Shown here piece after piece: positions 1 through 64,000 of a stretch of DNA of 64,000 nt (positions are counted from its first letter, which is position 1; every line of letters starts with the position of its first letter). Both the position numbers and the translations under genes were made by a program. Under the pieces are notes generated by a model. That model ran no database searches, was not told the origin of the DNA, and was given only the letters and a program-made list of their open reading frames with translations. This stretch comes from an uncultured Aliarcobacter sp. (GTDB lineage Bacteria > Campylobacterota > Campylobacteria > Campylobacterales > Arcobacteraceae), in assembly GCA_963664305.2 (NCBI GenBank), contig CAXXLV010000001.1, forward strand, positions 160,001 through 224,000, read 5' to 3'.

Positions 1-422
1 TTTAAATAAGATATTTTCATAAGATACTTATAAATTAATTTTTGAAAAAGAGGTAGTTTCTTCATTCCTGATAAAGTACTTGCTTCTCTAAATGTAATGT
101 ATTCTATTTTTAATCCATATGCTGAAATACCTATTAAAATATTAACATCTCTAATTACAGAAAGGATACATGAATTAGTATTATCCTTTAAATATTTTCT
201 TAATTTAAAAACAACATATCTACTTCTTGAAATATTTAAATCAATGATATTTACACCTGAGTGTACAAGATTTAAATAACTACCTTTTTTTTTAAAAAGA
301 ACTAAATCAACTTCATGACCAATTGAATTATAATAATTTGCTAAATTAACTGCTACTTTTTCAGCACCCCCACCATTTAAACTAGGAGATATAATTGAAA
401 TTTTTTGGTTATTTTTTTTCAT
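1..422 (-). CDS. GT4-family glycosyltransferase, N-terminal part (runs off the left edge)
   Basis: Not in the ORF track; hand-translated from ATG at 422, which overlaps the upstream TGA as ATGA: MKKNNQKISIISPSLNGGGAEKVAVNLANYYNSIGHEVDLVLF. GGGAEK is the typical GT4 N-terminal motif. Confidence 0.85.
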   Translation of the reverse strand, partial: MKKNNQKISIISPSLNGGGAEKVAVNLANYYNSIGHEVDLVLFKKKGSYLNLVHSGVNIIDLNISRSRYVVFKLRKYLKDNTNSCILSVIRDVNILIGISAYGLKIEYITFREASTLSGMKKLPLFQKLIYKYLMKISYL

Positions 423-1639
423 TTTAATAACTTTTCAACTTGTTGTATTAGCTTTTTTATATTAAACTCCTCAAAATTAACTACAAAACCTTTTGTATTT
501 TTTTGAATTTGCTCAATTGCTTTTATAGTACTTTCAATTGTATAATTTGAAACAATTTGATTATTGTTTTCTAATAACTCAAAAAGTTCTCCACCATCTG
601 AAATATGCCAAATAGTCTTTTTTAAAGCCATATAATCAAAAATTTTAGAACCAAAAGCATGGGAATTATCTAAAGAATTAATAGAAAGGCAAATATCACA
701 CTGACTTATCTTATTATATATCTCTGATTGAGAGACTAAAGCATTAAATTCAAAATATTTTTCAATTGTTTTATAATATTTACTATTGCTAAACTTATTT
801 AGATTGATATTTGAATATAGGACAACTTTTAAATTACTAAAAGAATTTTTTTCTAATGTTTCAGCAATTAGTTCTAAAGCTTTCATTCTTGACTGAGCAA
901 GTCTTCCTGCATATAAAATAATAATTTCATCTTTAGAATTTATTGATGCAGTAGTTGAATAGTCATCTACATCATATCCATTATAAATAGTATTTATTTT
1001 ATTTGCACTTTCAGGATATAAATTTTGTAAATTTTTTGTCATATCTTCTGTAACACAGAGAATTTGATTTGATAATTTTACAACTTCTGTTTCTTTTTTA
1101 AGAGATGATTCCTTTGCTTTAAAAGAAGATAATGCTTTTAAGGTATAGGTTAAATTATAATTCCAAGGATCACGATAATCTACAATCATATTCAAAAAAG
1201 GATTTTCACTTTTTAATATTGCGGCAGAGTATAAAAAAGAGTGTGGAGGACCAGTAACAATAAGATTTTTAATACTGTTTTCTCTTATTAATTTATTTGC
1301 TTTTTCAAAAAAATCATCACTATTATTATCTGCAATATCTAATTTATTTAATATTTTATTTCTAAAAATAGTAACTACTTTACAAAATACTTTTTCTAAA
1401 AAAGTTTTATTTGTTTTTAGACATTTAGTAGGATATGAATCTTCAAAATAACTAATCTTTATATTCTCATGTTTTACATCATGATTCCAATTTACTAAAT
1501 CCTTATAAGGATATTTACGAGCTAATACAAATACCTCATAACCAGATAAAGCTAAATACTTTGAAAATTTTGCCCATCTTCTTGTCCCAATATTTCCCAT
1601 AGGTGGAAATTTATAAGCTACGATTAATACTTTCTTCAT
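419..1639 (-). CDS. GT4-like glycosyltransferase
   Basis: IVAYKFPP..G..R, TGPPHS, DYRDPW, IYNGYD, YAGRL and SKIFDYMA motifs. Confidence 0.85.
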   Translation of the reverse strand: MKKVLIVAYKFPPMGNIGTRRWAKFSKYLALSGYEVFVLARKYPYKDLVNWNHDVKHENIKISYFEDSYPTKCLKTNKTFLEKVFCKVVTIFRNKILNKLDIADNNSDDFFEKANKLIRENSIKNLIVTGPPHSFLYSAAILKSENPFLNMIVDYRDPWNYNLTYTLKALSSFKAKESSLKKETEVVKLSNQILCVTEDMTKNLQNLYPESANKINTIYNGYDVDDYSTTASINSKDEIIILYAGRLAQSRMKALELIAETLEKNSFSNLKVVLYSNINLNKFSNSKYYKTIEKYFEFNALVSQSEIYNKISQCDICLSINSLDNSHAFGSKIFDYMALKKTIWHISDGGELFELLENNNQIVSNYTIESTIKAIEQIQKNTKGFVVNFEEFNIKKLIQQVEKLLK

Positions 1640-3480
1640 ATCTCTTCTTTAAAAAATATTTTTTTAAACTGATTTTTATTCATATATCTAATTAACTGTT
1701 TAATTGATAAACTCATATCTAAAACTTTTGGATTGGTCTTTAAATCATTTTTGTCCATATTTGAAAGGAACCAATTTTTCAGATTACCTCTAAACCAGTA
1801 ATCCTCTGGCAATAACCACCCCATTTTATCTTTTCTCCAAACAATATTATCTGGTAATTTATTCTTAAAAGCGAGTCTTGCTATATATTTTGTCCAACCA
1901 TTATGCATTTTATAACAAGAAGGTATACTTGCTAGAAACTCTACTAAACGATAATCCATAAAAGGCATTCTTGATTCAATTGAAAATGCCATTGATGTAT
2001 GGTCAGCATAGTGAATTAATGTTACTAAAGATGAATGTAGATCAAAAGCAAGTTGTTCATTTAAATTTCTAAAAGGATACTTCTTCTTTAAAATGTTAGA
2101 TACTGTAAAAATAGTTAGTTTCTTTCCAATAATATTACTTAATAGTCCAACAAAAAAACTAACTAAAATTGTTCTTTTTGAAAAAGGCATTTTCAAAAAA
2201 GCATATGTTTCTTTAAATAAATCTATAAAACTTAAAGAGATAAAATAGTTTTTTAAATATCTACTATATCCTGCTAATTGTTCATCTGCTCCTTGTCCAT
2301 CTAATGTTACTTTAACATTAGTAGAAGATACAAGTTTAAAAGTATGCCAGCTTGACATAAGAGTTGTTTCTGGTGGATTTTCCATCATATATATAACTTT
2401 TTTATATTCAGAAGGGATATTTTTTTCTAATGGTTCTATTTGATTAGAATTTACATTTAAAAATTCTGCGATTTCATTTATAAACTCACTTTCATCACAA
2501 TGTTGAGTTCCTGAAGTATGATATATGCTTGAAAAAGTTTCTTGAAGTTCCTCATTCCCTTGCTCTTTTAATAGCTTGTTTACTAAATAAACTATTGAAC
2601 TACTATCTAATCCTCCAGATAAAGCAGAACCAATTTTAACATCTGCTCTTAATCTTACTCTAACTGCATCTTCTAGTAAAAGATAATACTTTTCAGCATA
2701 TTCTTTTGCTTTTTCTAAACTAAACTTTTCTACTGAAAGGTTAGGTTTAATTTCCCAAAACTTTTTTATTTGGAAATTAAAAAATAGTTCATCAATTGTT
2801 CCTAAAAAATAAGATGAGAAATCAAAACGATATATATTTTTAAAAGCTGTTTCTTTTAAATATTCTTTAGGACCTTCTTTTATATAACTATTTAAATAAG
2901 ATTCATTTTCTCTTTTTAAAACTGAAGGATGCTCTAAAATTGACTTTATCTCAGAAGCAAAAATAAAGTTATTTTCATCTTTATAATAATATAAAGGTTT
3001 TATTCCAAACCTATCTCTTGATATAAAAAATTTCTCTTCTAAAGTATCATAAAGAACAAAAGACCACATTCCATTAAATTTATTAAGACAATCTTCTTTC
3101 CATGCATCATAAGAAGCAATTATTACTTCTGTATCTGTATTATTAGAGAAATCATATCCTAAAGAGACAAGTTCTGATTTTAATTCTAAGAAATTGTATA
3201 TTTCTCCATTATATACAATCCAATATCTATCTTGATAACTCATAGGCTGATGTCCAGCAGTTGATAAATCTTGAATAGATAATCTTCTATGTGCAAAAGA
3301 AAAGTTTATATTAGATTCGATAAATTCTATTTTATCAGAAGATATATTATTAGTACAATTTCCTGCAATTAAATAACCTTCATCATTAGGACCTCTATGA
3401 TGAATTTTATCATTCATTTTTTTTATAGTATTTATATCTATTAATTCATTTCTTTGAATAATCCCTACTATTCCACACAT
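1636..3480 (-). CDS. asnB: Asparagine synthase (glutamine-hydrolysing)-type amidotransferase, glycan-modifying
   Basis: N-terminal MCGI, HRRLSIQDLS, NGEIYNF, LSGGLDSS, DGQGADE, SIESRMPFMD; located inside a glycan operon. Confidence 0.9.
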   Translation of the reverse strand: MCGIVGIIQRNELIDINTIKKMNDKIHHRGPNDEGYLIAGNCTNNISSDKIEFIESNINFSFAHRRLSIQDLSTAGHQPMSYQDRYWIVYNGEIYNFLELKSELVSLGYDFSNNTDTEVIIASYDAWKEDCLNKFNGMWSFVLYDTLEEKFFISRDRFGIKPLYYYKDENNFIFASEIKSILEHPSVLKRENESYLNSYIKEGPKEYLKETAFKNIYRFDFSSYFLGTIDELFFNFQIKKFWEIKPNLSVEKFSLEKAKEYAEKYYLLLEDAVRVRLRADVKIGSALSGGLDSSSIVYLVNKLLKEQGNEELQETFSSIYHTSGTQHCDESEFINEIAEFLNVNSNQIEPLEKNIPSEYKKVIYMMENPPETTLMSSWHTFKLVSSTNVKVTLDGQGADEQLAGYSRYLKNYFISLSFIDLFKETYAFLKMPFSKRTILVSFFVGLLSNIIGKKLTIFTVSNILKKKYPFRNLNEQLAFDLHSSLVTLIHYADHTSMAFSIESRMPFMDYRLVEFLASIPSCYKMHNGWTKYIARLAFKNKLPDNIVWRKDKMGWLLPEDYWFRGNLKNWFLSNMDKNDLKTNPKVLDMSLSIKQLIRYMNKNQFKKIFFKEEI

Positions 3481-4739
3481 TAAATACTTTCCTTAATATT
3501 TTTTACCTTGATATCAAACTTTATGTTTAATTTATTTTCTAACTCTTCCATATTTGAATAAGAAAACTTTCCATATTCAGCTAAAATTTTTTTTCTATAA
3601 AAATATTTTAACTCTTTTTTATCATTTTCATTAAAATAAAAATAGGTCTCATAATCTTGATTCAATCTATCATAAAAAGTAGAAGAAGCATAGGTAACTG
3701 CTACTTCTGCTTCACTTAAACTTGAAACATTTTCATCACTTGTAGGACAATGGATATACTCACTACTTTCATAGTAAGGAGGTATTATTTGATAATTATT
3801 AAATAATTTCTTTTCAAAAGGATGAAGATATACACATAAATGTAACTTATTTAATGTTGCGTAACTTTTTAAAAATGTGATAATTTCATTTATCTTTTTC
3901 CATCTACTATTATCAATATATTTACTTTCTTTAATTCCTTCAATATCATTTGTCTGTTTTAGTCCATCTATTCTTGCCCACTCTCCTGAAGAATAAAATG
4001 CTAAATCATATTTAAAATTACTAACATTTTTATATTCAATATTCATTTCATTTCCCCATAATTGGACAGAAGTATTTTCCAATTTCAACCATTTTATTTT
4101 TTTGTAATATTCAAATTCTTTTAATTGTCCTTTACTACATAATATAATTGTAGTATTTCTATAACAATCATATCTACATGTATTATAAACATAAGAACTA
4201 GACCAACAATAAAAAAAGTTAATACTTTTATCTCTTAATGTAACATACAATAGTAGTAATATATGTTCTAATTTTTGAACATTAAATAGATATACATTTT
4301 TTCTTTTTGAATTAAATAAATTAAAGGTATTCATTGAAAATGAAATTAAAAAATTAAAATTTATTTTCTGACTAAAATACAAAAGCAGAAAAGGAATAAT
4401 TAGCCATAAAGAAAAATAGATTAAAATAAATATAAAAAAACTATAAAAAGAGTTTATTAATATACCTTGAGTATAAACAATATTATCAATTTCTAAAGGT
4501 TCATCTATATATTTATTGATAAATTGACTTCTTTCAATACCTTTTTTATCGATATAAATATTTTCATTTTTATTAAATTGTTTAAATTTTACATATTTCA
4601 AAGTAATAAAAAGAACATAAATATATCTTAAAATATTAAACTGTTTTTTAGGAATAGATTTTGTCAAAATAATCTTGTATAACCTGACTTTATTTATACC
4701 AAATAATTTTTTAATCAATATTTGTACTATTTTATTCAA
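3480..4739 (-). CDS. Hypothetical glycan-locus protein; candidate nonulosonate (Pse) transferase
   Basis: 419-aa ORF with TTG start and an N-terminal hydrophobic stretch. The C-terminal YLHPFE and YASST resemble the HP and S-S/T motifs of bacterial sialyltransferases. Confidence 0.5.
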   Translation of the reverse strand: MNKIVQILIKKLFGINKVRLYKIILTKSIPKKQFNILRYIYVLFITLKYVKFKQFNKNENIYIDKKGIERSQFINKYIDEPLEIDNIVYTQGILINSFYSFFIFILIYFSLWLIIPFLLLYFSQKINFNFLISFSMNTFNLFNSKRKNVYLFNVQKLEHILLLLYVTLRDKSINFFYCWSSSYVYNTCRYDCYRNTTIILCSKGQLKEFEYYKKIKWLKLENTSVQLWGNEMNIEYKNVSNFKYDLAFYSSGEWARIDGLKQTNDIEGIKESKYIDNSRWKKINEIITFLKSYATLNKLHLCVYLHPFEKKLFNNYQIIPPYYESSEYIHCPTSDENVSSLSEAEVAVTYASSTFYDRLNQDYETYFYFNENDKKELKYFYRKKILAEYGKFSYSNMEELENKLNIKFDIKVKNIKESI

Positions 4740-4831
4740 AAACTTTCCTATTTAATCTTGATAAGTAATTTTATTTAAAAATAAGTTTATTTTAATACCC
4801 AAACTTATTTTTAAATTAATGTAGCATAGAA

Positions 4832-5455
4832 TTAACTCTTTTTCTTTAGTAAGAACCATGTAATATCATCTTGGGGGAAGTTATTATCTCTATGATATAC
4901 AAATCCATAATCAACTAGCTCTAAATCATTATATTTTTCTAACATTTCGCCTGCAAAATCTCTTTTAAATAATTTATTACTATGTCCTCTATAACCTATT
5001 GTTACAGGACTTGGATTATAATACTCAGCAATTAAAATATACTTATTTGAAGTTTCATATAATTTTTCATACACTGTTTGTAAAAAATCGGGATTTATAT
5101 GAATTAATACACCTTTTATAAAAACAAAATCTCTTTTTCTATCAGGTTCAAAGTTTAAAATAGACTCATGGTAAATTTTATTAATGAAATCATGTTTTTC
5201 TAACTCTGCAACTGCATTTTTATTAATTTCAATTGCTGAAATATCTATTGAATTAAATAATTTACTTATTGCATGTAAATTCAATCCAATATTAGAACCA
5301 AATTCGATTACACTCTTAACATCATCACATTTTTTAAATATACTACTAAATAAAGGAATATTATTTTTTATTAAATCCTTATTATTTCTTGCTATATATT
5401 CATTTCCCCATTCTTCTGATGCCCAAAATTCTTCTTGTTCTGTTTTATACTTCAC
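4832..5455 (-). CDS. Pseudaminic acid biosynthesis-associated methyltransferase
   Basis: TEQEEFWASEEWGNEYIARN, EFGSNIGLNL, GVLIHINP, YRGH..LFKRDFAGE, FPQDDITWFL. Confidence 0.9.
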   Translation of the reverse strand: MKYKTEQEEFWASEEWGNEYIARNNKDLIKNNIPLFSSIFKKCDDVKSVIEFGSNIGLNLHAISKLFNSIDISAIEINKNAVAELEKHDFINKIYHESILNFEPDRKRDFVFIKGVLIHINPDFLQTVYEKLYETSNKYILIAEYYNPSPVTIGYRGHSNKLFKRDFAGEMLEKYNDLELVDYGFVYHRDNNFPQDDITWFLLKKKS

Positions 5456-6491
5456 TATTTTCTCCTATTAAATTTAATCTATCTGCGAATTTATAATCTT
5501 TCTCTGCTTTTTTACCTAAAATAGTTTTTAGATATTTCGGAGGTAAACCATAACCAGGTCTTACACTTTTTATATTATCTTCAGTAAAGACTTCACCTTT
5601 TTTTATATCTTTAGAGACATATAAACTTCTTGCGAATTGTCTTGAGTTTTTCTTTTTTTCAGTTAAAGTATAATCTACTTTTCCTATCAGCTTTTCTGCT
5701 TGTCTTACTGCTGCTATCATCTCTTTAAATTCTTCTTTATCTAAAGAAAAGTCACAATCAGGACCACCAATAGATTTATCCAAAATAAAATGTTTTTCAA
5801 TCACTTTAGCACCTAAAGTAGTTGCTACAATAGGAGCAGTAATACCTAAAGTATGATCAGAAAAACCTGCTATTACACCAAATGTTTCTTTAAGATTAGG
5901 AATCATTGCTAAGTTTGCATCTTCTAGTAAAGCAGGATAAGCACTGGTACATTTTAATAAAACAATATTATTATTTCCTACTTTTCTACAAATATTTACC
6001 ACATCTTGTATTTCATCAATTGTTGCTATCCCTGTCGAAATAATTATAGGCTTTCCTTTTGATGCGGTATATTCAATAAGGTTATAATCAGTTATTTCAA
6101 ATGAGGCAATTTTATATGCGATAGGATTAAATTGTTCTAAAAAATCTACTGCTATTTTATCAAAAGGAGATGAAAAAATATCAATATCAATACTTTTTGC
6201 ATAATCAAAAAGCTCTTTATGCCATTCCCAAGGAGTTAAAGCTTCACTATAAAGTTCATACATAGATTTATTATCCCAAAGTGTTCCACCTTTTATAATA
6301 AAATCATCTCTTTTACTATTTAATGTTAAAGTATCAGCTGTATATGTTTGAAGTTTAATTGCATTTGCACCAATATCTTTTGCTGCTTTTATTGTTTCTT
6401 TAGCTAAATCAATATTACCACCATGATTAGCACTAAGCTCTGCAATAATATAAGTAGAACTACTTGATAAATCAAAGTTACCAATTTTCAT
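5445..6491 (-). CDS. pseI: Pseudaminic acid synthase
   Basis: IAELSANHGG, KLQTYTADT, KIASFEITD, LKCTSAYP, GFSDHT, IEKHF, and a C-terminal SAF domain (VRPGYGL). Confidence 0.93.
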   Translation of the reverse strand: MKIGNFDLSSSSTYIIAELSANHGGNIDLAKETIKAAKDIGANAIKLQTYTADTLTLNSKRDDFIIKGGTLWDNKSMYELYSEALTPWEWHKELFDYAKSIDIDIFSSPFDKIAVDFLEQFNPIAYKIASFEITDYNLIEYTASKGKPIIISTGIATIDEIQDVVNICRKVGNNNIVLLKCTSAYPALLEDANLAMIPNLKETFGVIAGFSDHTLGITAPIVATTLGAKVIEKHFILDKSIGGPDCDFSLDKEEFKEMIAAVRQAEKLIGKVDYTLTEKKKNSRQFARSLYVSKDIKKGEVFTEDNIKSVRPGYGLPPKYLKTILGKKAEKDYKFADRLNLIGENSEV

Positions 6492-7117
6492 TTACTTGCC
6501 TCTTCTATTTTTAAAATATATTTTTTCCCTTCTTTATAAAAAAAAGCAGGATAACTGTCATTATCAACTATTCTTAAAAGATTAAATTGTTGATCAATAC
6601 TTTTATGTATATCTAATTCACTATCTTTACTATCTCTTTTTTCATAAAAAGTTTCAATACCTTCTTGTTTTACAGGTTTTTTATATTCATCATATTTATC
6701 TAAAAAATCTATGCACATCTCTATTATAAAACTTGCTTGCTTTCTTCTTAGTTCTTCATTTAACTCAAAACCTGTTAAAGAAAGAGTTTTTTTCATATAA
6801 ATATCTCCGTTATCCACTCCAGAAGAAGCTTCAAACATAGAAAAAACAATATTGTTTTTTCCTTCTAAAATTTGCCAAAACATAGGAGCCCAACCTTTAC
6901 CTAACGGTAAATCACTAGCGTGAATCACAATATTATGTTTGGATAATAGATATTCTTTTGGTATTATTCTATGATAACTTAAGATAAATATTACATCATA
7001 TGAAGACTCTATTTCTTCATGCCTAAAAAACAAGCTTGCATTTTTAAGTATATTCTGTAACTCTTTAGCATAATCAATAAACCATTGATTTTCTGAAGTT
7101 AAAATAGCAACTTTCAA
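6488..7117 (-). CDS. Sugar N-formyltransferase (Fmt-like)
   Basis: NIVIHASDLPLGKGWAP and GVDNGDI formyltransferase motifs; TTG start. Confidence 0.8.
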   Translation of the reverse strand: MKVAILTSENQWFIDYAKELQNILKNASLFFRHEEIESSYDVIFILSYHRIIPKEYLLSKHNIVIHASDLPLGKGWAPMFWQILEGKNNIVFSMFEASSGVDNGDIYMKKTLSLTGFELNEELRRKQASFIIEMCIDFLDKYDEYKKPVKQEGIETFYEKRDSKDSELDIHKSIDQQFNLLRIVDNDSYPAFFYKEGKKYILKIEEASK

Positions 7118-7119
7118 TA

Positions 7120-7833
7120 TTATTCCTTATTTTCTATTAATGATAAAATTTCTTTTGCAATAAAAAAATGACCTATTTCATTAATATGCATTCCATCAGC
7201 TAATAATGCATCTTGATTTGATTTTGTAAATTCATATAAATCTATAATATATATATTCTCATAATCTTTTTTTAATTTATTAAATATTTCATTGTATTTA
7301 TCTATATTATATAATATATTTGTATATTCATTTTGAACAGTTAATGAAGGGTATGCTATATTAATAAAAAATATTTTTTCACAATTTGAAGTTTTGTTTA
7401 TATTATCAATAATTTTTTTTAAATTTTTTTCAAATTCATCTATTTCAACCATAACATTTTTACGAATTTTTGTTAGGAACTTTCTTTTTTTTCCTAAATA
7501 AGATACAAACTTCTGAACAATTTTTCCTACTAAAGGAAAAAAAGTTAAAAATTCAAATATTTTTTTCTCATATTTATTAAAAATTCTAGGTGCACAATCT
7601 ACTATACCCAATTGAATAATATAAACATTAGCATTTGTAGCTAAAATATGATTATTTATTGCACTTGAAGAAGAACAAGTTCTTGATGTATTAGAAGGTG
7701 TTCCATAATTAATAACATATACATTATCTAATGAATTTTGTAAAAAATACTGATATATATTTTCTAATTGTATATTCTCTAAAAATCTTATTTGACTTAG
7801 AGAATCACCTATAATAACAACTTTTTTATTCAA
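7120..7833 (-). CDS. SGNH/GDSL hydrolase-family protein
   Basis: IIGDSL (block I), QLGIVD (block III-like), DGMHIN (block V). Confidence 0.8.
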   Translation of the reverse strand: MNKKVVIIGDSLSQIRFLENIQLENIYQYFLQNSLDNVYVINYGTPSNTSRTCSSSSAINNHILATNANVYIIQLGIVDCAPRIFNKYEKKIFEFLTFFPLVGKIVQKFVSYLGKKRKFLTKIRKNVMVEIDEFEKNLKKIIDNINKTSNCEKIFFINIAYPSLTVQNEYTNILYNIDKYNEIFNKLKKDYENIYIIDLYEFTKSNQDALLADGMHINEIGHFFIAKEILSLIENKE

Positions 7834-7891
7834 CTAATCCCCCGTATAAATTTATATAATAACATAAACTCTATTAAAATTTATTATTATT

Positions 7892-8830
7892 TTAGTTTTT
7901 GAACCTAAATACTTTTCTATGATTTTTTTTATTAATAATTAATTTTTTTATATAAAGAGATAATTTATTTCTATTAAACCTTTTTATTGCAAAAAAATTC
8001 TTTTTTCTTACATAGTTAAATATTTCTTTTTGATTATCTGCTGTTTTAATGGCTATAAAAGGTATTTCTAAAAAGAAAACTTCGTTTAATATTACACTTG
8101 GAGTTACAATTGCAATATGACTTTTTTTTATAATTTTTGCAATCTGATTTGAATTTACATATAAATTAATCCATTTTTTATTCTTACAATATTGTATCAA
8201 TTCATTTAGATTTTTATTTGCATTAGTTGTTACAAGATTAACTTCTATCTTTTTAAATTTACTTAATACTTCTAATATTTTAATATTAATATTACTATGA
8301 TCTGCACCACCCATTCCAATAAATACTTCAATATTAGTACTTTTATAGATTTTCTTTTTTTCTGAAATAAATTCTTCTCTTAAAAGAGTATATTTACTTC
8401 CACACCTGAGTTCACAATTTGGAGGTACTAAATTCTTATATTTACTTTCTTTTGCATTTATATTATGATTTAATAAAATATCACAATAGTGTTTTTCATA
8501 AGTATCATCAAAAGAGAGTATTATTAAATGTGGAAAAATAAGTTTTAATTCTTTTTCAAAGTTAAAATCAATTCCATAATGGTCAATTATAAGTAAATCA
8601 ATTTTCAATTCAATAATTAAATCTTTTAATTTAGAAAAACTATTATCTTCTAAAACTTTTAAGATATAACCTTCTTTTATAATTTTATAATTTAAATTTC
8701 CAATTAAATCACATGCCGCAAAAAAAATAGTATTATTTTCTGTTTTATATTTAGAAGCTAATACTAAATCTCTCATTAAATGTCCAGACCCAATATAAGA
8801 AGAGGAATCTGAACGAAAAAGAATATTCAT
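7892..8830 (-). CDS. pseG: UDP-2,4-diacylamino-2,4,6-trideoxy-beta-L-altropyranose hydrolase
   Basis: FRSDSSSYIGSGHLMRDLVLA, IDHYGI, DILLNHN, LLREEF, MGGAD, ADNQ. Confidence 0.9.
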   Translation of the reverse strand: MNILFRSDSSSYIGSGHLMRDLVLASKYKTENNTIFFAACDLIGNLNYKIIKEGYILKVLEDNSFSKLKDLIIELKIDLLIIDHYGIDFNFEKELKLIFPHLIILSFDDTYEKHYCDILLNHNINAKESKYKNLVPPNCELRCGSKYTLLREEFISEKKKIYKSTNIEVFIGMGGADHSNINIKILEVLSKFKKIEVNLVTTNANKNLNELIQYCKNKKWINLYVNSNQIAKIIKKSHIAIVTPSVILNEVFFLEIPFIAIKTADNQKEIFNYVRKKNFFAIKRFNRNKLSLYIKKLIINKKNHRKVFRFKN

Positions 8831-8831
8831 C

Positions 8832-10607
8832 CTACTTTTCTTTAATTTTTGTGTATAAATTTAAATCATTTATTAATTTTTCATCAGTTTTATATTTTAA
8901 AGTAAGATGAGAATTTAAACTTGAGATTTCATTATTTTTATCTAAAAAATCAAAAAGTCTTTCTAATGAAAACTCTAAATTATTTTCACTAAAATACTCT
9001 TCTATTTTATTAAACATAAGTAAATCTTCATCATAATCTAGAGTTAGTCTGTAATCTCTAACTAAATTACTTGGTAACTCAACAAAATTTAAATGGAAAT
9101 ACTCTGCATTATTTTGAAAATACCATGTCATATATTCTGAATACTTTGCATTAGGAAAATATTTTTTAACTTTTTTTAGTGCACTTGTATTAATAATTTC
9201 TAGATTTGTTCCTACTGCTGCATCTTTTGCCGTTGTATAATCTGCTCCTAATTTAAAATGTTCTGCTAATAGAAAATCAAAAATCTCTGAACTTATATAA
9301 GGCATATCTGCTGTAATTCTTACAATTACATCTATTTTTAAAGTATCAATTACATCTAAATATCTTTTGATTACATCGTCTGGATCACCTGTATGGAAAA
9401 CCACACTACTATTGTATGTATAGTTTGATAATTCTTTATCTTGTTCATTATCTGAAGTAGCTAAAATTACATGATTTAAGTTATCAAACTTCATTGTATT
9501 TTTTAAACACAATTCAACTGAAGATAAATCTCCAATTTTTAAAAGTGCTTTTTGAGGTAATCTTGTTGACTTTAAACGACAAGCAATTACTGCTGCAATA
9601 TTAGCTTTTTTAAAATCTTCTTTCTTTAAAGTTTCATTTTCACTTTTATCAGTATTTAAAATATGATATGTTTTTAATAACTCTTTTATTTCATGAGATA
9701 ATAAACCTTTTTTATTTGTTCTTCTAAAAATAATATCTTCATCAAAATTAATTAAACTATATTTTTCTTTTTTTGATTTTAAAATAGGAACTTGATAAGT
9801 TGTATTAATATAGTTTTTTTCTGCTTCATTTAAAAAAGGGCTATCTAATAAACTATAATATTTTTTTTGTTTTCCAATCAAATTTTTATAATCAGAAATT
9901 ACAACACTAGAAAAATGATCATATTTTGTTTCTAATTGACTATGCATAATATGTTTCTCAATATAATTTGCACCATTCATCATTGCAATTAAAGGTAAAA
10001 GAATTGCATCTTCGTCTTTTCCATTTATATGGTCTGCAAAAACAATTTTATTAGCGTAGTTTTCTTTTAAGTAGCTGATTTTTGATAAACCTGAGTCTTC
10101 TAATTTTGTAGGATAAGCTTGAAAACCTACTTCAAGAAGAATTTCATTTGAGTTTAAAGAATTAAATCTATTTAAAATACTATCAATATCTTCTTTTTCT
10201 CTACCAGCTATATTAATAATTAATTTCTGAGAAGATAAATCTATTTTTTGTAATTCTTTAAAAATAATATTATTATCTAAAATAGATGTTTGTAACTTAA
10301 TTCCCTTTACTTTACTTAAGTTCTCTTTTATTATTTCAATACCATATTCATCAAATAGATCAATCCATACATCTTTTGTTTCAAAAGCTTTGTCAATTAT
10401 TTTTTTCCACTCATCTTTATTAAAAAACAATTCTGTATATACCTGATACCATTCATAATCTTCAGTTGCGATAGTGTTATATTTAAATGGCTGAAATTTT
10501 ATTCCAAAGTTATCTTCTTTTTTAAATTCTTCATACTCTTTTAATAAAGAAAATAAATAGTTTATATCTCCTGCATGAGTATTTGCTACTTCTAAAATAT
10601 TATACAT
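8832..10607 (-). CDS. Fusion of an N-terminal NeuB-like (nonulosonate synthase) domain and a C-terminal SpsF/PseF-like cytidylyltransferase
   Basis: N-terminal: LEVANTHAGD, KFQ, AYPT, FADH, IEKH, DHFSS. C-terminal: IACRLKSTRLPQKAL, VRITADMP, YRLTLDYDEDL. Confidence 0.8.
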   Translation of the reverse strand: MYNILEVANTHAGDINYLFSLLKEYEEFKKEDNFGIKFQPFKYNTIATEDYEWYQVYTELFFNKDEWKKIIDKAFETKDVWIDLFDEYGIEIIKENLSKVKGIKLQTSILDNNIIFKELQKIDLSSQKLIINIAGREKEDIDSILNRFNSLNSNEILLEVGFQAYPTKLEDSGLSKISYLKENYANKIVFADHINGKDEDAILLPLIAMMNGANYIEKHIMHSQLETKYDHFSSVVISDYKNLIGKQKKYYSLLDSPFLNEAEKNYINTTYQVPILKSKKEKYSLINFDEDIIFRRTNKKGLLSHEIKELLKTYHILNTDKSENETLKKEDFKKANIAAVIACRLKSTRLPQKALLKIGDLSSVELCLKNTMKFDNLNHVILATSDNEQDKELSNYTYNSSVVFHTGDPDDVIKRYLDVIDTLKIDVIVRITADMPYISSEIFDFLLAEHFKLGADYTTAKDAAVGTNLEIINTSALKKVKKYFPNAKYSEYMTWYFQNNAEYFHLNFVELPSNLVRDYRLTLDYDEDLLMFNKIEEYFSENNLEFSLERLFDFLDKNNEISSLNSHLTLKYKTDEKLINDLNLYTKIKEK

Positions 10608-11733
10608 TGATTATTTCCTTTAAAGTTTTAATTACAAATTCTTGCTCTGTATCACTTAATAAAGGATAAAGAGGTAAAGAAAAACATTGTTCATAGTATT
10701 CATCCATAATAGGTGTTATTTCATTACCATAACCTAAAGATTTATAATAAGGTTGTTTATTTATAGGTATATAATGAACTTGTATTCCAATATTCTTTTC
10801 TCTTAATTTAAAAAATAATTCTTCTTTTGTAGTATTACTTTTTGAGAAATCTACTTTTACTACATAAAGATGATATGAAGATTTATTATCAAAGAAGTAT
10901 AAAGGATTAATATTTGTGTTTTTAAAGGCTTCATCATACTTTTGTGCAAGTTTTTTTCTTCGTTCTATAAAACTATCAAGCTTTTTAAGTTGAGACAAAC
11001 CTAAAGCACACTGAATATCTGTTATTCTATAGTTATAGCCTAATTCTACCATTTGATATTCCCAAGGTTTCATATCCTCAGTTTTTGACATTCCATGAGA
11101 TCTTAATAAAAGAAGTTTTTCATAAATTTCTTTACTATTAGTTGTAATAGCACCACCTTCTGCAGTAGTAAGATGTTTAACTGGATGAAAAGATAATATA
11201 CTACAATCACTATTTGTACAACTACCTGCCTTAATATTATTATCAATTGCCCCTATAGAATGAGCACAATCTTCTAAAACTTTTATATTATAAGTTTCTC
11301 TAAGATATTTTAATTTTTCCTGATTTATAGGGTTCCCTGAGAAATGTACTGCATAAATAGCTTTAATTTTAGGATCATCTTTCAGTTTTTCTTCACACAA
11401 ATCTAAATCAATATTACCATCAGAACATATATCTACAAATATCGGTTTTGCTTGTGCATATAAAATTGAGTTTGAAGTAGCTAAAAAAGAGTTTGGTGTT
11501 GTTAAAACTTTATCTTCTTTTTCTAATAAACATAATGAAGCAATATGTAAAGCAGCTGTTCCATTAGCAACTGCAACACAATATTTTGCTTCACAATAAG
11601 AAGCTATAGCTTCTTCAAATTGTTTTATTATTGGTCCTGTTGTTAAATAATCTGATTTTAGAGTATTCACAACTTCTAAAATATCATTTTCATCTATATA
11701 TTGTTTACCATAAGGAATAAAACTATTATTCAT
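10600..11733 (-). CDS. pseC: UDP-4-amino-4,6-dideoxy-N-acetyl-beta-L-altrosamine transaminase
   Basis: FIPYGKQYI, LTTGP, EDCAHSIG, SFHPVKHLTTAEGG (PLP Lys), GYNYRITDIQCALG. Confidence 0.93.
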   Translation of the reverse strand: MNNSFIPYGKQYIDENDILEVVNTLKSDYLTTGPIIKQFEEAIASYCEAKYCVAVANGTAALHIASLCLLEKEDKVLTTPNSFLATSNSILYAQAKPIFVDICSDGNIDLDLCEEKLKDDPKIKAIYAVHFSGNPINQEKLKYLRETYNIKVLEDCAHSIGAIDNNIKAGSCTNSDCSILSFHPVKHLTTAEGGAITTNSKEIYEKLLLLRSHGMSKTEDMKPWEYQMVELGYNYRITDIQCALGLSQLKKLDSFIERRKKLAQKYDEAFKNTNINPLYFFDNKSSYHLYVVKVDFSKSNTTKEELFFKLREKNIGIQVHYIPINKQPYYKSLGYGNEITPIMDEYYEQCFSLPLYPLLSDTEQEFVIKTLKEIINV

Positions 11734-11734
11734 T

Positions 11735-14466
<2,732 letters not shown>

Positions 14467-14517
14467 TTAAAATTAAACCTTATTTGAGATATTAGAAATG
14501 AATTTATCATTTTTATT

Positions 14518-16533
14518 TTATTTACCATTATTAATTCCACCAAAAATTAAATTATCTATAAAATAACTTGCTTGTTCCAAACTTCCATCTAAACTATGAT
14601 GGTCATCATCTGCATAAAGCATTTTATCATCTTTTATAGCATAGCAATATTTATCATCACAATATAAATCTTTTGGGTCAAGAATATTTATATTTTTATA
14701 CTTCTTAGATAAATTATAAATGAAGTTTCTATATTCTCCTGCCCTATTTAAATATGAATCTAAAGTCAATCTACAATTATTTGGAAACAAATTAAAAGGT
14801 CTTATCATACAATTCTTTGGAGAAAATCCAAGTTCTGGATTTTCCATAAGATAATAAAACTTTACTTTCTTATTATTCTCAAAATATGAAAAAGTTTTTT
14901 CTACTACTTCAAAAAAGTTCTGCTTTTGATTATAATCTTTTAGATTATCAAAAAAGTCTTCATAATGGTAATTCCAATTTTTTCCACCTCTTTCAATAAC
15001 TCCAAAACCTACATCATACATATAACCCATTCTAGTTGTCAGAATAACTTTTTGAATATTCAAGTTAGTATTTATTAACGCATAAACAGTTTCGATTTTT
15101 TTCCTACATTGGTTTAAATCAGCAATACTTTTACCCATAGGTCCATTTAAGTAAGTAGGGCAAGATGAATTTGCTAAAAGTATAGTTTCATATCCATACT
15201 TTTTAAATTCTTCAGCAAATCCATGATATGAAGTATGAGCATGGCTATCTCCTATGATTAAAACATATTTTTTATATACTTCATCTGAAGTTGATTTTAT
15301 ATAGTCATTTAATGGTTTGTATCCTAAAGTTTTCGTAAGTAAAGATACCCCTAATTCATTCTGTGCTGGAGTTCTAATAAACTGTTTTACAAACTTTTCA
15401 TTTAATTCAAGATGAGTTCTATTTGGTAATCCATCTTTTTTTGCAATATAATTTCCCAAAATACTAATAATCAAAACTATTATAATCAAAATAAATGCAA
15501 ACGAGTAACTGCTTTTTGCTCTTGCATAAATTTCAATATACCTATATGTAAAATATGCTAACAATATAGATAAAAATATAAGTATTAATCCCATATTTAT
15601 ATCTATTTCAAATCCAAATATATGTGCAAAACTTATTATTACATAATGCCATAAATATAAAGGAAAACTAATAAGTCCTATAAACACTAAAATACTATTA
15701 GAAAATATTGTTTTTGTTTTATCATAAGATAAGCTTAAAATTAATATAGCACTAAAAAAGACTATTATAAATGTTTTATAAGTATTAAAAGAAATATTAT
15801 TGTATGAAATTATAATTGAAATGAAAAATGATATATATATTAAAGTCTTATATTTATTCAATATCTCAAAAACATTTTTATGTTTATAAGAAATTATAAA
15901 TACTAATCCGCCAAGAGCTAATTCCCAAACACGAGATAAAGTGTGATAGAATTTATCAAATTCACCTACTAAGGATAAAGCAAAAAGTATCAAAAATAGT
16001 ATTGTTAATGAATGAACTATATTTAATCTTATTTTATATAAAAGTATTAAAACAATTGGCCAAAATATATAAAATTGTTCCTCAATAGCTAAAGACCAAA
16101 AATGTAAAAGTGGTTTTAAAATTGCAGATTGATCCCAATATCCTACTTCTTTAATTAATCTAAAATTTTCATAAAACAATGCTGATGATTTTATATGTGC
16201 CCCAAGTTGTTTTAATTCACTTGGAAACATAAATAAGTAGCCAACAGCCAATGTTATAATAAGCACTACAATTAAAGTTGGAAAGATTCTTCTTACACGG
16301 TTTCTATAAAATTCTTTTAAAGAAAAAACATTTGACTCTAATTTTGTATATATTATTTGTGTAATCAAATATCCTGACAATACAAAAAAAACATCAACGC
16401 CAACATAGCCAAAAGAAAAACTCTCTGGCCATATATGAAATAAAAGGACTAGAGATATTGCAATACCTCTTAATCCATCAATAGAAGGATTATATTTTAA
16501 ACTATGATTAACTACTGGAATAAATGTTCTCAA
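14518..16533 (-). CDS. OafA/OatA-like O-acyltransferase (AT3 + SGNH domains)
   Basis: IDGLRGIA, GVDVFFVLSGYLI, HFWSLAIEEQFY, ISFPLYLWH; C-terminal IGDSHA and DDHHS. Confidence 0.9.
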   Translation of the reverse strand: MRTFIPVVNHSLKYNPSIDGLRGIAISLVLLFHIWPESFSFGYVGVDVFFVLSGYLITQIIYTKLESNVFSLKEFYRNRVRRIFPTLIVVLIITLAVGYLFMFPSELKQLGAHIKSSALFYENFRLIKEVGYWDQSAILKPLLHFWSLAIEEQFYIFWPIVLILLYKIRLNIVHSLTILFLILFALSLVGEFDKFYHTLSRVWELALGGLVFIISYKHKNVFEILNKYKTLIYISFFISIIISYNNISFNTYKTFIIVFFSAILILSLSYDKTKTIFSNSILVFIGLISFPLYLWHYVIISFAHIFGFEIDINMGLILIFLSILLAYFTYRYIEIYARAKSSYSFAFILIIIVLIISILGNYIAKKDGLPNRTHLELNEKFVKQFIRTPAQNELGVSLLTKTLGYKPLNDYIKSTSDEVYKKYVLIIGDSHAHTSYHGFAEEFKKYGYETILLANSSCPTYLNGPMGKSIADLNQCRKKIETVYALINTNLNIQKVILTTRMGYMYDVGFGVIERGGKNWNYHYEDFFDNLKDYNQKQNFFEVVEKTFSYFENNKKVKFYYLMENPELGFSPKNCMIRPFNLFPNNCRLTLDSYLNRAGEYRNFIYNLSKKYKNINILDPKDLYCDDKYCYAIKDDKMLYADDDHHSLDGSLEQASYFIDNLIFGGINNGK

Positions 16534-16535
16534 CT

Positions 16536-17624
16536 TTATAAATTCTCAACAATATATTCTATTTCCTCATCTGTTAAATAAGGATTCATAGGTAAACTCA
16601 TGATTTCGTTTGACACATCTTCAGAAATTGGGAAATCACCTTTTTTATAGCCAAGATATTCAAAACACTCTTGTAAATGTAATGGCATTGGATAATGCAC
16701 TGCTGTTGGAATCTCAGCAAGTTTTAATTTTTCTTGTAAATTATCTCTATTTTTTAATCTTACAGAGTATTGAGCCCAAGCAGATGTAGCCTTTTCATCT
16801 ACAAATGGAAGTACTAAATTTGCTTTAGATTCTAATGCTTTTGTATATTTAGAAGCTACTTCTTGTCTTAAAGCCAAATCTTTTGGATAATATTTTAGTT
16901 TTACATTTAAAACAGCTGCTTGTATAGTATCAAGCCTTCCACCCATTCCTATATATTTATGATGGTATCTTTTTGATTGACCATGAAGTCTCAAACTTTT
17001 CATTTTAATTGCTATTTCTTCATCATTTGTAAAAACAGCTCCTCCATCTCCATAGCACCCAAGAGGTTTTGCAGGGAAAAATGAAGTTGTTGATATATCA
17101 CCTAAATTAGAATCCATAATTCCACCATAAGTACTTCCAAAACTTTGAGCACCATCTATTATTACTTTTAAGTTGTGTTTTTTAGCAATTTCACTTATTT
17201 TATCTATACCAGCTGGTTGCCCGTAAAGTGATACAGGAATTATTGCTTTTGTTTTAGGTGTTATTTTTTCTTCTATTAAATCAGGATTTATATTGTAAGT
17301 TTTCTCATCAATATCAACAAATACAGGAGTTGCTCCTAAAAATGCTATTGTTTCAGCAGTTGCAATAAAGGTAAATGGTGTAGTTATTACTTCATCTCCT
17401 GGTTTTATATCAAGTGCCATCATAGCAAGTAATAATGCATCTGTACCATTACTACAAGATACAGCATATTTTACACCTGTAAATTCTTCAAGATTCTTTT
17501 CTAACTCTTGAACTTCATTTCCCATAATAAAGTTACAATTTCTAGCAACTTTTAAAATTGCTTCTTCTATCTCATCTTTATATAATTCATGTTGATAGTG
17601 TAAGTTTGCAAAATCAATCTTCAT
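16536..17624 (-). CDS. wbpE: DegT/DnrJ aminotransferase, WbpE/WlbC type
   Basis: NGTDALL, TTPFTFIATAE, IDGAQSFG, SFFPAKPLGCYGDGG; adjacent to wbpD and wbpB. ATG at 17624 preferred over GTG at 17630. Confidence 0.85.
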   Translation of the reverse strand: MKIDFANLHYQHELYKDEIEEAILKVARNCNFIMGNEVQELEKNLEEFTGVKYAVSCSNGTDALLLAMMALDIKPGDEVITTPFTFIATAETIAFLGATPVFVDIDEKTYNINPDLIEEKITPKTKAIIPVSLYGQPAGIDKISEIAKKHNLKVIIDGAQSFGSTYGGIMDSNLGDISTTSFFPAKPLGCYGDGGAVFTNDEEIAIKMKSLRLHGQSKRYHHKYIGMGGRLDTIQAAVLNVKLKYYPKDLALRQEVASKYTKALESKANLVLPFVDEKATSAWAQYSVRLKNRDNLQEKLKLAEIPTAVHYPMPLHLQECFEYLGYKKGDFPISEDVSNEIMSLPMNPYLTDEEIEYIVENL

Positions 17625-17626
17625 TT

Positions 17627-18205
17627 TCACTCTTCTATTAAAATTAAATTATCATTTTCTATTTTATATTTACTATTATCAAAGCTATCAATAGCAATAT
17701 TACTTTCATCAAATTTTAAAGTATTTCCAGCTTTTGAAACCCAACCAATTTGACGTGCAGGAACTCCTACCATAAGGGCATATGGCTTAACATCTTTATT
17801 TACAACTGTTCCACTTCCAATAAGAGCATATTCACCAATAGTTACACCACAAACAATAGTTGCATTTGCTCCAATAGAACATCCTTTTTTAAGAATTGTT
17901 TTTTTAAACTCTTCACGTCTAACAATAAATGCTCTTGGATTTGTAACGTTCGTAAAAACCATTGAAGGTCCTAAAAATACATCATCTTCTACTTTTACAC
18001 CTTCGTAAATAGATATATTGTTCTGAACCTTTACACCATTTCCAATATTTACTTTAGGTCCAACAACGCAGTTTTGTCCAAAAGAACAATTACTTCCAAT
18101 ATTTGAACCACTTAAAATATGTGAAAAATGCCATATTTTAGTATCATCCCCAATAATTACATTATCATCTACATAAGATGACTCGTGAGCAAAATAAGAA
18201 GCCAT
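17627..18205 (-). CDS. wbpD: Hexapeptide N-acetyltransferase, WbpD/WlbB type
   Basis: [40 protein letters not shown]. Confidence 0.88.
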
Positions 18206-19173
18206 TAGATTAATACCTTTTTACAGAAAGGATGATATTCCCCATTTAATCCAAGAGGAGTTAGTTTTCTAATAACTGAAACAATATTTATAGAATTTCT
18301 AGCTTCCTCAAGTCCGAATCCACCACCATTTAAGATATGTTCATAAGATCTTGTATGTAAATCTGTAAATCCTTCTGAGAATTCAAACTCTTCACCATCA
18401 ACTGTTATACTTCTAAAAGTTGTTTTTCCACTAGCTTTTATATCTTCTGGAATATAATTGTAATTTACACTTAAAAACCATCTTACATTTGCATTTTTAA
18501 GTTTCATAAATCCTGCATTTGCATCTGCTTCTTTTAAATGAACAATATTTTCCTCTATAGGTCCAAATATCCAAGATAACATATCAAAAAAGTGAACACC
18601 AATATTTGATGCAATTCCACCTGATTTTGCTTCATCACCTTTCCAAGAAACAAAGTACCATTTTCCTCTACTTGTAAGATAAGTTAAATCTATATCATAA
18701 ACTTTATTTGGATTTTGTTCTAATTCTTTTGCTATTTTTTCTTTTAATGCAATGATTGAATCATGAAGTCTTAGTTGTAAAATATTATAAACCTTTTTAC
18801 CAGTTTCTTCTTCTATTATTTTTAATTGATCGATATTATGTGGATTTAAAACTAATGGTTTCTCACATATTGCATGAGCACCATTTTTAAGTGCAAATCT
18901 TATATGAGAATCATGTAAATAATTTGGAGTTGTAATTCCAATATATTCTATTTTTTTATTACCATCTCTATGCCATTTATCAACAAATCTATCAAATCTT
19001 TCAAACTCAGTAAAAAAATGAGCTTGTGGAAAGTTACTATCCATTATTCCAATACCATCATAAGGATCAAGAGCAGCAACTAAATCATTCCCTGTTTCTT
19101 TTATCGCTTTCATATGTCTTGGTGCAATATATCCTGATGCACCTATAAGTGCAAAATTCTTTTTATTTGGCAT
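18205..19173 (-). CDS. wbpB: UDP-HexNAcA 3-dehydrogenase, WbpB/WlbA type (Gfo/Idh/MocA)
   Basis: [45 protein letters not shown]. Start set at ATG 19173 after RBS GGGAG. Confidence 0.88.
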
Positions 19174-19174
19174 T

Positions 19175-20422
19175 TTATAATCTCCCATCGCTATCTTTTA
19201 AAATACCTTTGATATCATAAATAACTTGATTTTCATTTTCAAAAGTTAAAGTTTTATATTTATCATGTGATACTGCCATCACAACTGCTTCATAATCATC
19301 GAAATTAACATCATTATCTAAATTTAAATTATATTCATGTCTTACTTCTTCTTTATCTGCCCAATAATCTGACACAGTAATATCACATCCAAATTCTTTC
19401 AATTCTTCTATTACATCAATTACTCTACTATTTCTTATATCAGGACAATTTTCTTTAAAAGTAATTCCAAGAACCAATACCTTTGAACCTTCTATCTTAT
19501 GACCTTTTTTTATCATAAGTTTTATAACCTGATTTGCTACATAAATTCCCATATTATCATTTAATCGTCTTCCAGCTAGAATAATTTCAGGGTTATAACC
19601 TATACTTTGAGCTTTATGAGTTAAATAGTATGGATCAACACCAATACAGTGTCCTCCTACAAGACCTGGTCTAAATGGTAAAAAGTTCCATTTTGTTCCA
19701 GCAGCTGCTAACACATCATTTGTATTGATTCCAAGTTTATTAAAAATGATTGCTAATTCATTTACAAAGGCTATATTTATATCTCTTTGAGAGTTCTCTA
19801 TAACTTTTGCAGCTTCTGCAACTTTTATAGTAGGTGCTAAATGAGTACCTGCTGTTATAATACTAGCATATAGTTCATTCACTTTTTTACCAATTTCAGG
19901 GGTACTTCCTGATGTTACTTTAAGTATTTTAGTTACAGTATGTTCTTTGTCTCCTGGATTAATTCTTTCTGGACTATATCCACAGAAGAAATCAATATTA
20001 AAAGTCAATCCTGAAAATTTCTCTAGAACGGGAACACAGTCTTCTTCTGTAGCTCCTGGATAAACAGTTGATTCGTAGATAACAATATCATCTTTTTTAA
20101 GCACTTTTCCTATCGTTTCACTAGCTTTTATAAGAGGAGTTAAATCTGGTCTTTTATTTTTATCTATTGGTGTTGGAACGGTTACTATGTAAATATTACA
20201 GTCTTCTATATCTTTTGTATCAAGAGTAAATTTCATACCATTTTTTATAGCTTCTTTTACTTGATTTTCTGATAATTCTAAAGTTCTATCATAACCACTC
20301 GACAATTCATCAATTCTCCATTTTGATATATCAAATCCTACTACTTGATATTTTGAAGAAAATGCATGAGCTAGAGGAAGCCCAACATATCCAAGACCTA
20401 TTACACAAATTTTATTTCCCAT
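19175..20422 (-). CDS. wbpO: UDP-N-acetylhexosamine 6-dehydrogenase (WbpO/TviB type)
   Basis: [49 protein letters not shown]. Start at ATG 20422 after AAGGAG. Confidence 0.85.
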
Positions 20423-20423
20423 T

Positions 20424-21458
20424 TTATTTAACTCCTTTAATATCATTTATATACCAATTCAAAGATTCTTTTAATCCATCTTCTAAACAATGCGTAGGTT
20501 CATATCCTAAAAGCTTTTTTGCTTGATCTATATTTGCATTCGAATGCCTTATATCTCCAACTCTAAAATCTCTATAAATCGCATCCTTGATTTTTAATTC
20601 TGGTAATTTTTCTTCTAAACCTTTTTTTATTGCACTAAAAAGATTATTTAAAGTTTCTCTGCCACCTGCAGCTATATTATAGGCTTTCGCAAAAGCTTCA
20701 GTATTTGTTGTGATTCCGGCTAATATATTTGCCTGAACAACATTATCAATATATGTAAAATCTCTACTTGTCTCACCATCTCCATTTATAAAAACATCTT
20801 CATTGTTTAACATAGAAGATATCCACTTTGGCATTACAGCAGCATACGCACCATTTGGATCCTGTCTTTTTCCAAAAACATTAAAATATCTAAGTCCTAT
20901 TGATTCAAATCCATAACACTTATAAAAAACACCCATATAAAGTTCATTTACATATTTGGTAACTGCATAAGGAGATAATAAATTTCCAGTTTTATTTTCT
21001 ATTTTCGGTAATTCTAAACTATCTCCATAAACTGAAGAGCTAGAAGCGTAAACAAATCTTTTTACGCCATTATCTTTAGAAGCTGTAAGCATATTTAAAA
21101 ATCCACTTACATTTGAAGCATTCGAATTTATTGGATTATCTATTGATCTAGGAACAGAACCAAGTGCTGCTTGATGAAGGACAATATCTATATTCTTTGT
21201 TATTTCAACACAAGTGTTATAATTTGTAATGTCACCTTCTAGAAAATTAAAATTATTCCATTGTTCTTTTGATATAGAATTTTTTACATGTTCTAAATTG
21301 TGTTTATATCCAGTCGAAAAATTATCAAGCCCAACTACTTTTTGATTTAATTGTAAAAGTGTTTCAATTAAATTCGAACCAATAAATCCCGCACAACCTG
21401 TAATTAACCATGTTTGTGGATTTTCTACTAGTTTTTGTTTTATCTCATTATATCTCAT
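20424..21458 (-). CDS. wbpP: UDP-GlcNAc(A) 4-epimerase (WbpP/TviC type)
   Basis: [53 protein letters not shown]. Confidence 0.88.
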
Positions 21459-22495
21459 TATATCTCATTCTTCTTACTTTTATACCCATCTGGATTATTG
21501 CTTTGCCATCTATAGCTATCAACACACATATCTTCCAAACTTCTTTCTGCTTTCCATCCAAGTACTTCTTTTGCATAAGATGGATTTGCATAACAAGTTG
21601 CTATATCTCCTGCTCTTCTATCTACTATTTTATATGGAATTTTTTTTTCACTTACTTTTTCAAAAGTTTTTACCATATCAAGTACACTATAACCTATTCC
21701 TGTTCCTAAATTTACTATTAATGGTTTCATTATATCTTTTGAGTTTAAATAATCTATTGCTTTTACATGTCCATTTGCCAAATCAACTACATGGATATAA
21801 TCTCTCACACCTGTTCCATCATGTGTATCATAATCTGTTCCTAAAATATTTAAATATTCTCTTTTTCCAACAGCTACTTGAGAAATATATGGCATTAGAT
21901 TATTTGGTATTCCATTTGGCTCTTCACCTATCAGTCCACTTTCATGTGCTCCAACTGGATTAAAGTATCTTAAAATTACAATTTTAAAAGAGTTATCTGA
22001 AAGATATAAATCTTTTAAAATTCTTTCTATCATATATTTACTTGTACCATATGGATTTGTTGTATTTCCTATTGGAAAATCTTCTTTTATAGGATTAGAT
22101 TTAGGATTTCCATATACAGTTGCTGAACTTGAAAAAACTATTTTTTTACAATTAAATTCTTTCATAACTTCAAGAAGTCTAATAGTTCCAACAATATTAT
22201 TATCATAATATTCTAAAGGTTTTTCTACTGATTCTCCAACAGCTTTTAATCCAGCAAAGTGGATAACAGAATCTATATCATATTTCTCAAATACTTTTTT
22301 TAAAAGTTCTTTATCTCTTATATCACCCTCTTCTAAAGAAATAGATTTATTTATAATTTTTTCTACTCTTTTAATACTTTCTTTTGAAGAATTTGATAAA
22401 TTATCATACACTACAAAATCATAACTCGCTTCACTTAAAGCAATAAGAGTATGAGAACCTATATATCCAGCTCCACCTGTTATTAATATAGACAT
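21458..22495 (-). CDS. galE: UDP-glucose 4-epimerase
   Basis: [56 protein letters not shown]. Confidence 0.95.
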
Positions 22496-22549
22496 TTATT
22501 TAACTCTTTATTTTGCAATGTATTTTCCTAATTAAAATTTTAGTTGGAT

Positions 22550-22558
22550 ATTATATCA
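22550..22558 (-). promoter_or_regulatory. Extended -10 sigma70 promoter (TGATATAAT) for the glycan operon
   Basis: Minus strand reads TGaTATAAT about 55 bp upstream of the galE ATG. Confidence 0.6.
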
Positions 22559-23076
22559 AATCAAATTACTCTTTTTTGACTTTTTTTAATCAAAAAAGTA
22601 ATTCAGATCTAAATCTCAATTAAATCTTATTTATTGTGTATTTTTGTAACTTTTGTGATTTATAGTTAATATTGTATTCAAATAATGCTGATAATTTGGT
22701 TATTTTTTATATTTATCTCAGACTTTATAAAAATAAAATTAGAGATAAATAGCTAATTATAATTACAATAAAAATTCAATGTAATATATCAAATTCCATT
22801 TTCATAGATTTATTTATCCTACAATAAAATATAATAATATAACACAAAAGACTCATAAAAGACTTTCTTTTCATTTTTTATATGAGATTAAATAAAAATT
22901 TTATCCAATAATTGTTACTTGTTTCACAAAAAAAGTTATTTATCAATCATTTTGTAGTTATAATTTAACTTTAATGACTCAAAAAATGGAGAAATGCAAC
23001 ATAAAAAGATGGAATATGAAACTATAAAAAACCCTAAAACTCCACAAAAAAGACTATAAAAAAATCACCTCAATTT

Positions 23077-24786
23077 TTAATTCCTCCTTATCCTATATTC
23101 ACTTTTTTTCTCAATTCCACTAGAATAAACAATACTGTTTTCATAAATCCCCTCACAAACCTCAATAGCCTCTTTAGTACTTAAATTCAATTCTCTTTGT
23201 AAAAAATCAATTACATTTTTTGGTTTTTGTTTATTTGTAGTGTTATCTATTTTATTATCTTCTGTTATTATAAAATTTGAAATATCAAGTTTATAATTAT
23301 CTTTTGCAAATTCAAGGATTAAATTTGCATCAAGTTTTTCTTTTAGTTCTTGCAAATTTATTTTAGAAGTTAAATCTTCATTTTGCAAATTTACCTTTTG
23401 TTGTTGAATTGGTGATTTTGCTCTTTTAATTTCTATTTGATTTTCTTTTTTATTTTTTAAAATTAAAGCAGCAATTTGTCTATTTGCTTCAGTTACAAAC
23501 TCTTCATTTCCACTTGGTTTTATATTTTCTAGTTTCCAGTTTTTTGCAAGGGCTATTTCAATCATAATTTTTACTTCTTCTTGTATGTTATTTGAATTAA
23601 AATTAGAGATTATTTGATCTTCTAAATCAACAATTTTAATATTTTTTGAGAAGTTAGTAATAATTACTTGATTATCTATTTTTTTAATATAATAGCCTTG
23701 TAGTTTATCTTTAATTAGATAATCATAGTGTTTATAAAAAAGTTTTTGTTGATATGATTGATAAGTAAAAGAGTTTATATTATCAGTAGTTTTTTGATTT
23801 TCACAAGTATAAATATCTTGCAATAGTTCTTTTGATTTTTTACTTTTTCTTTTATAGATATTTTCAATTCTAGTTTCATAATAGCTTAGTAAAATATCTT
23901 CTAACTCTTTTTTTGATTTATGTCTTGGAAATATTCTATTTTTATCATCATTTAGAATAAATCTTGAAAAATCTTTACCATTTAGATTTAATGAGTTTGA
24001 TTTTTTATTTCTTTCTTGTAGGTTTAATATTTTTATATATTTATATGTTTTACTTCCAGCTATTTTAAAATCTATATTTTCTTTTAGCTGTAGGTTATTT
24101 TGTAAAAAGTATAAAAGTTCATCTGGTGTTTTTATATCTTTTAAAAGTTCTATCCAATTAGCTCTAGTAATTGCTATTTTACTTATTATTTTATCTTCAA
24201 GATTATTTTCATCTTGGATATTTGAATTAGTATTAGTTTCATCATTTTCATCTTTTCTAGGAATTTCAAAGTTATATTTTTTACAAACATAGCTTTGTAA
24301 AACATCATCTAAAAAAGAGTTATTAAAAAATGGTGTTCTTAATTGAGTATCATCAACTGGATTATATTTAGCAATTGCAATATGAATATGTGGAAATCTT
24401 TTTTTATTTTTTTCATTTATTTGAATTTTTGGCAAGTGAGCTTCAGCATATGCTATTACTTCGTTTTCTAAATCATAGCCACTTGTGTGATGTTTTAAAT
24501 ATATTAAAACTAGTTCTTTAAAAAGTTCATCTCTTTTTTTATCATCATCTATTTTATTTAATTTATCTATATCTTTTTGAGAAAAAGATAGTGTTATATG
24601 AATATAGTTATCTTTATAGTTTTTATATTTATTTAGATATTTTTCTGTTTGTTTAAAAGTTTGAAGATTTCCATACAGTGGAACTACTTTATCTTTTTGA
24701 TCTCTTGAGTAGATACTATCTTTTCTAGCACCTGTTATTAAATAATCTGCAAATCCTTCTTTGGCTCTTGAAATTCTAGCTATCAT
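23077..24786 (-). CDS. HUH relaxase/mobilisation nuclease (MOBP-like) with a C-terminal LPD7-like domain
   Basis: Motif I Tyr (FADYL), motif II YIHITLSFS, motif III AEAH...PHIHIAI. MIEIALAKNW...SGNEEF resembles LPD7. Lies directly downstream of mobC. Confidence 0.8.
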   Translation of the reverse strand: MIARISRAKEGFADYLITGARKDSIYSRDQKDKVVPLYGNLQTFKQTEKYLNKYKNYKDNYIHITLSFSQKDIDKLNKIDDDKKRDELFKELVLIYLKHHTSGYDLENEVIAYAEAHLPKIQINEKNKKRFPHIHIAIAKYNPVDDTQLRTPFFNNSFLDDVLQSYVCKKYNFEIPRKDENDETNTNSNIQDENNLEDKIISKIAITRANWIELLKDIKTPDELLYFLQNNLQLKENIDFKIAGSKTYKYIKILNLQERNKKSNSLNLNGKDFSRFILNDDKNRIFPRHKSKKELEDILLSYYETRIENIYKRKSKKSKELLQDIYTCENQKTTDNINSFTYQSYQQKLFYKHYDYLIKDKLQGYYIKKIDNQVIITNFSKNIKIVDLEDQIISNFNSNNIQEEVKIMIEIALAKNWKLENIKPSGNEEFVTEANRQIAALILKNKKENQIEIKRAKSPIQQQKVNLQNEDLTSKINLQELKEKLDANLILEFAKDNYKLDISNFIITEDNKIDNTTNKQKPKNVIDFLQRELNLSTKEAIEVCEGIYENSIVYSSGIEKKSEYRIRRN

Positions 24787-25116
24787 TTAAAACTCTTTAT
24801 CTAAAATTGGATCTAATTGATTTTCAATAATGATAAGTTTATTGATTAGATTTTTATAGTTATAAGAATCAAGTTTTTTTAATTGGATTGAATAATTTAA
24901 TCCATGAGTTAATTGATTAATGTTTGTACCAATTTTATTTATATTCCAAATTAACTCTTTTATATCTTTTTTATTTGATGGTTTTACATTAATATTTGAA
25001 GATTCAATATATTTAATTAAAAACTGTGTGCTATTCATATTAAGAGCTTTTGCTTTAAAATCAAGTAATTGTTTTTGTTGTTGTGATAATCTAAATTTAA
25101 ACATTTTATCTTGCAT
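24787..25116 (-). CDS. mobC: MobC-family relaxosome accessory protein (RHH)
   Basis: N-terminal KFRLS...KAKALNMNSTQFL (ribbon-helix-helix) and the MobC motif INKIGTNINQL. Confidence 0.85.
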   Translation of the reverse strand: MQDKMFKFRLSQQQKQLLDFKAKALNMNSTQFLIKYIESSNINVKPSNKKDIKELIWNINKIGTNINQLTHGLNYSIQLKKLDSYNYKNLINKLIIIENQLDPILDKEF

Positions 25117-25258
25117 TAAAATCCTTTACACATTTGAAAGTTAGTAAGACCCTCAAAGACCAACTGATTTGGTTTAAGACCTAGACACAACTTACTTAAG
25201 ATTCCATATGTCTTGATTGTCCATTTTTTGTCTTATTTTTGATACATTCTTCTTCCTT
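25117..25258. promoter_or_regulatory. Candidate oriT / mob promoter region
   Basis: Non-coding gap directly upstream of mobC with three AAGACC copies and an ACCAA-n5-TTGGT hairpin. The call rests on position only. Confidence 0.4.
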
Positions 25259-25528
25259 TTATTTTAAATCTAAAAGTTCCTTTGCTTTATCTGTTGAGAT
25301 TACCTCACCTGTTTCTAATCTAGCTACTAAACCATCTTCTTCTAGTTTCTTAACAAATCTAGACACAACTGGCTGTGCTAAAGTTAATCCAAAACTTATC
25401 TCTGTGATTTTCTTAGCTCCATGGTCTATTAAATAACACATAATAGCTATATCTCTTACTGTTGCTCTTGGGTCATACTCTTTATCTAGTCTCTGACATA
25501 AAACTAATAACTCCCTTGCCTTCATCAT
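25259..25528 (-). CDS. Small MarR-like winged-helix DNA-binding protein
   Basis: ITEISFGLTLAQPVVSRFVKKLEEDGLV HTH-wing pattern; RBS AAGGAG. Confidence 0.75.
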   Translation of the reverse strand: MMKARELLVLCQRLDKEYDPRATVRDIAIMCYLIDHGAKKITEISFGLTLAQPVVSRFVKKLEEDGLVARLETGEVISTDKAKELLDLK

Positions 25529-25757
25529 AATATTCTCCTTTATTATAAAAATGAAAGTAATATTAAAAAATAGTGACTTAAAATTAAATAGAAAAGGATT
25601 GTTTTTGTATTTAAGGGAATTCGGTAATTGTTAAAAAGATTGTATTTTAATATTAAAAAGTTATTGTTTTTGGAAATAAGCTCTGATTGATTTTTGTACT
25701 CGCATTTGTACTTTCGGATTTTCCGTTTTAGAAAAACCTTCAAGAAGCTCGATTTTA

Positions 25758-25803
25758 TGGTGGTCATGAAGGACTCGAACCTTCGACCACTCGGTTATGA
25801 GCC
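25758..25803 (-). repeat. att-like direct repeat: 3' half of tRNA(CAT)
   Basis: TGGTGGTCATGAAGGACTCGAACCTTCGACCACTCGGTTATGAGCC matches 25928-25974 except for one missing G. Confidence 0.92.
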
Positions 25804-25927
25804 AGTCTTAAAAATAGGCTTGTTATCGTACTTTTAATAAACAATTGAAAGACATAAAAATATCATAATGTACCTTCCAATGTACCTAAAATTAAATAAT
25901 ACTTGTTGTTGATTGTTCATAATTAAG

Positions 25928-26004
25928 TGGTGGGTCATGAAGGACTCGAACCTTCGACCACTCGGTTATGAGCCGAGTGCTCTAACCAGCTGAGCTAATG
26001 ACCC
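25928..26004 (-). tRNA. tRNA with CAT anticodon, probably tRNA-Ile2 (lysidine) rather than Met
   Basis: GGGTCATTAGCTCAGCTGGTTAGAGCACTCGGCTCATAACCGAGTGGTCGAAGGTTCGAGTCCTTCATGACCCACCA; cloverleaf with encoded CCA; G1 is paired, so not an initiator tRNA. Confidence 0.92.
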
Positions 26005-26010
26005 ACTTAA

Positions 26011-26101
26011 TGGCGGACAGTGAGGGATTTGAACCCTCGGTACCGTTGCCAGTACGTCTCCTTAGCAGGGAGGTGGTTTCAGCCAGCTCACCCAACTGTC
26101 C
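26011..26101 (-). tRNA. tRNA-Ser(GCT)
   Basis: 91 nt with a long variable arm, anticodon loop CT-GCT-AA, GGTTCAAATCC T-loop, GCCA end. Confidence 0.92.
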
Positions 26102-26141
26102 GTTGTTGAGATGATTTTATTATCATAAAATCAGGACGGTG

Positions 26142-26147
26142 ATTATA
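26142..26147 (-). promoter_or_regulatory. -10 box of the tRNA-Ser/tRNA(CAT) operon
   Basis: TATAAT followed by the GC-rich CACCGTCC discriminator, same context as the rRNA promoter. Confidence 0.65.
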
Positions 26148-26191
26148 ATAGTATGTCACTTAAAACATTCTTAAAATTTAAAGAAGAGAAA

Positions 26192-26878
26192 TTAAATATT
26201 TTTCAATATCTCTTCTACAACTTTTTTAGGATTATCTGACTTATAAATTGGTCTTCCAACAACAATAAAATCTACTAAATTTTCTTTTGCATATGGAATA
26301 TCAGCTACTCTTTTTTGGTCTCCACTATCTTCACCAAAAGGACGAATTCCAGGGCAAAGAGTAATAAACTCTTTTGAAGTATTATTTTTGATATCTAAAC
26401 TTTCAAATGCTGAACAAACAACTCCATCTATTCCTGATTCAAATGTATCAATTGCAAATTGTGTTGCTTTTGTACTTATATCTTCGTTGTAGATTGCTTT
26501 AAAACTATCATTATCAAAAGATGTAAGCGCTGTTACAGCTAATACTAAAGGTTTATTAGGGATATCTTTTATTCTATTTATAACTGTTTTCATAGCTTCA
26601 ACACCTGAACTTGCGTGAACATTAAACATATCTACAAGTCCAAAATTAGCTATTTCTTCTGCAGCATCAGCCATAGTATTTGGAATATCATAAAGTTTCA
26701 AATCTAAAAAGATTTTAAAATTTGGATTTATAGCTTTTAAATCTTCTAAAAATTTTTTACCATCTCTTATATAACTTCTAAATCCTACTTTTAGCCAAAC
26801 ATCGAAATCTTTTATTTGTTTAACTAATTCAAGATTTTGTTCAGCTGTTGCTAAATCTAAAGAAACACATAATTTCAT
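26192..26878 (-). CDS. pyrF: Orotidine-5'-phosphate decarboxylase
   Basis: FLDLKLYDIPNT, AVTALTS, PGIRP, DQKRV, VVGRPI. Confidence 0.95.
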   Translation of the reverse strand: MKLCVSLDLATAEQNLELVKQIKDFDVWLKVGFRSYIRDGKKFLEDLKAINPNFKIFLDLKLYDIPNTMADAAEEIANFGLVDMFNVHASSGVEAMKTVINRIKDIPNKPLVLAVTALTSFDNDSFKAIYNEDISTKATQFAIDTFESGIDGVVCSAFESLDIKNNTSKEFITLCPGIRPFGEDSGDQKRVADIPYAKENLVDFIVVGRPIYKSDNPKKVVEEILKNI

Positions 26879-26880
26879 AT

Positions 26881-27276
26881 TTAAGCCTTCACAACTTTAT
26901 CAAGTAATCCATTTACAAATTTTGGAGCACCATCACTTGCTAATTTTTTTGATAATTCAATTGCTTCATTTATAACAACTGCTTTTGGTAAATCTTCAAA
27001 TAAAATTTCAAAAATTGCTAATCTTAAAATTGATTTTTCAACAGAACCTATATCTTCTAAAGTTCCTTGATTTAAATGACTAATTATTTCAGCATTAATT
27101 TTTTCTAAATTTTCTATAGTTCCATTAAATAATCTTAAAGCAAACTCTTTTTGGTTATTTCTTATTTTTTTCTCTTCTAAAATTTCATCAAGAAATTTTG
27201 CAATTCCTTCATTTCCTAAATCATAAGCGTACAATAAACCAATTACAGACTCTCTTGCTTGTGTTCTAGTTGCCAA
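26881..27276 (-). CDS. nusB: Transcription antitermination factor NusB
   Basis: RTQARE, ILRLAIFE, VINEAIELSK, FVNGLLD. Confidence 0.95.
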   Translation of the reverse strand: MATRTQARESVIGLLYAYDLGNEGIAKFLDEILEEKKIRNNQKEFALRLFNGTIENLEKINAEIISHLNQGTLEDIGSVEKSILRLAIFEILFEDLPKAVVINEAIELSKKLASDGAPKFVNGLLDKVVKA

Positions 27277-27278
27277 AT

Positions 27279-27749
27279 CTATTTCCCCATTTCATTATAT
27301 AAGTCTAACATTTCAATGATTGTAACCATTGCTTCTGCACCTTTATTTCCAACTTTTGAACCAGCTCTTTCAATTGCTTGTTCAATTGTATCTGTTGTTA
27401 AAACTCCATTAGAAACAGGTTTTCCATATTTTAAACCAACAGTTGCAATTCCTTTTGTAGCTTCTGCAGAAATATAATCAAAATGAGGTGTTGCACCACG
27501 AATAACTGCACCAACACAACATACTGCATCATATTTTCCACTTGATAATGCTTTTTCTAAAGCAAATGGAATCTCAAAAGCACCAGGAACTAAAATTAAA
27601 TCTAAATTATCTACATTTCCACCATGTCTTTTGAAAGCATCTTGTGCACCTTCTACTAATCTATCAGTAATTATATGGTTAAATCTACCATTTATAATTG
27701 CAATTTTCTCTGTCCCTTTTAATCTTAAAACACCTTCAATTACTTTCAT
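27279..27749 (-). CDS. ribH: 6,7-dimethyl-8-ribityllumazine synthase
   Basis: [35 protein letters not shown]. Confidence 0.96.
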
Positions 27750-27778
27750 CTAATTCTCCAAATTTTTCTAAATAGTTA

Positions 27779-28579
27779 TTAATTATACCCTAAAGCATCT
27801 TGTATTGCAAAAATGTCACCAACAAGCTTATACATATCATCTACTTTAAGCATATTTGGTCCATCACTAAGTGCTACTGATGGATCAATATGTGTTTCAA
27901 AGAAGAAACCATCAACACCTACAGCGGCTGCTGCTTTTGCCATTGTTGGAACAAATGCAGAATTTCCTCCAGTAGTTCCACCCGTACTTGGGATTTGAAC
28001 AGAGTGTGTTGCATCAAAAATAACTGGTGCATATTGTTTTAATAAAACTAAATTTCTCATATCAACTACTAAAGCACCATATCCAAAAGTATTTCCTCTT
28101 TCACAAAGCCATACTCCAGCTTTTTCAGAGTTTTCATAACTTACTTCTGTTATTCCTCTTGTATTTAAGATTTTTTCAACAGGATGTTTCATAGCGTCTG
28201 CTGCTAAGAATTGTCCTTTTTTAATATTTATTTTTGCCGGCGTTTTTGCAGCAGCAACTAATAAATCAGTTTGTCTACATAAAAAAGCAGGGATTTGTAA
28301 AATATCAATAACTTCACCAGCTGGTGCTGCCTGATATGATTCATGAATATCTGTTACAACTTTATATCCAAATTGTTTTTTTATTTCTTCAAATATTTTT
28401 AATCCCTCATCAAGTCCTGGTCCTCTAAATGAACTTATACTTGTTCTATTTGCTTTATCAAATGAAGCTTTAAAATAAAATTCAACTCTTTTATCTTCAC
28501 TCAATGGTTTTAATTTTTCAGCAATTCTCATTACTGTATCTCTATCTTCAAGTACACAAGGTCCCGTTAAAATTTTCAT
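27779..28579 (-). CDS. kdsA: KDO 8-phosphate synthase
   Basis: GPCVLE, KASFDKANRTS, QIPAFLCRQTDL, KKGQF, FDATHSVQ, SDGPN. Confidence 0.96.
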   Translation of the reverse strand: MKILTGPCVLEDRDTVMRIAEKLKPLSEDKRVEFYFKASFDKANRTSISSFRGPGLDEGLKIFEEIKKQFGYKVVTDIHESYQAAPAGEVIDILQIPAFLCRQTDLLVAAAKTPAKINIKKGQFLAADAMKHPVEKILNTRGITEVSYENSEKAGVWLCERGNTFGYGALVVDMRNLVLLKQYAPVIFDATHSVQIPSTGGTTGGNSAFVPTMAKAAAAVGVDGFFFETHIDPSVALSDGPNMLKVDDMYKLVGDIFAIQDALGYN

Positions 28580-30264
28580 AAAATTCCTTTTAAAATTGTT
28601 TGTTTTTCTTTACCTGTTAATGCATAATAAAATTCATAAATATTTTTACAGATATATTCAATATCATTTTTTGCGTGTTCATCACAAGCAAGTAAGATTT
28701 TATCGCCTATTTTTATCTCTGTTTCCCATTCAGGGAGAAGCATTATATCATTTTCTCGTTGAAGTAACAAAGGCACAACATTATTTCTTAACTCTTTATT
28801 ATGTAATGAAATACCAAACAGACTTAAAAAAAGTGATTGATTTTTCAATAAATAGTTGTAAACCTCAGGAGCATAAAGCTCTGAAATTTCAAATTCAATT
28901 AACAATGGTTTTTCATCTATTTCTCTTACTAATCTACTTACTAATTTTGATGCCCATTCATTATCTTTCTTAATTATTAATCTCAAAAACTTATCACTTA
29001 ACGGCATAACTAAAGCATTTGTAATTTTATTTACTAAGATTTTTGATGGAGTAAAAATATGATTTATATTTGCATTTCTAAATAAAAAATCATCTATCAT
29101 CTCATTTTCTCTAACAATAGTTACAATATGTGGATTTAATTTCTTTGCAGTTGCTAAAATAGATAAGTTTGTAGTATCATCATCAGTAACAGCTGCAATT
29201 GCAACAGCTTCTTTTATACCAATATTTAACAATAACTCTTTATCATCTGCATTTCCATAAACAATATTTGAAATCTCATCTTTTGAATATTCAACATTTT
29301 TATTTTTGTCAATTTCAATTAATTTAACACCAATATCATTTTCATTTAATTTTTCAAAAATCTTTCTTCCCATTCTTCCATAACCGCAAACAATATATAG
29401 TCCTTTGGGGAAAATTGGTAAAGATGCATTTAAATTATCAATTCCATAAAGCCATTTTTCAAGTTTGAATAGATTTGGAGACCAAAGAGCGAGATTTATT
29501 TCAGAAGAAATAATTGAAAAAGGATTTACAACAATCTCAGCATCTAAATCTTTTAGATTTTCTGTATGATTAGTTGTTGTTGATTTAACTGCCACTTTTA
29601 TATTTTTATTTAAAGCTTTTGCAATAAGTGTAATTTTTAAATTTAAAGCATCATCTTCAAATAAAGAAACAATAGCTTTACAATTTCTTTTTTTTAATCC
29701 AGCAATTTCCAAAACTTTTACAGAATAACTTTCACTATATAAAACAGGAACTGTTGGAGTAAAATTTTCCAATATTAAATTATGAATTTTTATTTTATCT
29801 TTTTCAATTACAACTGTTCTAAGACCCTGTTCCATTGCTTTCATGATTATTTTTCTAGTAATTTGGTTATAACCTAAAACTACAATAAACTTTTCATTTA
29901 AGTTCTTCACTTGTCTTAAAAACTTTGCTTTTTCAATCTCTTGCAAAAACTGTTTGTCTTGAAATAAAGAGATTAAAGAACCAATACTATAAAACCAACC
30001 AAGAACAGTTAAATAAATAGAAAACGTAACCCAAATTCTTTGAGGATAAGAGAAAGTAAAAGGTGTTTCTCCAAATCCTATTGTTGTTGCTGTATAAGAA
30101 ATAAAATAAAAAGCATCAAATATTGTCATTTTATAAGGATTCCCATTTGCATCAACACCATCTATTAGTATTAATCCTAAAATAGAAATTGTATAAGTAA
30201 TTAAAATTACTAAAAAAGGTCTCCTCATTTTTTGTAAAATGATAAATAATGAATTATTTCTCAA
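28576..30264 (-). CDS. Potassium channel with two RCK/TrkA-N domains
   Basis: Two TM segments with pore sequence TATTIGFGE; Rossmann-like VVLGYN and VCGYGRMG. Confidence 0.85.
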   Translation of the reverse strand: MRNNSLFIILQKMRRPFLVILITYTISILGLILIDGVDANGNPYKMTIFDAFYFISYTATTIGFGETPFTFSYPQRIWVTFSIYLTVLGWFYSIGSLISLFQDKQFLQEIEKAKFLRQVKNLNEKFIVVLGYNQITRKIIMKAMEQGLRTVVIEKDKIKIHNLILENFTPTVPVLYSESYSVKVLEIAGLKKRNCKAIVSLFEDDALNLKITLIAKALNKNIKVAVKSTTTNHTENLKDLDAEIVVNPFSIISSEINLALWSPNLFKLEKWLYGIDNLNASLPIFPKGLYIVCGYGRMGRKIFEKLNENDIGVKLIEIDKNKNVEYSKDEISNIVYGNADDKELLLNIGIKEAVAIAAVTDDDTTNLSILATAKKLNPHIVTIVRENEMIDDFLFRNANINHIFTPSKILVNKITNALVMPLSDKFLRLIIKKDNEWASKLVSRLVREIDEKPLLIEFEISELYAPEVYNYLLKNQSLFLSLFGISLHNKELRNNVVPLLLQRENDIMLLPEWETEIKIGDKILLACDEHAKNDIEYICKNIYEFYYALTGKEKQTILKGIL

Positions 30265-30274
30265 AATTTAATCT

Positions 30275-30652
30275 TTATCTTTTTGATTTTAATGTATCGC
30301 CAACATAAAGTGCAACTGAAGTAATATTTGCCAACAATGCACCACCAGATAAAGAAACTATTCCAGCCATTATTTCTGGATTCATACCTGTTGTGTAAAC
30401 TGCAATTGTCCAAACAACAGCAGCTGCAATCAGCTGAATATCTGCAACTAAAGAAGTTGCAAGTAAAACTGAACCTAATTGAGTTTTATCACCTAATTTT
30501 AAAATCGTTGCTATTAGATTTATAACAATTGCTGCAAATAATTCATATTTACTATGACTTTCTATTACGTGAATTTCTCCATAAAAAAATCCAAAATTTA
30601 GCGTCATTGCTAAAATTATAAAAAATCCTGAAATAACCTTATCTAAGTTCAT
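30275..30652 (-). CDS. Small membrane protein (DUF6394-like), co-transcribed with the K+ channel
   Basis: Four hydrophobic segments. Start MNLDKVISG at 30652 chosen from GGAGG spacing. Confidence 0.7.
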   Translation of the reverse strand: MNLDKVISGFFIILAMTLNFGFFYGEIHVIESHSKYELFAAIVINLIATILKLGDKTQLGSVLLATSLVADIQLIAAAVVWTIAVYTTGMNPEIMAGIVSLSGGALLANITSVALYVGDTLKSKR

Positions 30653-32375
30653 GATATTCATCCTCCATATCTTTTCCAATTTTTAACTTTCTTTTAAATA
30701 CCTCATCCATATTATCAAATACTCTTGAGTTTTTATCTACAAAAATTAATCTATGTTTATTTAATTGGCTTATCTTTTTTAATCCCATAATTGCTAATAA
30801 ACCTTTTACATTTTTTAGTAAATTTTTATGATAATTTGATACATAATTTGCATGTTTAAATACAAAATATTTTCTTCTTTTTTTTATATTTTGTGTTGCC
30901 AAACCAACTGGACACTCTCGTCCTGTTGTTCCAGAACAATATCTTGCTCTAATGCACCCTGCACTCATCATAAAACCACGAGCAATTTGAACAAAATCTG
31001 CTCCTAAACTCATAATTATAACTATATCATCAGGTGTTAATATTTTACCACTTGCTATAATTTTTATTTTATCTCTTATTCCATAATCACTTAAAACTTT
31101 ATCTACTAAATAAATAGAATCTCTTATTTCAAGACCAACTCTTTCCATCATTTCAAGAGGTGCAGTGGCACTTCCTCCACTTCCTCCATCAATAGTGATA
31201 AAATCAGGATAAGCATCATTTCCTAAGTCTATTCTTCTTTTTATCTCTTTTGCATATGGTTCAATATTTTCTAAATCTGAAATTACGATTTTCATACCTA
31301 CAGGTTTTTCTGAAAGTTTTTGTAATTCACCTATAAAATCAAACAACTCTTCTATTGAATTTCCATAAGGAAATCTATTTGGAGAAAAAACATCTTTATA
31401 AGCTTCAACATTTCTATAATATGCAACAGCAGGTGTTACTTTGTGGCCTGCAAGTTTTCCCCCTGTTTGTTTTGCACCTTGAGCTATTTTGATTTCTGTC
31501 ATTCGACAAAATCTCATAACTTTTTGATATCTTAAAGGATCAAAATTACCTTGTTTATCTCTAGCACCATATAATCCTGAACTTATTTGAAACACAATAT
31601 CAGGCATATCAGATGGAACATCTTTTGGAAAGTTTTCTAAAGGAGCTTCCCAATTTGGTCTAAAAAATTGTTTTTTCTTTAAATCTAAAATATATGTTTC
31701 AGCTTCTGGGTCATTTTTAAAAACCAATTTTCTATATACTTCAGCTGCTAAAGCTCCATTAAAAAAGAATTTTGCAATTTTTTTGAAAGTTTTATTTAAT
31801 GAAGAACTATCAACAACTGTCATAAATGATGAATCATAACTCTCATATGTAGTAAAGAAATTTGATGTAACTCCACCCTCACCTGAATTTATAGGAAAAC
31901 CTCCTAAATATGCACCTTGAACAAATGCTCGTGTACCTTCAGGAGAAATAGAACCATCACTCATGGCAGACCTTGCAATAATACTTTTTGCTTTAAAAGG
32001 TTTTTTTCTATTTTCACCAAATGTAACTTCAAATTTTTCTTCTACTTCATTATCGTTTAAAACAATATTTGAATGTCTAATCATAAATTTTGGTTTTGGT
32101 AATGGTTGAGAAGGAGAAAAAGAGGCGTAATTTGGTAAATCACGTGCTGCTTTATAAACCCAATCTAACTTATCTTTTGATTCGTAAAACTTTTCATCAC
32201 CAAAATATTGTCTAAAAGGTTCCCTTGCTTCTTCAAATAAGTATCTTAATCTTCCAATTATTGGATAATTAACTAAAAGTTGATGTTTTCTTTGTACATA
32301 TTTATCATGAATAAACCATGCAATTATAATCACAACAAAAACAATCCAAAAATCTTCCCAAAATGTTAAATCCAT
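30639..32375 (-). CDS. FMN-binding glutamate synthase family protein (stand-alone, YerD-like)
   Basis: NYPIIGRLRY, SAMSDG, EIKIAQGAK, IDGGSGGS, GCIRARYC...CPVGLATQ. Confidence 0.85.
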   Translation of the reverse strand: MDLTFWEDFWIVFVVIIIAWFIHDKYVQRKHQLLVNYPIIGRLRYLFEEAREPFRQYFGDEKFYESKDKLDWVYKAARDLPNYASFSPSQPLPKPKFMIRHSNIVLNDNEVEEKFEVTFGENRKKPFKAKSIIARSAMSDGSISPEGTRAFVQGAYLGGFPINSGEGGVTSNFFTTYESYDSSFMTVVDSSSLNKTFKKIAKFFFNGALAAEVYRKLVFKNDPEAETYILDLKKKQFFRPNWEAPLENFPKDVPSDMPDIVFQISSGLYGARDKQGNFDPLRYQKVMRFCRMTEIKIAQGAKQTGGKLAGHKVTPAVAYYRNVEAYKDVFSPNRFPYGNSIEELFDFIGELQKLSEKPVGMKIVISDLENIEPYAKEIKRRIDLGNDAYPDFITIDGGSGGSATAPLEMMERVGLEIRDSIYLVDKVLSDYGIRDKIKIIASGKILTPDDIVIIMSLGADFVQIARGFMMSAGCIRARYCSGTTGRECPVGLATQNIKKRRKYFVFKHANYVSNYHKNLLKNVKGLLAIMGLKKISQLNKHRLIFVDKNSRVFDNMDEVFKRKLKIGKDMEDEYHELR

Positions 32376-32376
32376 T

Positions 32377-33261
32377 TTATTCCTTTTTTCCTGATACTAA
32401 AAATCCACTAAAAATAATCAATAGTATACCTAAAACAATTAAAAATGAAGGGAAAGAATCTCCTAAAATAAGTCCTAAAATTATCGAAAATACTATATTA
32501 CTATATGAAATTGTTCCTATTATTCCAGCTTTAGCAAAAGAATATGCCTTTGTCATATATATTTGAGCGAATGTTGCAAAGATTCCTAACAAAATAATAA
32601 AAATCCAATCTTCACTTTTAGGCATTGTAAAAGTCCCTAACATAAAATCCAAATGTGGATTTGAATAAAAGCTTCCAATTATTAATAAAATCATAGGTCC
32701 TATTGTTCCAATTGTCATAAAAGATAAAACAATTGCTCTTGAATCATAATAAGTTCTAAGTTCTCTAACTGATGTATAAGCAAGTGCAGCACCTACTCCT
32801 GAAAGAATTCCTAAATAATCAGTTTTTTCTAAATTACTACCATCAAATTCTGTTATGAATACTATTCCTATAAATCCTACAAAAACTCCAAGCCAACCTT
32901 TAAATCCTAGTTTCTCTTTTAAAAACAAATATGCAAATATTGCTGTAAAAATAGTTGAAGTCTTTGAAAAAGTCATAGCTTCGCCAAGTGAAATCTCTGA
33001 GATATTATAAAAGAAAAATAAAAGTGCTACAAAACCAGCAACTCCTCTAAAAACTAATAACCAAAATTTCCCACCTTTTTGTTTTAAAGGTGAATTATAT
33101 ATAGAAATTAAAATTAAAAATACACCAAAAACATTTCTAAAAAACACCACCTCAACTGAACTCATAGTATCACTTAACTCTTTAGCAGCAGCTCCCATAA
33201 GTGCGAATAAAAGTGAAGCAAAAAGCATATATTTTATGCCTTTATTAACCTGTTCTTCCAT
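32377..33261 (-). CDS. DMT/EamA family transporter
   Basis: About ten TM helices, EVVFFR. Start MEEQ at 33261 after AAGGA. Confidence 0.85.
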   Translation of the reverse strand: MEEQVNKGIKYMLFASLLFALMGAAAKELSDTMSSVEVVFFRNVFGVFLILISIYNSPLKQKGGKFWLLVFRGVAGFVALLFFFYNISEISLGEAMTFSKTSTIFTAIFAYLFLKEKLGFKGWLGVFVGFIGIVFITEFDGSNLEKTDYLGILSGVGAALAYTSVRELRTYYDSRAIVLSFMTIGTIGPMILLIIGSFYSNPHLDFMLGTFTMPKSEDWIFIILLGIFATFAQIYMTKAYSFAKAGIIGTISYSNIVFSIILGLILGDSFPSFLIVLGILLIIFSGFLVSGKKE

Positions 33262-33387
33262 CAAATTCCTTATTATAAAAGGAAGATTGTAGTTATTATC
33301 CAATTAAAAAAAGATTATTACATTCAAATTTTAAAGCTTGTTTTAGATAATATAATTGCTTTATATCACTAATCTTGTAGGGGAAAT

Positions 33388-34653
33388 ATGGAATACTTAA
33401 AAATTATTGGGGGTAAAGATATTTCAGGTAGTGTTGAAATATCAGGTGCTAAAAATGCAGCTTTACCTTTAATTGCTTGTACTATCTTAGGAAAAAATGA
33501 AATAACTATTGGAAATCTACCAAATGTTGTAGATATTAACACTTTTTTAAAACTTATAAAAAACCTTGGTGGAGATTTTGTTAAAGATAAAAACTCTGTA
33601 AAAATAAATACTTCAACAATTAATAACACAAAAGCTACTTACGATATTGTAAAAACTATGAGAGCTTCTATTTTAGTTTTAGGACCGATTCTTTCTAGAT
33701 TTGGACATTGTGAAGTTTCACTTCCTGGTGGTTGTGCAATTGGTCAAAGACCTGTAGATTTACACTTAAAAGCTTTAGAGCAAATGGGTGCAAAAATAGA
33801 AATTTTACATGGTTATATTCGTGCAACTGCTCCAAATGGATTAAAAGGTGCAAAAATTGTTTTTGATAAAGTTACAGTTGGTGGAACTGAAAATACAGTT
33901 ATGGCAGCAGCTTTAGCTTATGGAACTACTACAATAATTAATGCAGCAAAAGAGCCTGAAATTGTGCAACTTTGTGAAGTTTTAGCAAATAGTGGCGTTA
34001 AAATTGAAGGTATTGGAACTTCAAAAATTATAATTGAAGGAACTGGACAAAAACTTCTTGATATTAAACCATTTGATGTAATTCCTGATAGAATTGAAGC
34101 AGGAACTTATATGTGCGCAGCAGCTATTATGAATCAAAAACTAAAAATTGATAAAGTTATTCCTCTACATTTAGAAGCAGTTATTTCAAAACTTGAAGAA
34201 ATGAATTTTGAAGTTTTACAAGATGATAATAGTGTTACAATTTTACCTACAGATGAAATTAAACCTGTAAATATTATTACAACAGAATATCCTGGTTTCC
34301 CAACTGATATGCAGGCTCAATTTATGGCACTAGCTACGCAAGCAAATGGAACAAGTACTATTGATGAAAGATTATTTGAGAATAGATTTATGCACGTTAG
34401 TGAATTATTAAGACTTGGTGCAGATATTCATTTAAATGGTAATATTGCAACAATCAATGGAAAAAGTGGTACTTTAAATGGAACTGATGTTATGGCAACT
34501 GATTTAAGAGCATCTTCTGCATTAGTTTTAGCTGCACTTGTAGCAAGTGGAGAAACAAATATCCATAGAATTTATCACCTTGATAGAGGTTATGAAAATC
34601 TTGAAGGAAAACTATCACTTATTGGTGCAGATGTAAAAAGGTTTGCTGAATAA
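33388..34653 (+). CDS. murA: UDP-N-acetylglucosamine 1-carboxyvinyltransferase
   Basis: [51 protein letters not shown]. Confidence 0.97.
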
Positions 34654-34661
34654 CACATCTT

Positions 34662-34703
34662 AAAAAATGATATGTAAAAAATCATTTACTTATCATTTTT
34701 TTT
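34662..34703 (+). terminator. Probable intrinsic terminator after murA
   Basis: Imperfect inverted repeat AAAAAATGATA...TATCATTTTTT. Confidence 0.45.
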
Positions 34704-34752
34704 AAGTATAAATTTACTAAAATCCGAACAACTATGAAAAAAGGTACTATTA

Positions 34753-35847
34753 ATGAAACTAGAAATCTCTTTATTTAAGTTTGATAAAAACTCAGATTAT
34801 CTACCATATTACACTAAACATTTTTTAAAAATCGAAAATGAAAAAAACTTATTAGATATTTTAAATACGTTAAATAAAAGTGAAAAATTAGGATTTGAAA
34901 ACTCTTTAGATTTTGATTTAGTTATAAATAATACATATGTAAAAGCCTCATTAACATTAGAAGAACTTGTTGAAAATTTTGGAAAAGAATTGACTATTGA
35001 ACCTATTTCAACAAGAAGAGTTTACAATGATTTATTGATTGATGACAAAGATTTTGTAGAAAAAATTGAAATCTTTAAAAATTTTCTTGATGAAGAAGAT
35101 AGAAAAAATTATTCAAATCTAAAACAATATTTTTATGCGTCAAATACACTTAACTATAAAAGTGACTATGTTGGTGATTCAGCTTTGATTTTAGCATACG
35201 ATTTAATTCAAAAAAATCCAAAAATAAAAGAATATATTTTAACAACATTAGATAGTGTTGAAACAGGTGCTTCATTTCATACAAGTTTAAAAAACAGAAT
35301 TTATAAGTTAGAAGATATTGTTGAAACAAAAATTCAAACTATTCAATCAGAATTAGGTTATTTTGAAGAACTAGAAAAACAAAATTTTAGAATAAATAAA
35401 ACTCTAATTATTGATTTTGGAAAATTTGAAGATAACTTTGAAATATTACATGATTTTAAAGATTTTAATATTGCATATTATCCATCAAATGACTCTAAAC
35501 AAACTAAAGATTTATTAAATAAACTAAAAGCAAATCTTTTAAATCTTGATAGTATGAAATTAGATTTAGCAAAAAATACATTTAATAAAAATCCGCAAAT
35601 TACGTATCATGTAGCTTCAACAATTTTACTTGATGCTTTTGATAATAATGCAGATTTTTTAGTTGTTGATACAAACGAAGATTTTTATATTTTTGATTAC
35701 AATAGAAAAGAGATTGAAAAGCTTTGTGGAAGAGATATACTAATTCCGATAATTCATAAAAATGAATTACAAAAGCTTGTTTCTGGAGATCATAAAGAAG
35801 CAAAAAAAACATTAGAAAAACATCAAATTAATCCTGAAATTATATAA
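34753..35847 (+). CDS. Conserved Campylobacterota protein with FrdB-like N-terminus and HdrB-like C-terminus, no Fe-S cysteines (DUF5644-like)
   Basis: LFKFDKNSDYLPYY, LTIEPIS and DAFDNNADFLVV patterns; only one Cys. Confidence 0.55.
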   Translation: MKLEISLFKFDKNSDYLPYYTKHFLKIENEKNLLDILNTLNKSEKLGFENSLDFDLVINNTYVKASLTLEELVENFGKELTIEPISTRRVYNDLLIDDKDFVEKIEIFKNFLDEEDRKNYSNLKQYFYASNTLNYKSDYVGDSALILAYDLIQKNPKIKEYILTTLDSVETGASFHTSLKNRIYKLEDIVETKIQTIQSELGYFEELEKQNFRINKTLIIDFGKFEDNFEILHDFKDFNIAYYPSNDSKQTKDLLNKLKANLLNLDSMKLDLAKNTFNKNPQITYHVASTILLDAFDNNADFLVVDTNEDFYIFDYNRKEIEKLCGRDILIPIIHKNELQKLVSGDHKEAKKTLEKHQINPEII

Positions 35848-35856
35848 GGTTCAAAA

Positions 35857-36480
35857 GTGAGATTAGATTCTGAATTTAGTATTTATGCTACTCTTTTAAT
35901 TATCTGTTTATTACCACTTTATATTTACAGAAAAAGAATCTTCTCTCCATCAAAATCTCAAAAAGGAGATTTTGATACTTTTTTAAATGATTTAAAAATT
36001 CATATGAAAAATAATCATCCAAAAATCCATATAAATTATTCAATTGTTGAAAAAACTAAAAATGAACCAAATTTAACAGTTAGAGAAACTTTTATAATTG
36101 AAAAAGTAGTTGAACAGTTTTTCAATTTTGAATATAAAAGAACTACGCAAAAATCTGTAACTAGAGATAAACTTTGGGCAAATTATGATGAAAAATCTAT
36201 TCCTAGTGCAAAATTACCAAGTGATTGGCAACAAAGAAAAGAATTAGCTTGGAGAAGAGATGATAAATGTTGCAATAGATGTGGTTGCAACTTAAATTCA
36301 TTAGGTGATACTTACACAAGTTTTGTTAAAGAGATAAAAGATGGTGGAAGTTATACCTTAGAAAACATCATTATTTTATGTGTTGATTGTAACAAAGTTA
36401 TAAACTCTACAAATCCAAAAAACACTATGGATGCCTTAATTTTAAACGATAAACTACTTCGTCTTGTAACAACAGCTTAA
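35857..36480 (+). CDS. Membrane-anchored HNH-like (treble-clef) protein
   Basis: N-terminal TM; W...K..AWRRD..CNRCG ... GG....ENIIILCVDCN. Confidence 0.7.
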   Translation: MRLDSEFSIYATLLIICLLPLYIYRKRIFSPSKSQKGDFDTFLNDLKIHMKNNHPKIHINYSIVEKTKNEPNLTVRETFIIEKVVEQFFNFEYKRTTQKSVTRDKLWANYDEKSIPSAKLPSDWQQRKELAWRRDDKCCNRCGCNLNSLGDTYTSFVKEIKDGGSYTLENIIILCVDCNKVINSTNPKNTMDALILNDKLLRLVTTA

Positions 36481-36488
36481 AATAAAAA

Positions 36489-38195
36489 CTACTGTCCTAA
36501 AATTTCTTTTACTCTTTTTTCATGTTCACTTTTATCAACTACAATTTCATTTTCATTATTTAAATCTTTCAATTGTTTACTCAGTTGTATAATCTTTTTT
36601 TCTCTTTCTTGTGACTCAATCTTTTTCTTAATTGCATTCTCTTTTAATCTAATCAAAGAATCTTGTAAATATTTATCCTCTAATTCTTTTAATTCAGCTA
36701 ATTGATTTCTAACATATGTAATATCTTTTGTTTTTGGAATCATATAAGGAGTAACTATTACAACAAGATTATTCTTTTTAGTTTTTGTTAAATCATTTAT
36801 AAATAAATTACCAAAAATTGGAATTTCTCCTAAAACAGGTACTTTTTGAATAGTTGATTCATTTTTATTTTCAATTAAACCCCCAATAATAACACTTTCA
36901 CCATTGTTTAAAATTGCAGTCGTCTTAATCTCTTTTTTCAAAGTATCAGGATTTCCACTACTCGTTTGTGTTGTTTTTATTCCTTCTAATAAAGTATTAA
37001 TTTCTAAAGTAACTTTTGATTCACTTGATATTCTAGGCTTTACTTTTAATGTTAATCCAACATCTTCTCTTTGATAATTTGTTCTTTGAGTTCCTCCATC
37101 AGTTACAGAACTTGAAGTTTGTACAGATATTTTTTCACCAACATAAATAGAACTTTCTTTGTTATTAATAGCTAAAATTGAAGGTTCAGATACAATATCT
37201 AAAGCTCCATTTTGTTTTAAAAGATTAAGTGAAGCACCAAGAGCAAGGCCTGATTTTATATCTGGAATATTTAAATCAATTATATTTAACACATCTGTAA
37301 TTGATGTTGAACCACCATTTAAATTTGATGAAAAAGTTGCAAGACTATTACTTCCACTTGTTCCTCCAAAAATTCCATATTGAACACCAATATTATTTAC
37401 TAATTCATCATTTACTTCAATAATTCTAGCTTGTACATAAACTTGTGTTTTTTCTTTATCTAATTCATCTATTAATTTATTGATATATTCCACTTCATCA
37501 GTATGTCCCATTACTATTATTGCATTTGTTTCTTCATCAACAGAAACTAAAGGTTTTTTATTTACATCACTATAAATTTTTTTACTAACTATTGAATCAA
37601 GAATTTTTATCACATTAGTAGCTTCTACATTTTTTAATGAAAATATTTTTATCTCTTTTTTTATTAAGGAACTATCATTATCAACATTTTTTATATAATT
37701 TACCAAATAATTGATATTTTCTTTTTCTCCAATTATTACTAAAGTATTATTATCTTTATTTTCTACAATTGATATTTTTGAATTTTCTAATTTATCATCA
37801 AATTTTGATTTTGCAATCTCTTCTAAATTTTTCTTTGCTTCATTTACATCAATATTTTTTAGTTCAACTACAACACTATCTTTAGACACAAAATTATCTA
37901 ATTTTACAACTCTTAACATATCACTATTTTCAACTAATTTATAACCTTTATCTTCAAGGACAAATTTTAGTATTTTTATTAATTCATCTTTATTGATAGG
38001 TTTATTTGAGATAAAATCAACATTTCCTTTAATCTCTTCAATTATTAAAATATTTTTATTTATGATTTTGGAAGAAATTTTTATTAAATCCATTATGTTT
38101 AAATCTTTGAAATTTATATTTATTTCACCATTACTTATTGCATTTATTTGTATTAAAAAAACACTTAACCATAAAAATTTATAAACATATCTCAT
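36489..38195 (-). CDS. gspD: Secretin, GspD-like (type II secretion system protein D)
   Basis: N0 domain ININFKDLNI; QVYVQARIIEV, REDVGLTLKVKPRI, VIIGGLI, KVPVLGEIPIFGNLF. Confidence 0.85.
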   Translation of the reverse strand: MRYVYKFLWLSVFLIQINAISNGEININFKDLNIMDLIKISSKIINKNILIIEEIKGNVDFISNKPINKDELIKILKFVLEDKGYKLVENSDMLRVVKLDNFVSKDSVVVELKNIDVNEAKKNLEEIAKSKFDDKLENSKISIVENKDNNTLVIIGEKENINYLVNYIKNVDNDSSLIKKEIKIFSLKNVEATNVIKILDSIVSKKIYSDVNKKPLVSVDEETNAIIVMGHTDEVEYINKLIDELDKEKTQVYVQARIIEVNDELVNNIGVQYGIFGGTSGSNSLATFSSNLNGGSTSITDVLNIIDLNIPDIKSGLALGASLNLLKQNGALDIVSEPSILAINNKESSIYVGEKISVQTSSSVTDGGTQRTNYQREDVGLTLKVKPRISSESKVTLEINTLLEGIKTTQTSSGNPDTLKKEIKTTAILNNGESVIIGGLIENKNESTIQKVPVLGEIPIFGNLFINDLTKTKKNNLVVIVTPYMIPKTKDITYVRNQLAELKELEDKYLQDSLIRLKENAIKKKIESQEREKKIIQLSKQLKDLNNENEIVVDKSEHEKRVKEILGQ

Positions 38196-38257
38196 AATTT
38201 AACTCCATCAATAATTTTTAATCAAAAAATTATTGTAACTTTAAATAATAAATTAAA

Positions 38258-38830
38258 TTATTTTATAACAATATTTCTAGAAAGTAAAGGTAAAAGTAAA
38301 TTAAATTGTTCAGTTGTAAGTTCTATTTGTAAACTTACATTTGTAGAAAAATCTTTCGATTTTATATTGATATCTTCTTGATTTAAAAGATACTCAAGTT
38401 GAGAAAGTTCATTGTATTCACACTCTAAAGTTTTAGTTATAAGTTTTTTATACTCCTTAAAAGTTGCTATTTTTATAACTTCATTTACACTATCACCATA
38501 AGCTCGAACTAAACCACCAGTTCCTAGTTTCACTCCACCAAAATATCGTACAATTATCACTGCACTATTTATGATTTCAGCTCCAGCTAAAACAGCAAGA
38601 GATGGTTTTCCACTTGTTCCTTTTGGTTCTCCATCATCACTACTATTCTCAACTATTTGTTCAAATTCATTTAGATATCTATAGGCATAAACAAAATGAA
38701 CTGCTTTTGGATGTTCTTGTCTTAATCTATTCATTACTTCACCAAATATTTCATAAGGCATTAAAAAAGCAATAAACTTTGACTTCTTTTCTTCAATTGA
38801 ACAACTAAACTCTTTTTGAACAAACTTCAA
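38258..38830 (-). CDS. yigZ: YigZ/IMPACT family protein
   Basis: KKSKFIA, SDDGEPKGTSG, VRYFGGVKLGTGGLVRAY. Confidence 0.92.
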   Translation of the reverse strand: MKFVQKEFSCSIEEKKSKFIAFLMPYEIFGEVMNRLRQEHPKAVHFVYAYRYLNEFEQIVENSSDDGEPKGTSGKPSLAVLAGAEIINSAVIIVRYFGGVKLGTGGLVRAYGDSVNEVIKIATFKEYKKLITKTLECEYNELSQLEYLLNQEDINIKSKDFSTNVSLQIELTTEQFNLLLPLLSRNIVIK

Positions 38831-38844
38831 CTATAATTCCACCT

Positions 38845-39555
38845 ATGAGATTAGATTTATATTTAACTACAACTTTTAATGTCCAAAGCCGAAATAAAGC
38901 AAGCGAACTAATAAAATCCAACAAAGTTAAATGTGATGGTGTGATTATAACAAAACCATCTTTTAATGTTGAGGAAAATCATAAAATAGAACTTTTAGAA
39001 GAAGATTTTTATGTATCTAGAGCAGCTTATAAATTAAAATATTTTTTAGAAGAATTAAAAGATTTTAATTTGAAGAATAAAAATGCTTTAGATATTGGAA
39101 GTAGTACAGGTGGATTTACACAAATTCTTCTGGAAAATGAAGTTTTAAAAGTAACTTGTGTGGATGTTGGAAGTAATCAACTACATGAAAAAATAAAAAA
39201 TGATAAAAAAATCTCATTTTTTGAAAATACAGATATAAGAAATTTTCAAAGTAATGAAATATTTGATGTTATTACGTGTGATGTATCATTTATCTCTATC
39301 CTAAATATAATTGAAGATATAAATAGATTAGCTTCAAAAGATATTATTATTCTTTTCAAACCTCAATTTGAAGTTGGAACAAAAGTAAAAAGAGATAAAA
39401 AAGGTGTAGTAAAAGATAAAGATGCTATAAAAAAAGCAAGAGAAATTTTCTTAGAAAAAACAAAAACATTAAACTGGAAAACAGTATATACAAGTCTTAG
39501 TAAATTACAAGGGAAAGATGGTAATGAAGAAGAACTCTTCTACTTTAGTAAATAA
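38845..39555 (+). CDS. tlyA: TlyA rRNA 2'-O-methyltransferase / haemolysin A
   Basis: S4 domain MRLD, YVSRAAYKL, DIGSSTGGFT, DVSFIS, KPQFE, GKDGNEE. Confidence 0.93.
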   Translation: MRLDLYLTTTFNVQSRNKASELIKSNKVKCDGVIITKPSFNVEENHKIELLEEDFYVSRAAYKLKYFLEELKDFNLKNKNALDIGSSTGGFTQILLENEVLKVTCVDVGSNQLHEKIKNDKKISFFENTDIRNFQSNEIFDVITCDVSFISILNIIEDINRLASKDIIILFKPQFEVGTKVKRDKKGVVKDKDAIKKAREIFLEKTKTLNWKTVYTSLSKLQGKDGNEEELFYFSK

Positions 39556-40369
39556 AAAAACAATCACTTCAATTGCTATTGGGGGATTTGATGGTATGCA
39601 TGTTGCTCATCAAGAACTTTTCAAGAATTTAGATGAACATGGTGCAATTGTATCTATTGAATCAGGATTTGCAAATCTTACTCCAAAAATATACAGACAA
39701 GAATATAGTGATTATCCAATTTATTATTATGTACTTGATAATATCAAACATTTAGAAGGCGACCAATTTATTAAACTATTAAATGAAGAATTTCCAAACT
39801 TAAAAAAAATAGTTGTTGGTTATGATTTTTGTTTTGGTAAAAATAGAAGATATTGTATAGAAAAATTAAAAGAACTTTTTCACGGTGATGTAAAAATTAT
39901 TGATGAAATAAAAATAGATAATATTGCTGTTCACTCAAGATTTATTAGAGAATATATAAAAGATGGCGAAATAGAAATGGCTAATAAGCTTTTAGGAAAA
40001 GAGTATAAAATCTATGGTCATCAAATCAAAGGTCAAGGACTTGGTAGCAAAAGTTTTGTACCAACAATAAATCTAAAAGTAGAACAATTTTTGCTTCCTA
40101 AAGAGGGAGTTTATATTACAAAAACTATTTTAAATGAAATAGAATATAACTCTGTAACTTTTTTAGGTCATAGAGTTACAACTGATGGAAGTTATGCTGT
40201 TGAAACACATATTTTAGATGAAAATATTATAAATGACACATATACTATTCAAATAAAATTTATTAAAAAAATCAGAGAAAATCTAAAATTTGATAACTTT
40301 GAAGAGTTGAAAAATCAAATAGATAAAGATATAGAAACAACAAAAAATTACTTTATTAATATTTATTAA
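39524..40369 (+). CDS. ribF: Bifunctional riboflavin kinase/FAD synthetase
   Basis: IGGFDGMHVAHQ, VGYDFCFG, PTIN, GVY, VETHIL, IRENLKF. Confidence 0.92.
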   Translation: MKKNSSTLVNKKTITSIAIGGFDGMHVAHQELFKNLDEHGAIVSIESGFANLTPKIYRQEYSDYPIYYYVLDNIKHLEGDQFIKLLNEEFPNLKKIVVGYDFCFGKNRRYCIEKLKELFHGDVKIIDEIKIDNIAVHSRFIREYIKDGEIEMANKLLGKEYKIYGHQIKGQGLGSKSFVPTINLKVEQFLLPKEGVYITKTILNEIEYNSVTFLGHRVTTDGSYAVETHILDENIINDTYTIQIKFIKKIRENLKFDNFEELKNQIDKDIETTKNYFINIY

Positions 40370-40393
40370 TATGCATTTAGATAAAATATTAGA

Positions 40394-41104
40394 ATGATAG
40401 ATAAAGTATTTAATAAATCAATTACCAAACAGTTTGAATTCGATGAAGAAGTAGCATCAGTATTTGACGATATGTTAAATAGGTCAGTTCCTTTTTACAA
40501 AGAGATGCAAAGATTATCAATAAATTTTGCTTGCAATTTTTTAGAAGAGAATGATGTAGTTTATGATTTGGGTTGTTCAACAGCTTCAACTTTAATAGAA
40601 TTAAGTAAACATTGTAAACATAATCTTAATCTTGTTGGTATTGATAATTCTGAAGCTATGCTAAATAGAGCTAGTAAAAAAGCCAAAGCATTTGGAGTTG
40701 ATATAAATCTCATAAATGCAGACTTACATGATGTAAATTATGAAAATGCAAAACTAATTCTTTCAAACTACACTTTACAATTTATCAGACCACTACAAAG
40801 AGAAAAATTAGTAAAAAAAATATATGATTCTTTACAAGAACAAGGTATTTTTATCTTTAGTGAAAAAGTTATCTCTTCAAATTCAACTTTAAATAAACAA
40901 TCTATTGATGAATATTATGAGTTTAAAAAAACTCAAGGATATAGTGAATTTGAAATTGCTCAAAAAAGAGAAGCTTTAGAAAATGTATTGATTCCATATA
41001 CAGAAGAAGAAAATAAAAAAATGATTTTAGATGCTGGATTTGCTCACTGTGAAACTATTTTCAAATGGGTAAATTTTGCAACATTTATAGCAATAAAAAA
41101 ATAA
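40394..41104 (+). CDS. cmoA: Carboxy-S-adenosyl-L-methionine synthase
   Basis: [53 protein letters not shown]. Confidence 0.95.
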
Positions 41105-41110
41105 AGGATT

Positions 41111-41620
41111 ATGATGTTAAAAGTTGGAGATATTGCACCTAGTTTTTGCGCACCAAATCAAGATGATGTGGAAATTTGTTCAAGAGATTTAGCAGGAAAA
41201 TGGATAGTTTTATATTTTTATCCAAAAGATTTAACTCCAGGTTGTACAACTGAAGCTTGTGACTTTACAGATAAACACTCATTTTTTGATGATTTAGATG
41301 CAGTAATTTTAGGTGTTAGTGCAGATGATACAGAAAAACATAGAAAATTTATTGATAAATATGATTTAACAATAACTCTTTTATCAGATATAAATAAAAA
41401 AATGTGTGAAGATTATGGAGTTTGGCAATTAAAACAATTTATGGGTAAAGAGTTTATGGGTGTTGTAAGAAGCACTTTTATCATAAATCCAGAAGGAAAA
41501 ATTGCTGCAATTTGGGATAAAGTTAGTGTTAGAAAGAAAAAAAGTGTAAAAGGTGAAAAAGTAGAGATTTTACATGTAGATGAAGTTAGAGAAAAACTTC
41601 AAGAATTACAATCAAATTAA
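41111..41620 (+). CDS. bcp: Thioredoxin-dependent thiol peroxidase Bcp
   Basis: LYFYPKDLTPGCTTEACDF, RSTFII. Confidence 0.93.
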   Translation: MMLKVGDIAPSFCAPNQDDVEICSRDLAGKWIVLYFYPKDLTPGCTTEACDFTDKHSFFDDLDAVILGVSADDTEKHRKFIDKYDLTITLLSDINKKMCEDYGVWQLKQFMGKEFMGVVRSTFIINPEGKIAAIWDKVSVRKKKSVKGEKVEILHVDEVREKLQELQSN

Positions 41621-41631
41621 TAGGAATAAAA

Positions 41632-42627
41632 ATGGGGAAAATATTTAATAAAGTTTTATTATTAGGTGCTGTTTCTTTAATGTCAAACACATTATTGGCA
41701 CAAGAAACTATTTGTTTCAAAAATGGTGTTGATAAACCTTCAATGATAGAAGAGATTGCACTTGATGGTGATGTTTGTAAAGGAACTTTAACTGTTAATG
41801 ATATGAAAAGTAATGGTTGGGATGTTTTAGATATAAAAATTTCAACTTCTCAAAATAAATTTAATTATTCGTACTATTTTTATAAAGGAAATACTACAAC
41901 TTCAAAAACTATTCTTAGCACATCTGTTGCTCAAGAGCAAGCAAGTTCTAATGAATTTTCAATAAAACCAATGGGTACAAAAATTACAAATATTGAAAAT
42001 AATAGAAGTACTATAAATATAGGAAACTTAATTGTAGGACAAACAGGAATCGTTGTACATATTTATGATAATGACAAAAGACAAATCATTTCTAATACAA
42101 AAGTTATTAGTTCAAATGCAAACTCTTCTGTAATAGAATTTTTCCCATTTGATGACTTATTACAAGAAGCACTTCCTACTTCAAATAGACAAGTTTCAAT
42201 AAATGATGTTGTTGTATTAAATTACATGTATAACTCTTCACTTTTAATTGCTCCTACACTTGATTCTTTCCAATCTGTAAGAAGTAATTTTAAATCAAAT
42301 AACTTTGTACATTCAGATATTTTTGCAGCAAAATTAAAAATTACTAATACTCCATTCCCAACAAAAGAAGACATACAAAAATTTGCAATAGAGCAAAATC
42401 TAGGAACAATTTTCTTTGTATTAAACAACAAAGTATTTATTGTTGATACAAAAACATTTACTATACTTGCTAGATACAATTTTGCTTATGAAAATAAAGA
42501 TACTCAAATGCCATTTTACACAAGAGTTGAAGAGATTGAAGGTTCAATATTTGATTTCTCATTCTTCTCAAGTAATGAAGATTTAACTTATGATGAATAT
42601 TATGAAAAAGTTTTAGGATTAAAATAA
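41632..42627 (+). CDS. Exported protein with a plasminogen-binding protein (PgbA-like) domain
   Basis: Signal peptide; GQTGIVVH, FDDLLQEALP, YNSSLLIAP, FVHSDIFA, PFYTRV. Confidence 0.7.
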   Translation: MGKIFNKVLLLGAVSLMSNTLLAQETICFKNGVDKPSMIEEIALDGDVCKGTLTVNDMKSNGWDVLDIKISTSQNKFNYSYYFYKGNTTTSKTILSTSVAQEQASSNEFSIKPMGTKITNIENNRSTINIGNLIVGQTGIVVHIYDNDKRQIISNTKVISSNANSSVIEFFPFDDLLQEALPTSNRQVSINDVVVLNYMYNSSLLIAPTLDSFQSVRSNFKSNNFVHSDIFAAKLKITNTPFPTKEDIQKFAIEQNLGTIFFVLNNKVFIVDTKTFTILARYNFAYENKDTQMPFYTRVEEIEGSIFDFSFFSSNEDLTYDEYYEKVLGLK

Positions 42628-44015
42628 TGATTGATAAAAAACATTTAGATTACCTTACTTCTATTGTAGGTGAGGAAAATATAAAAAGCGATAAAGCTCA
42701 TTTAATCGCTTTTTGTTATGATGCAACAAGAACAAGATTTGAACCAGATGCTGTTGTTTTTCCAAGACATGAGCAAGATGTAAGTGATATTTTAAAATAT
42801 TGTAATGAACATCAAATTATCATTGTTCCAAGAGGAGCAGGTTCTGGATTTACAGGTGGTGCACTTCCTGCAAATGGTGGAATTATTCTTTCACTTGAAA
42901 GACACATGAATAAACTTCTTGAAATTGATATGGAAAATATGGTTGGTGTTGTTCAACCAGGACTTATCAATATGCAATTTCAAAAAGCAGTAGAAGAAGT
43001 AGGATTATTTTACCCACCAGATCCAGCAAGTGAAGAGTATTCAACACTTGGTGGAAATGTAAGTGAAAATGCAGGTGGAATGAGAGCGGCTAAATATGGA
43101 ATTACAAAAGATTATGTAATGGCCTTAAGAGCAGTTCTTCCAAATGGAGATATTATAGTTGCTGGTAAAAAAACTATTAAAGATGTTGCAGGATATAACA
43201 CAGCTGGGATTTTAATAGCAAGTGAAGGAACTTTAGCAGTTATCACTGAAATTACTTTAAAATTAATTCCAAAACCAAAATACAAAAAAACATATATGGG
43301 TGTTTTCCCTTCAGTTGATAGTGCAATGACAGCAGTATTTAAATCGCTTGCTGCTGGTGCAAATCCAGTTGCTATGGAATTTTTAGATGCACTTGTAATT
43401 AAAGCTTTAAGACAAAAATTCCCACAAATTTCACTTCCAGAACATGCAGGTGGAATTTTAGTTGGTGATGTTGATGCAAGTAGTGAAGCAGAAATTGAAT
43501 CTCAACTTCAAACTTTAAAAGAGTCATTTGCAGCAAATGGTTCTATTGATTTTATCATAGCACGTGATGAAGAAGAAGGTAAAAAGCTTTGGTTTGCTAG
43601 ACGTAATGCAAGTCCAGCAACAATGATTTATGGAACTAAAAAATTAAATGAAGACATTTCAGTTCCTAGAAGTAAATTACCAGTTGCATTAGAAGGAATC
43701 TATAAAATTGGTGAAAAATATGGATTCAATGTTCCTTGTTTTGGTCATGCAGGTGATGGGAATATTCACGTAAATGTTATGGTTAAAGACAAAACAAATG
43801 AAAAAGAGATGGAAGATGGACATAAAGCAATTGAAGAGATTTTCCAATATGTTGTTGATTTAGGTGGAACATTAAGTGGTGAACACGGAATTGGAACATC
43901 AAAAGCTCCATTTATGCATATTGCTTTTACAGAAGCTGAAATGAATCTATTTAGAAGTATTAAAAAAGCTTTTGACCCAAATAATATCTTAAATCCATTT
44001 AAAATGGGACTTTAA
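42627..44015 (+). CDS. glcD: FAD-linked oxidase, GlcD/D-lactate dehydrogenase family
   Basis: PRGAGSGFTGG, YPPDPAS, GHAGDGNIH, GTLSGEHGIG, DPNNILNP. Confidence 0.85.
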   Translation: MIDKKHLDYLTSIVGEENIKSDKAHLIAFCYDATRTRFEPDAVVFPRHEQDVSDILKYCNEHQIIIVPRGAGSGFTGGALPANGGIILSLERHMNKLLEIDMENMVGVVQPGLINMQFQKAVEEVGLFYPPDPASEEYSTLGGNVSENAGGMRAAKYGITKDYVMALRAVLPNGDIIVAGKKTIKDVAGYNTAGILIASEGTLAVITEITLKLIPKPKYKKTYMGVFPSVDSAMTAVFKSLAAGANPVAMEFLDALVIKALRQKFPQISLPEHAGGILVGDVDASSEAEIESQLQTLKESFAANGSIDFIIARDEEEGKKLWFARRNASPATMIYGTKKLNEDISVPRSKLPVALEGIYKIGEKYGFNVPCFGHAGDGNIHVNVMVKDKTNEKEMEDGHKAIEEIFQYVVDLGGTLSGEHGIGTSKAPFMHIAFTEAEMNLFRSIKKAFDPNNILNPFKMGL

Positions 44016-44021
44016 TGATAA

Positions 44022-44816
44022 ATGAATAATATAGAAGAAGAAAAAAGCTTTTTAAAGAAATTCATAAGAGGTTTAGATTCATTTTTTAATGATGACACAA
44101 CTTATTATGCTGCTTCTTTAAGCTTTTTTACTATCTTCTCTATTTTACCTATAATTGCACTTTTTATTGCAATAATCTCAAACTTTTCTGAATTTGATAA
44201 CTATCTAGATATTTTTATAAACTACATTTTTAGTCTTATCAATCCAACTCATTCAACTGACATTGTTGAAGCTTTAAAAAAATATATATCAAATTCTAAT
44301 CAATTAGGAGTATTAGGTATAGTTTATATGATTTTTGTATTTATAATGTTCTTTAAAGATTATGAGTATATTGTAAATAAAATTCATCATGCAAAAAGAA
44401 AATCAATTCATTTTTCATTCATATTCTATACTTTATATTTAATAGTTGTAGCTTTATTATTTACCATTTCAAATATTTTTCTATCTTTATATAAAAATGC
44501 AATTCTAGATATAATTATTTCATATGTTTTTGCTTGGCTTATATTTTTTAGTTTATTTAAATTTAGTGTTAATAAAAAAATAGATGACAAAGCTGCTATT
44601 ATATCTTCACTTTTAACTTTTATTGTATTAACTGTTACAAAGAATTTATTTATTTACTATGTAATTTATAATAAAACATATACGACGATTTATGGTTCAC
44701 TGGCAACTTTACTTTTTACTTTCTTTTGGATTTATATATCTTGGATTATTTATCTATATGGAATAAAAATGTGTCATAAATTAAATATGATAGAGGAATT
44801 AAAAAAAAGAATTTAA
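44022..44816 (+). CDS. YihY/virulence factor BrkB family membrane protein
   Basis: AASLSFFTIFSILP, YTTIYGSLA, WIYISW. Confidence 0.88.
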   Translation: MNNIEEEKSFLKKFIRGLDSFFNDDTTYYAASLSFFTIFSILPIIALFIAIISNFSEFDNYLDIFINYIFSLINPTHSTDIVEALKKYISNSNQLGVLGIVYMIFVFIMFFKDYEYIVNKIHHAKRKSIHFSFIFYTLYLIVVALLFTISNIFLSLYKNAILDIIISYVFAWLIFFSLFKFSVNKKIDDKAAIISSLLTFIVLTVTKNLFIYYVIYNKTYTTIYGSLATLLFTFFWIYISWIIYLYGIKMCHKLNMIEELKKRI

Positions 44817-44842
44817 AAGAGTAGAAAAACTTCTACTCTTTT
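44815..44842. terminator. Bidirectional intrinsic terminator between convergent genes
   Basis: AAAAGAGTAGAA-aaac-TTCTACTCTTTT, a perfect 12-bp inverted repeat. Confidence 0.8.
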
Positions 44843-44843
44843 A

Positions 44844-46577
44844 TTAATTTGAAGGTAAATCTATTTGAATAGTATTTTGAATTAATACTTTATAAGTTGA
44901 ATCTTCGCTATTAGAATATACATTATAATCAATGCTATCAATACTTTGAGTTCCTGAAGAACTCCATACACCACTATCTGAATCAACTAAACTTACATTA
45001 TCAGTAGTATCACCAATAATTTTTAAAATACGCTCTCCTGATGCATCAGTCATATCAACAACATCTGTAAAAGATAATTTTATTAATGAATTAGAATTAA
45101 CATCTGTAGCTAAATCAATTCTTTCTATATCTTTAATATTAGAGTTATCCACTGTAGAAAAATCTATCTCACTTCCACCTAATAATTTCAAAGTATCAAT
45201 TCCATCACTACTATCTACTTGAATATTTGTTTCAAGAGTATCTCCACCATTTGATTCAGTTGAAGTTACTAAAGCTTCAATGCTATCTTTTGGAATTTGA
45301 TTATCACTTACAAATGTATATTCACCATGTCCATTTTCATCTAATGGAATTAAAACCGTTTGTCCACCTATATTAACACTAACATCAGATAATGTTTCAC
45401 TTCCATCTGTATCAGTTAATAAAGCATCTACAGATATATCATATTCATAAGATGTAACCACATTATCAACTTCTTTAGTATATGGTTCAACCTCTTCCAT
45501 GATAGTTGCTTCATATGCATCAATTTGTATTGCTGAAGATCCATTTCCAGCTGTTCCTGTATGAATAATTTCAAAAGAATTAAATAAAGTTGAATTAGAA
45601 TAAGAGTGTTCACCATCAATCAATGTATTTCTTCCAACTTCATTTCCATCACTATAAAATATAATTTCACCATTTGCTTGACTTTGTCCATGATTATTTT
45701 CATTTGCAGTCAAATTAATATTTAAACTTATAATACTAGTATCTCCGCCTAAAGTTAATATTCCTGTAGTTTCTTTACTTCCTTTATTAAGAATAATCTT
45801 ATCATTTCCATTTAGTAAGATATTTATATCAGTATTTTTATAGTAATTATCTCCTATATTAAATATCCCTTCTGCTTCATTTTTTTCAGTATCAATAACT
45901 GTAGAAATTCCTATTTTATTATATTTAATAATCTCATTAACAATTGTATTTAAATTTACTTCAGAAGCAGTAGTATCAATTGTTGGTGTTTCTATTGGTG
46001 TTTCTGTTAGAATTATATTATTTGAAACATCAATAGTATCATTTGCTACAACTGTTTCATCAATAACAGTAGTAACAACTTCAGCATCTCTTAAATCAGT
46101 AGTGATATTAGTTTCACCAGCTGTTCTATCTTCCAATCTTAAAGGAACAATTCCAACTGGGTCAGTTGTTGTTTGATCACCACCTGCAGCTGCTGCATCT
46201 AAGTTTTCGATTTGAGCTAAAGTAAGATTAGCTTGTTCATTGTTTTGATTTGGAGTATCTTGTAGATTACTTGTTGCTTGTTCTAATAAGTCGCCAACTT
46301 CATTGTTTTTAACAACAGTATCTTCTGGAATTTCTCCAGATAATAATGTAATATCAAAAAGTTGTTCATTATTTCCAACTACTTGGATTTGACCTAAATT
46401 ATTTACCAAATTCACAAAAATTGAATTTATATTACTGTTTGATGAACTTCCAACTATCACATCACCTTTACTTAGCATAGCGCCCACTTTAGCAACTTCT
46501 AAAGTTCCATCTGGATGTTTTATAAAAAACGAACCATTTTCGAATGTAATTTTTCCAATTATATTTGCCATAGCCAT
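44844..46577 (-). CDS. Small LapA-like retention-module protein / T1SS substrate
   Basis: N-terminal retention-module pattern (IGKIT...DGTLEVAKVG..L..GDVI), LDAAAAGG, TDTDGSETLS Ig-like motif, C-terminal IERIDL...LKIIGD..D.V.L; acidic and Thr/Asn-rich. Confidence 0.75.
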   Translation of the reverse strand: MAMANIIGKITFENGSFFIKHPDGTLEVAKVGAMLSKGDVIVGSSSNSNINSIFVNLVNNLGQIQVVGNNEQLFDITLLSGEIPEDTVVKNNEVGDLLEQATSNLQDTPNQNNEQANLTLAQIENLDAAAAGGDQTTTDPVGIVPLRLEDRTAGETNITTDLRDAEVVTTVIDETVVANDTIDVSNNIILTETPIETPTIDTTASEVNLNTIVNEIIKYNKIGISTVIDTEKNEAEGIFNIGDNYYKNTDINILLNGNDKIILNKGSKETTGILTLGGDTSIISLNINLTANENNHGQSQANGEIIFYSDGNEVGRNTLIDGEHSYSNSTLFNSFEIIHTGTAGNGSSAIQIDAYEATIMEEVEPYTKEVDNVVTSYEYDISVDALLTDTDGSETLSDVSVNIGGQTVLIPLDENGHGEYTFVSDNQIPKDSIEALVTSTESNGGDTLETNIQVDSSDGIDTLKLLGGSEIDFSTVDNSNIKDIERIDLATDVNSNSLIKLSFTDVVDMTDASGERILKIIGDTTDNVSLVDSDSGVWSSSGTQSIDSIDYNVYSNSEDSTYKVLIQNTIQIDLPSN

Positions 46578-46699
46578 CTCCTTAGTAATATAATATATTT
46601 ATATCTAAGTATATAGCTTTTTCAAGATATTGTCTATTGTACTTAGGTGATAGAAGATAAATAAAAGAAGCCATAGAAAAAGAAGGCAGAAAGCGGGGC

Positions 46700-46755
46700 A
46701 AAAAAAAAGCTTCTGCTAAAAAGAACTTAAAGAAGTTCAAATTAGCAAAAGCTTT
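46700..46755 (-). terminator. rRNA operon terminator
   Basis: Minus strand AAAGCTTTTGCTAA...TTAGCAGAAGCTTT hairpin followed by a T-run, just after the 5S gene. Confidence 0.7.
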
Positions 46756-46770
46756 GAAAAAAACTCAAGA

Positions 46771-46886
46771 GCTGGCAGCGGCCTACGTTTCCACCAGGGG
46801 ACCCGGCAGTATTATCGGCGATGAAGTGCTTGACTTCCAGGTTCGGAATGGGACTGGGTATTTCCACTTCTCTATAGCCACCAGCA
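46771..46886 (-). rRNA. rrf: 5S rRNA
   Basis: CCCATTCCGAACC, GCCGATAATACT and GGAAACGTAGG on the minus strand; about 116 nt. Confidence 0.95.
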
Positions 46887-47031
46887 AAGTTGAGTAAAGA
46901 AGATATTATAAAAAATATACTCTTCACTCAACTCGTTTAGGAGTTAAGAAAAAATAATGTTAAAGTCTTTTCACAATATATACTAAATATAAGAAATATA
47001 TTTAATAAGATAGTAAACCAAAGAATTGTTT

Positions 47032-49944
<2,913 letters not shown>

Positions 49945-50241
49945 ATAAATAGAGTTAAACTCTATCGCTTTTTGATAATATTCTTTGGCTACTATCTTAT
50001 TAAACATATTATTTAAAATATATCCAATAAAATAATGTTGTGTTCTATCTAATTTCTTAGATATGAAATTTTTTTTGTTTTAAATTATTTAACATTTCTG
50101 TTATCTAATTCTTACGAAAAAATTAAAGACTTTAACATTATATTTTTAAATATCGTTTTGATTTTGAAAATCAAATATAAATTCAATCTCTTATTGAACT
50201 TATATTTAACTTTTAAATCAGATGAACTTATTAGTTATAGG

Positions 50242-50317
50242 TGGTGGAGAATAGCGGGATCGAACCGCTGACCTCCTGCGTGCAAAGCAGGCGCTCTCCC
50301 AGCTGAGCTAATTCCCC
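50242..50317 (-). tRNA. tRNA-Ala(TGC)
   Basis: GGGGAATTAGCTCAGCTGGGAGAGCGCCTGCTTTGCACGCAGG...CTCCACCA in the rRNA spacer. Confidence 0.96.
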
Positions 50318-50348
50318 AACCTAAATTAATCTTTACTAGATTATTTAA

Positions 50349-50425
50349 TGGTGGGCCTATCAGGACTTGAACCTGAGACCTCACGATTATCAGTCGAGCG
50401 CTCTAGCCAGCTGAGCTATAGGCCC
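50349..50425 (-). tRNA. tRNA-Ile(GAT)
   Basis: GGGCCTATAGCTCAGCTGGCTAGAGCGCTCGACTGATAATCGTGAGG...GCCCACCA. Confidence 0.96.
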
Positions 50426-50505
50426 CTTTACTACCTATTTAAATAATCTTTATAAACCGAATATAAAATCTCTGGAAGTAAGAAACGAATCTTACTTCTC
50501 TCTCT

Positions 50506-52024
<1,519 letters not shown>

Positions 52025-52229
52025 TTATAGAGTTTTTGAAACTGACAAATTTTATAACTCTTCAATTACAAAATTATCACTCAAATTTTATAGACAAGAT
52101 TTGTTTTACCAAATTTCTTGTTTTTATATTTTTTAACATTTATTCTTATTTTAAATCTAAATAAACATAGATTTTTTATAAGAGTTCTATATTCGGTTTA
52201 TAAAGATTACTTTACAAACTTTCATTCAT

Positions 52230-52241
52230 TTTTAAAGATCA
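52230..52241 (-). promoter_or_regulatory. boxA-like antiterminator in the rRNA leader
   Basis: Minus strand TGATCTTTAAAA, similar to consensus TGCTCTTTAACA. Confidence 0.6.
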
Positions 52242-52310
52242 TTCCAGACTCGATTGAATCGTTTCTCTTCAAGCTTTTCGTTTGAAGCGTTCCAGTCAAA
52301 TTGGACGGGA

Positions 52311-52339
52311 ATTATAATAGATTTTTATCTACTTGTCAA
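52311..52339 (-). promoter_or_regulatory. rRNA operon sigma70 promoter
   Basis: TTGACA (52339-52334), 17-bp spacer, TATAAT (52316-52311), then TCCCGTCC; A-tracts upstream. Confidence 0.85.
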
Positions 52340-52536
52340 TACCCTAACGCTGAAATGTAGCTTAAATTTTGAAATTTGTCGGCTTTACTATTCTTTTATT
52401 GCCTTTTTTATTCTTTTTCTTTTATTTGCTATGTTTTTCTTGTGTTTTTGTTGTTTTCTATTATTTTTTACGAAGAATTATTTTAAAAGTTTATATAAAA
52501 GGTAAAAAACCTTTTATATTTTTGATTGTAGATGGA

Positions 52537-53178
52537 TTATAAGTTAGAGATAAATGTAGATAATGCATCAATTTCTGCATCAGTTTTTGAATCAATTTGT
52601 GTTTTCATTATATTTTTCATTACGCCACCATATGTTCCAGCTTTATAACCATTTAATGCATTAATAATTCTTTCTTTATCCCAACCTGCAATAATTTGAG
52701 ATTTTCCTAAAGCTTCTTTTTCAGCTTTTTGTCCATGACAAGATGAACATGTTTTAAATAATAGTTCTCCATTTGGTCCTTCTTCAACTGTTTTTGAAAC
52801 TTCTTGAACTTCATTAGTTGCATTTGATATTGCTTCTTTTACTTCATTTTGTGTTTCATTTACTTTTTCAGCTACATTAGATACTTGAGTTGCTATTGTT
52901 TCTTTAACTTCTTGTGCAACAGGCGCAACAGCTTCTTTTAAATCTTGAACTGTATTCTCAGTTACTTTATTTGTTGCTTCTTCAACTGTTTTTGAAACTT
53001 CTGTTGCAGCAGTTGTTACTGTTTGAGATACTTCTTTTGCTGCTTCATTTACAACTTCTTTTGTTGTTTCTTGTTTTGTTGTAACCTCAGCAGTTGCTTG
53101 TTCTGTTTTTTTATCTTCACCACATCCACTTAATAGTAATACTGCAATTGCAGCTGAACTTAGTAAAATTTTATTCAT
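52537..53178 (-). CDS. Lipoprotein cytochrome c (c553-like) with a long repetitive linker
   Basis: Lipobox LLLSGC, A/E/T/V-rich linker, CSSCH haem motif, distal Met in GGVMKNIM. Confidence 0.88.
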   Translation of the reverse strand: MNKILLSSAAIAVLLLSGCGEDKKTEQATAEVTTKQETTKEVVNEAAKEVSQTVTTAATEVSKTVEEATNKVTENTVQDLKEAVAPVAQEVKETIATQVSNVAEKVNETQNEVKEAISNATNEVQEVSKTVEEGPNGELLFKTCSSCHGQKAEKEALGKSQIIAGWDKERIINALNGYKAGTYGGVMKNIMKTQIDSKTDAEIDALSTFISNL

Positions 53179-53250
53179 TTATTTTCCTTTTCTATCATAT
53201 TATTAAAATTTTATTTTTTATTATAACTAAACTATTGTATAAAAATTGTG

Positions 53251-55479
53251 TCAAAGACTTTTATATGTAAATACAAAGTCATTATCAAAATCAATTTTTA
53301 CAATTCCACCTTTTTTAAGTTTTCCAAATAATATCTCATCTGTTAAAGGATTTTTTATCTTATCTGAAATAACTCTATTTAATGGTCTTGCCCCCATTGC
53401 TTTATCATAACCTAATGTTGCTAACTCTTTTTTAGCTTTTGCACTAATTTCAATTTTTATTTTTTTATCTACTAATTGTTTTTCTAAATCTTCTATAAAT
53501 TTACCTGCAACTTTTGCAACAATATCCATACTTAATGAATCAAATGTCACAACTGCATCAAGTCTATTTCTAAACTCTGGAGCAAAGAATTTATTTATTG
53601 CTTTGTTTTCATTTAGTTTTTCATTTTTTGCAAATCCCATTACATTTGCTTCTGTTGCACCTAGATTTGATGTCATAATTAAAACTACATTTTGGAAATC
53701 TGCTTTATTTCCACTATTATCAGTTAATTCAGCGTTATCCATAACTTGAAGTAAAATTGACATTAAATCAGGATGAGCTTTTTCAATCTCATCTAATAAT
53801 AAAACTGTATGAGGATGTTTTCTTATAGCTTCTGTTAAAAGTCCACCTTGTTCAAATCCAACATAACCAGCAGGTGCTCCAATAAGTCTTGAAACAGTAT
53901 GAGCTTCCATATATTCACTCATATCAAATCTTTCAAAATGAATACCTAATTGAGTTGATAGCTCTTTTGCCACTTCAGTTTTACCAACTCCTGTTGGTCC
54001 ACTAAATAAGAAACTTCCTATTGGTTTTTTATCAAGTCCAAGCCCAGCTTTATTTCTTTTTATTGATTGAACTATAGTAGTTATTGCTTTATCTTGACCA
54101 AATACTCTTTTTTGCATATTTTTTTCTAAAGATTTAAGTAGTGTTAAATCTGATTTTGTTGCACTTCTTTCAGGAATATGTGCCATTTTTGCAACTGTTG
54201 TTTCTACATCTTTTGAAGTAATTGTTATATTATTTTCAGATTTTGTTTTCAAACTTGTTGATAAACTGATTTTTTTAGAAGCTCCAACCTCATCAATAAC
54301 ATCAATAGCACAATCAGGTAAAAATCTATCTGTAATATATTTTTTACTTAGTTCAACTGCGCTAGAAATTGCACTTTTTGAATATTTTACTCCATGGTAT
54401 TCTTCATATTTTGATTTTAAACCTTCTAAAATTAAAATTGAATCTTCAATACTTGGTTCTTCAACATCTACTTTTGCAAATCTTCTACTAAGAGCCTTAT
54501 CTTTTGCAAAATCATTTCTAAATTCACTAAAAGTTGTTGCACCAATACATCTTAATTTTCCATTTGCAAGCATTGGTTTTAAAATATTTGAAGCATCCAT
54601 GGCACTTCCACCAACACTTCCAGCGCCAACAATAGTGTGAATTTCATCTATAAATAAAATTGCATTTTTAATTTTTGATACTTCTTTTAAAAGAGTTTTT
54701 AATTTTTTCTCAAAATCTCCTCTATATTTAGTTCCTGCTAACATAGAACCCATATCTAAAGAGAAAACTTTTGATTTTAATAAAAATTCTGGAACTTGTT
54801 CTTGTGCAATTTTTAAAGCTAATCCTTCTGCAATTGCAGTTTTTCCAACTCCAGGTTCTCCTACAAGTATTGGATTATTTTTCTTTCTTCTACTTAAAAT
54901 TTCAATTACTCTTGAAACTTCTTTTTCTCTTCCAATAACTGGGTCTATTTCACCTTTTTTTGCTAAAGCAACAAGTTCAGTAGAATTTTTATCTAAAACT
55001 TTATTATCATTATCTACACCATTTTCTGAACTTTCATCTTCGTCATCATTATCTTTATGTGAAATCTCTTCAAGAATATCTACTCTTTGTATTCCTAATT
55101 TTTTTAATAAATATGTTGCATATGAATTTTCATCTTTTAAAATTGCAACAAACATATCTTCAACATTTGCATTTGTTTTTCCACTTGTTTGTGTATGCGA
55201 AACCATATATTCAATAGTTGAAGCTAAAGATAATGTTTCCATTGGTTCTTCATTTATATTTTGGTCTTCTGGAAATTTTGGAGTATTATCATCAATATAT
55301 TTTTTTAATTCATCAAATAACTTATTTGTATCAACTCCTAAATCTATAAAAAGATTTTCTATTGTTTGGTCATGTATTAACATTAAAAAGATATGCTCAA
55401 CAGTTAAATATTCATGTTTACTACTTTTTGCATAACCAACCGCTTGTGCAAAAATATTTCTTAATTCTTTACTTATCAT
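53251..55479 (-). CDS. clpA: ATP-dependent Clp protease ATP-binding subunit ClpA
   Basis: Two AAA+ modules (GEPGVGKT; GPTGVGKT), GTKYRGDFE, no ClpB middle domain, adjacent to clpS. Confidence 0.95.
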   Translation of the reverse strand: MISKELRNIFAQAVGYAKSSKHEYLTVEHIFLMLIHDQTIENLFIDLGVDTNKLFDELKKYIDDNTPKFPEDQNINEEPMETLSLASTIEYMVSHTQTSGKTNANVEDMFVAILKDENSYATYLLKKLGIQRVDILEEISHKDNDDEDESSENGVDNDNKVLDKNSTELVALAKKGEIDPVIGREKEVSRVIEILSRRKKNNPILVGEPGVGKTAIAEGLALKIAQEQVPEFLLKSKVFSLDMGSMLAGTKYRGDFEKKLKTLLKEVSKIKNAILFIDEIHTIVGAGSVGGSAMDASNILKPMLANGKLRCIGATTFSEFRNDFAKDKALSRRFAKVDVEEPSIEDSILILEGLKSKYEEYHGVKYSKSAISSAVELSKKYITDRFLPDCAIDVIDEVGASKKISLSTSLKTKSENNITITSKDVETTVAKMAHIPERSATKSDLTLLKSLEKNMQKRVFGQDKAITTIVQSIKRNKAGLGLDKKPIGSFLFSGPTGVGKTEVAKELSTQLGIHFERFDMSEYMEAHTVSRLIGAPAGYVGFEQGGLLTEAIRKHPHTVLLLDEIEKAHPDLMSILLQVMDNAELTDNSGNKADFQNVVLIMTSNLGATEANVMGFAKNEKLNENKAINKFFAPEFRNRLDAVVTFDSLSMDIVAKVAGKFIEDLEKQLVDKKIKIEISAKAKKELATLGYDKAMGARPLNRVISDKIKNPLTDEILFGKLKKGGIVKIDFDNDFVFTYKSL

Positions 55480-55483
55480 TGTT

Positions 55484-55783
55484 TTATTCTTCTTCCATAA
55501 CAGCTTTTAAAGGAAAGCCTTTTTCTCGAGCCATTGTTTTTACTTGTGCCACTTTTGTTGAAGCTATTTCATGAGTATAAGTTCCACATAACTCTTTTCC
55601 ATTATTATGAATATTAAGCATAATAACTGAAGCTTCATCTAATGATTTTCTAAATACTTTTACTAAAACATCTACTACAAAATCCATTGTTGAAAAATCA
55701 TCATTTAAAAGAAAAACATTATATTTCTTTGGCTCTTGTAAATCTAAATCATCATTTAATTCTATTTCTATTTCATTACTCAC
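55484..55783 (-). CDS. clpS: ClpS adaptor
   Basis: [32 protein letters not shown] start at 55783 chosen from the AAGG RBS. Confidence 0.93.
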
Positions 55784-55854
55784 TTCAAACCTTTGTTTTG
55801 ATAAAATCTCATTTTTAATAAAAAACAACCTATTATAACAAAAAAGAGATAATT

Positions 55855-56490
55855 ATGAAAAAAGATATCAAATATTATATAAACAAATCAATATTTATTA
55901 GTGCAACAAATACTGATGTTGGTAAAACTTATGCATGTGAAAAGTTTTTAAAATTTTTTGCAAAAGCTGGTTTAAGAGTTGGTTATTTTAAACCTTGTGA
56001 AACAGGAGTTATTGATAAACCACTAGATGGTTCAAAAATGTTTGAACTAACAAAAGAGTTAAATAAAGATTTTGAAAATGTAACTTTAAATGATGTTGTT
56101 CCATATCAATTTAGACTTCCTGCAGCTCCTTATGTTGCATCAAAAGATACTATTATAGATATAGAGTTTTTAAAAGAGAAAAAAAAATATCTACAATCTT
56201 TTTGTGATATTTTAATTATTGAAGGAGCAGGAGGACTTATGGTTCCTGTAAAAGAAAACTTATTTATGATTGATTTAATAAATATATTTGAAAGTGAAGC
56301 ATTTTTAATCACTCCTTCAAAACTTGGATGTATAAATGACACCCTACTCTCATGTGAAGCTTTAAAAAATAGAAATATTGATTTTGAATTTTTTATAAAT
56401 CTATTTCAAGATATAGATACATTTGATGAAGTTTCAAAACCATTTTTAATTGACTATTTTGGTGAGTTAAATTTCTTACAAAATTTATAA
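55855..56490 (+). CDS. bioD: Dethiobiotin synthase
   Basis: ATNTDVGKT, FKPCETG, IEGAGGLMVP, LGCINDTLL. Confidence 0.94.
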   Translation: MKKDIKYYINKSIFISATNTDVGKTYACEKFLKFFAKAGLRVGYFKPCETGVIDKPLDGSKMFELTKELNKDFENVTLNDVVPYQFRLPAAPYVASKDTIIDIEFLKEKKKYLQSFCDILIIEGAGGLMVPVKENLFMIDLINIFESEAFLITPSKLGCINDTLLSCEALKNRNIDFEFFINLFQDIDTFDEVSKPFLIDYFGELNFLQNL

Positions 56491-56497
56491 AAACTAG

Positions 56498-56528
56498 AAA
56501 AATTGGAAAATTTTTCCAATTTTTTTTT
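56498..56528 (+). terminator. Probable terminator after bioD
   Basis: AAAAATTGGAAAA-T-TTTTCCAATTTTT palindrome followed by a T-run. Confidence 0.6.
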
Positions 56529-56798
56529 AATTTACGATTTTTTTAGTCTTAATTTTCACTAGTTTTTTAATACTTTTTTACATTTTTTTCACACAACTTT
56601 AAGTTTTCTTTCCCTAACTTTAGGGTTTTATTAGAGTTTTTTAATTCTAAACTTAAATTTATTTACTATTTCAAAAGACATAAAAACAATTCATTTTAAA
56701 TTGTGTATAAATTCTGTATTAGTTTTCATGTATAATATTACGTTTACTAAACATGGAACAAATAGCATTAAAATCAAATTATGAAAGGTAGATAAAAA

Positions 56799-57929
56799 AT
56801 GACTTCTGCAATAGATTTATCTAAATTAACAGCAAATGATGATTTAACACCAATTTTAGGTGGATATTGGCCTGGTATCCAAATTTATTACCCACCAATT
56901 AAATTCAATCCATTAGATGGAACATATGAGAGTATGGAACAAGCAAAACTAAGATTACAAAAACACGCTTATAAAACAAAAGCTCATACTGTATTATTTG
57001 ACTTAGAAGATGGATGTAGACAAAAAGCTATGTCAAGAGAATTATTAATTCAAGAGTTACCAAAATTTCCTGAAAGAAATTTTCAAATAGCTGTAAGAAT
57101 AAATCCATTCAGAACTGATGAGTATGAAGAAGATTTAAAAATGTTAAAACAAATTCACCAATATATAGATGTTATCGTTTTAGCAAAAGCTGGAGAAGTT
57201 TATGGTTCAGCTGAAATCAGAGATTTATCTTCTTGGTTAGTATCTATTGGAAGTAAATTAACTATTCAACCAATCGTAGAGCATCCAAAATCTTTACAAA
57301 TTGCTGATAGATTAATGGAACATTCAACTGTTAAACACATCGTATTTGGTATTCACGATTTTTCAAAAGCAATGGCTTATAAAATCACACCAAAAGGATG
57401 GATTGATGAATTAGAAACTTTCTTTAATATGCTTACAATGGAAGCAAGAATTAAAGGGAAAGGAGTTATCGGAGGAGTTGAAGTTATGTTAACACCTCAT
57501 TCATTACCAGATTCTTGTGTTGAGAAAAAAGATATTAGAAGATGGTTAGATTTACATGGTGACGAAGCTAGTAGACATGTTTATGCTCATGCAATCAGAG
57601 AAAATGCAATGGGATTAACTGGAAAACAAGTTATTACTCCAAATCATATTAATGTTTGTAAAGTTGCATTTACACCAAGTCCAAATGAAATTGCAAAAGA
57701 TGTTTCTATCTTAAAAGCTGCAATTGATGCTGATGCATTATTAAGTGGAGCTATTAGATATGAAGGTGAGATGTTAGATCCACCAATGTTCGGTAAATCT
57801 CTACAAAATATCTTAAGAGCTTATGCTTTAAGAAGTTTAGAAAAAGAAGATGAACTATTTGCATTATCTGTATTAAATAGAATGCCAATTCATACGTTTA
57901 AAGAAAACTGGCCATACGGTCAACTGTAA
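56799..57929 (+). CDS. CitE/malyl-CoA lyase superfamily (HpcH/HpaI aldolase) protein
   Basis: LFDLEDG, VRINP, IVEHP, FGIHDF, GLTGKQVITP, FTPS, EMLDPP. Confidence 0.8.
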   Translation: MTSAIDLSKLTANDDLTPILGGYWPGIQIYYPPIKFNPLDGTYESMEQAKLRLQKHAYKTKAHTVLFDLEDGCRQKAMSRELLIQELPKFPERNFQIAVRINPFRTDEYEEDLKMLKQIHQYIDVIVLAKAGEVYGSAEIRDLSSWLVSIGSKLTIQPIVEHPKSLQIADRLMEHSTVKHIVFGIHDFSKAMAYKITPKGWIDELETFFNMLTMEARIKGKGVIGGVEVMLTPHSLPDSCVEKKDIRRWLDLHGDEASRHVYAHAIRENAMGLTGKQVITPNHINVCKVAFTPSPNEIAKDVSILKAAIDADALLSGAIRYEGEMLDPPMFGKSLQNILRAYALRSLEKEDELFALSVLNRMPIHTFKENWPYGQL

Positions 57930-57948
57930 TTTCGTAAGGAGATTTATT

Positions 57949-60468
57949 ATGAGTGAAACAATTAAAATAGAAGTACCTGAATTTTTAAACATTGGGGTGG
58001 CTTGTACATCAGCACATGTTGGAACAGCAAAAGAAAACAATATTGCGATGGTTATTGAAGATGATAAACTAGGAACTGATGAAATAACTTATAAAGAGTT
58101 AGCAAAAAAATCTGACCAAGTTTGTAATTTCTTTACGGGAATTGGACTAGAGCCAAGAGATAGAGTATTAGTTTGTTTAAAAAACTCTTTAGCATACCCT
58201 ATTTCATTTTTTGGAACTATGAAAGCTGGAATTATTGCAGTACCTACTTCAACACTTTTAAGTGGTAGTGAAGTTAAATATCTTGCTGAAGATTCTCAAG
58301 CAAGAGCAATTGTATTAAGTGCTACTATGTATGAAAACTTAGTTCCATATTTAGAAAATTTAGATAATTTAAAAACTATAGTTGTTGCAGGAATTGATAG
58401 TGTTGAAAATCTTAAAAAACCAAAAGATATTAATGTTTATTCATTGAATGAAATTTTCAAAAATACAGATGCAACACCAAATCATTATAATTCAAAATCA
58501 GGTGAACCTGCGTATTTAGTATATACATCAGGAACAACTGGTTATCCAAAAGGTGTTTTACATTCACATAGATCACTAATTGGAAGAAAACCAGCAACTG
58601 ATTATTGGTTTGATTTTAAAGAAAATGACAGAATCATGCACTCTGGTAAATTTAACTGGACATATGTTTTAGGTTCAGCTTTAATGGATCCATTATTTAA
58701 TGGTCATACAGTTATTGCTTACGAAGGTGCAAATGATGCTTCAACTTGGATTGATTTAATTAAAAAACACCAATGTACAATTTTCATTGGAGTTCCAACA
58801 ATTTATAGACAAATTATCCAAAAAACAGATTTCACTCTTGATGATTGTCCATCATTAAGATATTGTATGTCTGCTGGAGAGCATTTATCAGATGAAATGT
58901 TAGGATTATGGAGAGATAGATTTAAACAAGATATTTTCGAAGCAATTGGAATGTCTGAGTGTTCTTATTATATTTCTCACTCTAAATATAATCCAATTAG
59001 ACCAGGAAGTGCAGGATTCCCACAACCAGGACATATCGTAAAACTTTTAGACCCTGAAACTTTAGAAGAAGTTGGAGTTGAAGAAGAAGGTATGATTTGT
59101 ATTGGTGAAGATGATCCAGGTTTATTCTTAGAATATTGGCAATTAGAAGAAGAAACTGCAAAATCAAGACATGATGGATACTTCTTTACAGGAGATTATG
59201 CAAGAAAGGATAAAGATGGATATATCTGGTTTATCGGAAGAAAAGATGATATTATCAATACTTTTGGATTTAGAGTATCTCCACATGAAATCGAAAGAGT
59301 TGTAAAAACTCATGATGCAGTTGCAGATTGTGTTGCATTTGGTTTAGATATCGGTAAAGATAAAACAATAGTTGCAATTGCAGTTATTGGACATGAAGAA
59401 TTAAGTGAAGAAAAACAAGCAGAAGTTTTAGCATTTGCTCAAGCAAATCTTGCAAAATATAAAGCTCCAAAAGAGATTTTTGCAATGACTGATTATCCAA
59501 GAACAAAAAATGGAAAAGTTCTAAGAAAACAACTTGTTAAACAATTACATGAACAATATCACGCAATTGAAACAGGAACAAAAGTTGTTGAGTATAAAGC
59601 AAGAAGATCAATGTTATTTGTTCCTCCATATAACAAAAATAATGTTGAAAAAGCAAAAACAGTTTTAGCTGATAGTGTTATTTTTGATTTAGAAGCAATT
59701 TTACAAGAGCAAAGAGAACCTGCTAGACAAACTATCAAAGAAGTTTACAAAGATAGCGGTGCTAAATTTGGAGAAAGTGAAAGAGTTTTAAGAATTAATA
59801 ATCTTGGAAGTGAAGATATTAAAAAAGATTTAGAATTAGCTAAAGAGATTGAAATTGATGGATTATTATTCTCTAAAATTCAATCTAAAGAGGATGTTTT
59901 AGAAGCAGTTAAATTAATTGAAGAAGTAAATCCTAATTTAACTTTAATGATTATGATTGAAACTCCATTATCAGTTTTAAATATTCATGAAATTTGTGCA
60001 GCTAGTCCTAAAGTTGAAGTTGTGGTTGTTGGTTCAAATAAACTTGCAAACAGACTTCAAATTGATATCAAAAAAGGTTCAAAAGCGATGTTTAATTACT
60101 TATCGCAAATTGCCTTAGCTTCAAAAGCATATGGAAAAACTGTAATTGATGGACCACACTTTGATGTTCATGATGAATTTGCTTGTGAAGATTCAACAAA
60201 AGATGCATTTAATTTAGGATTTGATGGTAAATCATTAATTCATCCAATTCAAATTGAATATATCAATGATATCTTTACTCCAAAACAATCTGAAGTTGAA
60301 GATTATGAAAATATGATTGCAAAATATGAAGAAGCAGCTAAAGAAGGAAAAGAAGTTATTTTACATAATAATAGATTAGTTGACTCTTCTAAAATTAAAT
60401 GGGCAAGAAAAATGATTACATTGTATGAAACATACAAATCATTAGGTCAAAATTTATTTGGTAAATAA
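57949..60468 (+). CDS. Acyl-CoA synthetase (AMP-forming) fused to a C-terminal CitE/Mcl2-like domain
   Basis: YTSGTTGYPKG, GMSE, TGD, GRKDD, PRTKNGK; then RRSMLFVP, IFDLE, LRIN, MIETP, GFDGKSLIHP. Confidence 0.85.
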   Translation: MSETIKIEVPEFLNIGVACTSAHVGTAKENNIAMVIEDDKLGTDEITYKELAKKSDQVCNFFTGIGLEPRDRVLVCLKNSLAYPISFFGTMKAGIIAVPTSTLLSGSEVKYLAEDSQARAIVLSATMYENLVPYLENLDNLKTIVVAGIDSVENLKKPKDINVYSLNEIFKNTDATPNHYNSKSGEPAYLVYTSGTTGYPKGVLHSHRSLIGRKPATDYWFDFKENDRIMHSGKFNWTYVLGSALMDPLFNGHTVIAYEGANDASTWIDLIKKHQCTIFIGVPTIYRQIIQKTDFTLDDCPSLRYCMSAGEHLSDEMLGLWRDRFKQDIFEAIGMSECSYYISHSKYNPIRPGSAGFPQPGHIVKLLDPETLEEVGVEEEGMICIGEDDPGLFLEYWQLEEETAKSRHDGYFFTGDYARKDKDGYIWFIGRKDDIINTFGFRVSPHEIERVVKTHDAVADCVAFGLDIGKDKTIVAIAVIGHEELSEEKQAEVLAFAQANLAKYKAPKEIFAMTDYPRTKNGKVLRKQLVKQLHEQYHAIETGTKVVEYKARRSMLFVPPYNKNNVEKAKTVLADSVIFDLEAILQEQREPARQTIKEVYKDSGAKFGESERVLRINNLGSEDIKKDLELAKEIEIDGLLFSKIQSKEDVLEAVKLIEEVNPNLTLMIMIETPLSVLNIHEICAASPKVEVVVVGSNKLANRLQIDIKKGSKAMFNYLSQIALASKAYGKTVIDGPHFDVHDEFACEDSTKDAFNLGFDGKSLIHPIQIEYINDIFTPKQSEVEDYENMIAKYEEAAKEGKEVILHNNRLVDSSKIKWARKMITLYETYKSLGQNLFGK

Positions 60469-60478
60469 GGAGTTTAAT

Positions 60479-61537
60479 TTGTCTAAAATAAATATGGGTA
60501 ATTTTTTTGAAGATTTTTCAATCGGTCAAAAAATAGTTCATCCACTTCCTAGAACAATAAGTGAAGGAGATGTATCTTTATACATCGCTTTCACTGGTTC
60601 TAGATTTGCTCTACACTCTTCTGATGTAGTGGCAAAGGAAATGGGATATGACAAAAGACCAATTGATGATATTTTAATGTTCCATTTAACATTTGGTAAA
60701 TCTGTACAAGATATCTCTTTAAATGCAATTGCAAATTTAGGATATGCAGAGATGGCTTTCCCAAATCCTGTATATGTTGGAGATACAGTTTCTATGACTT
60801 CAACAGTAATTGGATTAAAAGAGAATTCAAATGGAAAAAGTGGAGTTGTTTACGTTCACTCTATTGGTGTAAATCAAAATGGTGCTGTTGTACTTGATTT
60901 CAAAAGATGGGTAATGGTTCATAAAAAAGACCACTCTACTTTAAGTGGAGTTAATGAAGTTCCAACTTTTGCAAAAACAACACCTATTTCACAAATTAAT
61001 ATTCCAACTATTAAATGTGTTGATACAGATTCAACTGGTGGAAAATATTTCTTTGAAGATTATGTTGAAGGTGAAAGATTAGACCATCCAGAAGGAATTA
61101 CAGTAGATAATAGTGACCACACTTTAGCTACTAAGTTATATCAAAACAATGCTAAAGTACATTTCAATGACCATATGATGAAAAGCACACCAATGGGGCA
61201 AAGATTAATGTACGGTGGGATTATTATTTCAATGGCAAGAGCTATTTCATTTAATGGTTTACAAAATGCTCAATGGGTATGTGCTATAAATAGTGGAGCT
61301 CACGCAAACCCTACATATGCAGGTGATACTATTTATGCTTATACTGAAATTTTAGAAAAAATTGAAGTAAATAGAGATGATATTGGATTACTAAGAGTTA
61401 GAACAATTGGATTAAAAAATACTGAACCAAAAGAAGTTTTAAATCCAAAGAGTGAAGATGGTAAATATTTACCAAATGTTGTACTTGATTTAGATTACAC
61501 TATTGTAATTCCAAAAAAAGTTACTGAAAAAAAATAA
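60479..61537 (+). CDS. mch: Mesaconyl-CoA hydratase / beta-methylmalyl-CoA dehydratase homologue (double MaoC hotdog)
   Basis: GNFFEDF, PRT, FGKSVQDISLNAIANLGYAE, VIGLKENSNGKSGVV, RWVMV, YQNNAKVHF, YGG, SFNGL, GAHANPTYAGDT match Mch sequences as recalled. TTG start at 60479 after AAGGAG. Confidence 0.8.
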   Translation: MSKINMGNFFEDFSIGQKIVHPLPRTISEGDVSLYIAFTGSRFALHSSDVVAKEMGYDKRPIDDILMFHLTFGKSVQDISLNAIANLGYAEMAFPNPVYVGDTVSMTSTVIGLKENSNGKSGVVYVHSIGVNQNGAVVLDFKRWVMVHKKDHSTLSGVNEVPTFAKTTPISQINIPTIKCVDTDSTGGKYFFEDYVEGERLDHPEGITVDNSDHTLATKLYQNNAKVHFNDHMMKSTPMGQRLMYGGIIISMARAISFNGLQNAQWVCAINSGAHANPTYAGDTIYAYTEILEKIEVNRDDIGLLRVRTIGLKNTEPKEVLNPKSEDGKYLPNVVLDLDYTIVIPKKVTEKK

Positions 61538-61569
61538 AACAAATTTAATTTTAACAAAAAGGAAAAAAT

Positions 61570-62553
61570 ATGACACACCCAAGCGAAGCTTTATTTGAAA
61601 ATGGTAAATCTTTACCAATTATCCCTACTTGTGAACACTTTGCAGGAAGCGAAAAGCTAATCCTAAAAGGTTTTGAAATGCAAAAAAAATTAGGTCCAGT
61701 TTTTGATATTACTTGTGACTGTGAAGATGGTGCTGAAACTGGTAAAGAAGTTGAACATGCTCAAATGATTGTTAGAGTTGTTAATTCTGCAGAAAATCCT
61801 TATGCAATGGCTGGAACTAGAATTCATGACCATTCACACCCAGATTGGAGACAAGATGTTGATATTTTAGTTCCAGGTGCAGGAGAAAAATTAGCATATA
61901 TTACATTACCAAAATCAACTTGTTATGAAGATGCAAAAACTCAAATTGAATATATTCAAAAAGTGGCTAAAGAAGCTGGTATTTCAAGAGAAATTCCAAT
62001 TCACGTATTAATTGAAACTCATGGTGCATTACAAGATGTAGAAAAAATTGCTACATTACCTTGGTTACAAGTTTTAGATTTTGGATTAATGGACTTCGTT
62101 TCAGGATACCAAGGAGCAATTCCAGCTATTAATATGAGATCTCCAGGTCAATTTGATCATAGATTAATTGGTGCTGCAAAAGCAAGAGTTGCACAAGCAG
62201 CTATCCAAAATAAAGTTATTCCTGCACACAACGTAACATTAGATTTAAAAAACCCATACCAAACTTATAAAGATGCAGAAAGAGCAAGAAATGAGTTCGG
62301 ATTTATGAGAATGTGGTCAATTTACCCAACACAAGTACAAGCTATCGTTGATGCAATGAAACCAGACTTTACAGAATTAGAAGCTGCTCAAAACATTTTA
62401 ATTAAAGCACAAGATGCTGAGTGGGGACCAATCCAATATGATGGTGAATTACACGATAGAGCAACTTATAGATACTTCTGGGAATTAGTTCAAAGAGCTA
62501 AATTCTCTGGTGCTAAATTATTTGATGAAACTGAAAAAAGATTCTTCGCTTAA
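61570..62553 (+). CDS. CitE-like lyase (HpcH/HpaI family, type usually seen in Betaproteobacteria)
   Basis: CEHFAGSEKL, DCEDGA, RIHD, LIETHG, FGLMDF, MWSIYPTQ, LHDRATYRY. Confidence 0.82.
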   Translation: MTHPSEALFENGKSLPIIPTCEHFAGSEKLILKGFEMQKKLGPVFDITCDCEDGAETGKEVEHAQMIVRVVNSAENPYAMAGTRIHDHSHPDWRQDVDILVPGAGEKLAYITLPKSTCYEDAKTQIEYIQKVAKEAGISREIPIHVLIETHGALQDVEKIATLPWLQVLDFGLMDFVSGYQGAIPAINMRSPGQFDHRLIGAAKARVAQAAIQNKVIPAHNVTLDLKNPYQTYKDAERARNEFGFMRMWSIYPTQVQAIVDAMKPDFTELEAAQNILIKAQDAEWGPIQYDGELHDRATYRYFWELVQRAKFSGAKLFDETEKRFFA

Positions 62554-62565
62554 TATTTTAAACAT

Positions 62566-62590
62566 AAGCCCTTTGGGGGCTTTTGTTTCT
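62566..62590 (+). terminator. Intrinsic terminator closing the CitE operon
   Basis: AAGCCCT-TTG-GGGGCTT followed by a T-rich tail. Confidence 0.75.
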
Positions 62591-62700
62591 TTTCTAAACA
62601 AACAATTTCTACATAAATTTTTAGGTATATCAAAACTAAACACTTTTTATAAATATTCATATTTTTATTAGTTTAAAAAAGTCTATTTTCATAAGTGCAT

Positions 62701-62709
62701 TGGTATAAT
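62701..62709 (+). promoter_or_regulatory. Extended -10 promoter (TGGTATAAT) of the fumarase gene
   Basis: TGnTATAAT 30 bp upstream of ATG 62739. Confidence 0.65.
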
Positions 62710-62738
62710 AATTGAATTTCTAAGCAAAAAGGAAAAAA

Positions 62739-64000
62739 ATGAGCAAAAAAATTACAGAACAAGATATTATAGACTCAGTTGCTTCAGCATGTCAATATAT
62801 TTCGTTTTACCATCCAGAAGATTTCGTAAAAGGTATGGTTGAGGCGTATGAAAAAGAACAATCTGAATCAGCTAAAAATGCAATCGGACAAATTTTAATT
62901 AACTCTAAAATGTGTGCAATGGGTCACAGACCACTTTGCCAAGATACAGGAAGTGTTAATATTTTCGTAAGAGTTGGATTAAAAGCTAACTTAGACATTT
63001 CAAAAAATTTAGAAGATGTTTTAAATGAAGGTGTTGCAAAAGGTTATACTGACCCAGACAATACTTTAAGATATTCAGTTGTTGCTGATCCAGCAGGAAA
63101 AAGAACAAACACAAAAAATAATACTCCAGCAGTTATCCATGTTACAGTTGATAATTCTGATGAATTAGATATCACAGTTGCAGCTAAAGGTGGAGGTTCT
63201 GAGAACAAATCTAAATTTGCTGTATTAAATCCTTCTGATTCAGTTTATGACTGGGTTATGGCTAATGTAAGAGAAATGGGAGCTGGATGGTGTCCTCCAG
63301 GAATCTTAGGAATCGGAATTGGTGGAAATCCAGAAAAAGCAATGCTTTTAGCAAAAGAGTCTTTAATGGGTCATGTTGATATTCATGAACTACAAGCAAG
63401 AGGTCCTCAAAATGCTTTAGAAGAATTAAGATTAAAACTTTATGAAGATATCAATAAAGTTGGAATTGGTGCACAAGGTCTTGGAGGATTAACAACTGTT
63501 TTAGATGTTAAAATCTTAGATTACCCTTGTCACGCAGCTTCATTACCAGTAGCTATGATTCCAAACTGTGCAGCAACAAGACACATTCACTTTAAATTAA
63601 AAGGTGATGGACCAGCTGTATTTAAAAAACCATCTTTAGATTTATGGCCAGATATCAAACTTCCAATGGATACTATTAAAAGAGTAAATATTGCTGATTT
63701 AACTAAAGAAAACTTATCTCAATTTAAATCAGGAGATACTTTATTATTATCTGGAAAAATTTTAACAGCAAGAGATGCTGCTCACAAAAAAATCGTTGAG
63801 TACAAAAATGCGGGGAAACCACTTCCAAATGGTGTTGACTTAAAAGATAAATTTATCTACTACGTGGGACCTGTTGATCCAGTTAGAGATGAAGTAGTAG
63901 GACCTGCGGGACCAACAACATCTACAAGAATGGATAAATTTACTAAAGATATGATGGAAATTGGTATCATGGGTATGATTGGTAAAGCTGAAAGAAAACA
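62739..64000 (+). CDS. fumA: Class I (Fe-S) fumarate hydratase, runs off the right edge
   Basis: Not in the ORF track; hand translation MSKKITEQDIIDSVASACQYISFYHP..., with RPLCQDTG, KGGGSENKS, GWCPPG, GIGAQGLGG, PCHAAS, ARDAAH, GPTTSTRM. Confidence 0.93.
   Translation, partial: MSKKITEQDIIDSVASACQYISFYHPEDFVKGMVEAYEKEQSESAKNAIGQILINSKMCAMGHRPLCQDTGSVNIFVRVGLKANLDISKNLEDVLNEGVAKGYTDPDNTLRYSVVADPAGKRTNTKNNTPAVIHVTVDNSDELDITVAAKGGGSENKSKFAVLNPSDSVYDWVMANVREMGAGWCPPGILGIGIGGNPEKAMLLAKESLMGHVDIHELQARGPQNALEELRLKLYEDINKVGIGAQGLGGLTTVLDVKILDYPCHAASLPVAMIPNCAATRHIHFKLKGDGPAVFKKPSLDLWPDIKLPMDTIKRVNIADLTKENLSQFKSGDTLLLSGKILTARDAAHKKIVEYKNAGKPLPNGVDLKDKFIYYVGPVDPVRDEVVGPAGPTTSTRMDKFTKDMMEIGIMGMIGKAERK

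Follow-up and report, generated by a model that had tools for sequence, protein, structure and literature searches.

Between tRNA(CAT) and tRNA-Gly, the Aliarcobacter genome under study (G000; its contig is C1) has a 44-kb stretch that holds a 35-gene surface-sugar locus and an intact mobC–relaxase pair and has att-like ends. Judging from the sequence, we consider this stretch to be probably (a probability of roughly 0.6) a decayed integrative mobilisable element (IME) carrying the host O-antigen locus as cargo, the interior of which would have been swapped by homologous recombination and which, in order to move, would depend on an integrase and a conjugation machine from elsewhere. The observations behind this reading are an insertion where relatives can have an empty site, its two ends, a relaxase frame that is intact, an empty dnaB–ligase site and the same arrangement around other contents in the relative G046. 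The window analysed is a 64,000-nucleotide stretch of DNA whose base 1 follows G000:C1:160000, and one genome per species was used for the comparison of genomes.

Insertion site and extent of the island

26011–26101, minus strand: tRNA-Ser(GCT) (ARAGORN); part of the core chromosome, on the upstream side of the insertion site
25928–26004, minus strand: tRNA(CAT), called Met (ARAGORN); putative integration target, with a 13-bp core at 25935–25947 in its 3' end
25804–25927, minus strand: short remnant between the tRNA and its duplicate, with GGTACATT direct repeats
25762–25803, minus strand: exact duplicate (42 bp) of the 3' half of the tRNA, with the second core copy, 171 bp from the tRNA copy
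C1:141716–142089, minus strand, outside the window, some 18 kb to the left of base 1: attR-like end
C1:141716–141728, outside the window: third 13-bp core copy, 44 kb from the tRNA and just past the last glycan gene
C1:140074–141714, minus strand, outside the window: second-locus traces, namely 168 bp from the 3' end of another pglF allele (90% identical), together with an additional wbpA/tviB-like gene
C1:139865–139941, outside the window: tRNA-Gly, beyond the distal core and the second wbpA/tviB-like gene

The original prediction had placed a tRNA(CAT) next to a tRNA-Ser, and both were called on the minus strand; we take the former to be possibly an Ile2 tRNA. The distance from tRNA-Met to tRNA-Gly is 46 kb in G000, whereas 16 of 29 relatives have the two genes side by side, with a gap of 4–82 bp that represents the empty site the prediction had asked for. 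The tRNA(CAT) site contains an insertion or rearrangement in the remaining 13 relatives, with cargo that includes metal-transport genes, integrase islands and Rep3 plasmid remnants. The island extends 18 kb to the left of window base 1, and its GC content is uninformative (24.8% against 26.9% for the genome).

Such a hotspot also accommodates another history, which we consider possible but doubtful: the O-antigen locus would have entered the Met–Gly gap earlier, through ordinary rearrangement or on an older element that is no longer visible; later hotspot insertions, of which the mob module and the distal att-like site would be the remnants, would flank it by chance, and glycan types would be exchanged by homologous recombination only.

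Both ends resemble attachment sites

The 13-bp core occurs three times in the whole 2.78-Mb genome (in the tRNA, in the duplicate and at C1:141716), always in the same orientation, against a chance expectation of 0.029 per genome and 0.00024 for the stretch and strand concerned. The exact core is found in 13 of 44 genomes, with extra copies in G000 and G046 only. The attR-like end is made up of a stretch in common with the end of an element helicase gene, followed by two GTACCG arm-type repeat pairs and then by the core. The G000 genome has the paired arm motif once, at a distance of 47 bp from the distal core; in G045, the motif lies at that end of the integrase-bearing element which is nearer the tRNA, and G017 and G023 have similar pairs. 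Past the distal core, the sequence differs from the tRNA CCA end in both G000 and G046.

These three cores and arm-type repeats amount to the attL/attR direct repeats of an IME, and the repeats at the island ends may function as att. The duplicate at 25762–25803, correctly described as att-like in the original prediction, is likely the attL of the glycan-bearing element; as the far end of the island it was rejected, being so close to the tRNA copy. We interpret the remnant at 25804–25927 as the likely stub of a deleted tandem element, and the second pglF fragment and second wbpA/tviB-like gene as the likely remnant of an earlier glycan locus. The prediction had seen no left end before the glycan genes: a BLAST search of the tRNA against the genome indeed found no tRNA fragment in the gap at 22496–23076, but an end exists in the form of the distal core and arm repeats. 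The scan to the left of the window that it called for yielded this further core copy and no tyrosine integrase.

The architecture of the distal end, with the core in tRNA orientation and the correct arm repeats on its inner side, argues against chance flanking of a locus that had arrived earlier, as does the presence of element-derived DNA at both locus ends (relaxase upstream and helicase-end sequence downstream).

The glycan locus

22496–23076, minus strand: relaxase-to-glycan junction, a 581-bp gap that contains the leader of the locus and the initial codons of a wzz gene otherwise deleted
1–22495, minus strand: in-window half of an O-antigen-type locus (Pfam/NCBIfam), with galE, wbpP-like, wbpA/tviB, wbpB-, wbpD- and wbpE-like genes, an O-acetyltransferase, a PglK-like ABC flippase, pseB, pseC, a NeuB–cytidylyltransferase fusion, pseG, GDSL, a formyltransferase, pseI, a Pse methylase, an asnB-like amidotransferase and a GT4
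C1:142090–160000, minus strand, outside the window, to the left of base 1: remainder of the locus, comprising glycosyltransferases, a second O-acetyltransferase, two WecA-like initiators, wzy, wzx, a UDP-GlcNAc 2-epimerase, rmlC and a pglF/wbpM-like dehydratase

The predicted one-strand glycan cluster of more than 22 kb corresponds to 19 minus-strand ORFs spanning 419–22495, most of which have sugar-pathway Pfam or NCBIfam matches; the wbp labels are our reading of Pfam families. The locus comprises two WecA-like proteins, Wzx, Wzy-like and PglK-like proteins and nucleotide-sugar genes, and Wzz had no match in the G000 genome. Its product could be of the O-antigen type and may be another surface glycan. 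The junction with the relaxase, foreseen as a gap of about 580 bp, is 81.5% identical to that of G046 over 476 bp. The 5' leader is common with G056; we rejected it as a mark of mobility since loci at the native site carry it too, weakly (71–77%).

The mobilization module

25259–25528, minus strand: MarR/ArsR-type winged-helix protein, 89 aa (Pfam)
25117–25258, minus strand: oriT candidate of the original prediction, not supported
24787–25116, minus strand: MobC/NikA relaxosome accessory protein, 109 aa (Pfam PF21983, PF05713)
23077–24786, minus strand: relaxase-like protein, 569 aa, with an LPD7 domain (homology and motifs)

The HTH, mobC and relaxase genes claimed from the letters alone were each recovered. 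The winged-helix protein had no homolog in the compared loci by tblastn, and MobC is 90% identical to its G046 copy. The relaxase is kin to the protein that follows mobC on MOBP-typed IncI2 plasmids, and its Y15, H117, H133 and H135 are invariant in 24 homologs. It had no relaxase family match in Pfam or NCBIfam; Foldseek returned weak fold matches to the MobM, TraI and TrwC relaxases (the best being MobM, E 0.057) and nothing at E 0.001, and an HMM search with the relaxase alignment gave no match among solved structures. Both reading frames are intact, with the catalytic tyrosine and the three histidines conserved, and G000 would hence possess the relaxase and accessory protein of an IME. A scan of metagenome contigs with the relaxase yielded, among at least 592 pattern matches, a single locus of 2.9 kb, too short for cargo.

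These intact frames, together with VirB4-bearing potential helpers in 6 of 44 genus genomes, are what one would expect of an element active now, the relaxase of which nicks an oriT at 25117–25258 so that the glycan locus moves as a circle or in Hfr fashion. We consider current activity of this kind very improbable. Similarity to related mob modules ends about 12 bp upstream of mobC, and a query covering 25110–25765 found no match in 43 same-genus genomes and, in 183 family genomes, just two matches, both short (65 and 47 bp) and weak. An 85-bp oriT-like element is conserved upstream of mobC in G046, G019, G045 and contig L072, but has no match in the G000 genome. We therefore rejected 25117–25258 as an oriT, and the predicted Hfr-like transfer from it is not supported. 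The 85-bp element may be the oriT of the related modules, and G000 may have another.

The integration and conjugation genes likewise speak against current activity. PF00589 integrases match eight times in the G000 genome but never in the window or the island (C1:140–186 kb), no integrase remnant was detected in the island in six frames, and four P4-like integrases from related elements gave no tblastn match (E 1e-8) genome-wide. The T4SS families VirB4, VirD4 and VirB10 (PF03135, PF02534, PF03743) had no match in the genome, where one marginal PF10412 match lies far off at C1:873 kb. The original prediction, which had noted neither integrase nor T4SS in the window, was right on both counts. 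The G000 island thus lacks a T4SS of its own, as an IME does, and also lacks an integrase or excisionase of the kind that an IME encodes; G046 has two integrases. The loss of integration genes with retention of att ends is that of a CIME; the transfer genes, in contrast, have not been lost.

A related element with a different glycan set

G046 provides the comparison that the original prediction had proposed, the same mob module with a different glycan locus, and it has the same distal end. The order is tRNA, two P4-like integrases, mobC, relaxase, wzz, galE, a different glycan set, pglF, arm and core. Its relaxase is 85% identical to that of G000, its distal arm 88% identical over 376 bp and its core 165 bp from tRNA-Gly; a StbB/ParA-like gene lies upstream, in the position of IncI2 traL. 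G000 and G046 have 4 of the 35 glycan genes in common at 70% identity or more, all at the ends, and each of six relatives has 3 to 10 of the 35 at this level. Identity at the cassette ends (87–93%) is close to the G000–G046 background (89.2%). The same mob module is associated with defence cargo in G019 and G045.

Interior turnover between conserved ends is typical of replacement islands, as described in the excerpted parts of PMC4898812, and agrees with the doubtful alternative of an earlier arrival followed by homologous exchange only. Conversely, G000, G046 and the wastewater run X3 have the relaxase–galE and pglF–arm junctions in common, which weighs against it; in X3, contigs bridge each junction and another covers arm and core. 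No circular form was found among the joints listed for assembled contigs. The joint 1509–2048 in run X14 was not counted, as ordinary pglF mapping across two local pglF copies explains it, and other runs, with zero cover or small shares, were not used as evidence.

Position of the locus across the genus

The commonest O-antigen site in the genus is dnaB–ligase. The locus lies between dnaB and DNA ligase in G019, G013, G016 and G058; this site is empty in G000, G041, G043 and G056 and retains one leftover gene in G046. Glycan loci occupy at least four positions (dnaB–ligase, tRNA-Met/Gly, tRNA-Leu, tRNA-Glu and others), as opposed to the single fixed position of replacement islands.

In G043 and G041, a glycan locus ends at the same tRNA-Gly with no relaxase match, arm or extra core, and for this reason the locus may predate the element in the Met–Gly gap. 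The original prediction would have read the mob genes as an independent insertion if relatives carried the locus at the tRNA without them and no distal att or integrase existed: G043 and G041 are such relatives, but a distal att-like end is present in G000 and G046. An early arrival is also compatible with the pglF tree, in which vertical descent of the G056 copy is not rejected (p-AU 0.202); G056 has the same pglF end and 279 bp of the arm beside tRNA-Leu, and its pglF is 91.6% identical against a housekeeping background of 84.5%. G019 points the other way, as it groups with G000 and G046 (with a support of 67–75 only) and keeps a dnaB-site locus and an empty tRNA site.

Discussion

We favour a decayed element with glycan cargo. 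A P4-like tyrosine-integrase element, of the kind found at the tRNA in G045, G017 and G046, would have integrated at the tRNA 3' end, and the O-antigen locus would have entered it by recombination, at a point between relaxase and attR end. The copy at the dnaB–ligase site would then have been lost, and homologous recombination would later have exchanged the interior, between the conserved ends (galE on one side, wecA–rmlC–pglF on the other). In G000, the element would further have lost its oriT, its integrase and its partition-like genes, and could move in cis or with help supplied in trans but not otherwise. The predicted mobilisable island with glycan cargo is supported by the att-bounded insertion and the G046 parallel; its role as a working swap cassette is not, given that the island has no integrase and the genome no T4SS hallmark and no conserved oriT-like element.

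A bolder proposal, which we find rather unlikely, is that an Aliarcobacter lineage of relaxase-bearing, tRNA-targeting mobilisable elements moves complete O-antigen loci between species, the resident locus being then deleted and repeat arrivals at the same tRNA replacing serotypes. The pglF fragment and second wbpA past the distal att would be the scar. If true, this would constitute site-specific, conjugation-driven replacement of whole serotypes and would account for the variety of tRNAs at which the locus is seen within the genus.

In the usual description, O-antigen clusters keep to one chromosomal position and vary through homologous recombination, and what vehicle brings in 25–40 kb of new DNA is often unknown. 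An O-antigen locus off its commonest site, within att-bounded, relaxase-bearing DNA in two species, offers a concrete, testable vehicle for surface-type exchange. The genus includes emerging food- and water-borne pathogens, and such exchange would affect serotyping as well as phage range. As a test object, the G046 copy with its integrases is preferable to the decayed G000 copy.

Comparison with known systems

Among titles and abstract openings, we found no description of a glycan locus in such an Arcobacter relaxase island. The mob module resembles that of the MOBP IncI2 plasmids, in which mobC precedes an LPD7-domain relaxase (30% identical to the G000 relaxase over residues 1–252), and the mob pair of the Helicobacter cetorum plasmid pHCD (36% over 1–439). 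Unlike these, the G000 module is chromosomal and without mating-pair genes, and its protein is much shorter than that of IncI2.

As outlined in the consulted sections of PMC5704250, IMEs and CIMEs target tRNA 3' ends, have short direct end repeats, carry a relaxase and an accessory protein without a T4SS, and accrete in tandem with decayed elements, all as in the G000 island. Without an integrase and the conserved oriT-like site the island falls outside the IME definition, whereas its relaxase and mobC set it apart from a pure CIME. Its cargo, moreover, seems to take the place of the locus native to the host; the word 'polysaccharide' occurs 0 times in the main text of that review.

Within the same family, Arcobacter butzleri RM4018 has repeat-bounded integrase islands (ABGI1–3), one at tRNA-Leu, and a hypervariable O-antigen locus (ab0661–ab0697) with wbp-type genes, as in G000; by contrast, in the portion of PMC2147049 available, these islands are separate from the O-antigen locus and no island gene suggests a plasmid origin. 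Bacteroidetes capsule ICEs (PMC6907783, in part) likewise place entire multi-gene surface-polysaccharide loci on integrated, conjugation-linked elements, but the examples described there are self-transmissible and their hosts have many capsule loci, whereas G000 belongs to the Campylobacterota, lacks a T4SS and has an empty dnaB–ligase site. Finally, the Alteromonas replacement islands (PMC4898812) and the V. cholerae gmhD–rjg locus (PMC9484750), according to extracts of both papers, combine conserved end genes with wholly different interiors through homologous recombination at a single chromosomal site, whereas the Aliarcobacter locus occupies several sites and is contained, in two genomes, within an additive island of the tRNA type.

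Island ends and mobilisation module

Sequence comparison identifies a real att-bounded, relaxase-linked O-antigen-type island of 44 kb between tRNA(CAT) (Met) and tRNA-Gly, with a frame common to a second species (G046) and decayed in the source genome (G000; 2.78 Mb, two contigs). The window spans G000:C1:160001-224000. Relatives came from a collection with one genome per species. The minus strand reads tRNA-Ser, tRNA(CAT), a 42-bp duplicate, a MarR-type HTH gene, MobC/NikA, a 569-aa ORF, a 581-bp gap and 19 sugar-biosynthesis ORFs. The duplicate copies the tRNA 3' half exactly, 171 bp downstream of tRNA(CAT).

As originally predicted, we accept the 569-aa ORF as a relaxase with an intact frame because of its MOBP-typed homologs, its invariant Y/H residues and a weak MobM fold match. 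Its Pfam match is limited to a sub-threshold LPD7 hit. The protein matches the post-mobC protein of MOBP-typed IncI2 plasmids (30% over residues 1-252, with matches in 680 plasmid records) and its Helicobacter cetorum pHCD counterpart (36%), and homologs bearing names are from Aliarcobacter/Arcobacter species. Y15, H117, H133 and H135 are invariant in 24 aligned homologs taken from 139, a pattern we take to be the mark of HUH relaxases, and MobM is the closest fold match (E 0.057).

Relatives of the relaxase at 76-85% identity occur in 3 of the 43 other genus genomes. Defence genes adjoin a close homolog in G019 and G045, where BREX, AbiE and restriction-type genes lie beside the same mob module (L035, L050; L037). 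G019 also encodes a paralogous relaxase (41% identical). The element that contains it (L039-L040) has VirB4 plus an integrase-like gene and is a candidate helper ICE.

The original prediction saw no left end; none lies inside the window, but one was found 18 kb beyond it, where pglF is followed by arm-type repeats and a third copy of the 13-bp tRNA 3'-end core. There, 375 non-coding bases past pglF terminate in the core, oriented as in the tRNA. The three genome copies (tRNA, duplicate, distal end) compare with a chance expectation of 0.029 per genome; the exact core occurs in 13 of 44 genus genomes, more than once solely in G000 and G046, and the reversed-core control in none of the 44. A paired GTACCG repeat 47 bases inside the distal core, with a single occurrence in the genome, is nearly identical to a G045 repeat between the tRNA and a P4-like integrase gene, and similar pairs hold the same position in G017 and follow a duplicate in G023. 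Near the start of the 375-base stretch, 44 bp match the terminal part of a DnaB-like helicase gene carried by the G046 element. Past the core, a 168-bp piece of a different pglF allele precedes a second wbpA/tviB-like gene, after which comes tRNA-Gly. Because the post-core sequence is not the tRNA's CCA end, we read the distal end as no textbook attR.

The duplicated pglF 3' fragment starts at the same point within the gene in G000 (G000:C1:141547-141714) and G046 (L047:14699-14872), with different neighbours; a hotspot for recombination or integration may lie inside pglF.

Glycan locus contents

The locus comprises 35 ORFs and extends 18 kb past the window, where it encodes two WecA-like initiators, wzx, a wzy-like gene, rmlC and the last pglF-like dehydratase. 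It holds the genome's sole PF01943 match and two of its three PF00953 matches. The Wzz family has no match anywhere in the G000 genome; G046 and G056 have a short wzz (193 aa). Individual window features are:

8832-10607: 591-aa NeuB-like and cytidylyltransferase domain fusion among pse genes, besides canonical pseI
22496-22530: galE leader fused to wzz start codons
about 47000-52000: high GC, tRNA-Ala and tRNA-Ile, consistent with an rRNA operon

The site in relatives

The arrangement in G046, whose pyrF is 97% identical to that of G000, is the most telling among the relatives. Its first half contains the tRNA, an integrase, toxin-antitoxin genes, a second integrase, a helicase module, a StbB-like gene, mobC and the relaxase (85%). 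There follow a conserved 476-bp junction, wzz, galE, a GDP-fucose/dTDP-sugar-type glycan set, wecA, rmlC and pglF, and the series closes with the same arm (88%) and a copy of the core that stops 165 bp short of tRNA-Gly. Counterparts at >=70% exist for 4 of the 35 G000 genes, all at the ends, so that one mob module accompanies different glycan loci, as the original prediction proposed to check. Separate contigs of a wastewater run (X3), not necessarily from one strain, join galE to the relaxase, join pglF to the arm, and cover arm and core. Just past the G046 island, the tRNA cluster holds a type III CRISPR-like cluster (Cmr2, RAMPs, CorA-like, RT-Cas1 fusion, Card1-like; L047:26-13569).

We fetched the pyrF-tRNA region for 29 relatives. 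Empty sites, with tRNA-Met and tRNA-Gly 4-82 bp apart, were present in 16; the remaining 13 depart from this pattern, some of them holding metal-transport islands, Rep3 remnants or integrase islands that carry 45-47-bp tRNA duplicates, and one lacking a called tRNA-Met. On this comparison the tRNA site is a hotspot. In G047 (L068:16959-17945) and G057 (L070:1862-2848) a Rep3 plasmid replication gene adjoins the same tRNA-Met, which suggests an integrated plasmid.

In G043 and G041 wzz is the terminal gene of a glycan locus that runs up to the same tRNA-Gly, and neither genome has a relaxase match, an arm or an extra core; the locus may therefore be older than the element at this gap, or the element may have fully decayed there. 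A glycan locus without mob genes, together with lack of a distal att, was to mark the mob genes as an independent insertion; the former occurs in these two genomes, but G000 does have a distal att-like end. Both genomes favour the main rival, in which separate insertions flank a glycan locus already present, an account we consider rather unlikely. Their ribH-nusB-pyrF-tRNA-Ser-tRNA-Met block is inverted, tRNA-Met facing away from the glycan locus (L057, L060, L076).

A locus of this kind separates dnaB from DNA ligase in G019, G013, G016 and G058 and adjoins ligase in G007, G022 and G008; the dnaB-ligase site is empty in G000, G041, G043 and G056. In G046 it retains a single leftover wbpA/tviB-like gene (L104:14503-15747; 96% protein identity to G000:C1:140074-141318, past the distal att). 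The locus of G056 ends beside tRNA-Leu(GAG), with ParA-like and IS3-type remnants upstream (L055:13689-15341, L095:8263-12147); among 44 genomes, G046 and G056 alone outside G000 have a long arm match. An O-antigen-type locus begins directly after tRNA-Glu(TTC) in G003 (L109:4251-5406), and G010, G017, G044, G024 and G009 show still other neighbours.

Transfer and mobility

Identity of pglF exceeds background in G056 (91.6% vs 84.5%) and G046 (93.4 vs 89.2), the other eight lying within 2 points. The AU test did not reject vertical descent of the G056 copy (p 0.202), and support for the G000-G046-G056 group is weak (64/57).

The absence of integrase and T4SS from the window holds more widely: the island, including its part left of the window, has no integrase, and elsewhere the G000 genome yielded no P4-like integrase and no VirB4, VirD4 or VirB10 match. 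Hence the G000 copy, judged from its gene content, cannot move alone. The best oriT candidate is a palindrome-rich 85-bp element that lies upstream of mobC and is conserved in G046, G019, G045 and contig L072; the G000 genome lacks it. The oriT proposed at 25117-25258 is not supported, as it has no homolog in the genus. Although potential helpers exist (VirB4 in 6 of 44 genus genomes), these absences make it very improbable that the island is active in its present state.

We favour, with a probability of roughly 0.6, a decayed P4-integrase, MOBP-type mobilisable element carrying the O-antigen locus as cargo, its interior swapped by homologous recombination. Such an element would have occupied the tRNA; the O-antigen locus would have come to lie between its relaxase and right end, and the dnaB-site copy would have been lost. 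Interiors would then have been exchanged via galE and wecA-rmlC-pglF, and integrase and oriT deleted in G000.

Comparison with known systems

Among the paper titles and abstract openings surveyed, we found no description of a relaxase-linked, att-bounded O-antigen-type island. In the available portions of the sources, capsule loci are reported on ICEs in Bacteroidetes (PMC6907783), O-antigen clusters at fixed sites in Alteromonas (PMC4898812) and Vibrio cholerae (PMC9484750), islands and O-antigen locus are treated separately in A. butzleri RM4018 (PMC2147049), and a 2026 survey terms such genes scattered (PMC13691151). The review PMC5704250 treats IMEs, CIMEs and tandem accretion. The G000 copy resembles a decayed IME but is not filed as one because it lacks an integrase, whereas the G046 copy qualifies as an IME by sequence.
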